From Sphagnum compactum (taxonomy: Eukaryota), in NCBI GenBank assembly GCA_965153455.1, contig OZ234493.1, positions 30,928,213 through 30,992,212 on the forward strand: a DNA stretch of 64,000 nucleotides. The letters run 5' to 3'. The notes under the pieces are model-generated. The model was given only the letters and a program-made list of their open reading frames with translations, was not told the DNA's origin and ran no database searches. The position numbers were made by a program, and so were the translations under genes. The number at the start of each line of letters is the position of its first letter. The first letter of the stretch is position 1. This document shows positions 1 through 64,000 of the stretch, one piece after another.

Positions 1-2331
1 GTGCGTTCTTTTGATGTTTGTTTTTTTCGTCATTACTTTGTTGAGCATTGTAGTCCTTGATTTTTTAATCTCTTTAGCATGTGATGAAACACGACATAAT
101 TTTCTTGAGGATTTGGTGTTTCATATATGCAAGGGTTATAAGCCACTTTTCACTTGCGAAAATGTTTGGCTATAAAGGTTAATATTACATCAATGCCTTC
201 GTGCTTTATTTCCTTCCCATTTTGCCTTGGTGGAAGAAATGATTCTTGTGATGGTAAGAAAAACTATGGACTTGCATGTGTTGCTTAATTTTACATTTGC
301 AATAATTATGGCAACAAGTTTTGATCTTTGGATGTCCAAAGGTGGAGTGAACACTTTTGCCTTTGTAATAAATTATTTTAATGAATTATGAACCCCTATA
401 CATGTTATTGTTGGTTTGTTTGAAGTGCATGACATAACATGGATTTCCATGGCTAGGTAGTTACAAGTTTTACTTGAAAAGTTTGATTTAATGCATCGTG
501 CGGTTGCCTTTGTGAAAGATGGAGGCAATAACTTGATGTCTATAACAACATCACTACATTCTATTGTTGATTGTTAGCCTTTGAAACTCCAATGGGTTTA
601 TAAGAGTTATTGTTTTGGTCATGTCATGTCCAAGGCATGCCAATATGCCACAAATGATGACAAGGTTGTTGTTGGTTTGAAACATGTAAGTGTGAAGAAT
701 GTTTAAACAAGCTTGTAGAAGACAATCACATGGACAAAAAAATTAGAAAAGGGGAGGTTGGAGTGGAAAAATGCATGTGTTGAAAGTGGATTGTGGCATT
801 GGAAAAAAAAAATTCCAGTGAAAACTAGATTTTCTAGTAAAATGATAATGTTTAAAAAGACATTGGAGTTCAAAAAGGCCAATGTCTTGTGCTATGGGCG
901 ACAAAAGACAATGGTTTTATAGCAGTGAATTCTTAAGGTTGAGGTGTGCGCAACTATAGAAATAATCACAAGTGTTTTAGACCCTGTCATCAGAGCTTGT
1001 GTGATGAACCAATCACAAGGTCAGTAGTTGCTATCAGATGCCTTAACTACATTTATTGCACCAATAATTAGCATGGAAGTTGACTTTGAGCAAGTTTTTA
1101 ATGAGATTGAAAATTTAGATGAACTCCTTTTGCAACATAATATGTGATAGAAAGTTGTGAAGGTGCTCAAACCTTTCCTAATTTTTTTGAAATCTTATGA
1201 TGCAAATTAAATTCATAACATGCTTGCTATAATGTTGGATCTTCGATTCAAACATTTGCGTGTTGTGAAAAATTATGTGGGTAAAGGGAATGCAATTCAT
1301 TTTGCTTATGAATACGATGCAAAAGGTAGTCATTCCCCTTCATAGGATTTGCTTTCATCAATTAAACCTTATTATCCAGGGATGCAATGTTGATGCAATT
1401 TTGATGGACTGACCTAGTGGAGAGCTTAAAGAGGACATTAACATTTTGGTGTTGGAGCTTTTATTGAAAAGTTTTCATGTGCTCTTGTTATTGGGGAATT
1501 GTCTTTGTTTAAAAGATTGCCTGTACTCCAAGCGACATGCAATGATCCCCTTGCTTGGTGGCACATCAATGAAGGTCAATTTTCAAATGTTGCATTCTTG
1601 ACCAAACAAATTCTTGGCATTCCTGGGTCACAAATTGGAATAGAGAGAATGTTTAATTGTTAGGGTGTTGACATCTTTGTGGCATTGTTGTTTACAAGCA
1701 GAGAACCTTGATCGGATCATCACTATTGTGAAAAATTGGCCTAATGATTCACGCCTTATTTGTAAGAAGAAAGTGAATATGAAAGAATACATGAAAGTGG
1801 AAATACCATTGGCGGATGACAACTATAAATTGATTGAAGAAGCGGAACATTTCAAGGAGTTACATATATATGATGAAATTTGATGGTTTGGTGTTATATA
1901 TATGGTTGGGTGATTTTGTGTGGGGGTGTGGTTGGGGTAGGGAACTTGTGCTAGAGTTGGGTAGAGTTCATCGTAGAATTGGGGTTCATTTCCCCCACAA
2001 GCTATTTTGTTTTGAGTTTTGTTCATGTTGGTCTTGTGGGGAGGGGGGGGGGGGTAGGTTGTTAAGTTTTACTTTTCTAAGTTTTTTTTTAAGAAACTAG
2101 AATTGTAAATTTGATATGCATAACCTTTGTGCATGTCCATCATGTTTTAGAAATTGAAAACTAACCTATTCATAAACAACAACCCATTTATTTAAAAAAT
2201 GAACGTGTAAACAACTAGTGTAGTAAATTGATGTTTTTTCAATACATATCTTCCATCATGACTTTTTTGAAAAAAAATGCTTTATTGGTATCTGGAGGAT
2301 ATGTCTAAAAGCTGATAATTGGACAACATTG
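1..2331 (+). mobile_element. Decayed hAT DNA transposon (3' part; left end outside window) with transposase pseudogene ~100-1883
   Basis: Manual translation gives ATSFDLWMSKGGVNTFAFVINYF (~311-380, first catalytic D region), MLDLRFKHL (~1233) and DPLAWWHINEGQFSNVAFLTKQILGIPGSQIGIERMF (~1544-1655, hAT C-terminal dimerisation motif), with many stops and frameshifts. ...GGACAACATTG ending at 2331 resembles the CA(G/A)TGTT.. termini of the other hAT elements in the window. Confidence 0.85.
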
Positions 2332-2439
2332 GTGGTTACCCAATTTACCAAAATTGTGGTCTCAGTTACCAACTCCCTAATGAATAAGTACCCCCAATTT
2401 ATATTGGGGGTATTAGCCCTAGCCAAAAATGGTAGTGAA

Positions 2440-2521
2440 AATTTTTGGAAATAGAAATTTCATGCACCCAATGGGAAGGCTTAGCATCCACTCAAAGTGC
2501 CTTAGTTTTTTTTAAAAAGTT

Positions 2522-2558
<37 letters not shown>

Positions 2559-2890
2559 TGTTTCATTTTTGCTTTGTTCTGAACATGTTCCCTTCAAGTT
2601 CCCAATGAGTTCCCATCAAGTTCCCAATATGTTCCCCAAGGGGGTTCCCAATAGCACTTCGCTTTAATCCCATATGTTTTGCTCAAAGTCCTCCCCTTCT
2701 CACCTATATAGGTGTGCCAAAGGGAGAGGCACTCCATCTTTCCATAGAATCTTCTATTTTAGGGAGCCTCTATAGTTTCAATTTTTTTTGCGACGGGCCA
2801 ATTAAATTGGCTCATTGTAAAAAAAAAAGAAAGTTGGACTTGTGAGGCACCTCCAACTAATTAATATGAAACAGAAATAGGTACCCACGA
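2440..2890 (+). repeat. Dispersed non-coding repeat family (partial copies at ~3180-3300, ~28990-29400 and ~29640-30690 on the - strand); contains a 29-nt poly-G run (2524-2552)
   Basis: Shared blocks such as TGTTCCC..CAAGTTCCCAATG, CTCACCTATATAGGTG.GCCAAAG and ATTTCATGCACCCAA recur, reverse-complemented, at 29640-30690. Confidence 0.6.
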
Positions 2891-5084
2891 TCTTAGAAAG
2901 GGGTATTAGTTCAGGTCAAAAATGGTCACAACCACTGTCACCACAACAAATTTCAAGGAGCCAATGAGATGATTGAAATGCAGTGGAAAGTCTAATTTTC
3001 TTTTATTTTGGTAAAAAAGAGCAAGGTGGGTGTGAGGATTTTTTAAACATTTCATTGAGGTGAAAATGCAATTAGAGACACATCACTAAGGTCAAGGTAG
3101 CCACTTCACTAACATGAATGCCACTTGACTTAGTTTGAAATAAAAATAATTAAGTACTTTTTTCAGCCTATTATTTTTTTCCTCCTTATCTTCCCTTGAC
3201 ATCTCAATTTTATCCCTTGTTGTTGTCCAAACTTGCCCCTTTTTCACCTATTTAGGTGGGCCAAAGAGGAGGCATTAAATCTTCACATAAAAACCTCTAC
3301 CCATCAAAATGCCTTGGTGCTCTAAAACAAAAAGAACTTGGGAGGGAACCCCATCTAATTAATAGAAGTAACAATAGGTTGAGTTGTTAAACCATTGGCA
3401 AGGAAATAAGTGAGGGCCAAGCCTTTGCACATTCTTGTTTTCATGATTGAGTTAACATTGTCTTCTCCAAAGTTCCCATTCATTTTTGGCGTTTTGTAGC
3501 TTTGATGGGGGAATGCATTGACAAATATTTTGGAAAAAGCATATTCTGTCACATTTTTTATTAAAAAAATTAGTCAAAACAAAACAAAAAAATCTAAAAA
3601 ATTTGCCAAAAATCACCAGAATTGCATACAACATGATTGGGTGCTTAATTTTTTTTCTACTTTCATATATTGAATGTAGCCAAATGTAGCTAAGTATTCT
3701 TTTGGATGATTGCTATTGGAGCCACATCACCAAAATTGAAAAAGAAAAATACTGATGGAATGTAACAATAATATTAAAACTTATGTCCTTTATTCCTCCA
3801 ATTTTTTCTTCCTTGTTGTACTTTCTTGTAATAAAGTTCTACAAGTTATCATCATCATGTTGTATTTTCAATTCTTCTTTTCTTCAATAGATCGTGATTC
3901 TATTTTGTGGCCCCCAAAACAAGAAACTTACATAATTCTTTACATCGTCCATAAGTGGAACAAAGTTTTGGAAGATCTTCCATCAGTTCACACAAAAACA
4001 CAAGTCACCAATCCAACAATGCCCGTAAAATCTTCACATCTAGTTTGCAACTTAATAACGAGCACATAAGTAATAGTTACTTAGCAATTCAGCATGGGAT
4101 TAAACTAGAATTAAGCTAAAGCATAGCATATTAACATTGCAGAAAGTAAACCTGAACTAGGATGAGTACAATTGCTGTAGATTTCAATTTGTTGGTCTTG
4201 CCTACCAAAGCAAGGATATTGTGTTTAGATTCACTATAGAGTGTGGTAGGTTAAGGGATCTTGGCCCCTAGGTAGTAGGTATATTTTTATATGAGGATTT
4301 TTGAAAGATGATATTCTGGCTTGTGTTGAAACTTGAGATTAGTTACAGAGTTTTGGTATCTTGAACGATTTTGGTTTCTTTTAGAGGATTCGTTTTGAAG
4401 ATCGTATTTTTGCATGGTGAAATATTTCAATTTTCATGCTTCTTCCTTTGCCTTAAGATACTTTTTAATGAAAATGGCAAGGCTTCAGTGTGACACTCTC
4501 CTTGTTTTCATTGTGAGGAGTTCATTTTTTTTGAGAACTTTATGAAACATTTCATATTTTAACTGTTGCTGGTTTGAAGTGTGAATGGGTGTCGACCGGA
4601 TGGGGTTTTTTAGAGGAACGGCTGGGTTCAGCTCTCAACAATTTTTAATGAATTGGACGATTCGGCTAGTCTAAAGATTTCCTCTAAAGATTAATCTCAA
4701 GAATTAAAACCGGTCAGTTTCAGGGTTGGGTCCAATTTTTTAAATTGTTGGTTTTAGGGTTGATGGTTCTAGATTTTTTGAGGCCTGGCAGTTTGGGATT
4801 CAAGGTGTCACTACTAAGTTTTCAGACTCTCATTACCAAATCTTTTCACTTCACCATTGTGTAAGTTTCCTCGGGACAAAAGAGGGTGTTTGTTGGCTTC
4901 ACATGTTAATGAGAGACTAGAGAACCATGGAGGTTTTTATTTGGTACAACATTTTGAGGAGTGTTCATCAGGTGCTATTGTGAGTTCAACTTTTGAGAAC
5001 TTGGTTTTTGTTTGGCCTCACATTTTGAGTAATGTTCCATGGATGCTATTGTGAGGCGCAAGTTCCGTTCTTTTGGGAACTTGA

Positions 5085-5240
5085 TGACACACTTCCTATT
5101 CTAAATGTTGTGAGTTCAATTGTTTGAGAATGCCATGACAAACTTACTTCCTATTCTAAATGTTGTGAGTTCAATTGTTTGAGAATTCCATGACAAACTT
5201 ACTTCCTATTTTAATTGTTGCGAGTTCATTTTTTGGGAAC
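5085..5240. repeat. Tandem triplication of a ~55-bp unit (ACTTCCTATTCTAAATGTTGTGAGTTCAATTGTTTGAGAA..CCATGACAAACTT)
   Basis: Unit seen at ~5091, ~5146 and ~5201. Confidence 0.75.
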
Positions 5241-6379
5241 TTTGTGAAACATTTTTTTTAATTTTAACAATTGTGAGTCACAAACAACTCAATAATTGGT
5301 GGTCTTAGAAAAGACAAAGAATCCAGAAAAGATGCCCCCCCACCCCCACCTCCCTGCCACCCACCCACCGACCCAAAGCTGTGGGAAATTGGAGCCAGGT
5401 CCCTAAACCCTAACCTCAAATCCATATACCCTACACCTAAGACTGGGGCCAAGGCTAGAACACCATAAGACTAGTCAGGCTAGGTCTTCTGCCAGATCTA
5501 ACCCACCTTGAGTTTTCTTAGGTTGGGTCTGGGGTTGAGTTTTGCCCCACTTAGACCCACCAGGCCAGATACTGGGACCTTGGCTGGGGCTGAAAACCTG
5601 GAACCAGCCAACACAGTTTTGAACTTGCCATTACTAGATGAGCAGGATTTTAGTATCTTTTCCTCAAGAGGACAACACAATGGGAAGAAAAAAAGACTGC
5701 AAAATCCCTCAATTTGATAACCATACATACAATAAGGCCAGTTTCATACATGTTTTCCCCTTCAACTTTTCTGGCACCCTGAAAATTGCCATTCACAGTA
5801 CAACCTAATTTAGTTTGGGCAAGTTGCAAGTTACATCTCAATGTTAAATTAATATATCATTTCTATCAAGATACTAACTAGTGGTTTTTTTTGGGCAAAT
5901 TCTTGCATTGTGACAACAAAAAAAATTGGAAAAATTTGTCAAACTTTGGAAACCACAATGAAACAAAATCCTGAGACCAACATATTAATGGAATGGGAGT
6001 CATGTGAGGTTTGGATGGTTGGATTGGTGAACAAAAAAGGTACACTTTGTATTTTGTACAAAGTGTTGGGTGGTTCTGTAGTTTTTCTGAGAACTGTCAG
6101 GTTCAGGAATTATAATGTTTTGAAAGACCCGACCTTGTTTAAAAAATAAAAATAAAAACCATATTTTAAAGACCCAGGCAGGGTTTCAAAAATTTGCAAA
6201 AAAATTTCACCTAGGTTTCAAAGTGCCGGTTCTCAGACATTTTATACCAATCAGTTTTCAAAGTCGGTTTTCACATACTGGTTCTTATAAATTTTATTAT
6301 CTCAAATATTGATTTTTAATGTTTAAAAATTAAAAAAATTGCACAAAAAAACTTAAATTTCGTAAACTTCTTTTCAACA

Positions 6380-9300
6380 TTTTATATGTCCACTATTTGA
6401 TCTCCTTCAAATGAGCTTTCAAATTCTTCTAACTCCTCTTCAAAACCTAAATATGTTTGAATTAACTTTGCTAAATTTGAAGGTGGTTTACATCCATCTC
6501 TAGGATCACTTGGCCAAATTTTGTTCACAAAAATCAAAATTTCTAAGTTTTTTGATTGTAAACAACATTTCCTTCACTTTGTAAGTATGCTTACTAAAGA
6601 AAAAAATCTTTTTGTTTCAATTTGTGACCCTATAATGCTTAAGATTTGATGAGCCAAAAAACCAATTGTAGGAAACACGGCTTCATGTTTTCCCCTCCAT
6701 TGAAGAGGACATTTGATGTCTTTGGGATCCATTTGGTAAGGTTTAAAAATCAATAATTCCCTGGTGACAAGTTCCTTTTATGGCTCATTTGTGAATGTAG
6801 TCCATTGAAAAAATCTAGATTAGAATCTTCATCACTTGTTTGATCTACACATCCAACAAATTTTGTCATTGAATGCAAATGATGATAACACTTCAAAAAC
6901 ATAGGATACACAGTTCTTCTATCACATTCGTCCATAATACTTATACTTTCCTCTTTGCCAACAAAAGAAGATACTAAACAAAGGCTTTTGAATCTAGGGT
7001 CTAACATAAAAAACAACATGTTGTGAACTTTTCTTTCTTTAATTTTTTTTTGGAAAAGAAAGAAAAGAATCTGAAACACCACAAACTTATCTTTTGGTGT
7101 TGGAAGCAAACAAAGATAATTCAAAAGCTATCCTAAAATCATCATCAATCAAACTGACTGGGGCAGATGAGTTTGTAATTTCTTCCTTGAATTTTAAGCA
7201 CATAATAATGGCAAATTGTAATGCATTAGAAAGCAACCAGTGGTTGCTAGATTGGTTTAGAACACAAGTGGTCATAACAGGAGATAAATAATCCATAATT
7301 AATTTAGAGATGTGCCAAGTAAAAAAAGGAGGCACTCTTCCACTTATTCTGATAATATTTTGCTTACAATAATAATAACATCCTTGAATTGCAAGACTTT
7401 TTCAAACATAATGATTTTGTTGGAAAATTTGCAAACAAATTTAAAATTGCAATGTTAGAAGATTTAATTTTAAAAAATCAATAAAAAATAGAAAATACAA
7501 TAGTTATGGAAAAAATTGCAATAGATTAAATAATCACCTTGTTTTCATTGGAATATTTAATTTTCTTGGAGGTAATTTCAAATTTGGATGAGCCTTATTC
7601 CATTATTGTCTACTCTTTCTAAAATTTTTAGGTCAAATTAGACATCTATGCAACTCTGACTAGGCAAACTTGATTGAAACAAACTTGAGATTCCTGTAAT
7701 TTTTTTCATTAGTAGTAGCATATTGACATGCTTTGGAAAAAACATGGCCAAAACAAGAACCTTGAAAACTTTCATGTAAATCGAGGACTTCACATTTTAC
7801 AACAAATTTCAAAACAATTGTCATAGTATTTAAGTTTGAGCCCTCATCGTTAACATAACAATGATTTTGTTTCTTAACCCATTATTGATCAACCAATTTT
7901 GTCAAATTGTTGGCTAATGCTTGCCCAATAGTTTTTGTTGCTTCAAATAAACCAATAGTTATTTTTTTGGGTTGCTAATCAGATCCCAAAAAGTTTATAA
8001 TAAGAGAAAATATATCATGTGCACCCTTTGACATCCACAAGTCAAAGCTTGTTGTGGCAAAAATATAATATGTTAATTTTGGCAAAACTTATATTTGTTT
8101 CGTTTTTTCCAACAAGTTAGGTAATTTTTCCTAAAAAAACTATTTTGTAGAAAAGAACACAACTCTATGACACAAATGTAATATTCACATCAACACATTT
8201 TGGGTTGTGCAATTAGCCTCTACAACTACGTAATAGTTAGAAAGGATATATGCAATTAGTGACTAGTGAGTTGCTAAACCCATGTCGTTTCACCCATTTA
8301 GACGCAAGGGACGTTCATTTGCAAAGTCTAATCATTTTAATGACTAAGATTTGAAAAATTTCTTATAATAATGAAATTCCATGTCATCATTAACCTTGGT
8401 ATGATGTGTAAAGTGCATGCCATTTCAACTTAGTTGTTTTATTCTACCAAATGTTACAAAAGACGCCTTGATGGATGGATGACATGTGTAAAAAATTTAT
8501 AAACAAGTTAAATGAGCCATTGCACATGACCAAAAGTCAACCTAGTTTAGCCCATGTAGTTAGCATAACCAAAAATCAATCTAGCTTGACCTAGTTAAGC
8601 TAGGCAACTTAACCTAGCTCACCTAACCTAGTTTAACCTAGCTAGGTTAACTACTTATGTTAGGCAACTTGGGTTACCTAACCTAGGCTAGGTGGCTTAG
8701 ATTAAAAATAAACGTCAGACTATTAGCCCAAGAAACTTAAAGTAGGCTACCTAACCTAAGCCAAATGGCCTAGTTATCATAGGTTGCAAGAGTGAGGACT
8801 TGAACCCTTCATTTCCACTTTGGGGTTCAAGTCTCCATCCATTGCACTACCACATTTTTTTATATTAATTAATTCTAACACAAAGTTATAAAGCTCAAAA
8901 CTTTTAACCTTGAATTAATCTTGGTCACCCTAGGTTGACTTAGGTCAACCTACCTATTACCTACCAGCCTAACCTAAACCTCCTTAGGTTGACTTAAGAT
9001 GAACTAATTTATCAGCCTATACTACTTATTAACTTAGCTTAGGTTAACCTAAACATTCGTAGGTTAAAAAAAAACCCAAAATAATTATGTTGCATCTAGT
9101 CGCATTTAGTTGCATCATAGTCACATTTAGTTACACAAACTTGAGTTGGTTACAAACTTGATAGAATATTTTGTAATGAGGCTACCTAGGTTGACTTGGC
9201 AAAAAATCATAAGCTACGAACCTAGGTAAACCTACCTAGGTTAACTTATTAATAGGGTAACTTGTTCTAGGTATATTTAAACATATTATACATAGTAAAT

Positions 9301-10650
9301 TTTTAATGTCTAGTTAAGTAATTTACAAGGTAGCTTATATTATGAAGTAGGTTTTCATTAAATAGCTTACATATATAGGTTAACTTAATAGGTATGTTAA
9401 CTTAAACTAGTGTGTTAAGTAATTAAAAAGTCAAAGAGTTATGTCTCACCTTTTTCAAAACGACTATTAATATTGTAGTCATAATTACAAGTCAACATTA
9501 AATTGTTTAGTACACATACACATGCATATGAATTCATGATTTCAAAACCCTCATGGCACACAAAAAAATATGGCATGACATGACAAATATTAGTGCCATA
9601 AATTCAAAAGACGTAAAAACTTATGGCGTCACAAAAAATCATGGGTTGACATGAAAGTTTGTGACACATTGTTGCCAAATGGCATGCCATGTCATCATCA
9701 CATGGAAGACCAAATCGTTATTAATCGCAAAGGACAACAATATTTTCAACTAGTTAATAAATGAGATTAATTCATCAAATCAATGACATGAATTATGATG
9801 TGAAGTTAGTGTCACAAGTCATGAACTATTGTGAATATTAGTCAACCTTGTTGCCATGTGGCATGCCATGTCATCATCGCATGACCATAAGTTGTTATTA
9901 TTCACCAAAAGTTGCAAGAATCAATGGAATTTTGTTATTACCTGATTTTGGATCATTAAAAATACACAAAAATACATTTTTGAAAATTTGATATATGTGT
10001 AAAAACCATCAAGTTGTGATATGAATTATAGTTGCAAAACCATAATGCCACATGGCACCATAATATCCTTTACAACTATGCAGTCATTCACATAAACTTA
10101 TAGTTACAATTGTAGTAAAAAAAGATAATAGTTGTTTTTATTAACCGGTTGTAAAACCCAAGATGTGTTGTTGTGATTAAACGCTTAAACCATACACTTT
10201 CAACAAACTACAATGGTAAGTTATTTTTCACAATCAAAATGCCAAGGTCTTGTAAAAAGTCTTTTTTGCTGCACATCATCCTTTTTGAAAAGTTCTTTTA
10301 CATATAAAAAATATTGTAGTTGCTAGGACATTTGGCCTTTTCTTTACAGGTTTTTTCTCAACACTTTTTGTTATTTCATTGTTAATTTCTTCTTCAAATT
10401 TCTTTGCAATTATAGAATGATCTAGATATACACTGTGTTTCTTTACAACAGTTGTACTATAAATAAATTATAATAGATTGTTAAACCTTTTCTTTTTCTA
10501 GTTCTTGGATTAGGAATATTTATAGCATTATCATAACATAGAATACATCTCATGACTTAACAGGATCCAGCTTCAACTTCTTTGCCATTCACACAATAAA
10601 ATGCCCAACATAAAAAATTATATTATGGCCTTTCCAAAATTTTCTTTAAA
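6380..10650 (-). pseudogene. hAT transposase pseudogene (BED-like N-terminus, DDE core, dimerisation domain), split at 8185/10176
   Basis: Minus-strand translation: WAFYCVNGKEVEAGSC*VMRCILC (~10530-10610), TTSFDLWMSKGAHDIFSL (~8005-8056), MLDPRFKSL (ORF 6750..7124) and QWRGKHEAVFPTIGFLAHQILSIIGSQIETKRFF (~6600-6705). Multiple stops. Confidence 0.85.
8186..10175. mobile_element. Non-autonomous CACTA/EnSpm-like element (1990 bp) inserted in the hAT transposase
   Basis: Left TIR CACATCAACACATTTTGGGTTGTGCAA; reverse complement of right end CACAACAACACATCTTGGGTTTTACAA. Perfect 3-bp TSD ATT (8183-8185, 10176-10178). Interior is non-coding and rich in AACCTAG/CTAGGTT and TGGCATGCCATGTCATC repeats. 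Removing it restores the transposase frame (FVESVWFKRLILHLCHRVVF). Confidence 0.85.
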
Positions 10651-11269
10651 CATGTAATTTTTGCAAATTTTTCTTCATATTTGTTGGCCATTTTCTTCAA
10701 TTTTGCTATTTTTTGTTTACACATTTTCACTTTCTATTCCTTCCACATGTTCTTCAATGTTCATTTAATTTTCATTGGTATTATTTTTTTTCAATCAAAA
10801 TTAAATTTTCATTTTGATTTGGTTCCCCCATTTTCTACCAGAATATTACTTACCTCGAAGGAGAAATTAAAAATAAGTATGTTTTTTTGTCAAAATAAGA
10901 TTTTTCCAACTATCCAAAATCAACTTAAACATTTATAAGCAATTGAAAGAAAAATTTAAAAAGATGCAATGTGCTAAAAAAATACATAATGCAATTGTGT
11001 AAATGAAAAGCAATGTGTAAAGTGAAATGCAATGTGTATAATTAAATGTACAATGTCCAAATATTCCTACACACAACAAGCAAAAACATTGTCAACAAAC
11101 ATTTCCCAAAAACAATATGGACAATTAAAAAAATTCATCAACAAACAAAGATTGAAAAAAAAATTTCACCTTCCAAGTTTAACCTAAAGAATTTGAATTT
11201 GGATAGCTCCTCCCGCACTTGCAAAAAACTAAGGGGAGGAAATACCAACATGAAACAAAAAGAATAAGA

Positions 11270-11870
11270 ACAACATTGTCGAATAAGGAGCAAAGAGCAA
11301 CAACATCATGGGCATAACAAAAAGGTACCTAAGCAAGCTGCGTTGAAGATGAACGAATAAAGGAACAACAACATCGAGTAAAAGGAGTAGCAACATCGAA
11401 CAAGGAGAGTAACATTGAGTAAGAGCAACAATAGCGTCAAGCAAGGAACGTCAACAACATCGAGCAAGGAACAATAGCATCATTGAACAAAAGGAGTAGC
11501 AACGTCGAGCAAGGAACATTAGCAGCGTTGAACAAAAGGAGTAGCAATGTTGAGCAAGGAAAGTAACATCAAGTAAGAATAATAGTAATGTCAAGAAAGG
11601 AACATTAGCAACGTTGAACAAGGAACAATAGTAGTGTCGAACAAGAGGAATAGTAATGTCGAACAAGGAACAGTAGTGGCATCAACAAGGAGCAACATTG
11701 GTGTTGAACAAGAAGTAGCAATGTTGAACAAAAGGAGCAGTAGCATAGAGTAAAAGAAGCAATAATGTTGAGCAAGAGTAGTAATAGCAGTGTCGAGCAA
11801 AAGGAATAGCAACGTTGAACAAGGAGTAGCAAAAGTTTTAGTAAGGAACATTGAACAAGGACTAAAACAA
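11270..11870. repeat. Degenerate tandem minisatellite (~21-24 bp, AGCAACGTCGAGCAAGGA-like) inside the hAT element
   Basis: Many imperfect copies of AGTAGCAA(C/T)GT(C/T)GA(A/G)CAAGGA. This explains the low-complexity ORFs 11229-11940. Confidence 0.8.
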
Positions 11871-12319
11871 ACCAACTTATCAAACGAATTAATTTAAACA
11901 ACAAACAAAGAAGCAACACTTGCTTTATATCAAGCAACAAATGGCGTCGCTTGTTTATAAAACCTTAAAATAACTACTAAGTATTGACTAAACCCTACTA
12001 ACTACTGACTAAACCTTAAACTAACTATTAATTACTGACTAAACCCTATTGACTATTGATTATTTAATTAATTTAAAACCCTTGAACCCTAACCTTGATT
12101 TTTTTGATACCCTGTCAAGGTTTCAATAAAATTTAAATATACATTTGATGAGGGTTTCAAAGGCCCGGTTCTCACATTATTATATAAAACCCTGTAGTTG
12201 GGTTTCAATAAAGGGCGTCACTCAATGTAATAATTAGAGGGTTTCAAATTGAAAATTGGCTTGAAACCTTGTCCAATTTTCACATTTTTTCTAATACCCA
12301 CCCAACAGTAGTACAAACC

Positions 12320-13260
12320 TAGATTGACATAGCAGTTGAAGGTGGCTTGAAACTGCTTATACCCCTTGCATTTGGGTGTTTCCCCTCTTTTGAACACTTC
12401 TTGAGAAACAAATCAAATGATTTGAAGATTTCATTTTAGAAGAATTGCACCAAGAGACATTTTCGAGTAGTTTTTTTATGGGACATCGAATGTCCATTGT
12501 GCTTGCATCATTTTATGCTCATGGCTAGGCTTAGGAGCTTGGCTCATAGTTCGACTGCTCCTATTGATATTTTGCTTGTCATGTGTAATTTTTTTTTACT
12601 GCCTTATTAATGTGACTCGAATTACCCCATCTTACAATCACAAGCTTTTTTCATGTGTGTGCACTCATCTCATTGATCCTTTGATGTGTTCATGGCCATG
12701 ATGTCATTTAGGATGTCTTCACATTCATTGCAAAGGAAATTACTTTTCATATAACTTGGGAGCAATTACATGTAATTCCCTCGTCTATGTTTCAAACATC
12801 TAAATGTCATGTTGACATTGTCCTTTCTAGGAATAGGGTCTGAACCTTGATAACATTATCATCATTGATCCCACCCATGTAGATCTTTTGTCTCAAACAT
12901 CCTTTACACAAGGCTTCACAACATCATAAGCAACCCAAACAAAGTAACTTAGTTACATAGATCACCATCCAAGAAATCAAGTTTTCGACCTAGCAATTGA
13001 AGCCTGAAATTGTTTACATAAACCAATTAATATTTTTTACAAGTTTGTGCCAATAATGTTTGGGGGGACCAAAAGGTTCAAAACGCCTCCCCCTCGCCCT
13101 CTTTCAGGCTGAACCACTTTTTTTAGTCAAAGGGTATTACACTCCAAAAGTTGCAAGCCTCTACAGTTCTATGTTGAGCTGGTAGTGATGGGATTGGCTA
13201 CCTCTCAACTTCCGCCACCACTTGTGGGTCCCTTGCCCATTACCACTTCTAGACATTTGA
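12320..13260 (+). pseudogene. Highly decayed 3' relic of an RLE-type (R2/CRE-like) non-LTR retrotransposon
   Basis: Translation fragments CVCTHLIDP, HDVI*DVFTFIAKE..FH...EQLHVIP...KCHVDIVL and LAIE resemble the CCHC knuckle plus restriction-like endonuclease tail of RLE non-LTR elements. No open frame. Confidence 0.5.
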
Positions 13261-14807
13261 TTTGCTGTAGGGAGCTGGAGCTGAAGAAGAAGGATGCCCT
13301 CTAGTTAAGCTCTTTTATCATCAAAATTCCCAATTTAGTAGTCTTGGATTGTGGTCTATGTCCTATTTCTCACGTTGTTCTCGTCCCTTGTTTTCTTTTC
13401 TTCCTTGTTGCCCCCTCGTTTTTCTTGGAATAAAGTTTTGCAGGTTCTCATCATAGATTCCAAAACATGTACTATTTTTTCTTCCCAAGAGGACCCACCC
13501 CAAGAACCATTGTACCTTTACAGCGTTCCATTCTATTGCATCCATGCTATTATGCTCCAATGGGAACTATCACAAATTGACATCCACAGTACCTACTACT
13601 GAGAGGCTAGGAGTTATAACATCTCAAGGCCTTGCATATAACTGAAATGACTGTAGATAGATAGAAGGGGCCATAATCTCATGGTAGAGATTGCCCCACC
13701 CTGACCATCTTTTTAAAATCTTTTAATGGCCAATAACACTATAGTTCTCGTCAAAAAGAATATGGATAGCCTTGTGGTTTTTCTAAAAATGTTTTTTTTT
13801 ACACCCATTTTCCCATAAGTATAGGCATGCACCTCCAAATTCTTGTGAAGTGTGGAAAATGTGTATCTTTCTTATAGAACTTTTTAAAAGTTCAAGAATT
13901 CCATAGTGAAATGATCTGACACTGGTGATAGTAAAAGGGAAGAGGTCCTAGGAACTCTTCACTCAACTTTAGGATCACCTCAGTTATTATAAACTTTACA
14001 ATTCACTTTGACTCTTGAGCTCTGAACTACGTGTAGTAGGTTGCATTCAAAATATCAATTGTTACAATAAATGTTATCTTAATAGAAGTTGAGGTGAACA
14101 TCCCATGTCAAAATTATCACATGTTATGAAAACAAAATAGATATATAACTAAAATAGCTCATAATTCAAAACTTGAAAATATGCACAAATATGAGAGATG
14201 CAAATGTAACTTGGTAAGATGGTGATAAGCAACACAAAAACTCATGACATTCCCTGAAGCCAACCTTTGAGCATGAGCCTAAACAAAGAGCTCCTATTAA
14301 TTAGATTGTCCCACCTAGTCCCCAATTACCTACCACATGCTAATCCTACATGGTGAGTACTAGTATTGGGTTTGGACCCTGGGTTTACATCTTATGGTAG
14401 GTAGGTAAGAAAAGAAAGAAGGTAGGAAAGTAGGTAGGTGGGTAGGAAAGTACGTAGGATCTGGAAGCAGAAAAGGCCTGTGGCTCCTTCTGCACTTGCG
14501 TTGTTTGCGACTGCTGCAGAGCAGCTAGCGCGGCTACGGCGCGGGCAGGTCGTGCGATCGATAGTGTGTGGAAGAAGGGACAAGAATCGAAGACGCAACA
14601 CACAAAAGATCGTGCGAATTTGGGCTTAATCTTCTTCTTCTTCATCTTCTTCTTCCACTCATGAGATCGAATGTCATGCTGCAACAAAAACCAACTGAAG
14701 AAGAAGCAGAAAAAGGAGGAGGAAGAAGAACAACAAGAAGAAGCAGAAGACGGGAGGGTGAGAAAGCTGCTGTAGTTAGTACTAGTAGCTAGCTACAGCT
14801 GGTAGAG

Positions 14808-16103
14808 ATGAAGCTGTTGCAGCAAGGATTGATGCAGATGAGTACTCATTTGCAAGCCACTGGGCAACTCACGCGCCTAGTGCAGTCTTCGTTCAAGAAT
14901 GTGTCGCACATCTTCTTCTGCTTCTTCTTCCTGCTCTTTCTACTTCTAGTGCAGCTAGAGTTTGTGCGCCCGGAGCTGATCGTCAGCCGCGACCAGCTGC
15001 AGCTGCACGACGCTACGTCTAGTACTACTACACAACTTGTGAGAGTAGTAGCTAGTGATGGACGTAGATGTAATCTCAGTAATTCTAGCGTGATTGTAGC
15101 AGCTGTACAGCAGCCAGGAGTCGTTTTCTATCGCCGCGGGGACGGATCAGCTCCTGGTGTCGTTGCGGCGGGATCAGACGCGGAATTTTTCGAGAAGGCG
15201 CAGCTGCATAGCAGCTCAAGAGCTGATGAATATGGCACTAGCAGTAGGAATAGAATTCGTGGTGATCGTCGCAGCAACAGCAGCAGCAGCAGAAGAAGAA
15301 GCAGCAGCAGCAGGTCGCGGGGTCTAGTTGCAGAGCGAGAGACGAACGGAGTCGCGGTGCAGTGGCAGAGAATGGATGGGAATTCCCATGCTCCAGCAGC
15401 AGCAACAAGACTTCATGTAGGCGGTCGTAGATCCTTACAAGCAAGCAACACACTCGACCAGTTTCTGCTCCTGAAGAAGCCTGTGCATGTCCGGGGTGCT
15501 GCGTCATGGTGGCTGCTGCTGCACAGCCCAATTGTGGGAGTTTGTGTATGTGTAGCAGCGGTGCTAATGTTGGTCATTGCTTGTGCACACGGGACTGAAA
15601 GCACAGCCACCGAGTTTCTGGAGTCTGTTCCCAGTCTACCTCCACGCTTCTCGTACGCCACACTAGAAAAGGCGACAAGGAACTTCAGCCGGAAGCTGGG
15701 AGATGGTGCATTCGGATCCGTGTACGAGGGTTTTCTTCCCAAAGGCTCACGAGTTGCCGTCAAGATGCTGGAGAAGACGTCGTTGCAAGGGGAGAAGCAG
15801 TTCAGAGCCGAGGTAGCATCGATGGGTGCCATCAGACATCTAAACTTGGTGCGCTTGCATGGCTTCTGCTCCGAAGGCTCTCATCGTCTGCTTGTGTATG
15901 AGTTCATGGCCAATGGGAGTCTCGACAGTTGGTTGTTCAGCAAAAGAAGGGGAGACAATCTGCTGGACTGGAGCCAAAGGTTCAACATCGCTCTTGGCAC
16001 TGCCAGAGCCTTAGCCTATCTTCATGAGGAATGCAGCGACCATATCATTCATTTGGATGTCAAGCCTGAAAACATCCTTCTCGATCACCAATTTTGTCCC
16101 AAG
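14808..16103 (+). CDS. Receptor-like Ser/Thr kinase, exon 1 (SD-2-type kinase domain, non-RD); predicted 866 aa after splicing to 16788..18092
   Basis: Two hydrophobic segments (IFFCFFFLLFLLLVQL; IVGVCVCVAAVLMLVIACA), then PRFSYATLEKATRNFSRKLGDGAFGSVYEG, VAVKML, HLNLVRLHGFC and HIIHLDVKPENILLD. Donor AAG|GTGAGA at 16103/16104. Confidence 0.92.
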
Positions 16104-16139
16104 GTGAGAGAAGAACACTATAGCAATGATCAGTTCATC

Positions 16140-16560
16140 ATAGCTACTTGTTTAGATTGGCTCAATGCAACATAAGGTGGATCACTGTGTCACATCATAA
16201 ATGTCAGCCTACCATCGAGCTTGTTTCAATCGAGTTGATGCAAAATAGGATGAATCATTTTTTTGTGTCACGGGGTAACTATTAATTCATCATTGATCTC
16301 GTTTAAATTGAGTTGATGCAAGATAAGGTGGATCACTTTTTGCATCATGTTGCAATACACAATTTAGTCCATTGTCAAGTTCGTCTAGATTGGATCAATG
16401 TAAAATTGATGTAAAATTGGGTAGATCATTTTTTGCATTGCACAAATCCAACATGGAATTTTGATCAGTTGATTATTGAGTTTGTTTAGATTGGATCGAT
16501 GCCCAAAAAAAAAAAAAAAAAAACAAGAGTAAATCACTTTTTGCATTGCACGAATTCAAG
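16140..16560 (+). repeat. Degenerate tandem repeat within the kinase intron (about 5 copies of TTGTTTAGATTGGATCAATGCAA..TAAGGTGGATCACTTTTTGCAT)
   Basis: Imperfect copies start near 16147, 16220, 16298, 16380 and 16480. Confidence 0.65.
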
Positions 16561-16787
16561 TTTCAACTTGGAGTTTTGAATGAAATGTTATATGTACCGA
16601 AAGTGATTCACTCTAACTTGCAACTAACACTCAATTGCATTGCAGCTAATGAATAAGAAGATCGATGACTTGCAATGGAGAACTAGCTATCTAGCTTTTA
16701 ATGCATGTGAAAAGTCTTGGTCTTTTCTTGAGCTTTGCGGAATGTTCGGCGATCATCACGTGCATAGATGTTGTGGGCTTGCTGCAG

Positions 16788-18092
16788 CTATCGGATTTTG
16801 GACTGGCCAAGTTGATGGAGAGAGAGCAGAGCAGGGTGGTGACGAGCATGCGTGGAACACCAGGGTACTTAGCGCCGGAGTGGTTACTCCCACATGCAGC
16901 GGTGACGGCCAAGACAGATGTTTACAGCTTTGGTATGGTGTTGCTGGAATTGATCAGCGGAAGAGAGAATACCAACTTCTCGCTGGGGAAAGAGCAATGG
17001 TATTTCCCGGCGTGGGCTTTCAAGATGGTGGGTGAAGGTCGACCCATGGAGCTCTTCGACAAACGGCTGCCTGTGGAAGAATTGGAGTATTTCCACAAGG
17101 AGGAAACTTTGCGAGCTGTGCATGCTGCTCTACTTTGCATCCAGGATAACCCCGCATTGCGACCATCCATGAGCCGTGTGGTACACATGCTGCAAGGGCA
17201 TGTGGAACCGGAACCCATGAACAGTAGTAGTAATACTCGATCACAGTCGATAGCTCCAGCTCCGATTCAACCACCCAGACGCTTGCTTTGTGCATTTGCT
17301 TCAAGCAGGAGTGACATGAAAGTAGAAGATCTGCCTTATAGCTACCAACAACCTATCATAGGACTCAGTAATCCGGCCAGAATGCAGATGAAATCCCCCA
17401 GATCGGTCAGAGAAGCTGCAGTTCCTCCTCCAGCTCCTCCTCCTCGACCTCAACTGGCTAATTGGTGGCTACCTGCACCACGTGAGTCCACATTGTCTAT
17501 TGAAGCTGAAATGTTGGAGGAACTCCAAGGAATCACTCTCGAGGGTTCAAGAGAGAGCTTAATGCCTTCATCATCTTCTAGCAATCTTCTAGCACTGCAG
17601 CATCTGCGTCATGATAATCATCAGCAACAGCAGCAACAGCCCAACAACATCAACAACCCAGTTATATCATGTAGCACTTTTCAGCATCTAAGGAATCTAG
17701 TACCTCCAGGAGCTCTGGGGGACCTTTCTTCTTCTTCTTCTTCTTCTTCTGCTGGTGCTGCTGTTGCTGCTGCTGCAGCAGCAGCAAGTCATGGAAGTCA
17801 GAAATGCATTCCTCCCTGGCCAGTGAAGGGGGATGTGATCTTGTTGCGGGGTCCCGGAGGAGGGGATTACCATGGTGTGGTGAGAGATGTGAGATCAGAC
17901 AGAAAGCAAATGCGGCTTGCATTGCTGCACAGAGTGAGCTCTGAATCGAGATGGAGTGTGCGAGAAGAGGAAACTACGTGGCGACATTGGAATGAGTCTA
18001 TCAAAACCCTCGACTTCTGGGTGGTGCTGCGCTGGTCGACTGTTGCAGGACATGGCTATGAGAAAGTACCTGTGGAGTGGACTGTGAAATGA
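16788..18092 (+). CDS. Receptor-like kinase, exon 2 (kinase subdomains VII-XI, low-complexity linker, C-terminal unknown domain)
   Basis: Acceptor TGCAG|CTA at 16787/16788 gives the in-frame join FCPK|LSDFGLAK. Then RGTPGYLAPEW, KTDVYSFGMVLLELISGR and LCIQDNPALRPSMSRVVHML, with an uninterrupted frame to TGA at 18090-18092. Confidence 0.92.
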   Translation, partial: LSDFGLAKLMEREQSRVVTSMRGTPGYLAPEWLLPHAAVTAKTDVYSFGMVLLELISGRENTNFSLGKEQWYFPAWAFKMVGEGRPMELFDKRLPVEELEYFHKEETLRAVHAALLCIQDNPALRPSMSRVVHMLQGHVEPEPMNSSSNTRSQSIAPAPIQPPRRLLCAFASSRSDMKVEDLPYSYQQPIIGLSNPARMQMKSPRSVREAAVPPPAPPPRPQLANWWLPAPRESTLSIEAEMLEELQGITLEGSRESLMPSSSSSNLLALQHLRHDNHQQQQQQPNNINNPVISCSTFQHLRNLVPPGALGDLSSSSSSSSAGAAVAAAAAAASHGSQKCIPPWPVKGDVILLRGPGGGDYHGVVRDVRSDRKQMRLALLHRVSSESRWSVREEETTWRHWNESIKTLDFWVVLRWSTVAGHGYEKVPVEWTVK

Positions 18093-18165
18093 TGATTGGC
18101 TTGCTTGCTTTGCTTTGCTTGCTTGATGTCAGATTGATCCATTTGCAGTGATGTAAACCAAACAA

Positions 18166-18186
18166 AAACCCTAAACCCTAAACCCT
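18166..18186 (+). promoter_or_regulatory. Three tandem plant-telomere-type AAACCCT units (telo-box-like) just 3' of the kinase stop
   Basis: AAACCCTAAACCCTAAACCCT seen directly, with another copy at ~18214-18220. Function not demonstrated. Confidence 0.4.
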
Positions 18187-19011
18187 AGCAAGCTGTGTAT
18201 ATCAGTACAGTTTAAACCCTAAATTTGCTTTTGGTTTTCATTCAGTTAGCATGCCCATGATCTTGTTCCATTTGTGATTCTGATCCATAGTCAATTCAAC
18301 AGTTTTATTGAAGGATATTATTGTGAATTAGGTGCAAGAGCAACAGATCATATCTTTGTGACAAATGATGTCAAGTTTGTGAGATGATCAATCTTGCAAC
18401 CGATTGTAAAGATGATCACTTCCAAACTTAAGCTTACTTCTATGAGATCATGGCTAAAATGCTCATAGGAGAGAGTACACAACAAAAGTGAAGCAGCTTC
18501 TTCTTCAACTGCGCACAAATTGAAGACAACAAAGGACTTGGGAATATCACGGCAGTTTCAGTATGTAGGGAAGTTGTTGCTCTGGTGATTCTTTCTCAGA
18601 CATATAGGGGCAACAACAATTCACCCTTACAGCTGAGATAACCTGCAACAAGCACTGCAAGCATTATTTTGTCTTCCATACCTCTCTCTCTTTAGTGACT
18701 TTTTTCCAGCACAAAACAAATGGTTGTGTTTGATAACCATGTTATCATGTTTTTTCAATTGTTTTTTTATTCATGACATTTGTTCTCTAATCCTTTGAAA
18801 ATAAAATGTTCAAACCTTCAATAGGAGGAGGGCACACCACTTTTTTGTGTAAAAGTTGTAACGTTTACATTCATGACATTTTGTCTCCAAATGTGCAAGC
18901 ATTGTTGCTACATTGAGCATCTCATGATTTCCATAGAACATTTAGTGGCAAGGTCTGGAGCGTCTGGTGTTGCTAGGAATGAGAATTCTAGGATGTATGC
19001 TTGTTTGCAAT

Positions 19012-19310
19012 CAGGGTTTTTGTAATCAGGTTTTTGTTTTCAATTATGTCAAAGTAGGTGGACTGGTGATCATTGACAAGAGGAGTGAACCAAATTTGGC
19101 TTCAAGTTGGTCAGCGAAGTAGAATTTTTTAAGGATCCCACTTTGTTCTGGCTACCTCCATGGTAATATCATTCTCTAAATATGACAACTTCTGACTTTC
19201 TTTCCCTCAGAATATGGCAACATTTGCACACTCATTCCAAAAGAACCCTTTTTACCCTTTAAGAACTCTTTTTGTCAACACCTTGCAAAAATTCACCAAC
19301 AAAAAGCATT
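19012..19310 (+). mobile_element. Short dispersed MITE-like repeat (related copies at ~60513-60800 and, reversed, ~3540-3745)
   Basis: Shared blocks CAGGGTTT..., GGTGG..ATC...AG....TTAGCCAAATTTGGCTAC....ATATGAAAGTAG, TCTGGCTACCT and AAATATGGC.A.TT. Confidence 0.55.
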
Positions 19311-20323
19311 GTCTGTGATATTGTAAGAAATTGTGCCCAACAAAAAATGAACCTCCCAAATGCAGTGAAAAGTACATGACACTCTCTTTGTAGCCTCCAC
19401 TCACTGACAAACAATAACTAGTTGGTCCCTTCTGGGACCTGGAGTGGAGGTAGGCCTAACGCCATCTTTTATTGACTACGTCAGTCTCTCTCTCAAGTAG
19501 AGTAGGACTGCTCCTGCAGCACTAACCTAAACGTTGTCAGCTTGGGTCACTAGAGAGAGTCCACACAGACAGAGCGGATGATGATATTACACTCTTCCTC
19601 TGCAATATTACCTAGTTCATTAGCTATTAAGAAGAGGTGAGGACTTCGAAAATTTCACATAGCCTGTTGTTTCCAGCAACTACAAACACACTGAATGATT
19701 GCTAGTCACAGTATGAGACTTGGAAATAAGAACAGTACTAATTTGGACTATGTACAGGATCGTAACAGACTGTTGTTCTCTAACGTTGTAGGCCAAGCTG
19801 CCCAGAAAACTGAATACTACTTAGGCTACTACATGGGGGGGGGGGGAACAAGTCAGCAGCAGCTGCAAAATCACTGGCATACATAAGTCTTCCTCAGCAC
19901 CTGGACGCTTCCTGCAGCTGATGTCCACAGACATGTCTCTGAAGGATTCAATGATACAAATGAGATCGGAGGGGATTTTCACAAGAGCCCTATGAATTAT
20001 ATGGTCCATCAAGCGTGGACTTCTTGTGCAATTCTAGCTCACCCTTTTTTTTTCCCAAAATAAATATTGCTGCTAGTGAGAACCGGCATGTAGGTTGCAA
20101 TAGCCTGTCAGTGTGTCTTTTAATAGTACCCAACATATTTATTAAAAAAAAATTTCCCAATAACAGGGCAACACTAGCCTCAATGCCTTGATTGTTTTTA
20201 TAAAAAAATTGTGGACTCTGAGAAACTTTTTCAAATTCCGATCTAGCAGTTAAGTAGTTTCAATGATATTCAATCAGCCAACAAGGGCACAGTGACTTGA
20301 GAGCCTTTGGGTGAACCCAAGCT

Positions 20324-20648
20324 AGTCCATTTAAATTATTTCTAAACATTACAAATATCCCATGCTTAGACTAAACCAGGGTGTCCGAGTTCAGATTTAA
20401 CATGTTTTGGGCTTAATATGGCCACTAAGAGGCCTCACTCAAAAAGGTCAAGGTACCAACATGGGTGCTGGTTCACCCTGGCCAACTTGCGGCACCTACA
20501 CTGATGACTGGTTGGTCACCTTCAGCTTCTTGAGTGAGGCAGCTTAGTGGCCAAATTAAAACCAAGAGATGTTAGATTTGGAATCAGAGACCCCGATTTT
20601 GTCTAATCATGGGATCTTTACAATATTTAGAAACAATTTAGATGAATT
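20324..20648. mobile_element. Foldback/MITE-like element with ~135-bp inverted arms
   Basis: The left arm (TAAATTATTTCTAAACATT..ATCCCATGCTTAGAC...GGCCACTAAG.GGCCTCACTCAA..AAGGT.CCAAC) pairs with the right arm (GTTGGTCACCTT..TTGAGTGAGGC.GCTTAGTGGCC...GTCTAATCATGGGAT..TTTAGAAACAATTTA) around a ~50-nt loop. Confidence 0.75.
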
Positions 20649-20961
20649 TTTCTATTTTTACAGTGGTACCAATGTTGGTGCTTCTTCATCCAAGGCATGT
20701 ATTTATAATGTTTAGAAGCAATAATGTTTATAAATGTTTGTACCACAGTACCACTGCAGGTGCTAGTTCATCCAAACCCCTGATCGAGGCCTCTTACTGC
20801 ATATATTTAACCTGCAAAATCTAAATTTGGACTTGAGATCCCCAGCCCATTAAATATAATTATGGACTGTGAAAAAAAATCTTTACTTTGAAGGTGTTAA
20901 AATTGATGCCACGTGGCGCCCTGAAAATTCAGATTGCGTTTTGAGCCCTCAGGCCTACCTC

Positions 20962-23300
20962 CACTAAATAGTCACAACAAATTAAATGTGACACCGGGTT
21001 CCACAAATTTGTAGTACAATGCCCAATAGGAAAAAAAGAATTCAAATTCTTTTTTGATTGTACCTACACAATGATTAATGGTTAAAATATTATTTTCAAA
21101 AAAATAAATAATGTAGTGGTTAGAATTTTCATTATAGTCCAGAGGTCTTGAGTTTGAACCTTTTCTTAATTATCTTTTCACTCATGAACAAAATGGATGA
21201 GAGCAAATTCCTAAAGAAAAAAAGATTTTAAATTGTTCCTTAGGGAAAAACCATATTCCCAAAGGAACAAGGCTTAAGTTGTCCGAGGAACAACATGTTC
21301 TTGGAGGAAAAATAACTTCTCCCAAAGGACATGATTGTTCCCTAAGAAAAAAAGGTTTAAGTTGTTCCCTAGGGCAACTTAAGTTGCTTTTCCCTGAAGA
21401 CATGATTGTTCCAGGGGCAAAAAAAATTTTAAGTTACTATTCAAGGCAACTTAAGCTCCTCCTTGAGGGCATGATTGTTCGTCGGAAAAAAAAGGGTTTA
21501 AGATGTTCCCCGGGGCAATTGAAGCTCCTTTTCCTTAGGGACACGATTGCTCCTTTGAAAAAAAGGTTTAAATTTATCCTTGAGGCAACTTAAACTCCTT
21601 CTCCTGGGGGACGTGATTGTTCACTAGGCAAAAAACAACTTCCCCGAAACAATGTTCCCAAAAGCCCAAGTTCCTTGGGGAAACATATGTTTCGAATTTT
21701 TTTCAATCATAGTTGTCTCATATTTGAATTTATATAAGCTTGCAACTTATCATTGGAAAGGTCGTAAGGACAACTACAATTTGTAGTTGGAAACATTTCA
21801 ATTAGAACTCACATGCAAAAATTATATTCATACAAAGTTTCAGACACATTTATTCTTCAAGAGAACATGATTGCTGCCTGTGGCAACTTAGGCCCATTTT
21901 TCCTTGGGGGCCAACTATATGCTTAGGGGAGCAACCAAAACCGTGTTCTCACGGCGAATAACTATGTTCCCCTGGAAATAAATGTGTTCGAAACTTTGTG
22001 TGATCATAACTTTTGCATATAAATTTTAATTGAAATGCGTATAATCACAAAATTGTAGCTCTACTTGAAACCTTTCCAATGATAGGTCACAAGTCTATAT
22101 GAAAATAAATATGGAATGACTATGATTGCTAAAAGATTTGGAACATATGTTTCCCTAGGGAACTTGGGCCTTTCCCCGGGGGAAGTTCATTGTTCCTTGG
22201 GGAGATGGAGCTTAAGTTGCATCGAGGAGCAACCATGTGCCTAAAGGAGTAATGGTTTAAATTGCTTGTGGGAGCAACCATGTTCTTCAAGGAACAAATG
22301 TGTTTGAAATTTGTTTGATTGTAACTTTTGCATATGAGTTTTGATTAAAATGTTTCAACTACAAAGTTATAGTTCTCATCAAGACCTTTCCAATGATAGG
22401 TCGCAAGACTATATATATTCAAAAAACTGATTGTGATTGTAAAAACATTCGGAACATATGTTGCCCTAGTGAAAATTCATTATTCTTCGAGGAAGTTGAT
22501 TTTTTTTCGGGGAACAATCATGTCCTTGGGGAGGAGTTTAAGTTGCTATAGAGAACAATTTAAACATTTTTTTCCCTGGGGAAAAATCATGTCCCCCGGG
22601 GAGAAGGAACTTAAATTGCCTCGGGGAATAGATGTGTTTGAAATTTTGTTTGATCGTAACTTTTGCATATGAATTTTGATTGAAATATTTTCAACTACAA
22701 AGTTATAGCTCTCTTCAAGGCCTTTCCAATTATATGTTGCAAAATTATATTAATATAAAATTGAGATGACTATGATTGCAAAAAGATTCGGAACATATGT
22801 TTATTCAGGGAACTTAAGCCTTTCCCTTCAACAAATACATTGTTCCAAAGGGAATGTGCCCTTTTCCCCAAGGAACTTAGGCTCTTCCTTAAGGAAAATT
22901 CATTGCTCCCCAGGGAAGTTGTATTTTTTCATCAGGGAACTTTTCTTATTCCATGGGGAACTTGCTTGGGACTAGCATTTAGTTTTCATTCCCAGGGTAG
23001 TTACTTCCTAAAAGCAACTAACTTTAAAAACTATTTAAATGTTCTATGGATTTTTTCAATCGTTTTGTTTATTGGAAAAAACAATTGAGAAAAGGATTGA
23101 ACCCTAAACCTTTGGGTTGAAGAGAGGATTCTAACCAATACATCACATTATGTTTTTGGGAATTATTGTGTAAGAAAGATACTTACAACATTAATCATTG
23201 TGTGAGTACAATAAAATCGGATTTTTTTTTTCATGTTGGGCATTGTACTACAAATGCATTGAACCCAGTGCCACATTTAATTTGTTGCTACTATTTAATG
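20962..23300. mobile_element. Non-autonomous CACTA foldback element (~2.34 kb)
   Basis: Starts CACTAAATAGTCACAACAAATTAAATGTGACAC; reverse complement of the right end is CATTAAATAGTAGCAACAAATTAAATGTGGCAC. Inverted similarity extends >150 bp. Interior is made of repeated CCCnnGGGGAACAA units and CCTTTCCAATGATA blocks in opposite orientations. Flanks CTC/TTT could be a C>T-decayed 3-bp TSD. Confidence 0.8.
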
Positions 23301-25839
23301 TTTGCCCCATTCTACTATCCTCGTATGCAATTGTAGAAAACCTCTTCTGAAACTTGCAAATCAACCAATTGGCAATGTCGTTGTTGTGAATTTTTATCAT
23401 CAAACTTAGTCATATAGGTAATGAGATGGGTTGCCTTCTTCTAACTAATTATCACCGAGTTTTTGAGATTTTAGAGTACTTCCTTGGTAGACACCAGGAT
23501 AGGGGAGTGCCTTTGAAAATAAAATTGTTTGTTTTACAAGTTTTAAAGTTGCTTGCTTTGGACTTGATCTCCTGAAATTTTTTTAGTAGTAGTCTATTGT
23601 TTATAATAGTTCTCGTACATGAACGAGCCTTGTGCTTTGTAGTTCCAGTGCTTGTTCTGCTAGACAATGAGCTAATGAAAAACTTGCTCTGTATTTCGGG
23701 TTAACTTATAAGTGTGAACATCCTGTCAGCCCATGCCAGTACCTTAATCTGTGTGCCATCACATGTCATGCTAACAACAAGCCTTTACAGTGTTTGTAAG
23801 GTAATTGCTGCTGAAAAAGAACTAGATTTTAAAAAAATATTATGCACTTGCGTAAAGAACCATGTGAGGCGCTTCTCAAGTTCTCATGGCCCTTATATTC
23901 TAAGGCTATTGCCCTCAGGTTCCTAAGGGCTCAAACCTGTGGAAGACTTTGCTTCATTTTTTTACCATACAATATATACATTGAATTTGACTTGGGTTCT
24001 ATATGTTTTCAACTTGCTTGCTCAATTCTTGGGTGTAATAAGTTGGCTTTGGTAGACTATCATTAGCTCAATTCTTGCCTAAGAACATCTCCACCAACAC
24101 ACTGCACATCTAGTTTTGGATGAAAATTAATAAAAATTTGCTTGATAAGCTCAGTAAAATGGTTGTGGCTAAACATTTTCGTGCAACATGCTGAGGCTTG
24201 CAAAAGTCATAGTACAGTTTAACACATGCTCTTGATTGGTTAGATATATTGATTGGTCCAAGTGGTTTGTTATTAGTAGGTTCTTGTATGTCTCAGGTTC
24301 ATGTGTGGGGCTTGGAATCATTAAATAAGTAAATCTTGGATTGGAGAAATATTGTTGTAAGACCAAATGCTGAGTATCAGTGGACCTGCTCTGCTCCACC
24401 CATGCTTAGTATGTTGCACTACAACAATAATAAATCTTGCATATTCAAGATTAGTTAATTACTCTTTCCCAACATCACCCACAAAATTAAATCGGGATTG
24501 CACTAGGTAAGAGACTACTAATTGCAACCCACTTGGACCAATCAAACCATGATCCAATCAAACCATCTAGCCAATCAACAGCAGGTGTCAGGCTTTGCTG
24601 TGTCTTTTGCCAGGCTCAGAATCCCGTGCAAAAATGCTGGCCAAAACCATGTTGCTGAGCCAAACTGCCTTGTTTTGACTTTTCTTCATCCAAAATTTGT
24701 TGTGCAGTGCACTGGTGGAGTTGCTCTTAGAGCGTGTAAGTTGTCTTCATCAACAACAACCTCATGGCTTTACAACTCATAGGAGATTTGGTGTGTATAA
24801 CCATAGCCAGGCTTCGCTTTATATGCAACCGATTATATCTTGGTCATGGCTTCGATTATCTCCCAGTGTGGGCCTTGCTTGTTCATTTGTTGGGTCATAT
24901 TGATTGGTTTGGGGATACAATCACTTTTATTGGCTTACCTACCTAATCATCAACAATGCAATGGCTGCCTTTGGTGTCCCCTGCTTTGCACTTGCAACCA
25001 ACCTTTTAATTCCCTATATTGACTAGTTCAGCCTAGGCTGTCACTTGATAGCTGAGCCCACATGGGGATAATTTGTTGAAATTGGGACTTATGGTTTGCA
25101 CAGGACTGTTGTGGTGGGCATGGGGATTGCCATCCAGCAAACTCCTAAAAGTTTGTGCTTGACTCCATCCACAGGGAAGAATGCTCTTTGAAAAAATGCA
25201 CAGGTGCAATGGATGGCCAAAACCTGCAAAACAAACAAATCTGACATGAGAATAATACCCACTACTAATTGTGTTGCTGTATGATGTTCAGGCTACAAAT
25301 TAACAAGACATAACAACAATGCTAACCTATGGCGAATTGTCAGTTGTGCAATCAAAGTTATATCTCTCATGCAAAATATAAACACTCTTCAACCCAATGA
25401 GAGCAACTACATTATCAACAATGATTTGGTTCTTGACACCTTCCTTTTGGATCCTTGCACAAGGCTCTTGGTATATACATATAATAATAATAAGATGGGG
25501 CATCATTTCTTTAGTTTTTCTATAATATTCCATTGTTGGTCCAACAAGACATGATTGGACTTGATATTACTTCTGGCCATGTATGCACTCCAAATTCTTT
25601 CCAGGAACTTGTTTTGTCATTTGAATAATTTTGGCATGCCAAAGTATGACCAACTTATTGGTTATAGAAATGCTTGTATTCAACATTGGTGTGCTAGCAA
25701 ATGCTAATGAGTTTGTCCCAAAAACTTCATATTAAATCTAATCATTTGGTTTTGATTTTGGTTCCAAACATACAGCACAATCATTGCCAAAAAAACTAAA
25801 TTGTGAACACAAAATCTGGTTTGAATTGGCAGCTACAAC

Positions 25840-26057
25840 CAGTGTTGGTCCTGATATCAACTATCAACTTTTGAATATACCAGCTGGTCCTGGTACCTAT
25901 AACTGATATTGAAACAAATAGAAAACTGGGAGAAGGCTGGTATTACCTGAAGTACCTTCCAGACTGATACTGGTATAAGGCTAGGACCAGACTGGTAGGG
26001 TCCTTGTTCCCAGTTTGGATACCAGGTGCAGCCCCATATACCACTGGACTGACATTG
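25840..26057. mobile_element. 218-bp hAT-type MITE
   Basis: TIRs CAGTGTTGGTCC and (reverse complement) CAATGTCAGTCC. Perfect 8-bp TSD GCTACAAC (25832-25839, 26058-26065). Confidence 0.85.
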
Positions 26058-26122
26058 GCTACAACCACAGCAGAAAACCATTGTTTCTAAAACATGGAAT
26101 CTTGATTTGGCCAAGTTATTAC

Positions 26123-28750
26123 CAGTGTTGGCCGGATATGGCATTTTAGACCAGTCGAGAGGATATTCATAGGGCATATTTTTTTTTTAAAAATGAATAG
26201 AAGATATGCATCCAGATATTTCAAGAATTCTCTTATAAAATTGTAGATACGGGTATGCATCCATTGAAATGTTTCATTCGTTGCTGGTTATGCATTTGTC
26301 AATTTTTCAAAATTTTGATAAATTCTAGATATGCATATCGGTTATATATAGTAAAGTTCACATGCTAATCTCATAGTTGGAATCCTAAGCCCTAATTTCA
26401 TATTTGGTAATTCATTCTTGGAATTCAAGTAGCTTGTGGGTGTATTGAACCCCAATTCTATAAATAAATATGCCCAATACATCATTCATAAGCAAGACAA
26501 ATTGCATTCCCTTGATCCACATAATTTTCTACAACATGCAAATGTTTTGAATCGAGGATCCAATATTATGGCAAGCATGTTATGAACTTGATTTGCATCA
26601 TAAGATTTCAAAAAAGTTATGGAAGGTTTGAACACCTTCACAACTTCCTATTGCATATTATGTTGTAAGAGGAGTTCAGCGTCAAACTCATCTAAAACTT
26701 CAATCTCATAAAAAACTTGCTCAAATTCAACTTTCATGCTAACTATTAGGGCAATAGATGTAGTTAAGGCATATGATAGCAACCAATGACCTTGTGATTG
26801 GTTCATCACATAAGCTCTGATGATAGGGTTTAAAACACAAGTTGCTTGCAAAAACACACCCACAAAAACACCCCACCACACCCACCCACCCAAGAAGTTG
26901 TTGCAGCTTGATTAACGATAAAGTAGAATGCCCAGAAGCCTATAAGACATAAGAAAGTTGTTACAACTTGATCAACAACAAAAAAAAGGCCCAGAACCTA
27001 CCAGCATCAATATGGAAGTTGATGTTGATGCTGCAATTTGATCAACAACAAAAACAGAAAGCCCAAAACCCTATAGCATCAACTATAATTTTATTAACAA
27101 AAAAAGCAAAAGGCCCAAAACCTTACAACATCAATGTGGACAAGAAACAAAAAGTAAATCCAATTCAAAGGAACAATTAAAGAAAAAAAAGAAACTTATT
27201 TAATCATTGTTCGATTTTCAAAATATTCAAATTCTTCTATAAATTCATAATTTTTTTCAGTTATAGCAACTTTAAATTTGATATAATCCTTAAGGTTTGC
27301 ATTTGTTTTATAATTCATGCATGGATCATCTAGCCAATTTTTTACCACCATGATAATCCTATCAAGATCTTCCACCTATAAGCGGTAGCACCTTAAAGCT
27401 ATTAAAACACTAATAAGGTTAAACACCTTTTCTATTTCAATTTGAAAACCAAGAATCCCAAAGATCTATTTGGCCAAGAAAACAATAATTGGAAACTAGC
27501 CTTCATGGGTTCACCACCAAGCGAAAAGATCTATACACATAGATGATGGAATATATAACTTCCGAAATAAAGAAAGTTCTATAGTAGCAAGTGCCCATGA
27601 AGATTCTTCCATGGAAGCTCCACCACCAAACATGTTACTATCCTTTCTTTAATATAAAGAGTAGGTTCATCACATGGTGTTACAACTACTTCAATAGTAG
27701 GATTCAGTTGATCCAAAATAGTCATAAAAAAAGGGATGACCTCTTTCACATCATACTTAGTAGCAAGGCGGAATACATTGTCACACCTTGTACAAAATTT
27801 TCCACAACCTGTGTAGATTTGAAATGGGGATCCAACATTAAGGCCAACATAGTGTGAATGTGATGGGAATCAAAATGCTTTCAAAAATTTGAGGAAAGGT
27901 TTAAGTACCTTCAAAACCTCCTACCACATGTTTTTGTTCAATGTGTGGAACTTAACATAAAAAGGTCAAATGTTTCACTCCCATCAAGGGGATTTACTTT
28001 AGATTCCATAGCCACAATCAAATTAATTACAGTAGCTAAAGCATTTAATAAGCCTTCAAATTGGTTCATGACACATGTTGTCACCACAAGATTCAAACAA
28101 TTAGTGACAACTTTTGCAATGGCCCAGACCTAGTTTAAAATTTAAATATCTTGGTTAGATATTATATTTTACATTTTTAATTCAACCCAAATATCAATGT
28201 TCTTGGATATGTGTCATTTATTTATTAGTTGGATATCAGTAGATTTGAATATCAAAAATTCAGAAATTCTCTAAAAGGCAAAATCCTTTTTAAAAAAAGG
28301 AATATTTTGTTGCAAATATTCATTTTTCTAAAAATCATTTGAAAAAATTCATAATTTAATTTTTCATTAAAATAATCACAATAATAATTACTATTAATTA
28401 CAACTTGGAAGAGACTTTTCAAAATATGTCCCAGAATAATTTTAAATTGTTTAGGGATTCTCGTCACCCTAGATGCATTAAGAAAATGATAACAAAAAAA
28501 CTAGTATTACAAACTTAACCTAATTAGTAGCCCAACCTACTTAGTAACTACTAATTTACTTAATAATTATTAACCCTAATATCTAGTTTTGGATTTGATA
28601 TCTAGGCTAGATATCATGATGATTAATATCCAACACCTTTGATATCGACCCAAATGTCATCCAGAGTGATTTTCACTGGATATCATTTTTGATATCCGTC
28701 TCAATATTTGGGGCAGATATATTGATTTTCCAAATATCAGCCCAACATTG
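26123..28750 (-). mobile_element. Internally deleted hAT element carrying two transposase fragments (~26480-26850 and ~27300-28130)
   Basis: TIRs CAGTGTTGGCCGGATAT and (reverse complement) CAATGTTGGGCTGATAT. TSD GTTATTAC/GTTATGAC (7/8). Fragments encode CVLNPIIRAYVMNQSQGHWLLS and MLDP motifs. GATATC-rich subterminal repeats. Confidence 0.8.
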
Positions 28751-29950
28751 GTTATGACCAAGGTTGTGCATGTAAGTGTCAATAGTTGGATAGACAATTT
28801 GCAAATTTTGTGTAAGTCATTTACACTTACATGTCAAAAAAATTTACATTTACACTTATATTGTTACCCTGTATAATTATTATTTTTACACTTACACAAG
28901 GTCAGTGTAAATATTTGTCAAAAACATTTACATAATCAAAAACTATGTAAATGTTTTGAAGTGTGTAAATGTATGTATTATATACCTTTAATGACCATAC
29001 CTTCTTGGAAATCCATATTAATTAATTGTGAGTTCAATCCAAAGCTCAATTTTAGTTTTTTGCAATGGACCACTTTGATTGACCCTTCACCAAAAAAATC
29101 ATGATACATTGATACTTCCAATATGGGGCCATAATGGTGCTATTCCAAGGTATATTTTGAATGCACAACTTTTCTTCACATCATTGCTTGAATAGAACTT
29201 TTATTCCTTAACTTTGTTCATCACCATTTTTGGCCTAGTCTTTTACAAGAGTTTAGGTACTTATTGTGATTCATATTATTTAATTAAAAATAGTTATGGT
29301 ACATCCCAAAGCACAAATTTTTTGATGATTTTTTTTTTGGCAATGAGCCATTTTGTTGGCCTAGCACCAAAAATTTATGAAATCCCCCCTTTCCCCAAGT
29401 AGAAATCACATTTTTTTAACATTGTTTTATATTTGCATTTACAAAACCCATATAAATGTATTTGTTTTACACTTATACAAAATGTAAATCCTAAACCATT
29501 TACACGCACAATTATGACCATGCAATGTGTCACCCAACTATAACAAAAAATAATAATTTCCAAACACAAATATTTATTTGAATTAGCAACTATGGCACAA
29601 TCATATTAATATGGTAATATATTCATATCGATTAGTTATGGTGCCCCCCAAAGTTCCATTTTTTCTCTTTTCTGATGGGCATTTTTTATTAACCAATCAA
29701 AAAAATATTAATCAAGTTTTGGAAACTCACAAAATAGATCTATTATAATCTCCTCATTTGAGCTGGTTATATAGGTTACAAGAATGGACCCTAGGACAAA
29801 AGATTTGAAATAAAGTGAGGAGAATATGCTAAGGAATGCATTGGGAACTTGAGGAACATGTCGAGAACCCATTGGGAACTTGATTGGAACACATTGGGAA
29901 CAAAACAATTAAACACCCCAACATTCCTTTAAAAGAAAAAGAACCTAGGT

Positions 29951-30598
29951 GGGTGAAAGTATCCTTGGGTGGTACCATTAGGAACCACCTCAAGGAAATA
30001 AAAAGGAACCAAAAATAACCAAATCATTTTCTTGGGCCTTTTACTTTAAATGTTTTCACAACTATAAATTATTTTTTTCTCATGTTTATCAATTGCATGC
30101 ACTAATATATGGCTTGAAGTTTATTCTGGAATTAAATTTTTTTGAAATTTTTAAAAATTTGTATTCTTAATTAAAATGGCCCCTTCATAAATTGATAACC
30201 TTAACTTTGGAAATTCATAACTAAATTATACTTATTAAACTAATTTCATAATAAAAACCTAGAAATAAAATGACTTCCAAATTACCTTAGGAAAAAAATT
30301 CCGAAAAAAATTCCCAAATTATGTTTTAGATTTTTGTTCGTAATTAAAAAGTTTAAGGAAGGGAACCAGCATTACAATCTTGAAACTGTTTTTAAATGCA
30401 ATGATTAGAAACATTAAAATGCACAATATTCTTAAGATTATTGAAATTTCAAAATCTATGGAACCTAATAAATGTACTCATGAAGAAAAAATTATGAAAA
30501 TATTTATTTAAGTATTTCATATGATTTTTCAAAGTTCAATGGGTCTAAGGAATCAAGGTGACAGTTCCTAATGGTACCACCCAAGGAAACCCTTACCC
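29951..30598. mobile_element. ~650-bp TIR element (MITE) inserted into a copy of the dispersed repeat
   Basis: Left GGGTGAAAGTATCCTTGGGTGGTACCATTAGGAAC; reverse complement of right GGGTAAGGGTTTCCTTGGGTGGTACCATTAGGAAC. AT-rich interior. TSD not clearly resolved. Confidence 0.75.
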
Positions 30599-32215
30599 GG
30601 GCCCTTTAGGTGCATGTTGGTTCACCTCAATGGTTAAAAGAATTTTTTTTGCTTACATGTGTCTTTGCCATTTTTGGCTTTAGTGAACAGCAGATGCTTG
30701 AATTGTTTTTGGAATATTTTTCTAACCCTTCACATTTGTTAAACATTGATATAAAAATTCAACTATTTTTCATTTGTATGCATGGTCATGAATCTATACG
30801 TATTGATTACCAAACAAATGGTGGAAGAAATCCATGATAGGATGATGATATTAACATAACATTTAACACATATTTAATTTAGGACTAAATTGTTAATTTA
30901 AGCCTTTTCCCTACTCCGTGGATGGTATAAACTTTGTCTGGTGGCCACCAAATTTTTAAAATGTAACCTTATATTCAAGTAAAAACAACAATCATTCACA
31001 AAGATAACATCCACAAAAACATTTTGTCTCAAAAGAATTCATACCAATTTAACACCAATATAATATTATGCTAGTTTCAAAATTAATATAATATGATGAA
31101 AAAAATATTTTGCCTGGTGCCCACCAAGTGAAAATTGTAGGACTAAATTTTTAATTAGGACTTTTTACAACTTGGTGGATGGAATGAACTCCACTTGGTG
31201 GCCACCAAACTTAACAAATTAATGATCATTTTTTACGTGAATGTAATATTATACATTTTTTCAATTACATTATTTCCAAACAAAAACAACTTTGTAACTA
31301 ACAATTCCAAAAAGATCCATGTACACATTATGTTAAAAAAATTCATATCAACTCTAAAATAAGACTATGAATTTTCATGAGTGATTGAAAGCCAAAATGT
31401 TAATGTTCCCATTTGACATCAAGAAACTCAACCCTTTGAATCTGAAACAAGGAGAAAAACCAAATTGACAAAACTACAAATCACACTATCACACAAATTT
31501 TACTAATACTTTTCAAATATATATACACCATAAAAAATTTAAAATATAATTGAATGCATGGTGGCCACTAGGTGAAACATAAAAAATTCTAAGCTATGAG
31601 AACCAAATGACACAATTCTCATTTAAAATGATAAAAAAACACTCAATGTTTTGAATCTAATATATTGACAACATGCTAAATTTTTCACAATGGCAACTTG
31701 ATCCATCCATGTTAATCATACAATAACAAATCTATTATGTTTCAAATTCCATATATAATTAAAATAGTATTTATCCTAATGCCTAGCAAGTGATACTACA
31801 TAATAGATTATTAATTAAGAAAGTCACAAGTGAATGCTCCCAATAAACAAAATTAGAAATTCAATTTTTTGAAATACAAAGAACACACAACATACCAATA
31901 ACAACCAAATCTATGCATGCAATTCTATTATTCATTTTATAACAAATCCATTATTTTTGGGGCTTTACATACCATGTAGGAAAGTTGATGCCTAGTGGCC
32001 ACCAAAGACTATGAATTAGGTGGAACAAAATAGATTATTAATTATTACTTTTCAAGAATCACATACATGGATAAATTTTGGCAAAATAATATTTTTATTA
32101 AACCATACAACATTTTTTTTTAAAAAAAGTTTTAAAACATCAATCCAATCAATACAATGATACAAAAGACATTGAAAAATTGTAAATATAATTTAATCAA
32201 TGTCACCAACATCCT

Positions 32216-34380
32216 TCACAAATTGGTTGAAGCATTAGCAACATCAAAATTAACTTTAACTCTACTAGCATAAGTAGTAGGAATATTAATTTGACTTTTG
32301 TTTGTTGTATTTTTTCGAGTAGGAAAAGAGAAAAGAATAGCTGAAATGTCAAACCATTGTTCTGGATCTACTAAATTACATTTCCACTTCCCATTCCATC
32401 AATTTTCGTACAAATGTTGTCCATCCAGATTTGATCTTTTCTTCACAAGAACCCACCATTGAACTCTCACCATTTTAAAATATTCATTTTCTTCATCCTT
32501 GATAACATCACCCTCTGCTCTTCCAGAGAGGAACAAGATTAGGATCGTGTAGTCTCACTAACACAAAATCTCCAACATTAAGATCTCTAAATGGCATGTA
32601 TGTAGTTAAAGGTTTCATGTTCTTTGGCCCACAATAAGGAACTCAAATTGGATCTTCTAGATCAACAACGTCCATCATAGTTGACAATGAAGCCTTAACA
32701 TAGTTAGACCTCCAATTGCTTGAAAGCTAGAAGCCCTCCAAAAGAATTATACTTTGAAGCAGTAATAATCTTAACAAATGTAACAAATCATCTTCCTAAT
32801 ACTCCACATACGACTTCATCTTCATTTCATATGTGGAACTTTGCATGATGCCCACCTTCCAGAAATCCACGTACTTGGATAGTCCAAAACTTATAAACTT
32901 TTCTCTCTCCACTGACCTCAATGCATCATTGCCCCAAATTGGGTGGTATAGAATAGGGTTTAGAACTCTAGTAAGTAACTTTTGGTGAACCATTTAGATC
33001 AACTTTCCATAATCTAATTGAAGGCCCATCTATGGGACTCCACGTAAGATCTATGGGGGAAACCTTGTATTGCATCATTGGCCAACTTGCGGAATCAACA
33101 AAAAATTCTAAATAGATGCATATCAGTATGCCCTACCAACAGTTCAGGGCCATCTTTAAAACACCCTAGGACCCAAGAATTGTGGAATCTTCTAAATCAA
33201 TTGAAGAAGAACAGTCTCTCCTATGAGATCATGAAAGCTTTCATCAAATGTAATTGCTTTCCTTTTTCAACTTTTTTGACAAATAGCCAAAGCATCCATC
33301 TATATCCTCATGTGTATGGCCACCTACAAGAAATCCCAGTTTGACCTCATCAAAAACATCCCTCAACGTCAACAATAATAGAAATGCTAACAAATGTTAA
33401 TTTTTATTGTCTTTAACACAATTATCCATTTGGAGCAACAAATTTCTTGGCAAAGGCTTTGGACCAACAATTTGATTTGGGATGCGTAATTCACGTATGC
33501 AACGTAATTTCCCTTGCAACAGACATGCAAAGAATGAGTTTTGTGGGGGGTGTTCAAACAATAATTTCAATTCCAAAATTAGGACCGCCTCCAAAGTTTA
33601 GAATAGCTGTAGTAAAGACCCAATTGTGAAATTGAAATCGTTACTCATTAGAATATTGTGCATATCTCTCATCCCCATGACCTATGGCTATGCGCTATCT
33701 CCCATAAGAGTAATGCGCAATTGTCCAAGGTCAGATATCATTTTGTTGCACACTTGCAACCTTGGAAATGTAGTTTTTGCATGGTCCATCTTGTCATGAA
33801 TAATGCGTAAGAATTCATCCTTTGATTGCACTAACTTTATCCTCCAAGTATGGTATAAGTTTCTACATGATTCTTGGTGTAGGATATGTTTTTTTAGTTT
33901 TGCCTCATACTCTAGAACCTCATTGCTATTCTTTCCCAATTTGCATATCAAGTCCTTTAGGGATTCACAAATAGTGCATTTTGTAAACATAGACCCCCGC
34001 TTTTGCACATCGACATTCAAATGGTGTCTTTTTCTCGACCTGCTCATAACATATTGAGAAATACCTCCAATGTTTAATTTTTTACTTATCTGCCATCCCA
34101 CAAATACAAAAAAAACAAAGAAATAGGCTCTCCACAATAGATGTATACCTTCACATATACATTCAAAAATACATTTCAATTTCTTGAAAAATAATTTTTC
34201 ATGAAAAACACTTAGCGACCTCCAAGCGTTTGTCACCAAATAGGAACAAAAAGTGTTAGTCATTCCATATAATTTATTTGATCATTACGTTCTTTAGACT
34301 CTTCCATGTTTCACGCAAAAAACATTGCACATCTTGTCTACCATTTCCAAATATGAATCCCTCATCCATATCTTGTTAAG
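32216..34380 (-). pseudogene. Decayed DDD-type transposase (Sola-like / DUF7869-type) with C-terminal SH3/Tudor-like domain
   Basis: Motifs in order: FTKCTICESLK...LKKHILHQ, IIHDKMDHAKTTFPRL, LLLQMDNCVKDNKN, KLGFL..GHTHEDI/DGCFGYLSKKL, then DLNVGDFVLVRLHDP..VRVQWWV..WNGKWKC..EQWFDISAIL, ending at TGA (32216-32218). Many frameshifts. Possible further 5' exons up to ~37509. Confidence 0.7.
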
Positions 34381-34479
34381 CTAAAAACAAATGGAATACA
34401 ACATTAGATCAAGGATTAGAGTTCTTGCCATAACATGTGTTCTACAACCCACCCATTACAAGCTACCATTACTACACAT

Positions 34480-35406
34480 AAACACGTGGAGGTCGCCATG
34501 TATCTCTGTGCCCAATATCAATGCGCAGAAATGCCAAGCGGCCACCAAGTGTCTCTTCGCCCAACATAGTTGCACAAAAATGCTTGGCGATCGCCAAACA
34601 TCTCTACGCCCAATATCTATGCATTGAAACACCCGGTGGTAGCTAGGCATCCCTATGCCCAATATAACTGCGCATATTCATTCTTTTGGATTCCCGTTTT
34701 TTTTAATCCAAAAAGCATTTAGAATCGTAGAAAACGCATGGTGGTCGCTAAGCGTTTTGTATGATTTATAACCCAGAGAACGCCTGGTGACCACCAGGCA
34801 TTTTTTACAATTTATGATCTAGAAAATGCCTTGTGGCATCAAGTCCTTTTCTAAAATTACCAATCCAAAAAACTTTTAATGGCTACCAAGTGTTTTTTAC
34901 CATTTCTAATCCTGAAAACTCTCGGTGGCCACCATTTCCGATTCAAAAAACATTTGGCGACAACCAAAAGTTTTTTAGCATTTTTTATCTAGAAAATGTT
35001 TGGCAGCCACCAAGCATTTTCTAGCATTTTCAATCTAGAAAATGCCTGGTGGACGCCATGCGTTATATAACATTTTCCATCCAGAAAATGCTTGGCAATT
35101 GCCAAGCATATTTTAGAATTTTTGATCCAGAAATCGCCTTGTGGCCACCAAGCGTTTTTTAGCATTTTCCATCCAAAAAACACCTAGTGGCCGCTAGGCA
35201 ATTTCTACCATTTTTTATCCAAAAAATGCCTAGTAGTTTCTAGGCATTTTCTAGGATTTCCCATCCAAAAAATGCTTAACGGTCGCTAGGTGTTTTTTTA
35301 CCATTTTTTTATCAAGAAAACGCCTAATAGTTGCCGGGCATTTTCTACCATTTTTTATCCAAAAAAACCTGGTGGCCACCAGGTGTTTTCTAACATTTCC
35401 CATCCA
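34480..35406. repeat. Palindrome arrays A1 (4 units x 49 bp, ~34480-34675) and A2 (~15 units x 46 bp, ~34730-35406)
   Basis: Each unit carries a decayed copy of GAAAATGCCTGGCGGCCGCCAGGCATTTTC followed by a related linker, e.g. GAAAATGTTTGGCAGCCACCAAGCATTTTCTAGCATTTTCAATCTA (46 nt). Confidence 0.9.
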
Positions 35407-38064
35407 GAAAAGGTGGTATGGTAGTGGCAGTTTAAATTTTCCATTGTGCAAACCTCATGCCTTCATTTATTACTAAATGGATAGCTATGATTGTGTATAG
35501 GATAAGTGAAGAAAACCATACCTGAATGTTGTTAGGCACATCAATTTAAAGTTGTTTCATCTTCTTCCATTAGAAACTTGTCCTCACTGACTTGGGCAGA
35601 TTCATGTTGGAGTCCTTGGGTTAGATCAGCACCATAAACCTTCTTTGAAGCCACATTTGGTGCAAGGGCCATCATTGCCTTTTTTGCCTCCCTTCAAACA
35701 TCTGTAGTCATAAACACTTATGACATCAAGTAAGCAAAAACAAGAATGTTCATGGAATGCAAATTACTTATGGCCATTTTAGTCTTGTAGGACATTAGGA
35801 AGAAATCAGAAAATTGGTGGGTATTCCATGACCTATAGTAAATGAAACATTAGTTCTAACAAATTAGAGTTTTCAGTGTGTGGCTTGCATAATTGAATGG
35901 CATTCCTATTTTGGTCCTTGACAAAGAGCATTACATCAAAAACTAACTCATACACCCATGTTCAAAAGAATTCCATGATTGTGGTAAAGAATTTGTAACT
36001 CAATAGCAAATAACAAGGTAGCAGGTAGTGGATATATAGGCAATTACAACAAGTAATATTCAAGTTCTTTTTTATCATGTATGTGCATGCAACAATCCTT
36101 AACGGTAATCACAAAAGTCACAACAACATAAAGTAATAGAATGGCTTGCATACCTTCAATGTGTGTTGTATTCTTCGAAACATTTCCATTGCTTGAATTA
36201 CCATGACATGTAAGTATGTGCGAGCTGTGTGACCACATTTCCAGCATTCCCACAATTGCATATGGATATTAATCAAACTAGCCCTATAAAGACATCAACA
36301 AATTGCAACTACAAATTAGATTAAAATATTCTAGATCTTCATTCACAAACATGTTTACCACCTTTTAACACTTTTAAACCCTAAAATAGTGCACATGTCT
36401 TTGAGTTCATAACCATTGAAGACAAATGCCATTGAGGAACATGTCACCTATACACACAAAATGAATACACTTATCTAGTTATGTATTTTGGAGATGTGGG
36501 AAACAACCTAAATAATGATCATTAGAATTGGTTATTATCATTTCTACACCAGGATGGAAAACACCCACACCTCCCATTCTTGCTTGTAATCACACCAAAA
36601 CTTTTACACCATGTTAAGCTCCAACAAAACATTATTTTTCCTTGTTGTTGAACCCTTTGGCCTCCAAAAAAAGGTGCAAGCATGGATGAAACATCAAAGT
36701 GGGAAAACTTCTATGCTTCTTATCCCCAATTGTTCTTATTAAAGAAAAAATTATTTTGGCAGTTGTTTTATATAAACAAGTGGAAAGATCACCAATGGTT
36801 GTGTGCTCCTAACACTCGATACAGGCTTCAAGAATTGCACTTGTTGCTTTTACCTCAAAGTTTGTGAAAAGAAATCCAAGTTCTTCCACATTTGGTGCAA
36901 GCTAAATCATGTCTATTTGTGGAGGTAGCTTCTCCTTCTTTTCTGCCTCTAATCGAAGCTATGAGTCTCGCTTTAGCTCCAACGGCACAAATTTTCCTAT
37001 ATCAAGACCCAATTTTCCAAGTGTGAATTTGAATACTTGTTACAACAATCCTACTACTTTCTCTTTAACAACCACCAGCTATTTAGATTGCTTGCAAAAA
37101 TGCAAACCTAATGATCAAGATTTGAGTTCAATCGATGCAGATAAGTGTGCCCTAAAAACAAATGCAAATGCAACACAAAATTTTTTTAAAAAAAAGTTAA
37201 TACAAAGATTCGAAGATTACCTAAATCAAGATCTAATCATACCTTCATTGTCTTTGCACCTAATGATTTCACAATTCCAATTTGACCTATACATGCATGA
37301 TTTGACAATCTATGATTGCGCTCGGAGAAAGTTCCCTTCACGCAATCTTCATCATCTTTACAAGACAAATTTATAGACAAAAAATGACATAGAGTTGTGA
37401 GCTTGTTGCAGCAACTCCTCAAGTCTAATTTGAATTGTTTATGACAACCATCTTGACGGGTAAAAGGCAATGGCGGTCGAAGCTTGAAGGTAGGCTCAAA
37501 CACATCCATATTTGAACAATAGGCACCAAAATTTTGGCGAGCACAATGGAGCTTTAATGCAAGCTTTGTGAACCAAAATAATGGTAATGGCTCATCAAAT
37601 CTTTAGTAGCAAGGCTCGCAAAGCAATGAGTTGAAAAAAATTAATGTTATGTTGTTGCTTCAACCTTGAAGCGAAATGAAAAGTTTACAAATGGGAGCAA
37701 CAGGGATTCGGGACAAGCACTAGACTATCCCTAACTTTGATTAGATGATCTTATGATTTCATCCACATCCAATCTAATATTGTAAAAAAATATTGAATCC
37801 AAGTCTAATTGCTAAGATTTTAGAGTGGGTATTGGATTTATTTCACTTGATTTTTGACTAAACAGCTAAATTTCTATTTTAGACCTTCAATTTTCATTCT
37901 ACATTAGGTTCAATGCATTTATAATGTTAATCATTATATTCAAATTTTGCCCATGTAATGTATACCCCAAATTTGCAATTAACCTGAAATTACATATAAT
38001 TTTACATGAAAATGTAACCTTGCCTTTCCTTAAACAAAAGAAAAAATTTTATCTTTAAGGATGT

Positions 38065-38350
38065 CTTTACCTACCATCTACCTACCTATGTCCTACCGAC
38101 CTACCTACCTACCTACCTACCATCTATCTATTATGTCCTACTTATTTACCTACCTACCTATTTACTTACCTATTGTCTACTTACCTATGTCCCACCTACC
38201 TACCTACTTACTTTCCTACCATCTATCTACCTATGTCTCACCTACCTACCTACCTATTCACCTACCATTTACCTACCTATGGCCTACCTACCTATTTACC
38301 TACCTATGTCCTACCTACCTATTATTAAGCTACCTATTTATCTACCTACA
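38065..38350. repeat. (CCTA)n / CTACCTATGTC microsatellite-like tract
   Basis: Seen directly; explains the spurious PTYL-rich ORF 38061..38369. Confidence 0.9.
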
Positions 38351-40052
38351 TATGAAGGCAATTTTTTGATTTACCTATAGTTTACATAAATAGGTATGAA
38401 CATTTGAAAACATAGGTAGGTAGGCATGGGCACCTACCTATCTACTTAGTTAGGTACATACTAATCTTACTTATGAAAAATTTTGAAATTCAAATGTTGT
38501 TATACACATTGACAAAAAAATTCATGAAAATTCAAGGATACATGTTAAATCCATTGGAATCACATTGTTTTACAAAATGGTAGGATGGTTTGATTTAGAT
38601 TTTTGAATAATAAATGGGTATTTAATTCTATGAATTTAGTTTTAAAACATACCTTTGAATTATTTGATGATTACTCAATATTTCATAACAAATTATTTCT
38701 TAACATATATTTAAGTGTAGTTTACATAGTAAAATGTCAATAGTCAGTTATTATTTAATTATCAAATATTTTACTAAATTGTTTGCGTTCATGAACTCAA
38801 AATCAATATTAAATTAAAAATAAAAATTTAATTAATTTATCATTCAAAGATACACTAATCCTTGATAAATAATTGAAAGGCAGTAAAATACTTATTAAGT
38901 GGTCCATATTTGAGATATTTATTTAATGTTTCTAAAGTTTAATGTATAGAGTTTAGATTTAGGGTTTATGGTTTAAAGATGAATTATAAGGTTTATTGTT
39001 GAAAGTTGATTTATAGGGTTGAATAAATAGTTACATAAGTTTCTTCCATTGTTATGGTAATATTTCATATTGGATTTTGTTTAGAAATCATTGTTGTACT
39101 AATGTGTCATAATTCATAATATAAATGAAATTTGCATCTAGATCAACTAAATCATTGTAAATCTATAAATTGTATGATATTTGTTTATTTATATGTTGTC
39201 TAAGTTGTAGCTATGTATAGATGTATATGTATGTATGGATGTGTGTTTGTATATGTTTGTATATATATGTATGTGGATGTGTGTTTGTGTTTATTATTGT
39301 TTATATGTATTTTTTTAAAAATGTGTTGAAAAGAATACATAAAGTTGTAGGTCATCACATGTACATCATAGATATTTTGGTGTGTGGTACATATGACAAT
39401 TTTCAATATTATAATTGTTTGGATGTGTGTTGAAAAAAAATACATAAAATTGTAAGTCATCACATGTATATCATAGATATTTTAGTATGTGATACATTTT
39501 TCTGTGTGTGTTTTTTGTGCGAGTGTGAATGTAAGTGTTTATATTGTTTTGTGTGGGTGTTTCGTGTGGATGCTTTGTGTGGATATTATGTTTGTATGTT
39601 TTTTGAAAACAAATTCAATATAGTTCAAATATAAATTTCAAACTAAAATAAATAGTCATTGTTTAATTAGTTAATTGGTTTCTATATGTTTATATATATG
39701 TTTGTTTTCAACACAGAAAAATGGAATGCAATAGTATATATAATTTTTCTGTGCATACTGTTGCATTTTATTTTTTTGTGTTGAAGGCATTTTACCAAAC
39801 AAAGATCAAAATTGTTACATTATAACTTAATTTCTTATTGAATTTTTCAAAACTTTGCCTATTTTTGAAGTTAACCTCTTAATGGCCACCATGTCATAAC
39901 TGTTTGTGTTGTTGTAGGTGAATCATATTTTGGTTTGGATGTGGTGTACCATTCAATGTATTTTTATTTTTTAAGGTTTAGGGGGTTTGAGGTTAATATG
40001 GTTTAAGGTTTTTGTGTTTAAGGTTGTAGATTTTTTCTTAAGAACAACCTTA

Positions 40053-40291
40053 CAACCTGGCGCACATGTTGCAATGATAGCTGAAGATAAATTATAAATT
40101 GAATTGCATTATTGAGTTAAAAACAAATTTAATTGTGTAAATGTTCTATTTCTCATAGTTATTGTTAAATTTTTTTTATCAGCAACAGTTTAGGAAAATA
40201 AAACATTTGTGCAATTTGATTAGTTTTTAACTCAACATGTAATCGAATCTATGATTTTTTTAGCCAACATTGCAACATTTGCGCCATGTTG
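40053..40291. mobile_element. 239-bp Tourist/PIF-Harbinger-like foldback MITE
   Basis: Left CAACCTGGCGCACATGTTGCAATG; reverse complement of right CAACATGGCGCAAATGTTGCAATG. Arms pair for ~110 bp. TTA on both flanks (40050-40052, 40292-40294). Confidence 0.85.
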
Positions 40292-42659
40292 TTATTTTCA
40301 TCATTAAACTACTCATCATCATCATCATTAGCTCATGATTTCAACTCATCCCCTAGAGAAGAAGTTAGCTCACAACTTTGAAGTTTTTTCTTTCAAAGTT
40401 TGATATCATATAGCACTAGACTTATTATACAATGTGGGTCTTGCACTTTATTTTTCAATTCAAATCTTGTTGTTGTTGCAATTAATCATGTTGTTGTTAC
40501 ATATTGTTGTTTTTGAATTTTATTTTTTCCTTCATGAATAGATTTGAACACATACCTAGAAGGCTAAATTTTGTTTTTTTTTTTTTTTTCAGCTTTTCCT
40601 TTTGGTCCTGGTGTCCACCATGTGATTTATAATTGAAGTTTTGAATAAATATAACATTGTCAAGTTATTGTTTGGATTTTTGGACTTTTGTAAAGTTTTA
40701 AATTAATTAAATATGTGTTATTTCACTTGGATACTAGGAGATTAAAACAAACTGAATGGAAAAAGGATTGAAATTTGGCTTGAAAATTGGTGCACATAGT
40801 ATTACCCCTTCAATTTTATAATATCTTAATAGACCCTCTCATCCACACTTTTCACCCCCTTTAATTTTAAAACTATGCAAATTTTATGGAATTTTACAAA
40901 ATGGCTATTATTATTAACATTTGCCGAAATCCATGGTATGAAATACTTTCATATCTTATCCTTGGCTAGTTTAAATATTATTAAAATATTATTCCATTTA
41001 AATTAAGGGTCAACTAGATGGAGCATGTAATAGTTATGAATTTTTTTTTTCAAGCCCTAAGGAATATTCTGAAATTATAACTTTTATTCATTTTGGCACA
41101 TAAAAATTATTTAATATAATTGTGTAATAATATATTTTGACACATGCAAAATAAAATTTGCACTCCATAGTTATAATTTGATTTTGTTTTGTGGTATATC
41201 TTTTGTTAATGGAAATTTGACCATAAAAAATGTCCACTATGATGTCGTTACATAGCAATGACATGGCAATTTACATGTGAATGATAGGGTCATATGTGGT
41301 TGCCATGAAGGCCCAATGTCATGCACATGGCAATGGGCATGCCCTAAGTACCTTTTTGTGTAGCTAGGTTTCATGAATTCTAGAAACCCTAATAACATAT
41401 TAGCCCATATTTGCTATAATGCTAGTGACAAATCAATGATTCGACTCAACATTAGTTATATAATAAATTTAATATCTTTTAAGTCACCTTGTTTTTGGGC
41501 TTGCCTTTGTCTTTTCATGTTAAGTTTTAAGCTAGTATCCTTAAGGTCACTCAAGTAAGGGACCAACATTCCAAATTCAACACAAGATGGAAACCATCCC
41601 TCTTTATCCCTTTTCTCCCACATTGATGTTCTTTGAAATATAGTAGAGTTTAGCCTACATGGTTAATATCTCATATTTGACTCAATATTTTGATGTGAAA
41701 GCCCAATTAATGTGTAGTAGCTTGTCAATCATGGTTAATATATTGTTTTGATGTAGATGCCCATTATTTTGGTGGGTGCCCCTTAATTCACGAATATTGG
41801 TCAAGTGTTTTCATCTATAATCGAGTATTAAAAAACAGTGGTTTTTTCTTTATCCATTTTCATGCACATTGTGGTGTTAAATCATATTTGAAAAAAAGTT
41901 GTAAATAAGTTATCCTTCAACTTAATACCCTTCAAAATGCAAGAACTCATTACAACTTTTCACTGCTACAACTACTTTTCAGTGAAAGATGGTCCCCTAC
42001 TTTCAATTCATTAGTTGTCTTGAACTCTTTCCATCCATTCCTTTTCTCTTTCACAACCTCTTTCTTTCCGTGTCTCTTTTTCATCTCAGGATTACTCATT
42101 TCATCTTAGGGTTATTTGGTGAAGCCAAACTCGATAGGTAGGGCATTGAGGACTCTGTGAACGCGAATGGGAGAAGATATCACGGTGAAGTCGACCATTT
42201 GACACCACAAACAAGAGCACTCAACATTGCGAAGGAGAACATTCGACACTGCGAAGGAGAGCACTCAACAACGCTCCCCCAACTCCTCCACTATTAGGTA
42301 AGACTTTCAATTTCCAATCTTGGTAATTTAGGGTTTTGAGAACCAAATCTCTAAAGACTTTTTCACAATTCTTTTTTTCACCACGCACACACCACAAACA
42401 AGAAAAACACTCTTCCTTTCCGTGCTCCTTTGTTCCCTTTACTGTGTAGAACAACAATGACAAAGAACTCATGTGCATGTGTTTTGCCTCCAAAAATAGA
42501 CCTAGAAAATTGCAACTACAACTATTCTTTCCATTCTGTAGACTCTAGAAAACAAGATTAAACATAATTCACAATTTAAGACACATCTAGCACCATTTTC
42601 AAATTTCTCCCAATCTCAATTGTTTGCCCAACTCCACACCCCATTTACATCATTTCTTG

Positions 42660-43010
42660 CATGTACTATGTGTGTTTGTACCTCATTCTCTTTGCACTTG
42701 TATCTGGGTGTAATTGTGCCTTTGTGTGTGTTTATTTGTGTCTATGTGTCTCTGTGCATGTGTGTGTGTTTATCCATGTGTGTCTATGCATGTTTGTGTG
42801 TCCATGTGTCCGTATGTGTTTGTGTGGGCCTATTTGTATCTATGTGTCTCTATGTTTCTATGTGTCGATCTATCCCTGTGTGTCTATGCATGTTTGTGAG
42901 TCCATGTGTGTCCATACGTGTCTATGTGTGTTTATGTGTTTGTGTGCGTCAATGTGTCAGCGTCTTTATGTGTCTTGAATTCTTGTATCCATTCATTTGT
43001 GTATCTATGA
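42660..43010. repeat. TG-rich low-complexity tract (TGTGTCTATG-like); similar tract at 39200-39600
   Basis: Seen directly; explains the C/V-rich ORFs. Confidence 0.85.
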
Positions 43011-43698
43011 AGGATTGTCAGGCTGTTTGAATGTCCTTGTGATTTCTTATCATTATACTTCTACTTGTGAATCATATCTGTGTGTATTATGTGTGTGCTT
43101 ACTTGTTTGTGTCTATTAAACTCATCAATCTATGTCTACAATTCCTTATGTCCTTATATTTCCTCTTATATTTCATTACTGTACACATTCTTATCACACA
43201 TCTTTAGTACATGTGTCAAGCAATGTCAAAAATATTTCCATTAACATTTCCCATGTTAATGTCTATCAAAGTCCATCAATTGCTATAGATGGTTTTAAGT
43301 GTTATCCATCTCTAGTTCTCTTTTATCCGTGCTAGTATAAATCTCAATTTCTGTAATCCAATCATGTACTTTGTGTCTTGGTTTCTACACTAGTGGGTAT
43401 ACTATTATGAAATAATGCAGCTTTCAACATGAGTACATGCATTTGACTACATCCATAGCAATCATAGTTGTAACTACATTTCTCCACATGATTACATGCC
43501 AACTTTTTGTATTATATTCATTTTTTTTTTCATTATTTCTGTACACAATCTAGATTTCTGGGAAGCAGATTCAAAGTGTTTCATGAATAGTGAAAAAAAG
43601 GCATTAGGAAAACAAACTTGAAAAAATGGCGACAAAAGCACAATAAGTTCTCTAACACTTTTCAATTATATATGTGATAACAATGAGATGATCTTCGT

Positions 43699-44130
43699 GA
43701 GAAATGCATGGCGGCCACCAAGCATTTCTCAAGATGATGCATTGAAAGACACCTAGCAGCCACCAAGCATTTCTCACAAAGATGCACTAAGAATCGCCTG
43801 GCGGTTGCCAGGCGTTTCTCACAAAAATGCCCTAAGAAAACATGGTAGTTGCTAAGTGTTCTCACAATAATGCAATGAGAAATGCCTGGTGGTTACAAGA
43901 CGATTCTCCAAAAGATGGATTGAAAAACACTTGGCGACCACAAGGGGATTCTCTAGAAGATAAACTAAGAAACACTTGGTAGCCTAGGCAATTCTCTAGA
44001 AGATAAATTGAGAAATGCCTTGCAATCACAAGGTGTTCTTCAAGAAAATACATTGAAAAATGCCTGGTGGCTGTTAGACATTTCTCAAGATGATCAAATG
44101 AAAAATGCCTAGCAGTCGCCAAACGTTTCC
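43699..44130 (+). repeat. Palindrome array B (10 units x 45 bp)
   Basis: Unit example GAGAAATGCATGGCGGCCACCAAGCATTTCTCAAGATGATGCATT. Same core as arrays A and C. Confidence 0.9.
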
Positions 44131-44709
44131 TTGTTAAAACAACTAATGAGCAAGGCTAATTCTTGCTTGTGACAAGTACACTCCCTGTCGCAACCCCACT
44201 TTGAAGGAGTGTGAGCACATCACTCACACTCCCAAAATGGGGACTTGGGAGTCCTCTGGGACTCTCAAAAACTCAGAGTTCGATTGCAGTGGCCAAAAAC
44301 ACCTTGCCTTGAAGTGTTCTTTATACTATTGGAAAGGTCTTGAAGTGTAGATGTTGAAAATGGCCTCGCATGAGCCATTTGGACATCAGCAACATAAGTT
44401 ATGTACGAAAGAAGGGCCGGGAGTCAAACTGGCAGTTTGACTCTCGACCACTAAAAGTCGGGAATCGACCCGACCCCAATGTGTGCAGGTGTAGTACAAC
44501 ACACCAGTGGAAAGCTCTCAAGGAGGGCTACAAGTTTGCTTCAGACCTCATCCCAATCGGAGGTCTGAGCAAGGAGTTATGAACTCCCAAAGTCCGGGAC
44601 AGTTTTGGGACTCCTCCTTGGGAGTCCCGGGAAAAAGTGCCATTTGGATGTAGGTGCCGCGGAGTAACGCAGGGTGAACCCCAGAGAGGGGAGGGAGGCA
44701 ACAGCCCCT

Positions 44710-47700
44710 TCAATCATTAGAGAAATTCAAATAATACAAAGGGGGAAGGAAATGCCACCCGATGGTGGCATTGTCCTTCCCGAGAACGTTCATATGCAAC
44801 CATTCCTTTCTAAAGGCTAACTCAATGCTAGACTGGATATCCGGGTCCTTGGTGGGGCGGTGAGATCTAATAGCCTTCCAAGTGGCCATATCGACCTTGA
44901 CCGTCGCCACCCAGGCCTGAGTGAGGACCTTTTTGAGGGAGTACTGGTCCCCAAAGTGTCTTCGGCACCTTTCGGACCAGAGGTAATAAAGAATGAAACT
45001 ACGAAGGATGTCTAGAGGTTTTCTGGGATAGGTGAAGCCGCCCGTGTGGTACGCGAGGAGCCCAGGGGGGTCTTCCTCTCTGTCCAGGACCGCTTCTCCG
45101 AGGAGCACGAACGGCCATGAGGGGGTGAAGCCGTCGGGTGCTCTCCATTCGTCCCAGATTCTCTTGTAAACTTCCCACGCTCGTTGGGCCATGGGGTACT
45201 CGAGTAAGCAGTGTTGGGGAGATTCCTCGGCACCCGAGTCGCAAACTTTGCATTGGGGGGGGATCCCCATGAGTTGGAGCCAGGTGCCCACCAGGAGTCC
45301 CTGGTTGAGGGTTAGCCAAATGAGCGTGCTCACCTTCCTTGGACGGGCGTTATGCCAGATCCTCGCAATCACTTGGGAGGTCGTGGAATTCTGAAGGTTG
45401 AGATCTTGTATGAAGGCGAGCATGCTTGGAGTGTGCGCTCTTTTCCGGGCATTGTTGTAGCCCCTCTTGGCGGTGTACCCAAAGAACGAGGCGTCCCCGA
45501 GGTGTGGAGAGGTTTGCCAGTGCCACTCCCCTGGGTCCCATGGGAGGTCCTTTATGAACCCAGTTTCGAAGACCCAGTGGGTAGGCGGCTTCTTGCTTGT
45601 GGCCTGCAAATCTTTGGCAACTTTGAGGGCCGCCCCGGGTCTTTCTTGAGAGAGGATTCTAACCGGGCTGAAGTTCGCCATGGAGATGGTGATCATCTGA
45701 TGGGTCGCGGCTTGGATGCGCCCGTTGGGCGCTAACTTCTTGAATTCTATCACGTTGGCTTGGCCCGGGGCGGATTCGAGTACAAAGTAAACCCAGTCGA
45801 GTGGGGTGCCCGAGTTAGGAGTCGGGATGCTGATCCAGTCTCCCGCTTGGGGGTGGCTGATGCACTCGTATGGGCGCCATGGGATGCTAGCCGTGATGAC
45901 ATCCTTGCATCGTTTGTTTGATGCGTGGTAGCTCATCCCTAGTTCGGAGAGGCTTTTCCATTCTTTGTCTACGGGGTTCCATAGATCCTTGATCCATGAG
46001 CATCCGAAGCGCGCGAATGCGCTTCCTTTTCTCAGGCCGCTTACTCCGAGCGGGGTGCCGTTTGAGTCGAGGATCGACGGGTTGCCGAATAGGGGCTGCC
46101 TGAAGGTTTCATCCACGTTGGTTGGATTTGCTTTTGTCAGACCTGGCCTCACATTTACCCAAGCTTCGACTATGTTTTTCCACATTGAGCAACGGATCCT
46201 CTTGAGCTTGGGTGCGGCGAAAAGCCAATTGATGTCGGGGGTATTAGGGCCTTTTCCGTGGACGGGGAGTCTGATCTGATCGGCCTTGTGCCTGACCAGC
46301 TCCTTCCATGGCTCCCCGCCCGGGGTAAGTCTTCTGACCAACAACTTGGCCAGCAAGGCCTCGGATTGAGTCTTTGGGTCTATGACGCCCAAGCCCCCTT
46401 GGGCGGTCGGGAGTACCAACGTGTCCCATTTGACCTTGGCACGCGCGGGAGCGTCCTTGCCACTCCAAATGAAATTCCTGACTACCCCCCTGACCTGGGC
46501 GCACATCCACGGGTTGGGGTTCCAACACGCGGCTAGATACCACATTGAGGCAAGTAGGACCTGGTTTGCTACCAGGATCCTTCCAGCCAAGGAGAGGCAA
46601 TTGTGGCTCCAGTTGATGAGCTTGCTTTTGAGGGCGATCATCATTTTATCGAAGTTTGCTTCGGCGGGTAGGTGAAATCCTACCTGGATACCCAGGTATT
46701 GGGTGCCCTCTCCTTCCGGTACCCATTAAGACCGACCTCCCCGCCCCAACTCCAAGTCTTTTCTTTCTTGCTGGCCCAGATGGCGGCCGATTTGTGCCAA
46801 TTGATTTTGGTTCCGGAGGCTTGGCAGAAGAGCTTGAGGACGCTTTGAGCCTTGCCCATATTGTGAGGGGATCCTCTAAGGTATAAGGCAGTATCATCCG
46901 CGAATATTTGGTCTCTGATGAGGCCTCCCCTGGGCAGGGATAAGCCCTCCACTCCGTACTTGGGGTCGGCCATCATGTATCCAAGAACGTCGGTGGCTAG
47001 AATGAATAAATAGGGCGCTAGGGTGCTAGGGTGCAGCCCTGTTTCACGGAACGAGCCAATTGGAAGTCTGGTCCAATGGCGCCGTTTACTCTGATGGCTG
47101 ATGAGGCCGCTTGGTAGAGTGATCTGACCCAGCGCACCTAGGTGTCATTGAAACTGAGTTTCCCCAACACCTTGAAGAGGAATCCCCATTCGATTCGATC
47201 GAAGGCTTTCTCGAAGTCAAGCAGGAGCAGGACCAGATCCTGATCGCTTTCTTCGGCCCATTCCAAGGCTTCTTGGGCTATGAATGCGTTGTCAAGAATG
47301 GATCTACCTTCCACGAAGCCCGTCTGATTGGGCCTGATTATGTGTGGGAGGGTTGCTTGGACTCTTTCGGCGAGCGTTTTCGCCAGGATTTTGTAGGAGA
47401 TGCCGAGGAGGGTTATCGGTCTCCAGTTGCTGAGTCTTGCGTAGTCTCCAGACTTGGGGATGAGCGTGATCATGCCTTTGTTGATGTGGGCCGAGGTCTC
47501 TCCCGCGTTGAGCATAGCCGTGAAGGCTCTAAGAAGATCCGGCGCAACTTCTTGTGCGCATTCATGGAAGAATTCCATGGGGATGCCGTTGTGTCCGGGC
47601 GCCTTTCTTTTGGGTAGGGCGCGGATGGCGTCGTGGATCTCTGTTAGCGTGAGGTTTCTGGTCAGGTTCGAGTTTGTGTCGCCCGTGACCTTGGTCGGGA

Positions 47701-49079
47701 CGCTGAGCCAACATTGTTCTTGGGCTTCCGCGGTGCCGGGGGCGAGAGCGTCCAAGGTGTAAAGACGGGTGTAGTAGTCAGTGATAAAATGAGTGAGGTC
47801 GCGTTGGCCCGTGATGGTTCCGGATTCAGTTTCTAGCTCTCTCAGGAGGGCCTTCTTTTTCCCTATGCGATGGAAATCGTAAAAGGCTTTGGAACATGTG
47901 TCTCCATACCTGAGCCACTTGGCTGAAAAGAGATGGCGGTTGCACGCCACGGAATCCTGGAAGACTTCCGCGAGCTTTCCCTGAGCGTCGGAGAGGATGT
48001 CTCTCACCTCCATGTTTGACGGGTTTCTTTGAAGCAGGATTTCTGCCAGCTGTATTTTTTTGGCGTGTGTCCTCATGCGCATGCCCTGAGCACGTTTTTT
48101 TCTCTTGCAAGACACGTGTTACTGAGCATGACTCTCCCGATTATCGCCTCGAGCCAGGTCGGCCAATTGTAGTCGTTGATGCGGCGCGACTGATCCCTGT
48201 CCCATGCTTCCAACATCTCTTGCTTACTCTTGTCTTCGCTCAGCAAGGAGGTGTCGAAAAAGCGCGGAGGGTTGCCCGGGGGGGGGGGGGGTGTTGCCCC
48301 CACACCGTGATGATTAGCGGCGAGTGGTCTGAGAGTTTTCTTACGGACGCCGCGGTCTCTATTCTGCCTCCCCTTTCGTCTATGTCTTGTGAGATCATGA
48401 ATTTGTCAATTTGCGACACGGCCGCACGCGCGCTTAATCTCCCATTGTCATAGGTGAATTCCTTTTTTGACATCTTTCGGAAGCTATCAAGCCGCCACGC
48501 GTCGACCAGTCCATAGTGCAAGGTCATGTGATGCCAGGAGGCTGCCTCCCTCCTGTGCGTTTGTCTCTCGCCGGAGGTGCTTCTGCGCTCGGTTTTTTCA
48601 AGGTGGTTGAAGTCGCCTCCCACGATGATGTGGTTCGAAGTGAATTCGGCTTGGATTGTCTTCCGCCAGAGTGGGGCTCTGTCGTTGGAAGAGCGTGGGG
48701 CGTAGATATTGACGATGGTTAGGGACCCGTTGTCGAAGGATTGGAGCGTGATGAATTGCGCGTGTCCTTCCATTAGGATTTCGTGTTCTTTGACGAGTGG
48801 AGCGATCACCTTGTCGACCAGAATTGTTGTGCCAGCACTAGTCCTTTGCGAGCGGCCCATGGGTATTCTTTCGTTCCAGAAGGAGGCACCTCTCCAAAAC
48901 TCGATTCCACGGGCGGAGTTCTGAATTCCTTCCTTCCCGAGGTGGTGTTCTTGGATGAGGAGGATTTAGGGGGGGGCGGAGAGTGAGGCTAGCTAGGCCT
49001 TGATTTCTTTCGACTTGGGCGAGTCGCCCCTTATGCCCCTGACATTGAGGGAGGCCAGAGTTAGCGGTTTCTCAATCAT
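44710..49079 (-). pseudogene. LINE ORF2: APE endonuclease, reverse transcriptase and C-terminal zinc-binding region; disrupted
   Basis: MIEKPLTLASLNVRGIRG start at 49079, NIYAP, GGDFN, LSDHSPL (APE). KAPGHNG, NWRPITLL, LLLDFEKAFDRIEW, QGC.L and IFADDT (RT). CKVC..ESPQHCL (zf-RVT-like). Stops and frameshifts include an 8-bp GCACCCTA duplication in the QGCPL motif (~47011-47040). Confidence 0.93.
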
Positions 49080-51945
49080 AGGTAAGTCGATTCCGGGCGG
49101 CTGGCTCGCCGATCGATCCCGTGGTCTTGTTTATGACGCTTGACGGTTGCTCTTGGTCCCCATCGTTTTCCTCTCGCTCAGCGCGGGTGAGGGTATCGTT
49201 GTCTATCCGAGGGGGAAACAACGTCGTGATGTCTAGCTTGGAGTATCTTTTTTTCCTTGTCGCCTGTGGGGAGGCTTGGATGCTCGCCGAGCGATTCTTA
49301 TTTTCTTGTCGGGTCGTGTTCTTTGCTTCGGTTTTCATCAACAAGTTGTGCGCCGGGGCTGCGAATTCAACCTCATTGTTCATGCCCGGTATGAGATCCA
49401 AAGCTTTCTAATGCAAGTGGCGCTTGTTCTGTATGCTCAGGGCATTTGTTCCGGTATCTATGTGAGCTAGAATGGTGCATTCCATGCCCCCTCTACTCGT
49501 CTCCTCTTGCCAGCTCCATTCTAGTTGGGACCGGTCTTTGAGTGTTAGCCTGTACCTTAGGACCTTCTCTTCTAGTTCCACTTCTAGGCGTTGCATGAGG
49601 TCCGCCCAGGCTGAGCTGTGTGACCATTCGGTTTTTGCTGGGCCCGTGATTCTTATGTTGAGCGGGAGACTCGGCCGGGCTTGATTCTTGGAGTGCACTA
49701 GCGTCTCCTTTCGGGAGTTCTTCTCCCTGACCAGGACTGGCCACACTCTTGCTCTAAAGAGTTCACGGTTTGGTGGAACATGAATGCCAAGGGAGGTGAA
49801 GTAGGAGGGGGGTACCTCGGAGTGCAATTGTCCTCTCTTCCCTCCCAGCGTTGCCTCTTGTTATGGGGTGCGGGGGAAGGGTTGATGAAATTCTTGTCGG
49901 GGCGAGGCGAATTTGGGGACGTGCCTCCTTCGTCCTTGGAAGGTCCATCCTTCCATGGCGTCCTCTTAGAGTTTATTGCGCAGGTCCGCCCCTCGGTTTC
50001 CTTCGCTTGGGCTGGCAAAGGGGTTGGCGTTTGCTTCCGAAGCGGGTGCTTGTGGGCTGGCCGTCCCCAATAGTCCAAAGCTTAGTCTAGCCTTTGGTGT
50101 TGAGTCTCTTTCTAGACGCCGTTCGGCATCTTCTTGAGTTTTGCTGTTGGTGTGGCTTGGGGACTCTGGGGGCTCGGTCATGTCCTGGTCCTTCTGATCG
50201 ACAGGCGTCGAGCTCCATTAGCCGGGATCCAATGCTGAGCTTTCAGTATGTTTTTTGATTTATCCATTCGATTGTATGTGGGCGGGGGGGCGGTTTGTTG
50301 AGGTCTTTGCTTCCAAGTGCACTTTGCCTTTCCCCGCCATTTAAGAGTCCGTTGGAGCTTTCTGGGTCGGGCCCAGCTTACTTTCTCGGGGCGCGCCTTG
50401 AGGTGGCGGGCGTGCGTTTGAGGACCTCCCTAAGTTCATGTTTGGGAGGGAGCTGTGATGAGCTGGCCCTTCCTGAGGTTTGATTTTGTTGGTGTTGCAT
50501 ATCCGGGCGTGATGCCCAAATTTGCAACACTTCCGACACTGGTTCGGAAGTCCTGAGTAGAGAATCCTCTGGCGCATTGTATCCGTGGCTGAAGCACCTT
50601 CCGCCATGGAGGGGATCCTAATGTATCCCGCCAGCTTCGTTGTATCTCTGATTTCGATAGTTACCATGGGGCCAGCTGGTCTCTTCATGTATGAGTCGGC
50701 AGCTTCAATGTCCAACACCTCGCCGAGTTTGCTTACCATGATGGTAAGCGCTCTTGCACTTCGGAACTATTCATGGAGGTCGGGGAACTGAACTTTAATC
50801 GTGTGCGTGAGGAGCGCTTCCGCTCCTTGTGCACTAGCATCAAAGTTTGGCGTGTATCTTGAGAAGGAGAGGTTGAGTCCACTCCATTCAATCGTTGTAA
50901 GCTTCCTGGTTGAGATGGCGCCTTCCTCGTTCTCAAAGAGGATCAGGAAATAGCCTCGCGTGAGGAGTGTGCCTGAGATGAACGTTGCCGGGAGGTGGAG
51001 CTTCAAGCATTCGTGTAGAGCTTTGAAGTTCGCTCTCCGTCCCAGAGTTCGTCCTATTACTATTCGGCGAACTTTTTTGGCTGCGTTGCCTTGCATTTCG
51101 AGCACCACGTCCACTGGGAACTCCGCTTCTAACTCCAAACTGTAATCCACCGGCGATGGACCTTGGGTGTCCTCCCCCGTGGAGGAGGTTGTTCCTGGTC
51201 CGCTTCCTGAGTGCGTGATCAGAGTCGGGTTGGGAGGAGCCGTTGTGGGGGTGATCGATTTTTTCCTTGATTCGCTTCTCTCACTCGGTTCCTTTGCTCT
51301 CGCGGCTGAGATATCTTCTCTCGCAACTTGCCTTGCAGCGGCGGCACCCAAGCTCTCCTGATCCGGTCTTTGCCCAACAATTGCAGAAAAGGATTCTGAA
51401 AAGCGAGGAAGAGAGGGGGATTGCTTTGGGAGTACTTGGGTGAGAGAAAGTCGGCCAATCGCCTTGACCACGCTCGTTGTGGCTCGTGTCGAAATGTTCG
51501 GATGGGCGATCGTCGGAGGTGACCGTTGGGGGTGGCCTTCGTGCGTATCTCAATCGCTTTTTGCCGAGATCGCTTGCGCGCTCTTGTTTGGGAACTGACA
51601 TCTCGTCGGGTCATTGAGAGCGGCCGAGTTTTCCGGCACTCGGATTGCGTTCTTCCCGTCTTTGCTGAACGAGCTTCCCGGGAGGGGAGAGCTTGGCGCC
51701 GAGGGAGCTTTGCGAGATCCTTACGCCGGAAGAGCAAAAGATCCATTGGTGAAAGGTGGATCCTCGTTGCTTGTCGGAGCGGGAAAACGGGCGTCGCCAC
51801 CGCTAGGGTTTGGTTTTTTGAATTTGCCGAAACGTTGCCGTGCGCTGCGCCCGGTTTTCCTAATCCTATCAGCCATGAGGAAAAATTCATTGAGTCTGGA
51901 GATCTAGAGATCATCAGACTCTGAATGAATATTCATCTTTACCAT
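49072..51945 (-). pseudogene. LINE ORF1 (DUF4283-like region, CCHC zinc knuckle, long C-terminal extension); disrupted
   Basis: The frame from ATG 51945 runs through in-frame stops into ORFs 50767..51471 and 50341..50739 (LLTRGYFLILFENEE; YSGLPNQCRKCCKFGHHARIC). It ends ...TYD* overlapping the ORF2 ATG (ATGATTGA). Confidence 0.8.
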
Positions 51946-52397
51946 CTAAAAGCACTTAGAAATTGATCAAGAAAAGGTGCATTGTGCTTAGGAATGAGCA
52001 AGTCTCTCTGATACGCACCAAGGGAGCGGAGAGCCCAACGCGGCGAGCCGCAGAGAATGCGGAGTAACGCAGAGAATACTATATGGGGGAAGGTGGTGGC
52101 TTCCCCCGAGTCCGGGCCGTGGGAGTCATGTGAGTCCAGGGTTGCCCGTGGCTTGTCCTAGCACTGAAAGTGCTTCCGAATGTGAACTAACCAACTTGTT
52201 GGTTAGTTTGATGCAGGTTCGCGTAACTAAGTAAAGCTTGTCCCTCGCCCTAGTCTAATCCCGGAGCTTCAGCATGCCCCTCTACCCCTTTTAGTGCTGG
52301 AAGCTAAGAGCGTGCCCCAAGTTCCAAACAATTCCGTTGTTTGACTTCTTTGGACCCAACTTGGGTCTAACGAGGAACTTGGGAGCGCGTCACTCCC

Positions 52398-55300
52398 CCA
52401 TTGATGAAGAAGGCTGTTGACGAATATTTCGGCATGCACGATATGTATTTAGAAGTTGAGCTTGGAATATGGTTGCTCACTTTAAAAGTAATTGTTTGGG
52501 TGGCAAGGCTATTGAACCAACTTGATACATTCATTGAGTTCCATTTGATCAAGAATGGAAACCAAGATTCAATGAAGAAAATGCCCATCCAAGATTTGAA
52601 GGCATGGGCTCATGATTTAGACATGGTCGTCATCATGGTAGAGGATCCATGGAAGAAGCAATTGGCAGGCCTCATCTATTCAATAAATAGAATCAACAAT
52701 GAACTTGCATTGACATTGGTCCGAAAATATTTTTGTGAAAAACATGAAGGACAAAACATCACACAACGTTGTCATTAAATGGAATGAGTTCCTCGAGCTT
52801 TTGAAGATTGAACAAGATGAATTGTAAAATGAGTCTCAAAGGGGCTCAAACCATACACTCACAAACTTTGAAGGATCTAGTGGCCTTCGCCCAACAAAAA
52901 AATAGAAAAAGGAGAAAACAGAATAGGATAAAAAAGAGAAGATCTTGACAAAACTAGTTATTAAGAAAGAAGATAAAGGATTCAACACGGTAGAATGCCG
53001 ACTTGTCGATGACACGTTGGGCAATGAGTTTTTGGGTTGTTTTCCTTTTGGAAATGACTCGCTTCCAGGTGTTTCCATTGATGTTCATCATTTCAAGAGG
53101 GCACCTCCCAACATTGTTTATCATCCACTCTCAAATATCCACAAGGATGAATTTTTTTAAAAAACCACACGACATAATAAGTTTGACACCAAAGTGTCCA
53201 TTTTTGCGATCCCTAAGGACTTGCATAATGCTAACCATATCACTCCTCACAAACTGAAAAAGTGGGAGGATATTCAGGATAATCAATTTCTAATTGTTGG
53301 CGAGCAACACACAATTGTTGTTATGAAGGTGTGTTATTTACATCCCTAATTCCTTGTATTTCCTGTTTTATGGTGTGTAATGAGAATTTCAAAATAATAA
53401 CTTGTAGATCACCCCAATATGAGGCCCTAAGTTTGAGAGATCTACAACTACTTTCAAATTATTGTAGTATGGGACATAGACTTCGTGAAGATTTACAAGC
53501 TTTCCAAAATATTAAACAACAAGGATTGTGACCTCAACACAAAGCCTTCATACAAGGAAAATCTTGCACATGCTCAAAAGATATGGGAGGCATACTAGAG
53601 GCCTTGTCTAAATTTGGATGCATTTCTTCGACATACTTAGGAATACAAGGTATTAATACCAAATGATTAATTTCCATACAAAGTTGTGATATTGTATGTT
53701 TTCAATCACATTTCTAAGTTTTGTTGCGTTTACGAAATGTGTTACAGAAATTTGAAGAAACACTCAAGCTTGTTTTGAATGTTGAAACAATAAAGGAGTG
53801 CATGAATATCCTTCTATTGACAGATGCAATCTTCCAACTATGGCAGAGTGTCTTCCTTGAATGGGAGAAGTGCAACATCCTTGATGGATCTAGAGATGTG
53901 CTAGCATGTCCGCCAAAACCAATTGGAAAATCTGCTTTCGGTTGTTTAGTTAACCTCAAGGAAAAACAACTCAAGAAGTTAGCTAGGGGGCTACTTTCAA
54001 AAACAATAACATTCAAAGAGCGTCCAGTGAAAGGAAGGAGGCCTAACCTTAAATCCATGTACGAGTTCACAAGGATGCTTAAGTGGAAGGCTATGATTCG
54101 GAACGAAATTATGATTCATTTTGGACATCCAAAGCCAAGTGCCAATAATCAGAAATCATATTCGGATGATGAATGGCACGCATTGAATGACAAGCACAAG
54201 CTTGACAAGATGTTGTTCTCAATTTTGGATTCAGAATTGAATGATGATTTTTACTTGAAAAAGCATAGGCTCAACCCCTCAGACAAGGCCCCACCTATAG
54301 GATTTAAGTGGGGTTTGGAGAAATGGATCCAAAATGGAACTTTGAAGGACAATGCAATGAAGGCAATTTTGTTGGACACTCATTGCAAGTATGATAGAGT
54401 CGAGAACATGTCAGGTATGTTGGATGTTATTGACAAGGAATGTTGTGCATCGTTTTTTATGGACAACACAACAAGGACCATCACTGTCATTTGTACAATT
54501 CGCAACACGAAAGACGTTCCAACAGTTTGGAAGGGCTTGATTGGGAGTCCTTTCTTCTAGGGCTCCTGAACATGAGGGCCATGTTCAAAGTCATTGTCTC
54601 CATTTGCGACCGCGAGTCCTTCAAGAGCCTATTGACTACCATGTGCAAGTCAACTTTTGATACAAAAATTTAATTTGAGTTTGGCCAATACATGGCAAGA
54701 TCAGTAGAGGTTCCAAGTTCTTCAATGATATTATTGAGCATTTCCATGTTAATGTTTGCTTATTTGTTTCCTTTTAAAATTGGAACAAATGTGTGTGCCG
54801 AAATTTTGGGAAACAAAAAATTATCGACATTAGTGGAATGCCCAAATTTTTCTTTTCTGGAAGATCAATAGTTATATCGATAAGAGGTTTTTCCAGAAGC
54901 TGTTTCATAAATCCTTTAGCCAGTAATCTTGAGCGGGATGGTTTGTTTGGGTATCTTTGGTGGAGAAATTCCCACATATGTTTGTCTAGTAAGTCCAACA
55001 CATGGATCTTGACTTCATTCCTGGAATATTGTTTTTCCAGAAATTCGTTCCATTAGTAAGATTATTTTTCTGATAGGCCGTTTCTTCTTCAGGAAAATAA
55101 ATGTAACGTGTTGGAACTCATTCCTCATGACCTAGAAGGAAACTGGTGCGAGATAATGGCATTGGTATGTCTTCGCATGTTAACTGGTGTCACGACTAGG
55201 AACATGGGAATACAACCACTGAAGCCTATGTTAATGCTTACCCAAGGAGCACAAACTTCTAATGCAGAGGAGGAAGATGAACGAGATGTCCTCATCCCTA

Positions 55301-55533
55301 CTGAAGAAGGTGGAGCTAATTTGTCCCCAATGTTGGACAACTTAAGCCCATCGAAGGTGGACAAAAAGAAAGTTGGTTATGTCATAAGGGGAAGTAATAA
55401 AAGAAAGGCATCCAGTAGTAAGACTCAAGTTCCAAAAAAGAAAGGTCATTCACGAGGGAGCAATCCAAAAAGTGTTGATGTTCAAGCTGCGAGAGAACAA
55501 GAGGTTAGTGAGGAACTCATTGACCATGAGTAA
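52398..55533 (+). pseudogene. Decayed multi-exon gene with ParB/Srx-like motif; 5' part lies left of the solo LTR (~43630-44185)
   Basis: The frame reads across the LTR site (LVTSTLP|PLMKKAVDEYFG). Further on, SIDVHHFKRAPPNIVYHPLS...VSIFAIPK...WEDIQDNQFLIVGEQHTIVVMK is followed by a GT donor at ~53329. A 279-aa ORF (53721..54560) and a basic NLS-like tail (NKRKASSSKTQVPKKKG) follow. Confidence 0.5.
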
Positions 55534-55943
55534 GAGGATCCTTCAGAGGACAAGGATGTGTTCACATTGATCAAGACATCCGTCGTGAATATGTTAATAA
55601 CTTCCTCATTTAGGCCGAATGTGGCGACTTTAGATGAGGACAATATCAAAAAAGCTAGTGAGGAATTGCGATGTGCTAACCTCCCCGTAGTTCCTTTGAG
55701 TTTGTATAGTTTTGTATGTCAAATACAAGATCCAGTAAAGAAAACGGGTTATTGATTAAATTCAATAGCTTTTAATCATTTTGACACCTTGTACATTCCT
55801 TTAATCATTTAATCATTTGATAAACTTGCAGAACAACTTTATTAAAATGTCTAATTTTATTACAAGATACCGTTGTATATTTGTTTTTCACTACATTTAA
55901 TTTGATTATCATGTTGAGGCCCTTAGTCATGTGTTTTTGCATT

Positions 55944-56298
55944 TATCGCTTAGTAGTCGTTGGAAGATATTTTGTGCATTGATCACTTGGCGGTCACTAG
56001 GTGATTATCCCTCCGTCAATAGCCTGGCAATCACTAGGCCACTATTTGTCTCTTGATCACTTGGCGGCCATTAGGTGATTGGTTATACATTGATCACTTG
56101 GTGGCCACTAGGCGATCGTTTTTCCGTTGATAGCCTTGTGACTTTAGGTGTTTTTGTTCATTGATCACCTAGCGATCGCCAGGTGATTGTCTATCCTTCG
56201 GTCGCCTAACGATCACTAAGTGATTCTTTGTCCTTCGATCGCTTGGTGATCTCCTTGCAATTGGGACTCCTATGATCGTTTGGCGGCCGCCAGGAGAT
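55944..56298. repeat. Palindrome array C (~10 units x 37 bp)
   Basis: 26-bp decayed palindrome GATCGCCTGGCGGCCGCCAGGCGATC separated by ~11-nt variable linkers (ATCCCTCCGTC, ATTTGTCTCTT, GGTTATACATT, GTTTTTCCGTT...). Confidence 0.9.
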
Positions 56299-56652
56299 CG
56301 TGTTTCAATTGTGCATTTGTCCAACATTCTTTTGCCAACATTAAATATTGTCTTTTCAATTATGATTTTTGCAATGATCACTTGGGTGCACCAAATATTT
56401 GTTACTAAAATGATCATTTTGTTGAGTTTAATAATGTTTTAATTTCTATTGCTAATACATCCTTTTTATTCTTGGGTAAGATTTGTGCCTCACACGTGGA
56501 AAGGGTGTCGATTTCCTCTCTCGATAGCATAGGCGGAAGGATAATACAATCAAAGGTGGGTTTTGTGGATTCTTTCCTTTGCGATTGATATGATGGAAAT
56601 GTAGATTGAACCATTAGTTAATGTCCATTTTGTATTCACTTTTCATGTTTCG

Positions 56653-57803
56653 ATGGAATTAATTCATGTTCGCTCTAATGAACCCAATGTTGAAGATGCA
56701 GCACCAAATGATGCAGAGTGGGGATATTATTGTCCTAGACTGGTGGACCATTCAGAATTGAAGCCCCTTGAGGTATTGACATCCTCTGGCCTTGAAATTG
56801 AAATGCGATTGGCCACAGCTAGTGGCACAAAAGCTTTGCATGATGTGGGCCTTCTTCTGTTTTCTCCATTTATGGAGCTTGGCATTTTGCCAGAAAGTGT
56901 AAAGACTTTTGATTTTGCCAATTATAGGTTCCAGGAAATTACAAGCACTTCTAGTTTTGCCGATGAAGCTCTACATTTGGAGCCTGTTTTGCAAAAGATT
57001 CCAAGGATTTCAAGTTGAGTGAATGTCAGTTGCCAAGATGATGTAACGACTTTAGGTTTTCCCAAGGGTGATGTGCATGAAATGACAATGACTTCTAGTT
57101 TTCCTGCACATACTACGTAGGAAAAATGTTCTTTGTTGGAGGTGAGTGACTATCATTTGATTTTTGACTTGAATGGTGTTTTCATTGCTATGGGTGAGGG
57201 TCAAACTAGAACTCGCCTAATGGTTTTGAGGCCTAGTATTAAGTAATTGTGTTTACTTGTGTAAAAAAATTTATGGTGTACATATGGTCTTCAGCAATGA
57301 ACAGAAACTTTTTGGGGCAATTGGATATTATCATCGAGAAAACTAGCATTCACCTTTCATCTTGTAGGATAATCCAGTCATTCTACTTTAGAAATGATCA
57401 CTTCTTGCTTAAGAAGCTAAACAAGCCAATTTCCCATAAAAACCTTATCAATTTCTTTGTTCAATTTATTGGTATGTCATTTGAGAATACTTTGTTGATA
57501 GACAATACACCTCACAAGAATTTGTTTAATCCTCCTTTTAGTGCCATTTTTTTAAAAACATTTTATGGGTCGCATAGTCACTCTAATTACCTACTCCAAA
57601 CCATTCTTCTTCATTTGGAATCTTTGCATTCATTCGGAATGCATGTTTATAAATTTGTAGAGTTGAATCCTTTTAGTAGCATTATAGATGATGTGCTTCC
57701 TGATGACCCTCGATATGCAAAATTGATTGCTCTGTGTTCTGTAGAATGTGATGAAATGTTTTATAACAGAATGAAATCAAGATCTCTAAATAAAAAGAAA
57801 TGA
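56653..57803 (+). pseudogene. Decayed gene ending in an FCP1/NIF-like HAD phosphatase-fold domain (copy 1)
   Basis: The frame of ORF 56653..57018 continues through stops into YHLIFDLNGVF...VLRPS, then after a frameshift into CVKKFMVYIWSSAMNRN and ENTLLIDNTPHKNLFNP. Confidence 0.7.
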
Positions 57804-58389
57804 ACTATTTTATTTATTTATTATGGAATCATTATGTATGGATGGTTTACTAACTTGAATTACAATGGGTGCATGCTTTATTTTTATCAATTGTTTTCTT
57901 GCCTAATGTACTAGAGTCCAATGTAAGGGTTGTTCCACATGACTTTCTCTCCCACAAGCATCCACTAATTCTAATTTGATAATTGGGCATTTTGCAAACA
58001 TATTGTTAGTTTTTCATAAAGTGTTTTAAAATTTCAATGCAAATGGCCTAGTGGCCACTAGACACCTCATGCACATAGTTCAATAGTTCCCATGTATTTC
58101 TAACTTTTTTGAATATCATTTTTTTCCATCTATTGTTAGTTTGCCTAATGGTTGTTCGGTGCTTTCTTGCACAATGTTATCCATATATTTAACTTAGAAA
58201 AATATTTATTGTTAGCACATGGACATTTCGCTCTCAATTTATTATTGTAAATGTTGATAGCACATTATCCTTTCCCACATGTTTAATTCATTTTGCTGAA
58301 CGGTTTTTTTGTTGTTTTAGTTCAATGTTTCATCCAAGTCGATTGCAATGGTCAAAGGCAGTTCAATGCGTTTGCATCTACATTCATCA

Positions 58390-58960
58390 TATTTTGAACC
58401 TAAAAATTGTTGATTCTGAACATTAATGTTGTGTTGTGTTATTTCCCACCTTCAGCTGTTCTGCAAGGAAATGCTAAAGTGTTTGGGAAAAATGATTACA
58501 AGACCAAAGTGGAAGTCAAAGTTGGAGTGGAAAATTTTATGAGTAAGGCATTTCAAAAGTTTCATATTACAATTTGGTCTTGTATGAAACTTAAGGATGT
58601 ATTGGAAGTTTTTCCCATGCTCATGCTTAAAAGTTTCTTGTATCGATTCGTTTTCATTTGGGGATGTGAATAATGTTCCAAAACGTCTGGTGAAATTTCA
58701 CCTTGGTCCCATTATTATTTAAAAGATTTGAAACGTGTTTATTATGTTTGTTGTGGGAAAGATTATGGAAAGGAGGATCAAACATTGTTGATTGATGATG
58801 AACCTAGCAAGGCCCTTCGGAATCTAAAATGGATTGGGCTTTTTCTTGAATCATTCAGGGGATAGATGTTGTCAAAGAATAAGGTGCAATGGTTGGACCT
58901 ACAATCCTGTTTGTGGCCACCCTTGGTTGGATTGCCCTTGGCCAAAACAATTTGAATTCA
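58390..58960 (+). pseudogene. Second decayed FCP1/NIF-like HAD domain
   Basis: KLLILNINVVLC, FQKFHITIWSCM, IWGCE*C, YLKDLKRVY and QTLLIDDEPSKALRN in one frame with stops. Confidence 0.7.
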
Positions 58961-61900
58961 TTGGATTAGGATTAACGTGATTTATGGGATGAATACACAT
59001 TTCCTATATTGTTGCCTATAATTATTTTAGCATTAAGGACATGTGGCATGATTTTCTTATGATCATATGTGTGTTGTTCACTTGACTTTGAAAACCATTC
59101 ATATTATCTTAGTAAAGTCCCTCCTTGTCTTTTGCATGCCATGTGTATATATGTAAAGTTTACGTACTTGGAAGCAAATTTGCAATCAGTAATGCACAAT
59201 TATGATAGTTGTTTTGCACAATTTGAATGCATTCCTAATTCCCATGCACTCACTTCCCAAAATAAAAAACTTATATTACATTTGTAAAAGCACAAAATAA
59301 TGACATTAATACCAAAATCATGAACGTCCAAACAAATGCAATACATATTCAAGTGTACCCCTTTTGCTATCATCAAACATGAAAGATGCATGATGTCAAT
59401 GATGAGTTTCATCACCAAAGCCTTGGACGTCCAACATGTTAGTTCAAGCATATGCACATATTTCATCAAACGTATGCACTCTGGTGGAAAACCAATGTAA
59501 ATTTATCTTTGATGATTTAGTTTAAAAGTTTAAACCAAGATGATTTTTTTAAAAAGTGTACCATTTAGGAAGAAAAGGATCTAGTCTTTATTGCAATCCT
59601 TCTTTTTTTTCTATATTTTGATTCACATCAAAACTAATGAATCAAAAAATGTTAAATATTTCATAGGTATCATATTTTAGACCACTAAAATCTAAAATTG
59701 TATCATAATCACTCATAATGTATCTTTACATAATAAAAAAAACTCCCTAAGAAAACATAAAAATGATGATGTTGCATCACAATTTTAATACACCTTAAAA
59801 AAATTTGGACCCACCAATGATTTTTAACTTAAAACATCCCTTCCCGATATGTAAACCATAAACCATTTAATTAGCTGGTAGCATGACACATGCAGATGCT
59901 ACAAAGGTTTTCTTCAAAAACTTTTGCAAAATTTGCCATATTTTGAGGGAAAACTGTCATCACATTTAGACAATCCATTCATGGAGGTTGCCAATACAAA
60001 GTGGGGTTTTGAAAAAATAGAAAATAAAAATTATAATCCATCTAGGACAGTTGTTATTTAATGCTAATTAATTATGGGGATGCTTGCCAATGGACCTACT
60101 TGAGCCTTGGCCGATTTAACATTTTTCACCTTGAGTGCTTGTCAATATTCCAATACTTAAGCATTTAGAAATCTGGGGATATTGCAAAATCCAAGAAATT
60201 ATTGCAAGAAAACTAAATAAAACTTGCAAAAGTATTTAACTTATTCCAAGGTATCCCTTAATTATCAAATGGTTTATAACTCATATAACTCCCATTAAAG
60301 TTGTTCATTCTCTTTAGCTAACTTTCATGCTAGTTATATACTACCGAATGTGATATACAATAGTACCATGGCACCTTTGACACATCTATCACATGTCTGT
60401 CAAATAATTAATTAGTTTTGGAAATTTCTGAAAATAATAAAATTAATGTCGAAGCTGCCAAAGTAATAGGGTATTATATGAAATCTCCCTTATTGCATCC
60501 CTTGATGATGAGCAGGGTTTATTTTTAAGGATTTTGTGATGTAGGCAAGGTGGCGACCATCCAGAAACTAATTTAGCCAATTCTGGCTACATGCCAGATA
60601 TGAAAGTAGAAAAAAACTAGGATCCTTCTATATTCTTGGCTACCTATTGGAACTTATTGTAAAAATCTGGCGATTTGGACTTTTTTGTTTTCGAAATATG
60701 GCGAATTTGGACCATTTTTCCCATGGAGAATCCTTTCTATTGGTCGAAATCACATTTTTATTGGCGAATTTTTGCAAAAATTCACCAATAAAAAACATAA
60801 TGATGACGAGCAATCATTCTCTTAGCTCACAAAAATATATATATGGCTGTCTTTTGAGCATAGGTCGAAGGTCGACCTACTCATGTAAAATGGAGCAATT
60901 AAACAAGAGAAAATGTTGTGGGCGTCTAAGGTTTCCTGATATTGTGAAGTGAATGTGGATTGCTACAAAGCTGCTACCAGGTGTGACTGCATTCTTTGCT
61001 GGAGTTGTGAAAGAAAATGTCTTTTAGCCAAACAAAACAATTGACTATAGCCAAGGTGGTAAAGAACTGCCATATTTATGACACAATAAAAAGAACTCCC
61101 CAGTAATACCTAAGAATTGTGTTTTGTTCCACCCAAACCAGAACAAGGGCTGTGTCACACTGTGGCCTTGCCATTTACATTAAAAAGTATCATAAGGCAA
61201 TTCAAGTATTTCACCATGCAAAAACATAATCTTCAAAAAAACCCTCTAAAAGAAACCAAAATCCTTCAAGATATTAGAACTCTAAAACTAATCTCAAGTT
61301 TCAACACAAGCCAAAATATCATTTGTCAAAAATCTTCATATAAAAGTAGACCTACTACCTAGGGGCCTATAAAAATCCCTTAAGCTACTATATACTCTAT
61401 AATGAATCTAAACACAATATCGTTGCCTTGGTAGGCAAGACCAACAACAAACATAATGACAATTAGTGCAGTCATAACCTTGAGAGCATCACCCACAAAG
61501 TATCATAGCATCACCTTTAGTAGGTAACCAACCGCGGGCAAAATACCTGACAAAGGAGGATGGAACAGGAGGGGTTCCACGAAATAAGAAAGCATACTTG
61601 ACAACAAACTATGAAACAACAAATGAAAATACAACCCTCCGCTGTAGAAAACTTTCTTTGATAGTGGAGTCTGCATCTTACTTCCATACCATACCAATGA
61701 TCTTCTGTGCCCAAGTGGTTATCTCAATAGCTGACAAACCAAACCAAATGACATACTGATGCTATACCAAACCAGACATCTATTCTGAAGCAAGTTGAAG
61801 CCAAGATTCCCATAATATTGAAACATATGCAGTAAAAGTTTTAGCATATGAAACATTGCATATGAAACATTCACTTACATATGAAGGTAAGCAGACAAAA

Positions 61901-64000
61901 CATTTCAAGAACATATGTAAATGAGTTGATCATGAGAGTTGAATCACACAACTGAATCTGTCAAATACCCGACAGTTTGCAGTACACCTACAACCATATC
62001 AATACACTCAATTTTGGCCAAGCACACTACCCTGCACAGAAGTATCCCCAGTGCTACTGCTGATATAATTGTTGTGCTTGCCCTCAACTCCCTGTCTGTT
62101 GAATGCCACAGCCATACTGCTCGACACAAAGTCCAGTAAGAAAGAATTCAGTCCTTGTCACAACATGGAGAGATCTTCTGTTGATGTCCATAGCCAAAAC
62201 AGAGAATCTAATACAGGAAAGAGTGATCCTGCAAGAACCTTTCTCATACATTCCAGTGGAAAAAAACTCCTCCTTTCAGAAACAGATTACTAGGATATAT
62301 TTGATGTTAAACTGTCCTCCAAAATCACCCTTTGTTTATACTCTCATTCATTGCACACTATGGTGCTAATTACTATAGGATTGTACATGCTTTGCAATCA
62401 CATGTTTGGAAGCAGGAATACAGGAGTTTTACACTTATAAATCAAGGTAAAGACTAAACAAAGTGGAGGTGGACAAATCTTCCTACTCTTTTATCAAAAG
62501 AAGAAAATCTCTAAACTGTTAGTACATGATCTTTGTGCAAAATGAAATTTCATGTTTAAATGTTGTTGCTTCTCAAGTGGTCCTGTTGTAAAGCTTTTAC
62601 TGTCACTTCTGTTGTGAGGAAGTTCCCTATTAGCATGCATTTTCAAGTTGAGCAAGCAACTGGGTAGTGGTACCAAATCTTTACCCAGGTTGTGATGAAC
62701 CCATTACACAACCATCTACACTACATGTATTCATGATCAATCCTCATATTACTCTGGACAATGAAATAGAGCACAACCAAAGAAATGGACATTTCACCTC
62801 ACGAAAATATCATGTCATTGGTTGTTGATCTAGACCTTGAGGGTTTCCAATATTGCATTGCACAATTTGCAAGTCTAAAGTCAGACTGTTGCTCAAGTAT
62901 TCCATGACTTACATTATAGTTCTCGTTGGTCTTCTCCATTCTCTGTTCTACCCCTTTCTCCTGATCTGCCTATTTCCTCACTTGTTCACGAAGATCCTCA
63001 ATAAACCCACTGTGATTCATAAATTACATCAGAAAGATTCTCCAGGAGATCGGAAAATATTAGTCTTCACAGTTACAAATAGAGCCCTTAGACCAAGATG
63101 CTCAGGAAAGAGCCACAACGTATTCTCATACTAGTTCTTATCCCACATGCCAAGTGGCCATGACCTTCAACATGCAAACCTGCAACAATGATATTATATT
63201 CTCAATGTGCACACGATAGCCAACACTACAAGGATACATAGCTTAGACAATATACTTTCATGTTACAATGTTTTGCAATTCAAAAATTGCAAATCCATAA
63301 GAGTTCTAGCACCCATTGTGAAATGTTTATCAACAATTAGAAAAAAAAGGTTTGCAAAAAGTGCTTTCATATTTAAACAACAAACTAATTATTTCTTATA
63401 TTAGCTTGTCCTTGAGGCTTGAAATGCAAATTTCCTTTTCACTTTTTAAATGCCCATCATCATTTCTGTATTGTGTTATGGCCCTTCATTCAACATTCAA
63501 GACTTTATGGAGATTGAATCAATTGTGAATAACATTTGATCTTGCAATCATTTCTTTTCAATTTGTATCTAGTTAAAGATTCATTCATTCATTCATTTGT
63601 TTTCCCTAAAAGTCTATACATACATACATACATACATAGATGCTTTCCACATTTGGTTTGGCTAAATCAATGACACATGAAGGAAAATATTGATTTGGTG
63701 ATTTTAACTAATAATATTGTATTTTTTCAAATTCGACCACTTCAGAATTTTTGATTGAAATAAGATTTTTTGCAACCAAATTTGAAACAAGACAAGCCAA
63801 TCCCCCAAGTGAAATCAAACTTCAAAATGTTATGCCAAGAAATATTGTGATTTGATGCAGAACTAACATAAACCATGCTTACATTTTTTCAAAATGGAGT
63901 ACCAAATAATAGTTGGTGGTATTGATTCAATGTCAACATCCTAACTTAACCATTCGTCAAGCAGAAGGATTGGATACGAATGAGCATAGGGACTCACACC

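What the first reader, a model, noticed from the sequence alone, without database searches (positions are those of the whole stretch)
17805..18092. Receptor kinase carries an integrated C-terminal SH3/Tudor-like domain resembling a transposase tail
Seen: after a ~210-aa low-complexity linker (poly-P, Q, S, A) the ORF ends in a compact ~90-aa domain, WPVKGDVILLRGPGGGDYHGVVRDVRSDRKQMRLALLHRVSSESRWSVREEETTWRHWNESIKTLDFW. Its pattern parallels the tail of the transposase in this window (VGDFVLVR...DVIKD...KMVRV...KWKCNLVDPEQW). Knowledge: SD-2-type kinases normally end shortly after subdomain XI, and non-RD kinases are enriched among immune receptors. Inference: this is an integrated decoy or reader domain, possibly TE-derived.
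Basis: partly seen in the sequence, partly recalled or inferred. Interest (0 to 1): 0.7.

Follow-up and report, generated by a model that had tools for sequence, protein, structure and literature searches.

The report
Transposon-derived domain on moss receptor kinase
A conserved group of moss and clubmoss receptor kinases ends in a small folded domain that is otherwise found at the end of CACTA transposases, so an early land plant probably recruited a piece of a jumping gene into a signalling receptor and has kept it ever since.

Summary
The ~95-aa tail (17805-18089) ends a spliced, transcribed non-RD receptor kinase. It folds as a 7-strand SH3/Tudor-like barrel (pLDDT 88) and has no Pfam match. 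It is under purifying selection in four paralogues (dN/dS 0.05-0.14), and it is kept in Sphagnum, Physcomitrium, Ceratodon, Selaginella and Diphasiastrum, whose tailed kinases form one group. It is not detectably related to the window's own element tail at 32216-32600 (HMM-HMM probability 0.7%, reversed control 0.8%; a DUF7869 family). It is homologous to the C-terminal domain of CACTA-type transposases (99.3%, E 2.5e-20), where it follows a BAH domain. This genome holds an 18.1-kb copy of such an element, with CACAA inverted ends, a 3-bp target duplication and the same domain. Best reading: one capture from a CACTA transposase before mosses and vascular plants split, now a conserved docking module rather than a fast-evolving decoy. 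Direction of transfer, ligand and function are inferred. My literature searches found no description.

The parts
14808..16103 (+). Exon 1, coding: hydrophobic N-terminal segment, low-complexity ectodomain with no Pfam match above cut-off, RRSL motif, transmembrane segment, kinase N-lobe to subdomain VIb (non-RD). Start codon uncertain (14808 or 15372).
   Evidence: RNA contigs cover it with no listed joint, with in-frame indels at 15219 and 15393; an annotated S. balticum orthologue starts at the later Met
15426..15437 (+). RR(S/L)L motif, 59-75 residues before the juxtamembrane segment in all moss members checked; possible subtilase site (inference)
   Evidence: 10 of 10 moss proteins; 1 of 2 Diphasiastrum proteins has RRLL further out
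16104..16787 (+). Intron, 684 bp, GT..AG
   Evidence: spliced joint in 3 of 4 runs laid; intron depth 0-3.7
16788..17201 (+). Exon 2: kinase C-lobe (DFG, APE, subdomain XI)
   Evidence: Pfam Pkinase; dN/dS 0.02-0.04 among paralogues
17202..17807 (+). Exon 2: 202-codon low-complexity linker (115-143 codons in the paralogues)
   Evidence: 30-38% identity between distant paralogues; dN/dS 0.31-0.51 where measurable
17805..18092 (+). Exon 2: C-terminal SH3/Tudor-like 7-strand domain plus stop codon; homologous to the C-terminal domain of CACTA-type transposases
18093..18800 (+). Transcribed 3' UTR (end not determined)
   Evidence: RNA contigs run to 18730-18800; the listed indels here are all 1 bp
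32216..34281 (-).
   Evidence: 98 genome matches; copies elsewhere score as PF25273, E 1e-26; no homology to the kinase tail

Best explanation
SHOWN: one clade of non-RD, SD-2-related receptor kinases of mosses and lycophytes carries, in frame and in the same exon as the kinase C-lobe, a ~95-aa SH3/Tudor-like domain under purifying selection. The only other carriers found are CACTA-type transposases, where the domain is the last module, directly after a BAH domain. INFERRED (about 0.75): the domain was captured once from such a transposase, before mosses and vascular plants split, when the kinase's last exon came to read in frame into the end of the transposase gene. INFERRED (about 0.6 given capture): in the transposase, BAH plus this barrel most likely tether the enzyme to chromatin or DNA. 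In the kinase the barrel was re-used as a docking module on a flexible linker, which binds a conserved host partner (substrate, adaptor or co-receptor) and brings it to the kinase. Positions fixed only in kinase tails (Trp82, Gly89, largely Arg54) would mark the new surface. Moss members lost the lectin ectodomain and have a conserved RR(S/L)L site, so shedding may precede signalling.
For: Homology: kinase-tail vs transposase-tail profiles 99.29%, E 2.5e-20, 95 columns; reversed control 0.24%. Less circular tests: transposase P0074 as the query hits this tail in the genome at E 2.5e-6; tails of 4 genomic CACTA copies, found through the transposase, score 94.95%, E 4.1e-8, reversed control 0.10%. 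Element identity: 18,142 bp, ends 22 of 27 identical starting CACAA, 3-bp GCT duplication; end motif at 8 places, control 0. BAH then barrel in the transposase model: Z 8.8 to DNMT1 BAH1 (rmsd 2.9, 110 aligned), second domain Z up to 7.0. Single gain: 12 tailed kinases fall on one side of a branch, 93/93, against 4 tail-less ones; 14 kinase tails form one group, 89/87, with shorter branches than the two transposase groups. Selection: tail dN/dS 0.054-0.138 in 5 of 6 pairs, one saturated. 21 positions are invariant in 14 kinase tails; W82 and G89 occur in 0 of 11 transposase tails. Transcription.
Against: The domain tree is unrooted and short (104 columns). Slow evolution of the kinase tails would also make them look central, so the direction is not shown. 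Named transposase carriers come only from Adiantum and from this genome, none from outside land plants. Transposase_21 scores 19.1 bits, below the 28.6 cut-off. No listed RNA contig bridges the repeat at 17720-17792, and the runs are from related mosses. The kinase tree holds only 4 outgroup rows and 93 is below the starred level. No ligand or partner evidence exists.
Confidence: 0.55

Rival explanations
1. Reverse or third-party origin: CACTA elements picked the domain up from the kinase gene, or both got it from a host chromatin gene now lost or unsampled.
For: CACTA elements are known to capture gene fragments (own knowledge). The root is undetermined. Transposase carriers are only known here from land plants or unnamed records. 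Chromatin-domain fusions with transposons, and co-option in both directions, are described in bioRxiv 10.1101/2021.11.30.470311 (passages).
Against: The domain is in frame at the same position in two very divergent transposase lineages (fern-type and Sphagnum-type) and sits next to BAH. Only one kinase clade has it. An unfiltered search of 1.84 billion representatives gave 11 hits, all kinases of this clade, a fragment of one, or transposase pieces.
Confidence: 0.2
2. Integrated decoy: the domain baits pathogen effectors that target chromatin readers, and binding activates the non-RD kinase, as proposed for cereal kinase fusion proteins.
For: Non-RD kinase. Fold likeness to Tudor and BAH readers. 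The model is set out in PMC10260397 (passages). The tail evolves somewhat faster than the kinase (dN 0.09-0.20 vs 0.01-0.08).
Against: dN/dS 0.05-0.14; 4 dispersed paralogues on 4 contigs rather than a cluster; kept from moss to lycophyte; kinase 87-97% identical among paralogues. The kinase fusions in PMC10260397 are described as apparently unique to the Triticeae.
Confidence: 0.1
3. Nuclear reader: after ectodomain cleavage at RR(S/L)L and release from the membrane, the kinase plus tail enters the nucleus, and the tail still does its transposase job of binding chromatin, aiming the kinase at chromatin substrates.
For: Motif in 10 of 10 moss proteins within otherwise divergent ectodomains. 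RKxL/RRxL processing of pectin methylesterases, and released cytosolic forms of Xa21, BAK1, TMK1 and FERONIA, are cited in PMC11494411 (passages). Closest folds are Tudor and BAH readers. Kinase tails are net basic, +2 to +5.
Against: No cleavage or localisation data. The BAH partner domain was not captured. Fold scores are at barrel level (Z under 8). The motif is missing in 1 of 2 Diphasiastrum proteins.
Confidence: 0.12
4. One reading: the tail derives from the DUF7869 element in this window, or is a chance read-through without function.
For: Shared first-strand pattern; the element lies 14 kb away.
Against: Profile-profile 0.74% vs reversed control 0.81%; that family's HMM scores at most 0.2 bits on 37 kinase tails. 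The tail is older than this genus and under purifying selection.
Confidence: 0.03

Closest known systems
SD-2 S-domain receptor-like kinases (G-type lectin RLKs, SD2-5-like)
   Same: Non-RD kinase; NCBI names the Selaginella relative SD2-5-like; Diphasiastrum relatives carry B_lectin. PMC3616866 (passages) puts SD-2 in all five genomes it sampled and at more than 450 million years.
   Different: Moss members have no lectin match in the ectodomain, and all members add a linker and the C-terminal barrel. 'C-terminal' occurs 0 times in that paper's main text.
CACTA (CMC-EnSpm) Tnp2/TnpD transposases
   Same: The tail is homologous to their last domain in fern-type and Sphagnum lineages; the carrier element has inverted ends and a 3-bp duplication.
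   Different: Only the last ~95 residues are in the kinase: no catalytic core and no BAH. The element ends read mostly CACAA; 1 of 8 reads CACTA. The domain itself has no Pfam family.
Cereal kinase fusion proteins and NLR integrated domains (Sr43, Lr9, Pm4, Yr36)
   Same: Kinase fused to an unrelated small domain (PMC10260397 passages).
   Different: Those are described as apparently Triticeae-specific and mostly race-specific resistance genes. This fusion is membrane-type, shared by mosses and lycophytes, under purifying selection and homologous to a transposase.
Transposase capture in host genes (SETMAR; vertebrate transposase-capture factors)
   Same: Host gene fused to a transposase part (bioRxiv 10.1101/2021.11.30.470311 passages).
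   Different: The cases seen there are nuclear proteins, often with transposase DNA-binding parts. Here a putative targeting domain sits on the cytoplasmic end of a receptor kinase.
Tudor / BAH / UBE2O SH3-like / MazF barrels
   Same: Fold: PHF1 Tudor TM(target) up to 0.80, best Foldseek E 0.053; VIA Z 6.9 UBE2O (rmsd 2.9, 69 aligned), 6.8 DNMT1 BAH1, 6.5 MazF, 6.3 PHF19.
   Different: No sequence match in Pfam or PDB; the scores are tied, so no family can be assigned; two extra C-terminal strands beyond the Tudor-aligned part.

Membership tests
SD-2 S-domain RLK | B-lectin / S-domain ectodomain | tested here: not met
   No B_lectin in the window protein or in the moss relatives scanned; present in the Diphasiastrum relative P0008, E 1.4e-16.
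SD-2 S-domain RLK | Kinase domain groups with SD-2 kinases | tested here: inconclusive
   Groups with lycophyte kinases named SD2-5-like or bearing B_lectin; no reference subfamily set was available.
non-RD kinase | No Arg before the catalytic Asp | tested here: met
   Leu precedes the Asp in the window; invariant in 16 aligned members.
CACTA element (donor) | Terminal inverted repeats starting CACTA/CACTG | tested here: inconclusive
   Imperfect TIRs, 22 of 27 identical, starting CACAA in the full copy; 1 of 8 end matches starts CACTA.
CACTA element (donor) | 3-bp target site duplication | tested here: met
   GCT on both sides of G000:C1:15124807-15142948; one copy only. The C3 copy is rearranged and gave no matching flanks.
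CACTA element (donor) | Tnp2 (Transposase_21) domain | tested here: inconclusive
   Matched in 3 of 7 proteins, best E 8.2e-4, 19.1 bits, below the 28.6 cut-off.
CACTA element (donor) | Dispersed, decayed multi-copy repeat | tested here: met
   56 matches on many contigs, most long ones with stops; copies within a subfamily about 86-95% identical.
Tudor domain | SH3-like barrel fold | tested here: inconclusive
   Barrel confirmed, but Tudor is tied with BAH, UBE2O and MazF; no E <= 0.001, no Z >= 8.
Tudor domain | Aromatic cage binding methyl-Lys/Arg | not testable with these tools
   Model coordinates and residue-level alignments were not returned; binding needs an assay.
Canonical SH3 domain | SH3 sequence signature (Pfam SH3 families) | tested here: not met
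   No SH3 family at E <= 10 in 13 aligned members.
Integrated decoy / kinase fusion resistance protein | Lineage-restricted, diversifying integrated domain (criterion from own knowledge) | tested here: not met
   dN/dS 0.05-0.14; moss-to-lycophyte conservation. Site-level selection was not tested.
Integrated decoy / kinase fusion resistance protein | Binds a pathogen effector and confers resistance | not testable with these tools
   Needs experiments.
   0.74% vs reversed control 0.81%.

The most novel reading that the evidence does not exclude
[quoted passage not shown] That would be a receptor given a direct route to the genome by transposon domestication.
Probability: 0.12. Interest if true: 0.92.

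Novelty: new variant of a known kind. Interest (0 to 1): 0.65.

Why it matters
It defines an unannotated domain family with two homes, CACTA transposases and one old clade of receptor kinases. If the direction holds, it is a very old transposase-domain capture into membrane signalling rather than into a nuclear regulator, and I found none described for this clade. It also shows a BAH + Tudor-like end on fern and moss CACTA transposases, a candidate for how these elements pick insertion sites. Physcomitrium has the genes, so knockouts, tail deletions and tagging can test it directly.

Tried and rejected
Pfam on the tail: 0 families; the alignment members gave three single weak hits, including BAH at E 0.18. 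ESM Atlas on the tail: no usable hit, recognition below threshold. PDB sequence search with the tail profile: 0. Complex prediction, kinase with tail: no answer, score 0.01, alignment not used, partner fold uncertain; no evidence either way. Search for further vascular-plant members with the Diphasiastrum tail: only itself and one paralogue among 9 candidates. The profile search missed proteins that were in its own alignment, so the lack of liverwort, hornwort, fern or seed-plant kinases is weak evidence. Metagenome scan for the transposase: 1 locus, which ends before the tail. Raw-read run X23 gave only partial, 90-95% matches and no usable coverage. TIR search inside the first ten loci found none, because the element is longer than the stretches. 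Earlier scan findings: nothing. Annotation artefact: rejected, because the ORF is continuous in 4 paralogues and in orthologues.

Full report
1. The gene. The window is from a Sphagnum moss, judged by relatives at 95-98% identity named S. jensenii and S. balticum. The kinase gene has two coding exons, 14808-16103 and 16788-18092, which give 866 residues if the first ATG is used. The start is uncertain: an annotated S. balticum orthologue begins at the Met matching 15372. The protein has a low-complexity ectodomain without a Pfam match above cut-off, a transmembrane segment, a non-RD kinase with intact catalytic motifs (read from the sequence), a 202-codon linker and the tail.

2. It is transcribed. 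In 3 of 4 runs laid (moss and plant metatranscriptome contigs of related mosses) the 684-bp GT..AG intron is spliced. Depth over the tail bins was 31-36, 46-53 and 9-10, against 54, 89 and 12.5 over the kinase part of exon 2 and 0-3.7 over the intron. No joint removes the tail. The five listed indels in the coding region are multiples of three, and the six listed in the 3' UTR are 1 bp; 7 rows were not shown. Against: no listed contig bridges the repeat at 17720-17792 (107 pieces not shown), and the raw-read run gave no usable coverage. Relatives such as P0006 (569 aa on a 3.4-kb contig) run across the splice junction to the tail in one frame, which I read as mRNA (inference).

3. It is conserved and selected. 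The genome has four copies, on four contigs, 71-77% identical to this one, each at the end of the same kind of kinase. Pairwise dN/dS was 0.054-0.138 for the tail (5 of 6 pairs, one saturated), 0.020-0.037 for the kinase (5 of 6) and 0.31-0.51 for the linker (3 of 6); dS is near saturation in most pairs, so these are rough. Kinase-plus-tail proteins are named from Sphagnum, Physcomitrium, Ceratodon, Selaginella and Diphasiastrum, the last with a B-lectin ectodomain. In a kinase-domain tree the 12 tailed kinases I chose fall on one side of a branch (93/93) against the 4 nearest tail-less kinases of this genome, which have no tail match. That fits a single gain before mosses and vascular plants split. 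No liverwort, hornwort, fern or seed-plant member was found, but the word-based searches missed known members, so the range is open.

4. It folds. AlphaFold2 on a 13-row alignment gave pLDDT 87.9, pTM 0.79 and seven strands. Foldseek ranks PHF1-type Tudor domains first, but with best E 0.053. The wide search gives ties: UBE2O Z 6.9 (rmsd 2.9, 69 aligned), DNMT1 BAH1 6.8, MazF 6.5, PHF19 Tudor 6.3, none at 8 or more. So 'SH3/Tudor-like barrel' holds, and a family assignment does not. Pfam and PDB sequence searches find nothing.

5. The proposed donor is wrong. The stretch at 32216-32600 belongs to a repeat with 98 genome matches whose copies carry DUF7869 (E 1e-26). A profile of 19 in-frame copies (of 30 fetched) scores 0.74% against the kinase tails, and its reversed control 0.81%; its HMM gives at most 0.2 bits on 37 kinase tails.

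6. The real relatives are CACTA-type transposases. The unfiltered search of 1.84 billion representatives returned 11 proteins: six kinases or kinase fragments and five non-kinases at E 2e-6 to 4.5e-4. Searching with one of the five gave longer proteins, three named from Adiantum, with a weak Transposase_21 match (3 of 7 scanned, best E 8.2e-4, below cut-off). The profile of 10 such tails aligns to the kinase tails over 95 columns at 99.29%, E 2.5e-20. That set was partly chosen by likeness to the kinase tail, so two less circular tests matter. The transposase P0074 as query finds this window's tail at E 2.5e-6, among 56 genome matches that are mostly decayed copies. Of 10 such loci fetched, 6 show the start of the domain at the expected place (independent E 4e-5 to 0.03); the 4 readable in frame score 94.95%, E 4.1e-8, against the kinase tails, with reversed control 0.10%. 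One of them ends in the same four-residue motif just before its stop. One copy is complete in outline: G000:C1:15124807-15142948, 18,142 bp, ends 22 of 27 identical starting CACAA, flanked by GCT on both sides. The end motif occurs at 8 places, one reading CACTA, against 0 for the control. That inverted ends of this type and a 3-bp duplication define CACTA elements is my own knowledge. A model of the transposase's C-terminal 415 residues shows a BAH domain (138-297; Z 8.8 to DNMT1 BAH1, rmsd 2.9, 110 aligned; Foldseek E about 1e-4 to MET1 and ZMET2) followed by the barrel (312-392; Z up to 7.0 to SAWADEE, PWWP and Tudor domains). The Atlas links that region to BAH clusters, mostly fungal where the phylum is known.

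7. Direction. In the tail tree (25 rows, 104 columns) kinase tails, fern-type transposase tails and this genome's transposase tails form three groups; the kinase group has 89/87 support and shorter branches. The tree is unrooted, so direction is not shown. I favour transposase to kinase (about 0.75) because the domain is in frame in two very divergent transposase lineages, sits beside a chromatin-reader fold there, and occurs in only one kinase clade. Capture by the element, or a third source, remains possible.

8. How it probably works. All of this is inference. Low dN/dS, few dispersed copies and deep conservation fit a fixed host partner better than a changing pathogen effector. The variable-length linker fits a tethered module. 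Of 21 positions invariant in 14 kinase tails, most are shared with transposases, but Trp82 and Gly89 occur in 0 of 11 transposase tails and Arg54 in 2 of 11, which suggests a surface gained after capture. I commit to a docking module that brings a conserved partner or substrate to the kinase (overall 0.55). An RR(S/L)L motif lies 59-75 residues before the juxtamembrane segment in 10 of 10 moss proteins. PMC11494411 (passages) cites RKxL/RRxL processing of pectin methylesterases and released cytosolic forms of four receptor kinases. Together these allow the bolder reading: shedding, release and chromatin targeting by the inherited domain (0.12). The decoy model of PMC10260397 (passages) gets 0.10.

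9. What is known. Papers seen as passages: PMC3616866, PMC11494411, bioRxiv 10.1101/2021.11.30.470311 and PMC10260397. All others were seen as search listings only. No listing describes this fusion or domain, and six accession terms found 0 papers. The library lacks most subscription journals. I did not open supplements; the gene table of PMC3616866 and the transposon-fusion table of the preprint could list these genes. The scan's own notes had nothing.

10. Verdict. Transposon origin is supported with a different donor, and function is inferred. Novelty: a new variant of a known kind (transposase-domain capture, kinase fusion). Interest 0.65.

Noticed in passing
window 15426-15437: RR(S/L)L motif kept 59-75 residues before the juxtamembrane segment in 10 of 10 moss members although the ectodomains diverge; possible subtilase site.
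   Followed up: partly
G000:C1:15124807-15142948 (L051, L060, L066): Full-outline 18.1-kb CACTA-type element with CACAA ends and GCT duplication; decayed transposase ending in the barrel. The other ~12 kb were not annotated.
   Followed up: partly
window 32216-34281 (-): Decayed DUF7869-family element with 98 genome matches; its own C-terminal beta-rich domain has no Pfam match and was not folded.
   Followed up: partly
window about 44700-52000 (-): GC-rich block with broken ORFs that look like a LINE retrotransposon (endonuclease and reverse transcriptase motifs; label recalled, not scanned).
   Followed up: no
window 57243-57803 (+): 186-aa frame with a NIF/FCP1-like phosphatase match, E 3.7e-6, above cut-off.
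   Followed up: no
G000:C20 772500-792300, 1240300-1260100, 1590700-1600600 (L069-L073): Blocks about 99% identical over the 10-20 kb fetched, each holding only ~320 bp of the CACTA end; recent duplication or assembly redundancy.
   Followed up: no
P0060; P0009 and P0049: The annotated S. balticum orthologue has about 100 fewer linker residues but keeps the tail; the Selaginella models start just before the kinase, with no ectodomain.
   Followed up: no
P0077 (Adiantum nelumboides): Annotated protein joins this transposase's C-terminal part to a retrotransposon pol region; probably a nested insertion read as one gene.
   Followed up: no
window about 18165-18190: Three head-to-tail plant telomere-like heptamers in the 3' UTR (label recalled).
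   Followed up: no

Follow-up and report, generated by a model that had tools for sequence, protein, structure and literature searches.

An eroded remnant of a family of very large cut-and-paste DNA transposons with passenger genes and palindrome arrays in a moss-like plant

Some DNA transposons carry repeated short motifs that serve their own regulation. In En/Spm (CACTA) elements, subterminal repeats overlap the promoter and are bound by TnpA, which aids transposition and regulates expression. VANDAL21, a Mutator-like element, has the anti-silencing protein VANC with tandemly repeated target motifs. The Sola elements are, to our knowledge, among the least studied DNA transposons, with little literature on those of plants. 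Duplications of 4 bp with the pattern AWWT are described as a hallmark of Sola1 (PMC3845634), which is also listed for the moss Physcomitrella (PMC9033089, table 1). Chimeric Sola2 elements carry passenger genes and have terminal inverted repeats (TIRs) of 12-21 bp and the duplications ATAT, AAAT or ATTT (PMC3627910).

The window, that is, the whole stretch of 64,000 nucleotides analysed here, contains a block that is an eroded remnant of a family of very large cut-and-paste DNA transposons in a moss-like plant host. With moderate confidence, it is regarded as an old, methylation-decayed member of a large DNA transposon family of bryophyte type, a composite of about 21 kb with control arrays that probably belongs to Sola. 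The outer limits given in a preliminary description of the window, 30880 and 59000, lie within 40 bp of the boundaries found (30865 and 58962). The block is composed as follows, with positions counted from the first letter of the window:

30861-30864, unstranded: ATTT, left copy of a putative 4-bp target-site duplication, with ATTT again at 40720-40723
30865-30886, + strand: left TIR, AACACATATTTAATT exact, lacking 4 bp of the 26-bp family TIR through a deletion
30937-32006, unstranded: left subterminal region with five dispersed palindromes, from the palindrome search
32203-34380, - strand: DUF7869 transposase pseudogene with the motifs HDKMD, DN..NKN and GHTHEDID and an upstream C-x2-C...H motif
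34527-35411, unstranded: arrays directly upstream of the transposase 5' end, three units of about 49 bp (34527-34650), then about 15 units of 46 bp (34719-35411)
35412-40593, unstranded: non-coding interior that differs from copy to copy and contains (TACC)n-like repeats as well as a 240-bp foldback (40052-40292)
40594-40719, - strand: right-end module, in which one palindrome (40607) precedes an exact 15-bp right TIR (40705-40719) with ATTT behind it
40720-42042, unstranded: spacer, of which 40720-41552 is shared with the copy L014, where it also lies behind the right TIR
42043-44184, + strand: conserved upstream region of the passenger unit, ending in a 45-bp palindrome array about 70 bp before the start of gene A
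43698-44130: array upstream of gene A, in 45-bp units
44185-52390, unstranded: nested insertion, in the window copy only, a small repeat of about 740 bp (44186-44654 and 52068-52342) carrying a LINE on the - strand
52391-55752, + strand: gene A pseudogene, of no recognisable family
55934-56300, unstranded: array upstream of the NIF gene, in 37-bp units
56605-58962, + strand: pseudogene with two NIF/FCP1-like domains (about 57157-57800 and 58404-58961) and a palindrome between them at 58047

The evidence for mobility comes from relatives of the block on metagenome contigs of a related host. There, 104 relatives were detected and 80 loci retrieved, which fall into at least 47 distinct groups and were read to 10 kb on either side of gene A. 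Sixteen copies share a right terminus ending in ...AAATTAATTAAATATGTGTT, about 1.1 kb past window position 58962, and continue into unrelated flanking sequence. The proposal that the block is a multi-copy mobile element rather than a set of host genes is thus borne out. A single-copy, syntenic and immobile cluster of decayed host genes with a common regulatory palindrome is extremely improbable: although L003 resembles the corresponding locus of a related species and shares a single-copy flank, the number of copies and their unique flanks refute this reading, and the TIRs and the recognised domain of the transposase also speak against it. The expected co-occurrence of modules stood in part. 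The order of array, gene A, array and tandem NIF gene is the same in 15 copies that cover more than 5.5 kb of the unit, whereas only 2 of the 47 groups (L003 and L059) showed a transposase in the 10 kb flanking gene A, a flank length that hides most of the answer.

Aligning copies, as had been suggested for defining the ends, yielded both this shared right terminus and a TIR pair in the window. The pair consists of exact inverted 15-mers, the left one starting at 30865 and the right one ending at 40719, with ATTT outside each. Homology to other copies begins at 30865. The family TIR is 26 bp long (AACACATATTTAATTAATTTAGGACT), and a search of the window with this 26-mer gave one match against 0.00 expected. 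In nine contigs of run X1, which account for 466 of 821 depth units, TTAA follows position 30873 and restores the 26-mer, the mirror image of the right ends of other copies. The right-end module at 40594-40719 shares 73-79 % identity with the genuine right ends of other copies. ATTT was seen on both sides of this single TIR pair, a 4-bp match that is only weakly significant in AT-rich DNA.

The decayed transposase reported earlier on the - strand is present. One of the six frames scanned (32001-34500, - strand) matches DUF7869 (PF25273) with an E-value of 4.2e-25 and 88.9 bits against a cut-off of 26, and 24 of its 637 codons are in-frame stops. It aligns in one frame with intact homologues, in which HDKMD, Q.DN....NKN and GHTHEDID are invariant, and the three acidic motifs are unchanged in all eight aligned sequences. 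The homologues score 141-153 bits against PF25273; among them are proteins from Riccia and, at 41 % identity, a DUF7869 protein of 989 aa from Physcomitrium patens. A homologue search with residues 120-700 returned none; a narrower region gave the matches. A scan of viral contigs with the transposase alignment gave none either. A scan of prokaryote contigs found 12 distant DUF7869 relatives with 26-47 % identity. Their contigs bear the label of metagenome-assembled bacterial genomes, and none of the 12 has a homologue of gene A or the NIF gene as a neighbour.

Judged by described TIR and duplication features together with the acidic motifs, the family most likely belongs to the Sola superfamily. 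The transposase is of the DUF7869 type named earlier, and the TIRs with their putative 4-bp ATTT duplication fit Sola1 and Sola2 as described; AWWT was found in only 3 of 16 right flanks. The literature searched held no mention of DUF7869 or PF25273.

The block is tied together by one palindrome, as first noticed from its core. This core, CCTGGYGGCCRCCAGG, is part of a motif of 16-18 bp whose ancestral form was about GCCTGGCGGCCGCCAGGC. Allowing up to three mismatches, CCTRGYGGCCRCYAGG matches the window 30 times against 0.46 expected, and none of 100 shuffles reached this number. All but one of the matches (29 of 30) lie between 30937 and 58062, among them one at 45280 inside the nested LINE; the exception is at 23483. 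All seven singletons named earlier were recovered (30937, 31113, 31194, 31557, 31991, 40607 and 58047), and a further weak one was seen at 39878. Both subterminal regions contain the palindrome, and tandem arrays of it stand immediately in front of all three genes. Its placement is conserved between copies: in 20 of them, 94 palindromes lie upstream of gene A and none inside gene A. A further 42 lie in the stretch separating the two genes, the NIF gene itself contains 16, and the final 1.4 kb accounts for 39.

The non-coding interior has homology only to the loci L059, L060 and L058 and in part to L050. No Pfam match was obtained for 35.4-38.0 kb in six frames on both strands, and Rfam gave no matches.

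Two kinds of damage distinguish the window copy. The 8.2-kb insertion postulated earlier is real, since other copies join 44184 directly to 52391, and it is flanked on both sides by CACTCC. Furthermore, the window copy breaks off at 58962.

Gene A had been called ParB-like, and this name was not upheld. A representative-protein search with the read-through frame 52002-55600, which is mostly gene A, gave 329 matches, and all of the 150 matches listed are fragments of 50-218 aa. A separate search aimed at longer homologues gave none. Three frames of the window gene gave no ParB-type Pfam match at an E-value of up to 0.01. An ESM Atlas search with gene A reached a best score of 0.77, below the useful level. 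AlphaFold2 models had a mean pLDDT of 42.9 (alignment A5) and 40.8 (alignment A3), too poor for a fold search.

If gene A were a ParB/Srx-type protein, the arrays would be loading sites like parS or sopC, and the transposon would carry a bacterial-style DNA-clamping or partition module. The F-plasmid sopC array is itself an array of repeat units, and the 37-49-bp units with a 16-18-bp palindrome each resemble it, a likeness that is formal only. In addition, gene A has a conserved FLIIGGQHTI where ParB-like proteins carry a Gly-rich motif. However, the mark of the ParB/Srx-like N-terminal domain is an arginine motif of the GxxR type, and gene A reads GGQH(T/I) or GRQH(T/I) in the 14 aligned rows having the motif, none of which has Arg after His. 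None of the 17 copies examined matches any Pfam family, ParB-type ones included, at an E-value of up to 5, and the intact 189-aa ORF of the L015 copy has no match at up to 1. Profiles from the alignments A3 and A4, the latter comprising the 17 copies, found nothing among the PDB sequences at up to 10. The partition module is therefore very doubtful.

The tandem FCP1-like domains described for the last gene were recovered. One of nine + strand frames of the window gene matches PF03031 in two stretches (E-value 3.5e-12, 46.7 bits against a gathering threshold of 21.8). In relatives with open ORFs, each domain is matched separately, domain 1 in L002 (8.6e-12, 45.5 bits) and domain 2 in L009 (8.4e-10, 39.0 bits). 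The catalytic motif of the NIF or FCP1/SCP phosphatase domain is DxDx(T/V). Both domains have D/N-x-N-G where DxDx is expected, so the second catalytic Asp is missing. In domain 1, an Asp in the third position occurs in none of 16 aligned rows and DLNG in eight, while the rows of domain 2 read (N/S/G/I)-x-N-G. Judging by these residues, the proteins are likely inactive or altered as phosphatases.

The central structural question is whether the block represents one mobile unit or two neighbours. In the favoured reading, the mobile unit would be a composite of about 21 kb that begins with the left TIR (30865) and closes with a distal right TIR, lost in the window copy past 58962. The internal right TIR at 40719 would then be a leftover from a 9.9-kb transposase element that came to adjoin the passenger segment. 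Alternatively, 30865-40719 could be a complete 9.9-kb transposase element, and 42043-58962 a fragment of a separate non-autonomous passenger element of the same family that shares its TIRs and is moved in trans. This alternative is a possible reading that can be entertained tentatively. The stretch 30865-40719 does look like a self-contained element, with matching TIRs and ATTT at both ends, and the scarcity of a nearby transposase (2 of 47 gene A copies within 10 kb) fits as well. Moreover, a different 3.9-kb segment ('X') precedes the passenger unit in most copies. The depth in organism A was about 18-29 times single-copy for the transposase part and about one time for 42280-44184, a weak measure taken at a likeness of at least 80 %. 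The contig copy numbers at this threshold undercount the diverged passenger region, which is 72-78 % identical between copies.

Two further observations argue against separate neighbours. Nine copies could be read for 10 kb upstream, and none of them has a left-type TIR in the 15-18 kb before the right TIR; therefore, the unit must be longer than 15 kb. The copy L014 has the same internal TIR as the window, together with the following 800 bp. In L014 these precede a passenger unit of its own, and the copy has a distal right TIR of its own with a different flank, so the internal TIR was already part of the copied unit. Since the loci reached 10 kb on either side of gene A, none of the copies showed both termini and all three genes.

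The two loci with a nearby transposase, L003 and L059, agree in its side and strand with respect to gene A. L003 is about 91 % identical to the single-copy left flank of the window. By this shared flank it is probably the orthologous locus and therefore not independent evidence of linkage. In L059, a transposase part similar to that of the window (85 % identity) adjoins a gene A of a divergent subfamily (69 %), an arrangement that looks more like a juxtaposition than a simple internal deletion. L050 and L015, which have an array of the array-1 type upstream of gene A, were considered as a further link to the transposase and rejected, as no transposase homology adjoins these arrays.

Among the contig joints listed, an empty site joining 30864 to 40720 was not found, which has no bearing on either model. 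The contig joint 40719-41384 has a short side of just 29 letters and carries no evidential weight.

For the composite family, a control function of the palindromes is proposed. They may be sites bound by a dimeric protein that the element encodes, for which the Cys/His N-terminal region of the transposase and gene A are the candidates. Palindromes at the ends would help to assemble the transposition complex. The promoter arrays would couple the expression or anti-silencing of all three genes to the binder, in the manner of the TnpA motifs of En/Spm and the VANC arrays of VANDAL elements. A more specific version, rather unlikely as it stands, is that the element has its own control system. Here, gene A would be an orphan DNA-binding gene recognising the 18-bp palindrome in the ends and the three promoter arrays, maybe together with the catalytically dead FCP1-like pair engaging RNA polymerase II or the silencing machinery, and would switch on the 21-kb element or shield it from methylation. 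If true, this would be a Sola-borne counterpart of VANC that evolved independently in bryophytes. Intact relatives in a model moss, if they exist, would allow a direct test of multi-gene coordination and the silencing response in a very large cut-and-paste element. For genome annotation, the results define the ends, the layout and the passengers of a family that gene callers now list as dozens of short 'hypothetical proteins'.

The class of the element is already known; the passenger set and the arrays are the new variant features. The preliminary description knew of no plant element with such a gene set, and literature searches agree: they turned up no Sola-type or any plant element that pairs a DUF7869 transposase with FCP1-like domains, or the same transposase with promoter arrays of a palindrome common to the termini. 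The window family is like Sola in its RNase-H-like transposase with three acidic motifs, and both have short TIRs (15-26 bp here, 12-21 bp in PMC3627910). Its putative AT-rich 4-bp duplication, ATTT, resembles those described for Sola (ATAT/AAAT/ATTT and AWWT in PMC3627910 and PMC3845634). It differs in its proposed size of about 21 kb, the palindrome arrays ahead of every gene and the extra internal TIR. The Sola2-Fanzor chimeras of dictyostelids, as presented in PMC3627910, likewise combine a constant transposase part with variable passenger parts; the passenger there is Fanzor, whereas here it is a tandem NIF/FCP1-like gene and an orphan gene. VANDAL21 offers a comparison for the arrays but belongs to another superfamily, and the window family has no VANC homologue. 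In addition, the motif here is a 16-18-bp palindrome that is also present in both subterminal regions. With En/Spm, the family shares the repeated short motifs of both subterminal regions, while superfamily, termini and duplication length differ and the window family has long regular arrays upstream of three genes.

The palindrome CCTRGYGGCCRCYAGG recurs in a stretch of AT-rich eukaryotic DNA for which the preliminary description had proposed a single giant Sola-like transposon, and all features listed there were found in the window. These and further features are arranged as follows.

30865 (+): left terminal inverted repeat (TIR)
32.0-34.5 kb and 35.4-37.8 kb (-): regions scanned for the transposase
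38068-38348 and 42725-42958: degenerate arrays inside the element, (TACC)n-like and (TGTGTCTA)n-like; the array at 42725-42958 recurs, conserved, at about 20 other loci
40052-40292: foldback with two nested inverted-arm pairs (34 nt, 85% complementary; 40 nt, 83% complementary)
40705-40719 (-): internal right-type TIR
44185-52390: insertion
52391-55752 (+): gene A, a passenger pseudogene
56605-58962 (+): NIF gene, with tandem NIF/FCP1-like domains

With up to three mismatches, the palindrome has 30 matches in the window against 0.46 expected; 29 lie within 30937-58062, one of these in a nested LINE, and the remaining match is at 23483. It is concentrated in four arrays that repeat at about 49, 46, 45 and 37 bp, each directly upstream of a gene (two at the transposase 5' end, one at gene A and one at the NIF gene), and lengthens to about 30 bp inside an array. 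The arrays have a common core and differing flanks, GAGAAACGCC...GGCGTTTCTC at gene A and TGATCGCC...GGCGATT at the NIF gene. In 20 copies, 94 palindromes were counted upstream of gene A, none inside it, 42 between the genes, 16 in the NIF gene and 39 in the terminal 1.4 kb. The central CpG has mostly decayed to TpG/CpA (118 TG versus 32 CG at 183 sites). Each element end carries a palindrome 70-100 bp inside, with more copies within about 1 kb, and the layout of TIRs, subterminal palindromes and promoter-proximal arrays is conserved.

The termini are defined by 16 copies that end in ...AGTCCTAAATTAATTAAATATGTGTT, followed by unrelated sequence in each. Homology in the window starts at 30865 with the reverse complement of this terminus, and the exact 15-mer AACACATATTTAATT occurs only there (+) and at 40705-40719 (-). 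Many paralogues in the contigs carry four extra bases at the left TIR, restoring a 26-bp TIR, and ATTT lies outside both window TIRs. Directly to the left, 28840-30759 is very high in copy number (about 60-165x single-copy depth) and contains a MITE-like unit, whose 35-bp inverted arms lie at 29951-29985 and 30564-30598. At the other side, homology ends exactly at 58962 in 23 of the 29 HSPs ending near there, near-identical assemblies being counted separately. Beyond it the remaining copies still match one another over some 1.1 kb, where the window differs from all of them; the window copy is thus broken at this position.

The 8.2-kb insertion noted earlier was confirmed as 44185-52390 (8,206 bp, CACTCC at both flanks), a repeat of about 740 bp carrying a LINE. 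Other copies join 44184 straight to 52391, as read directly in the metagenome locus L003, and the insertion is therefore private to the window copy. The GC-rich repeat, whose window pieces are 44186-44654 and 52068-52342 around a 7.4-kb LINE, also occurs at L002:12753-13491, L012:12669-13359 and L050:14318-15025, and was inserted independently at four different places among family copies. Frames of the repeat match short "proteins", about 180 aa long (query residues 20-130 of the HMMER search).

The element proved to belong to a family of many copies. Queried with the read-through frame of 52002-55600, mostly gene A, a full HMMER search gave 329 matches; the 150 listed are all fragments (50-218 aa, 31-78% identity), called "hypothetical proteins" where the source gives a name, on contigs of up to 144 kb. 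Scanning metagenome contigs with a five-sequence alignment yielded 104 relatives, and the 80 loci retrieved formed at least 47 distinct groups after near-identical assemblies were merged. DNA identity to the window is about 70-88%, and more than 5.5 kb of 52391-58962 is present in 15 copies. Identity to the majority consensus is 71-88% for the copies and 90% for the window copy; judging by this divergence, the family is old and all copies are decayed. Copy number in the source species was roughly measured by adding up the depth of contigs with at least 80% likeness (sequencing run X1, single-copy depth about 40). It reached about 18-29x for the left end and transposase, about 5-8x for 35.2-37.8 kb and about 1x for 42.3-44.2 kb, the last an undercount because copies there are only 72-78% identical.

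It is moderately likely that transposase and passenger genes move as one composite unit. In nine copies whose upstream sequence reaches 10 kb, the 15-18 kb leading up to the right TIR contain no left-type TIR. The locus L014 shares the window's internal right TIR along with the following 800 bp, and these precede a passenger unit and a distal TIR that are its own. These findings speak against the less probable, yet serious, alternative of a transposase element beside a separate passenger element. The side and strand of the transposase with respect to gene A are also the same in L003 and L059. However, only 2 of the 47 groups have a transposase within the 10 kb covered on either side of gene A. 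L003 is probably an orthologue of the window copy, from a related species: its positions 1-4749 match the left flank 24996-29623 at 86-91% identity, and part of the matched flank is single-copy in the source species. L003 has no 8.2-kb insertion and extends past the 58962 break. L059, too, speaks against a single unit, since its transposase part is 85% identical and its gene A 69%. Two neighbours would also accord with the self-contained look of 30865-40719 and with the inter-array region, a mosaic that varies from copy to copy. There, four copies have an inverted left-end module ahead of a 3.9-kb segment, X.

The transposase was recognized by a DUF7869 match (E=4.2e-25) in one of six frames. 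This frame has 24 stops in 637 codons and stays in register with intact homologues in an eight-way alignment, in which HDKMD, Q.DN....NKN and GHTHEDID are invariant. All 15 intact relatives (642-1074 aa) contain PF25273; the closest named ones are from Physcomitrium patens and Riccia, and the Atlas clusters comprise streptophytes and molluscs. With these relatives, and with a moss metagenome among the sequencing runs that weakly match the stretch, the source was taken to be a bryophyte and probably a moss. Contigs catalogued as metagenome-assembled bacterial genomes carry distant DUF7869 relatives (L081-L092, 26-47% identity), two of them on contigs of 589 and 733 kb, with no adjoining NIF or gene A homologue found. 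Eukaryotic sequence contaminating the bins is one possible explanation among others.

For the passenger genes, one of nine plus-strand frames matched NIF/FCP1-like domains, in two stretches, and both domains were confirmed on open ORFs of the loci L002 and L009. The motif is DLNG in domain 1 and (N/S)-V-N-G in domain 2, and its second Asp is absent from every aligned row; the product probably has no phosphatase activity. No frame at 52.0-55.6 kb, the gene A region, has any domain match. Gene A has three conserved coding blocks common to 15-25 copies; no relatives were found in Pfam, PDB or Atlas, and the predicted models were unusable. Its designation as ParB-like, based on FLIIGGQHTI, found no support, the arginine being missing from 14 of 14 rows.

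A putative dimeric protein encoded by the element would bind the palindrome, bring the element ends together and tie three promoters to one signal. For VANDAL elements, the VANC target motif in tandem arrays beside the element's own genes is documented in passages of PMC5735166, and a Mutator transposase activates a promoter according to a preprint abstract (10.64898/2026.08.24.746577). Passages on Sola1 give AWWT 4-bp duplications as its hallmark (PMC3845634), and Sola1 of Physcomitrella appears as an entry in a review table (PMC9033089). In Sola2 chimeras, as portrayed in part of PMC3627910, a constant transposase part is joined to passenger parts that vary, the TIRs measure 12-21 bp and the duplications read ATAT, AAAT or ATTT. 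The present family, a candidate member of Sola, fits these described features, with ATTT as its putative target-site duplication.
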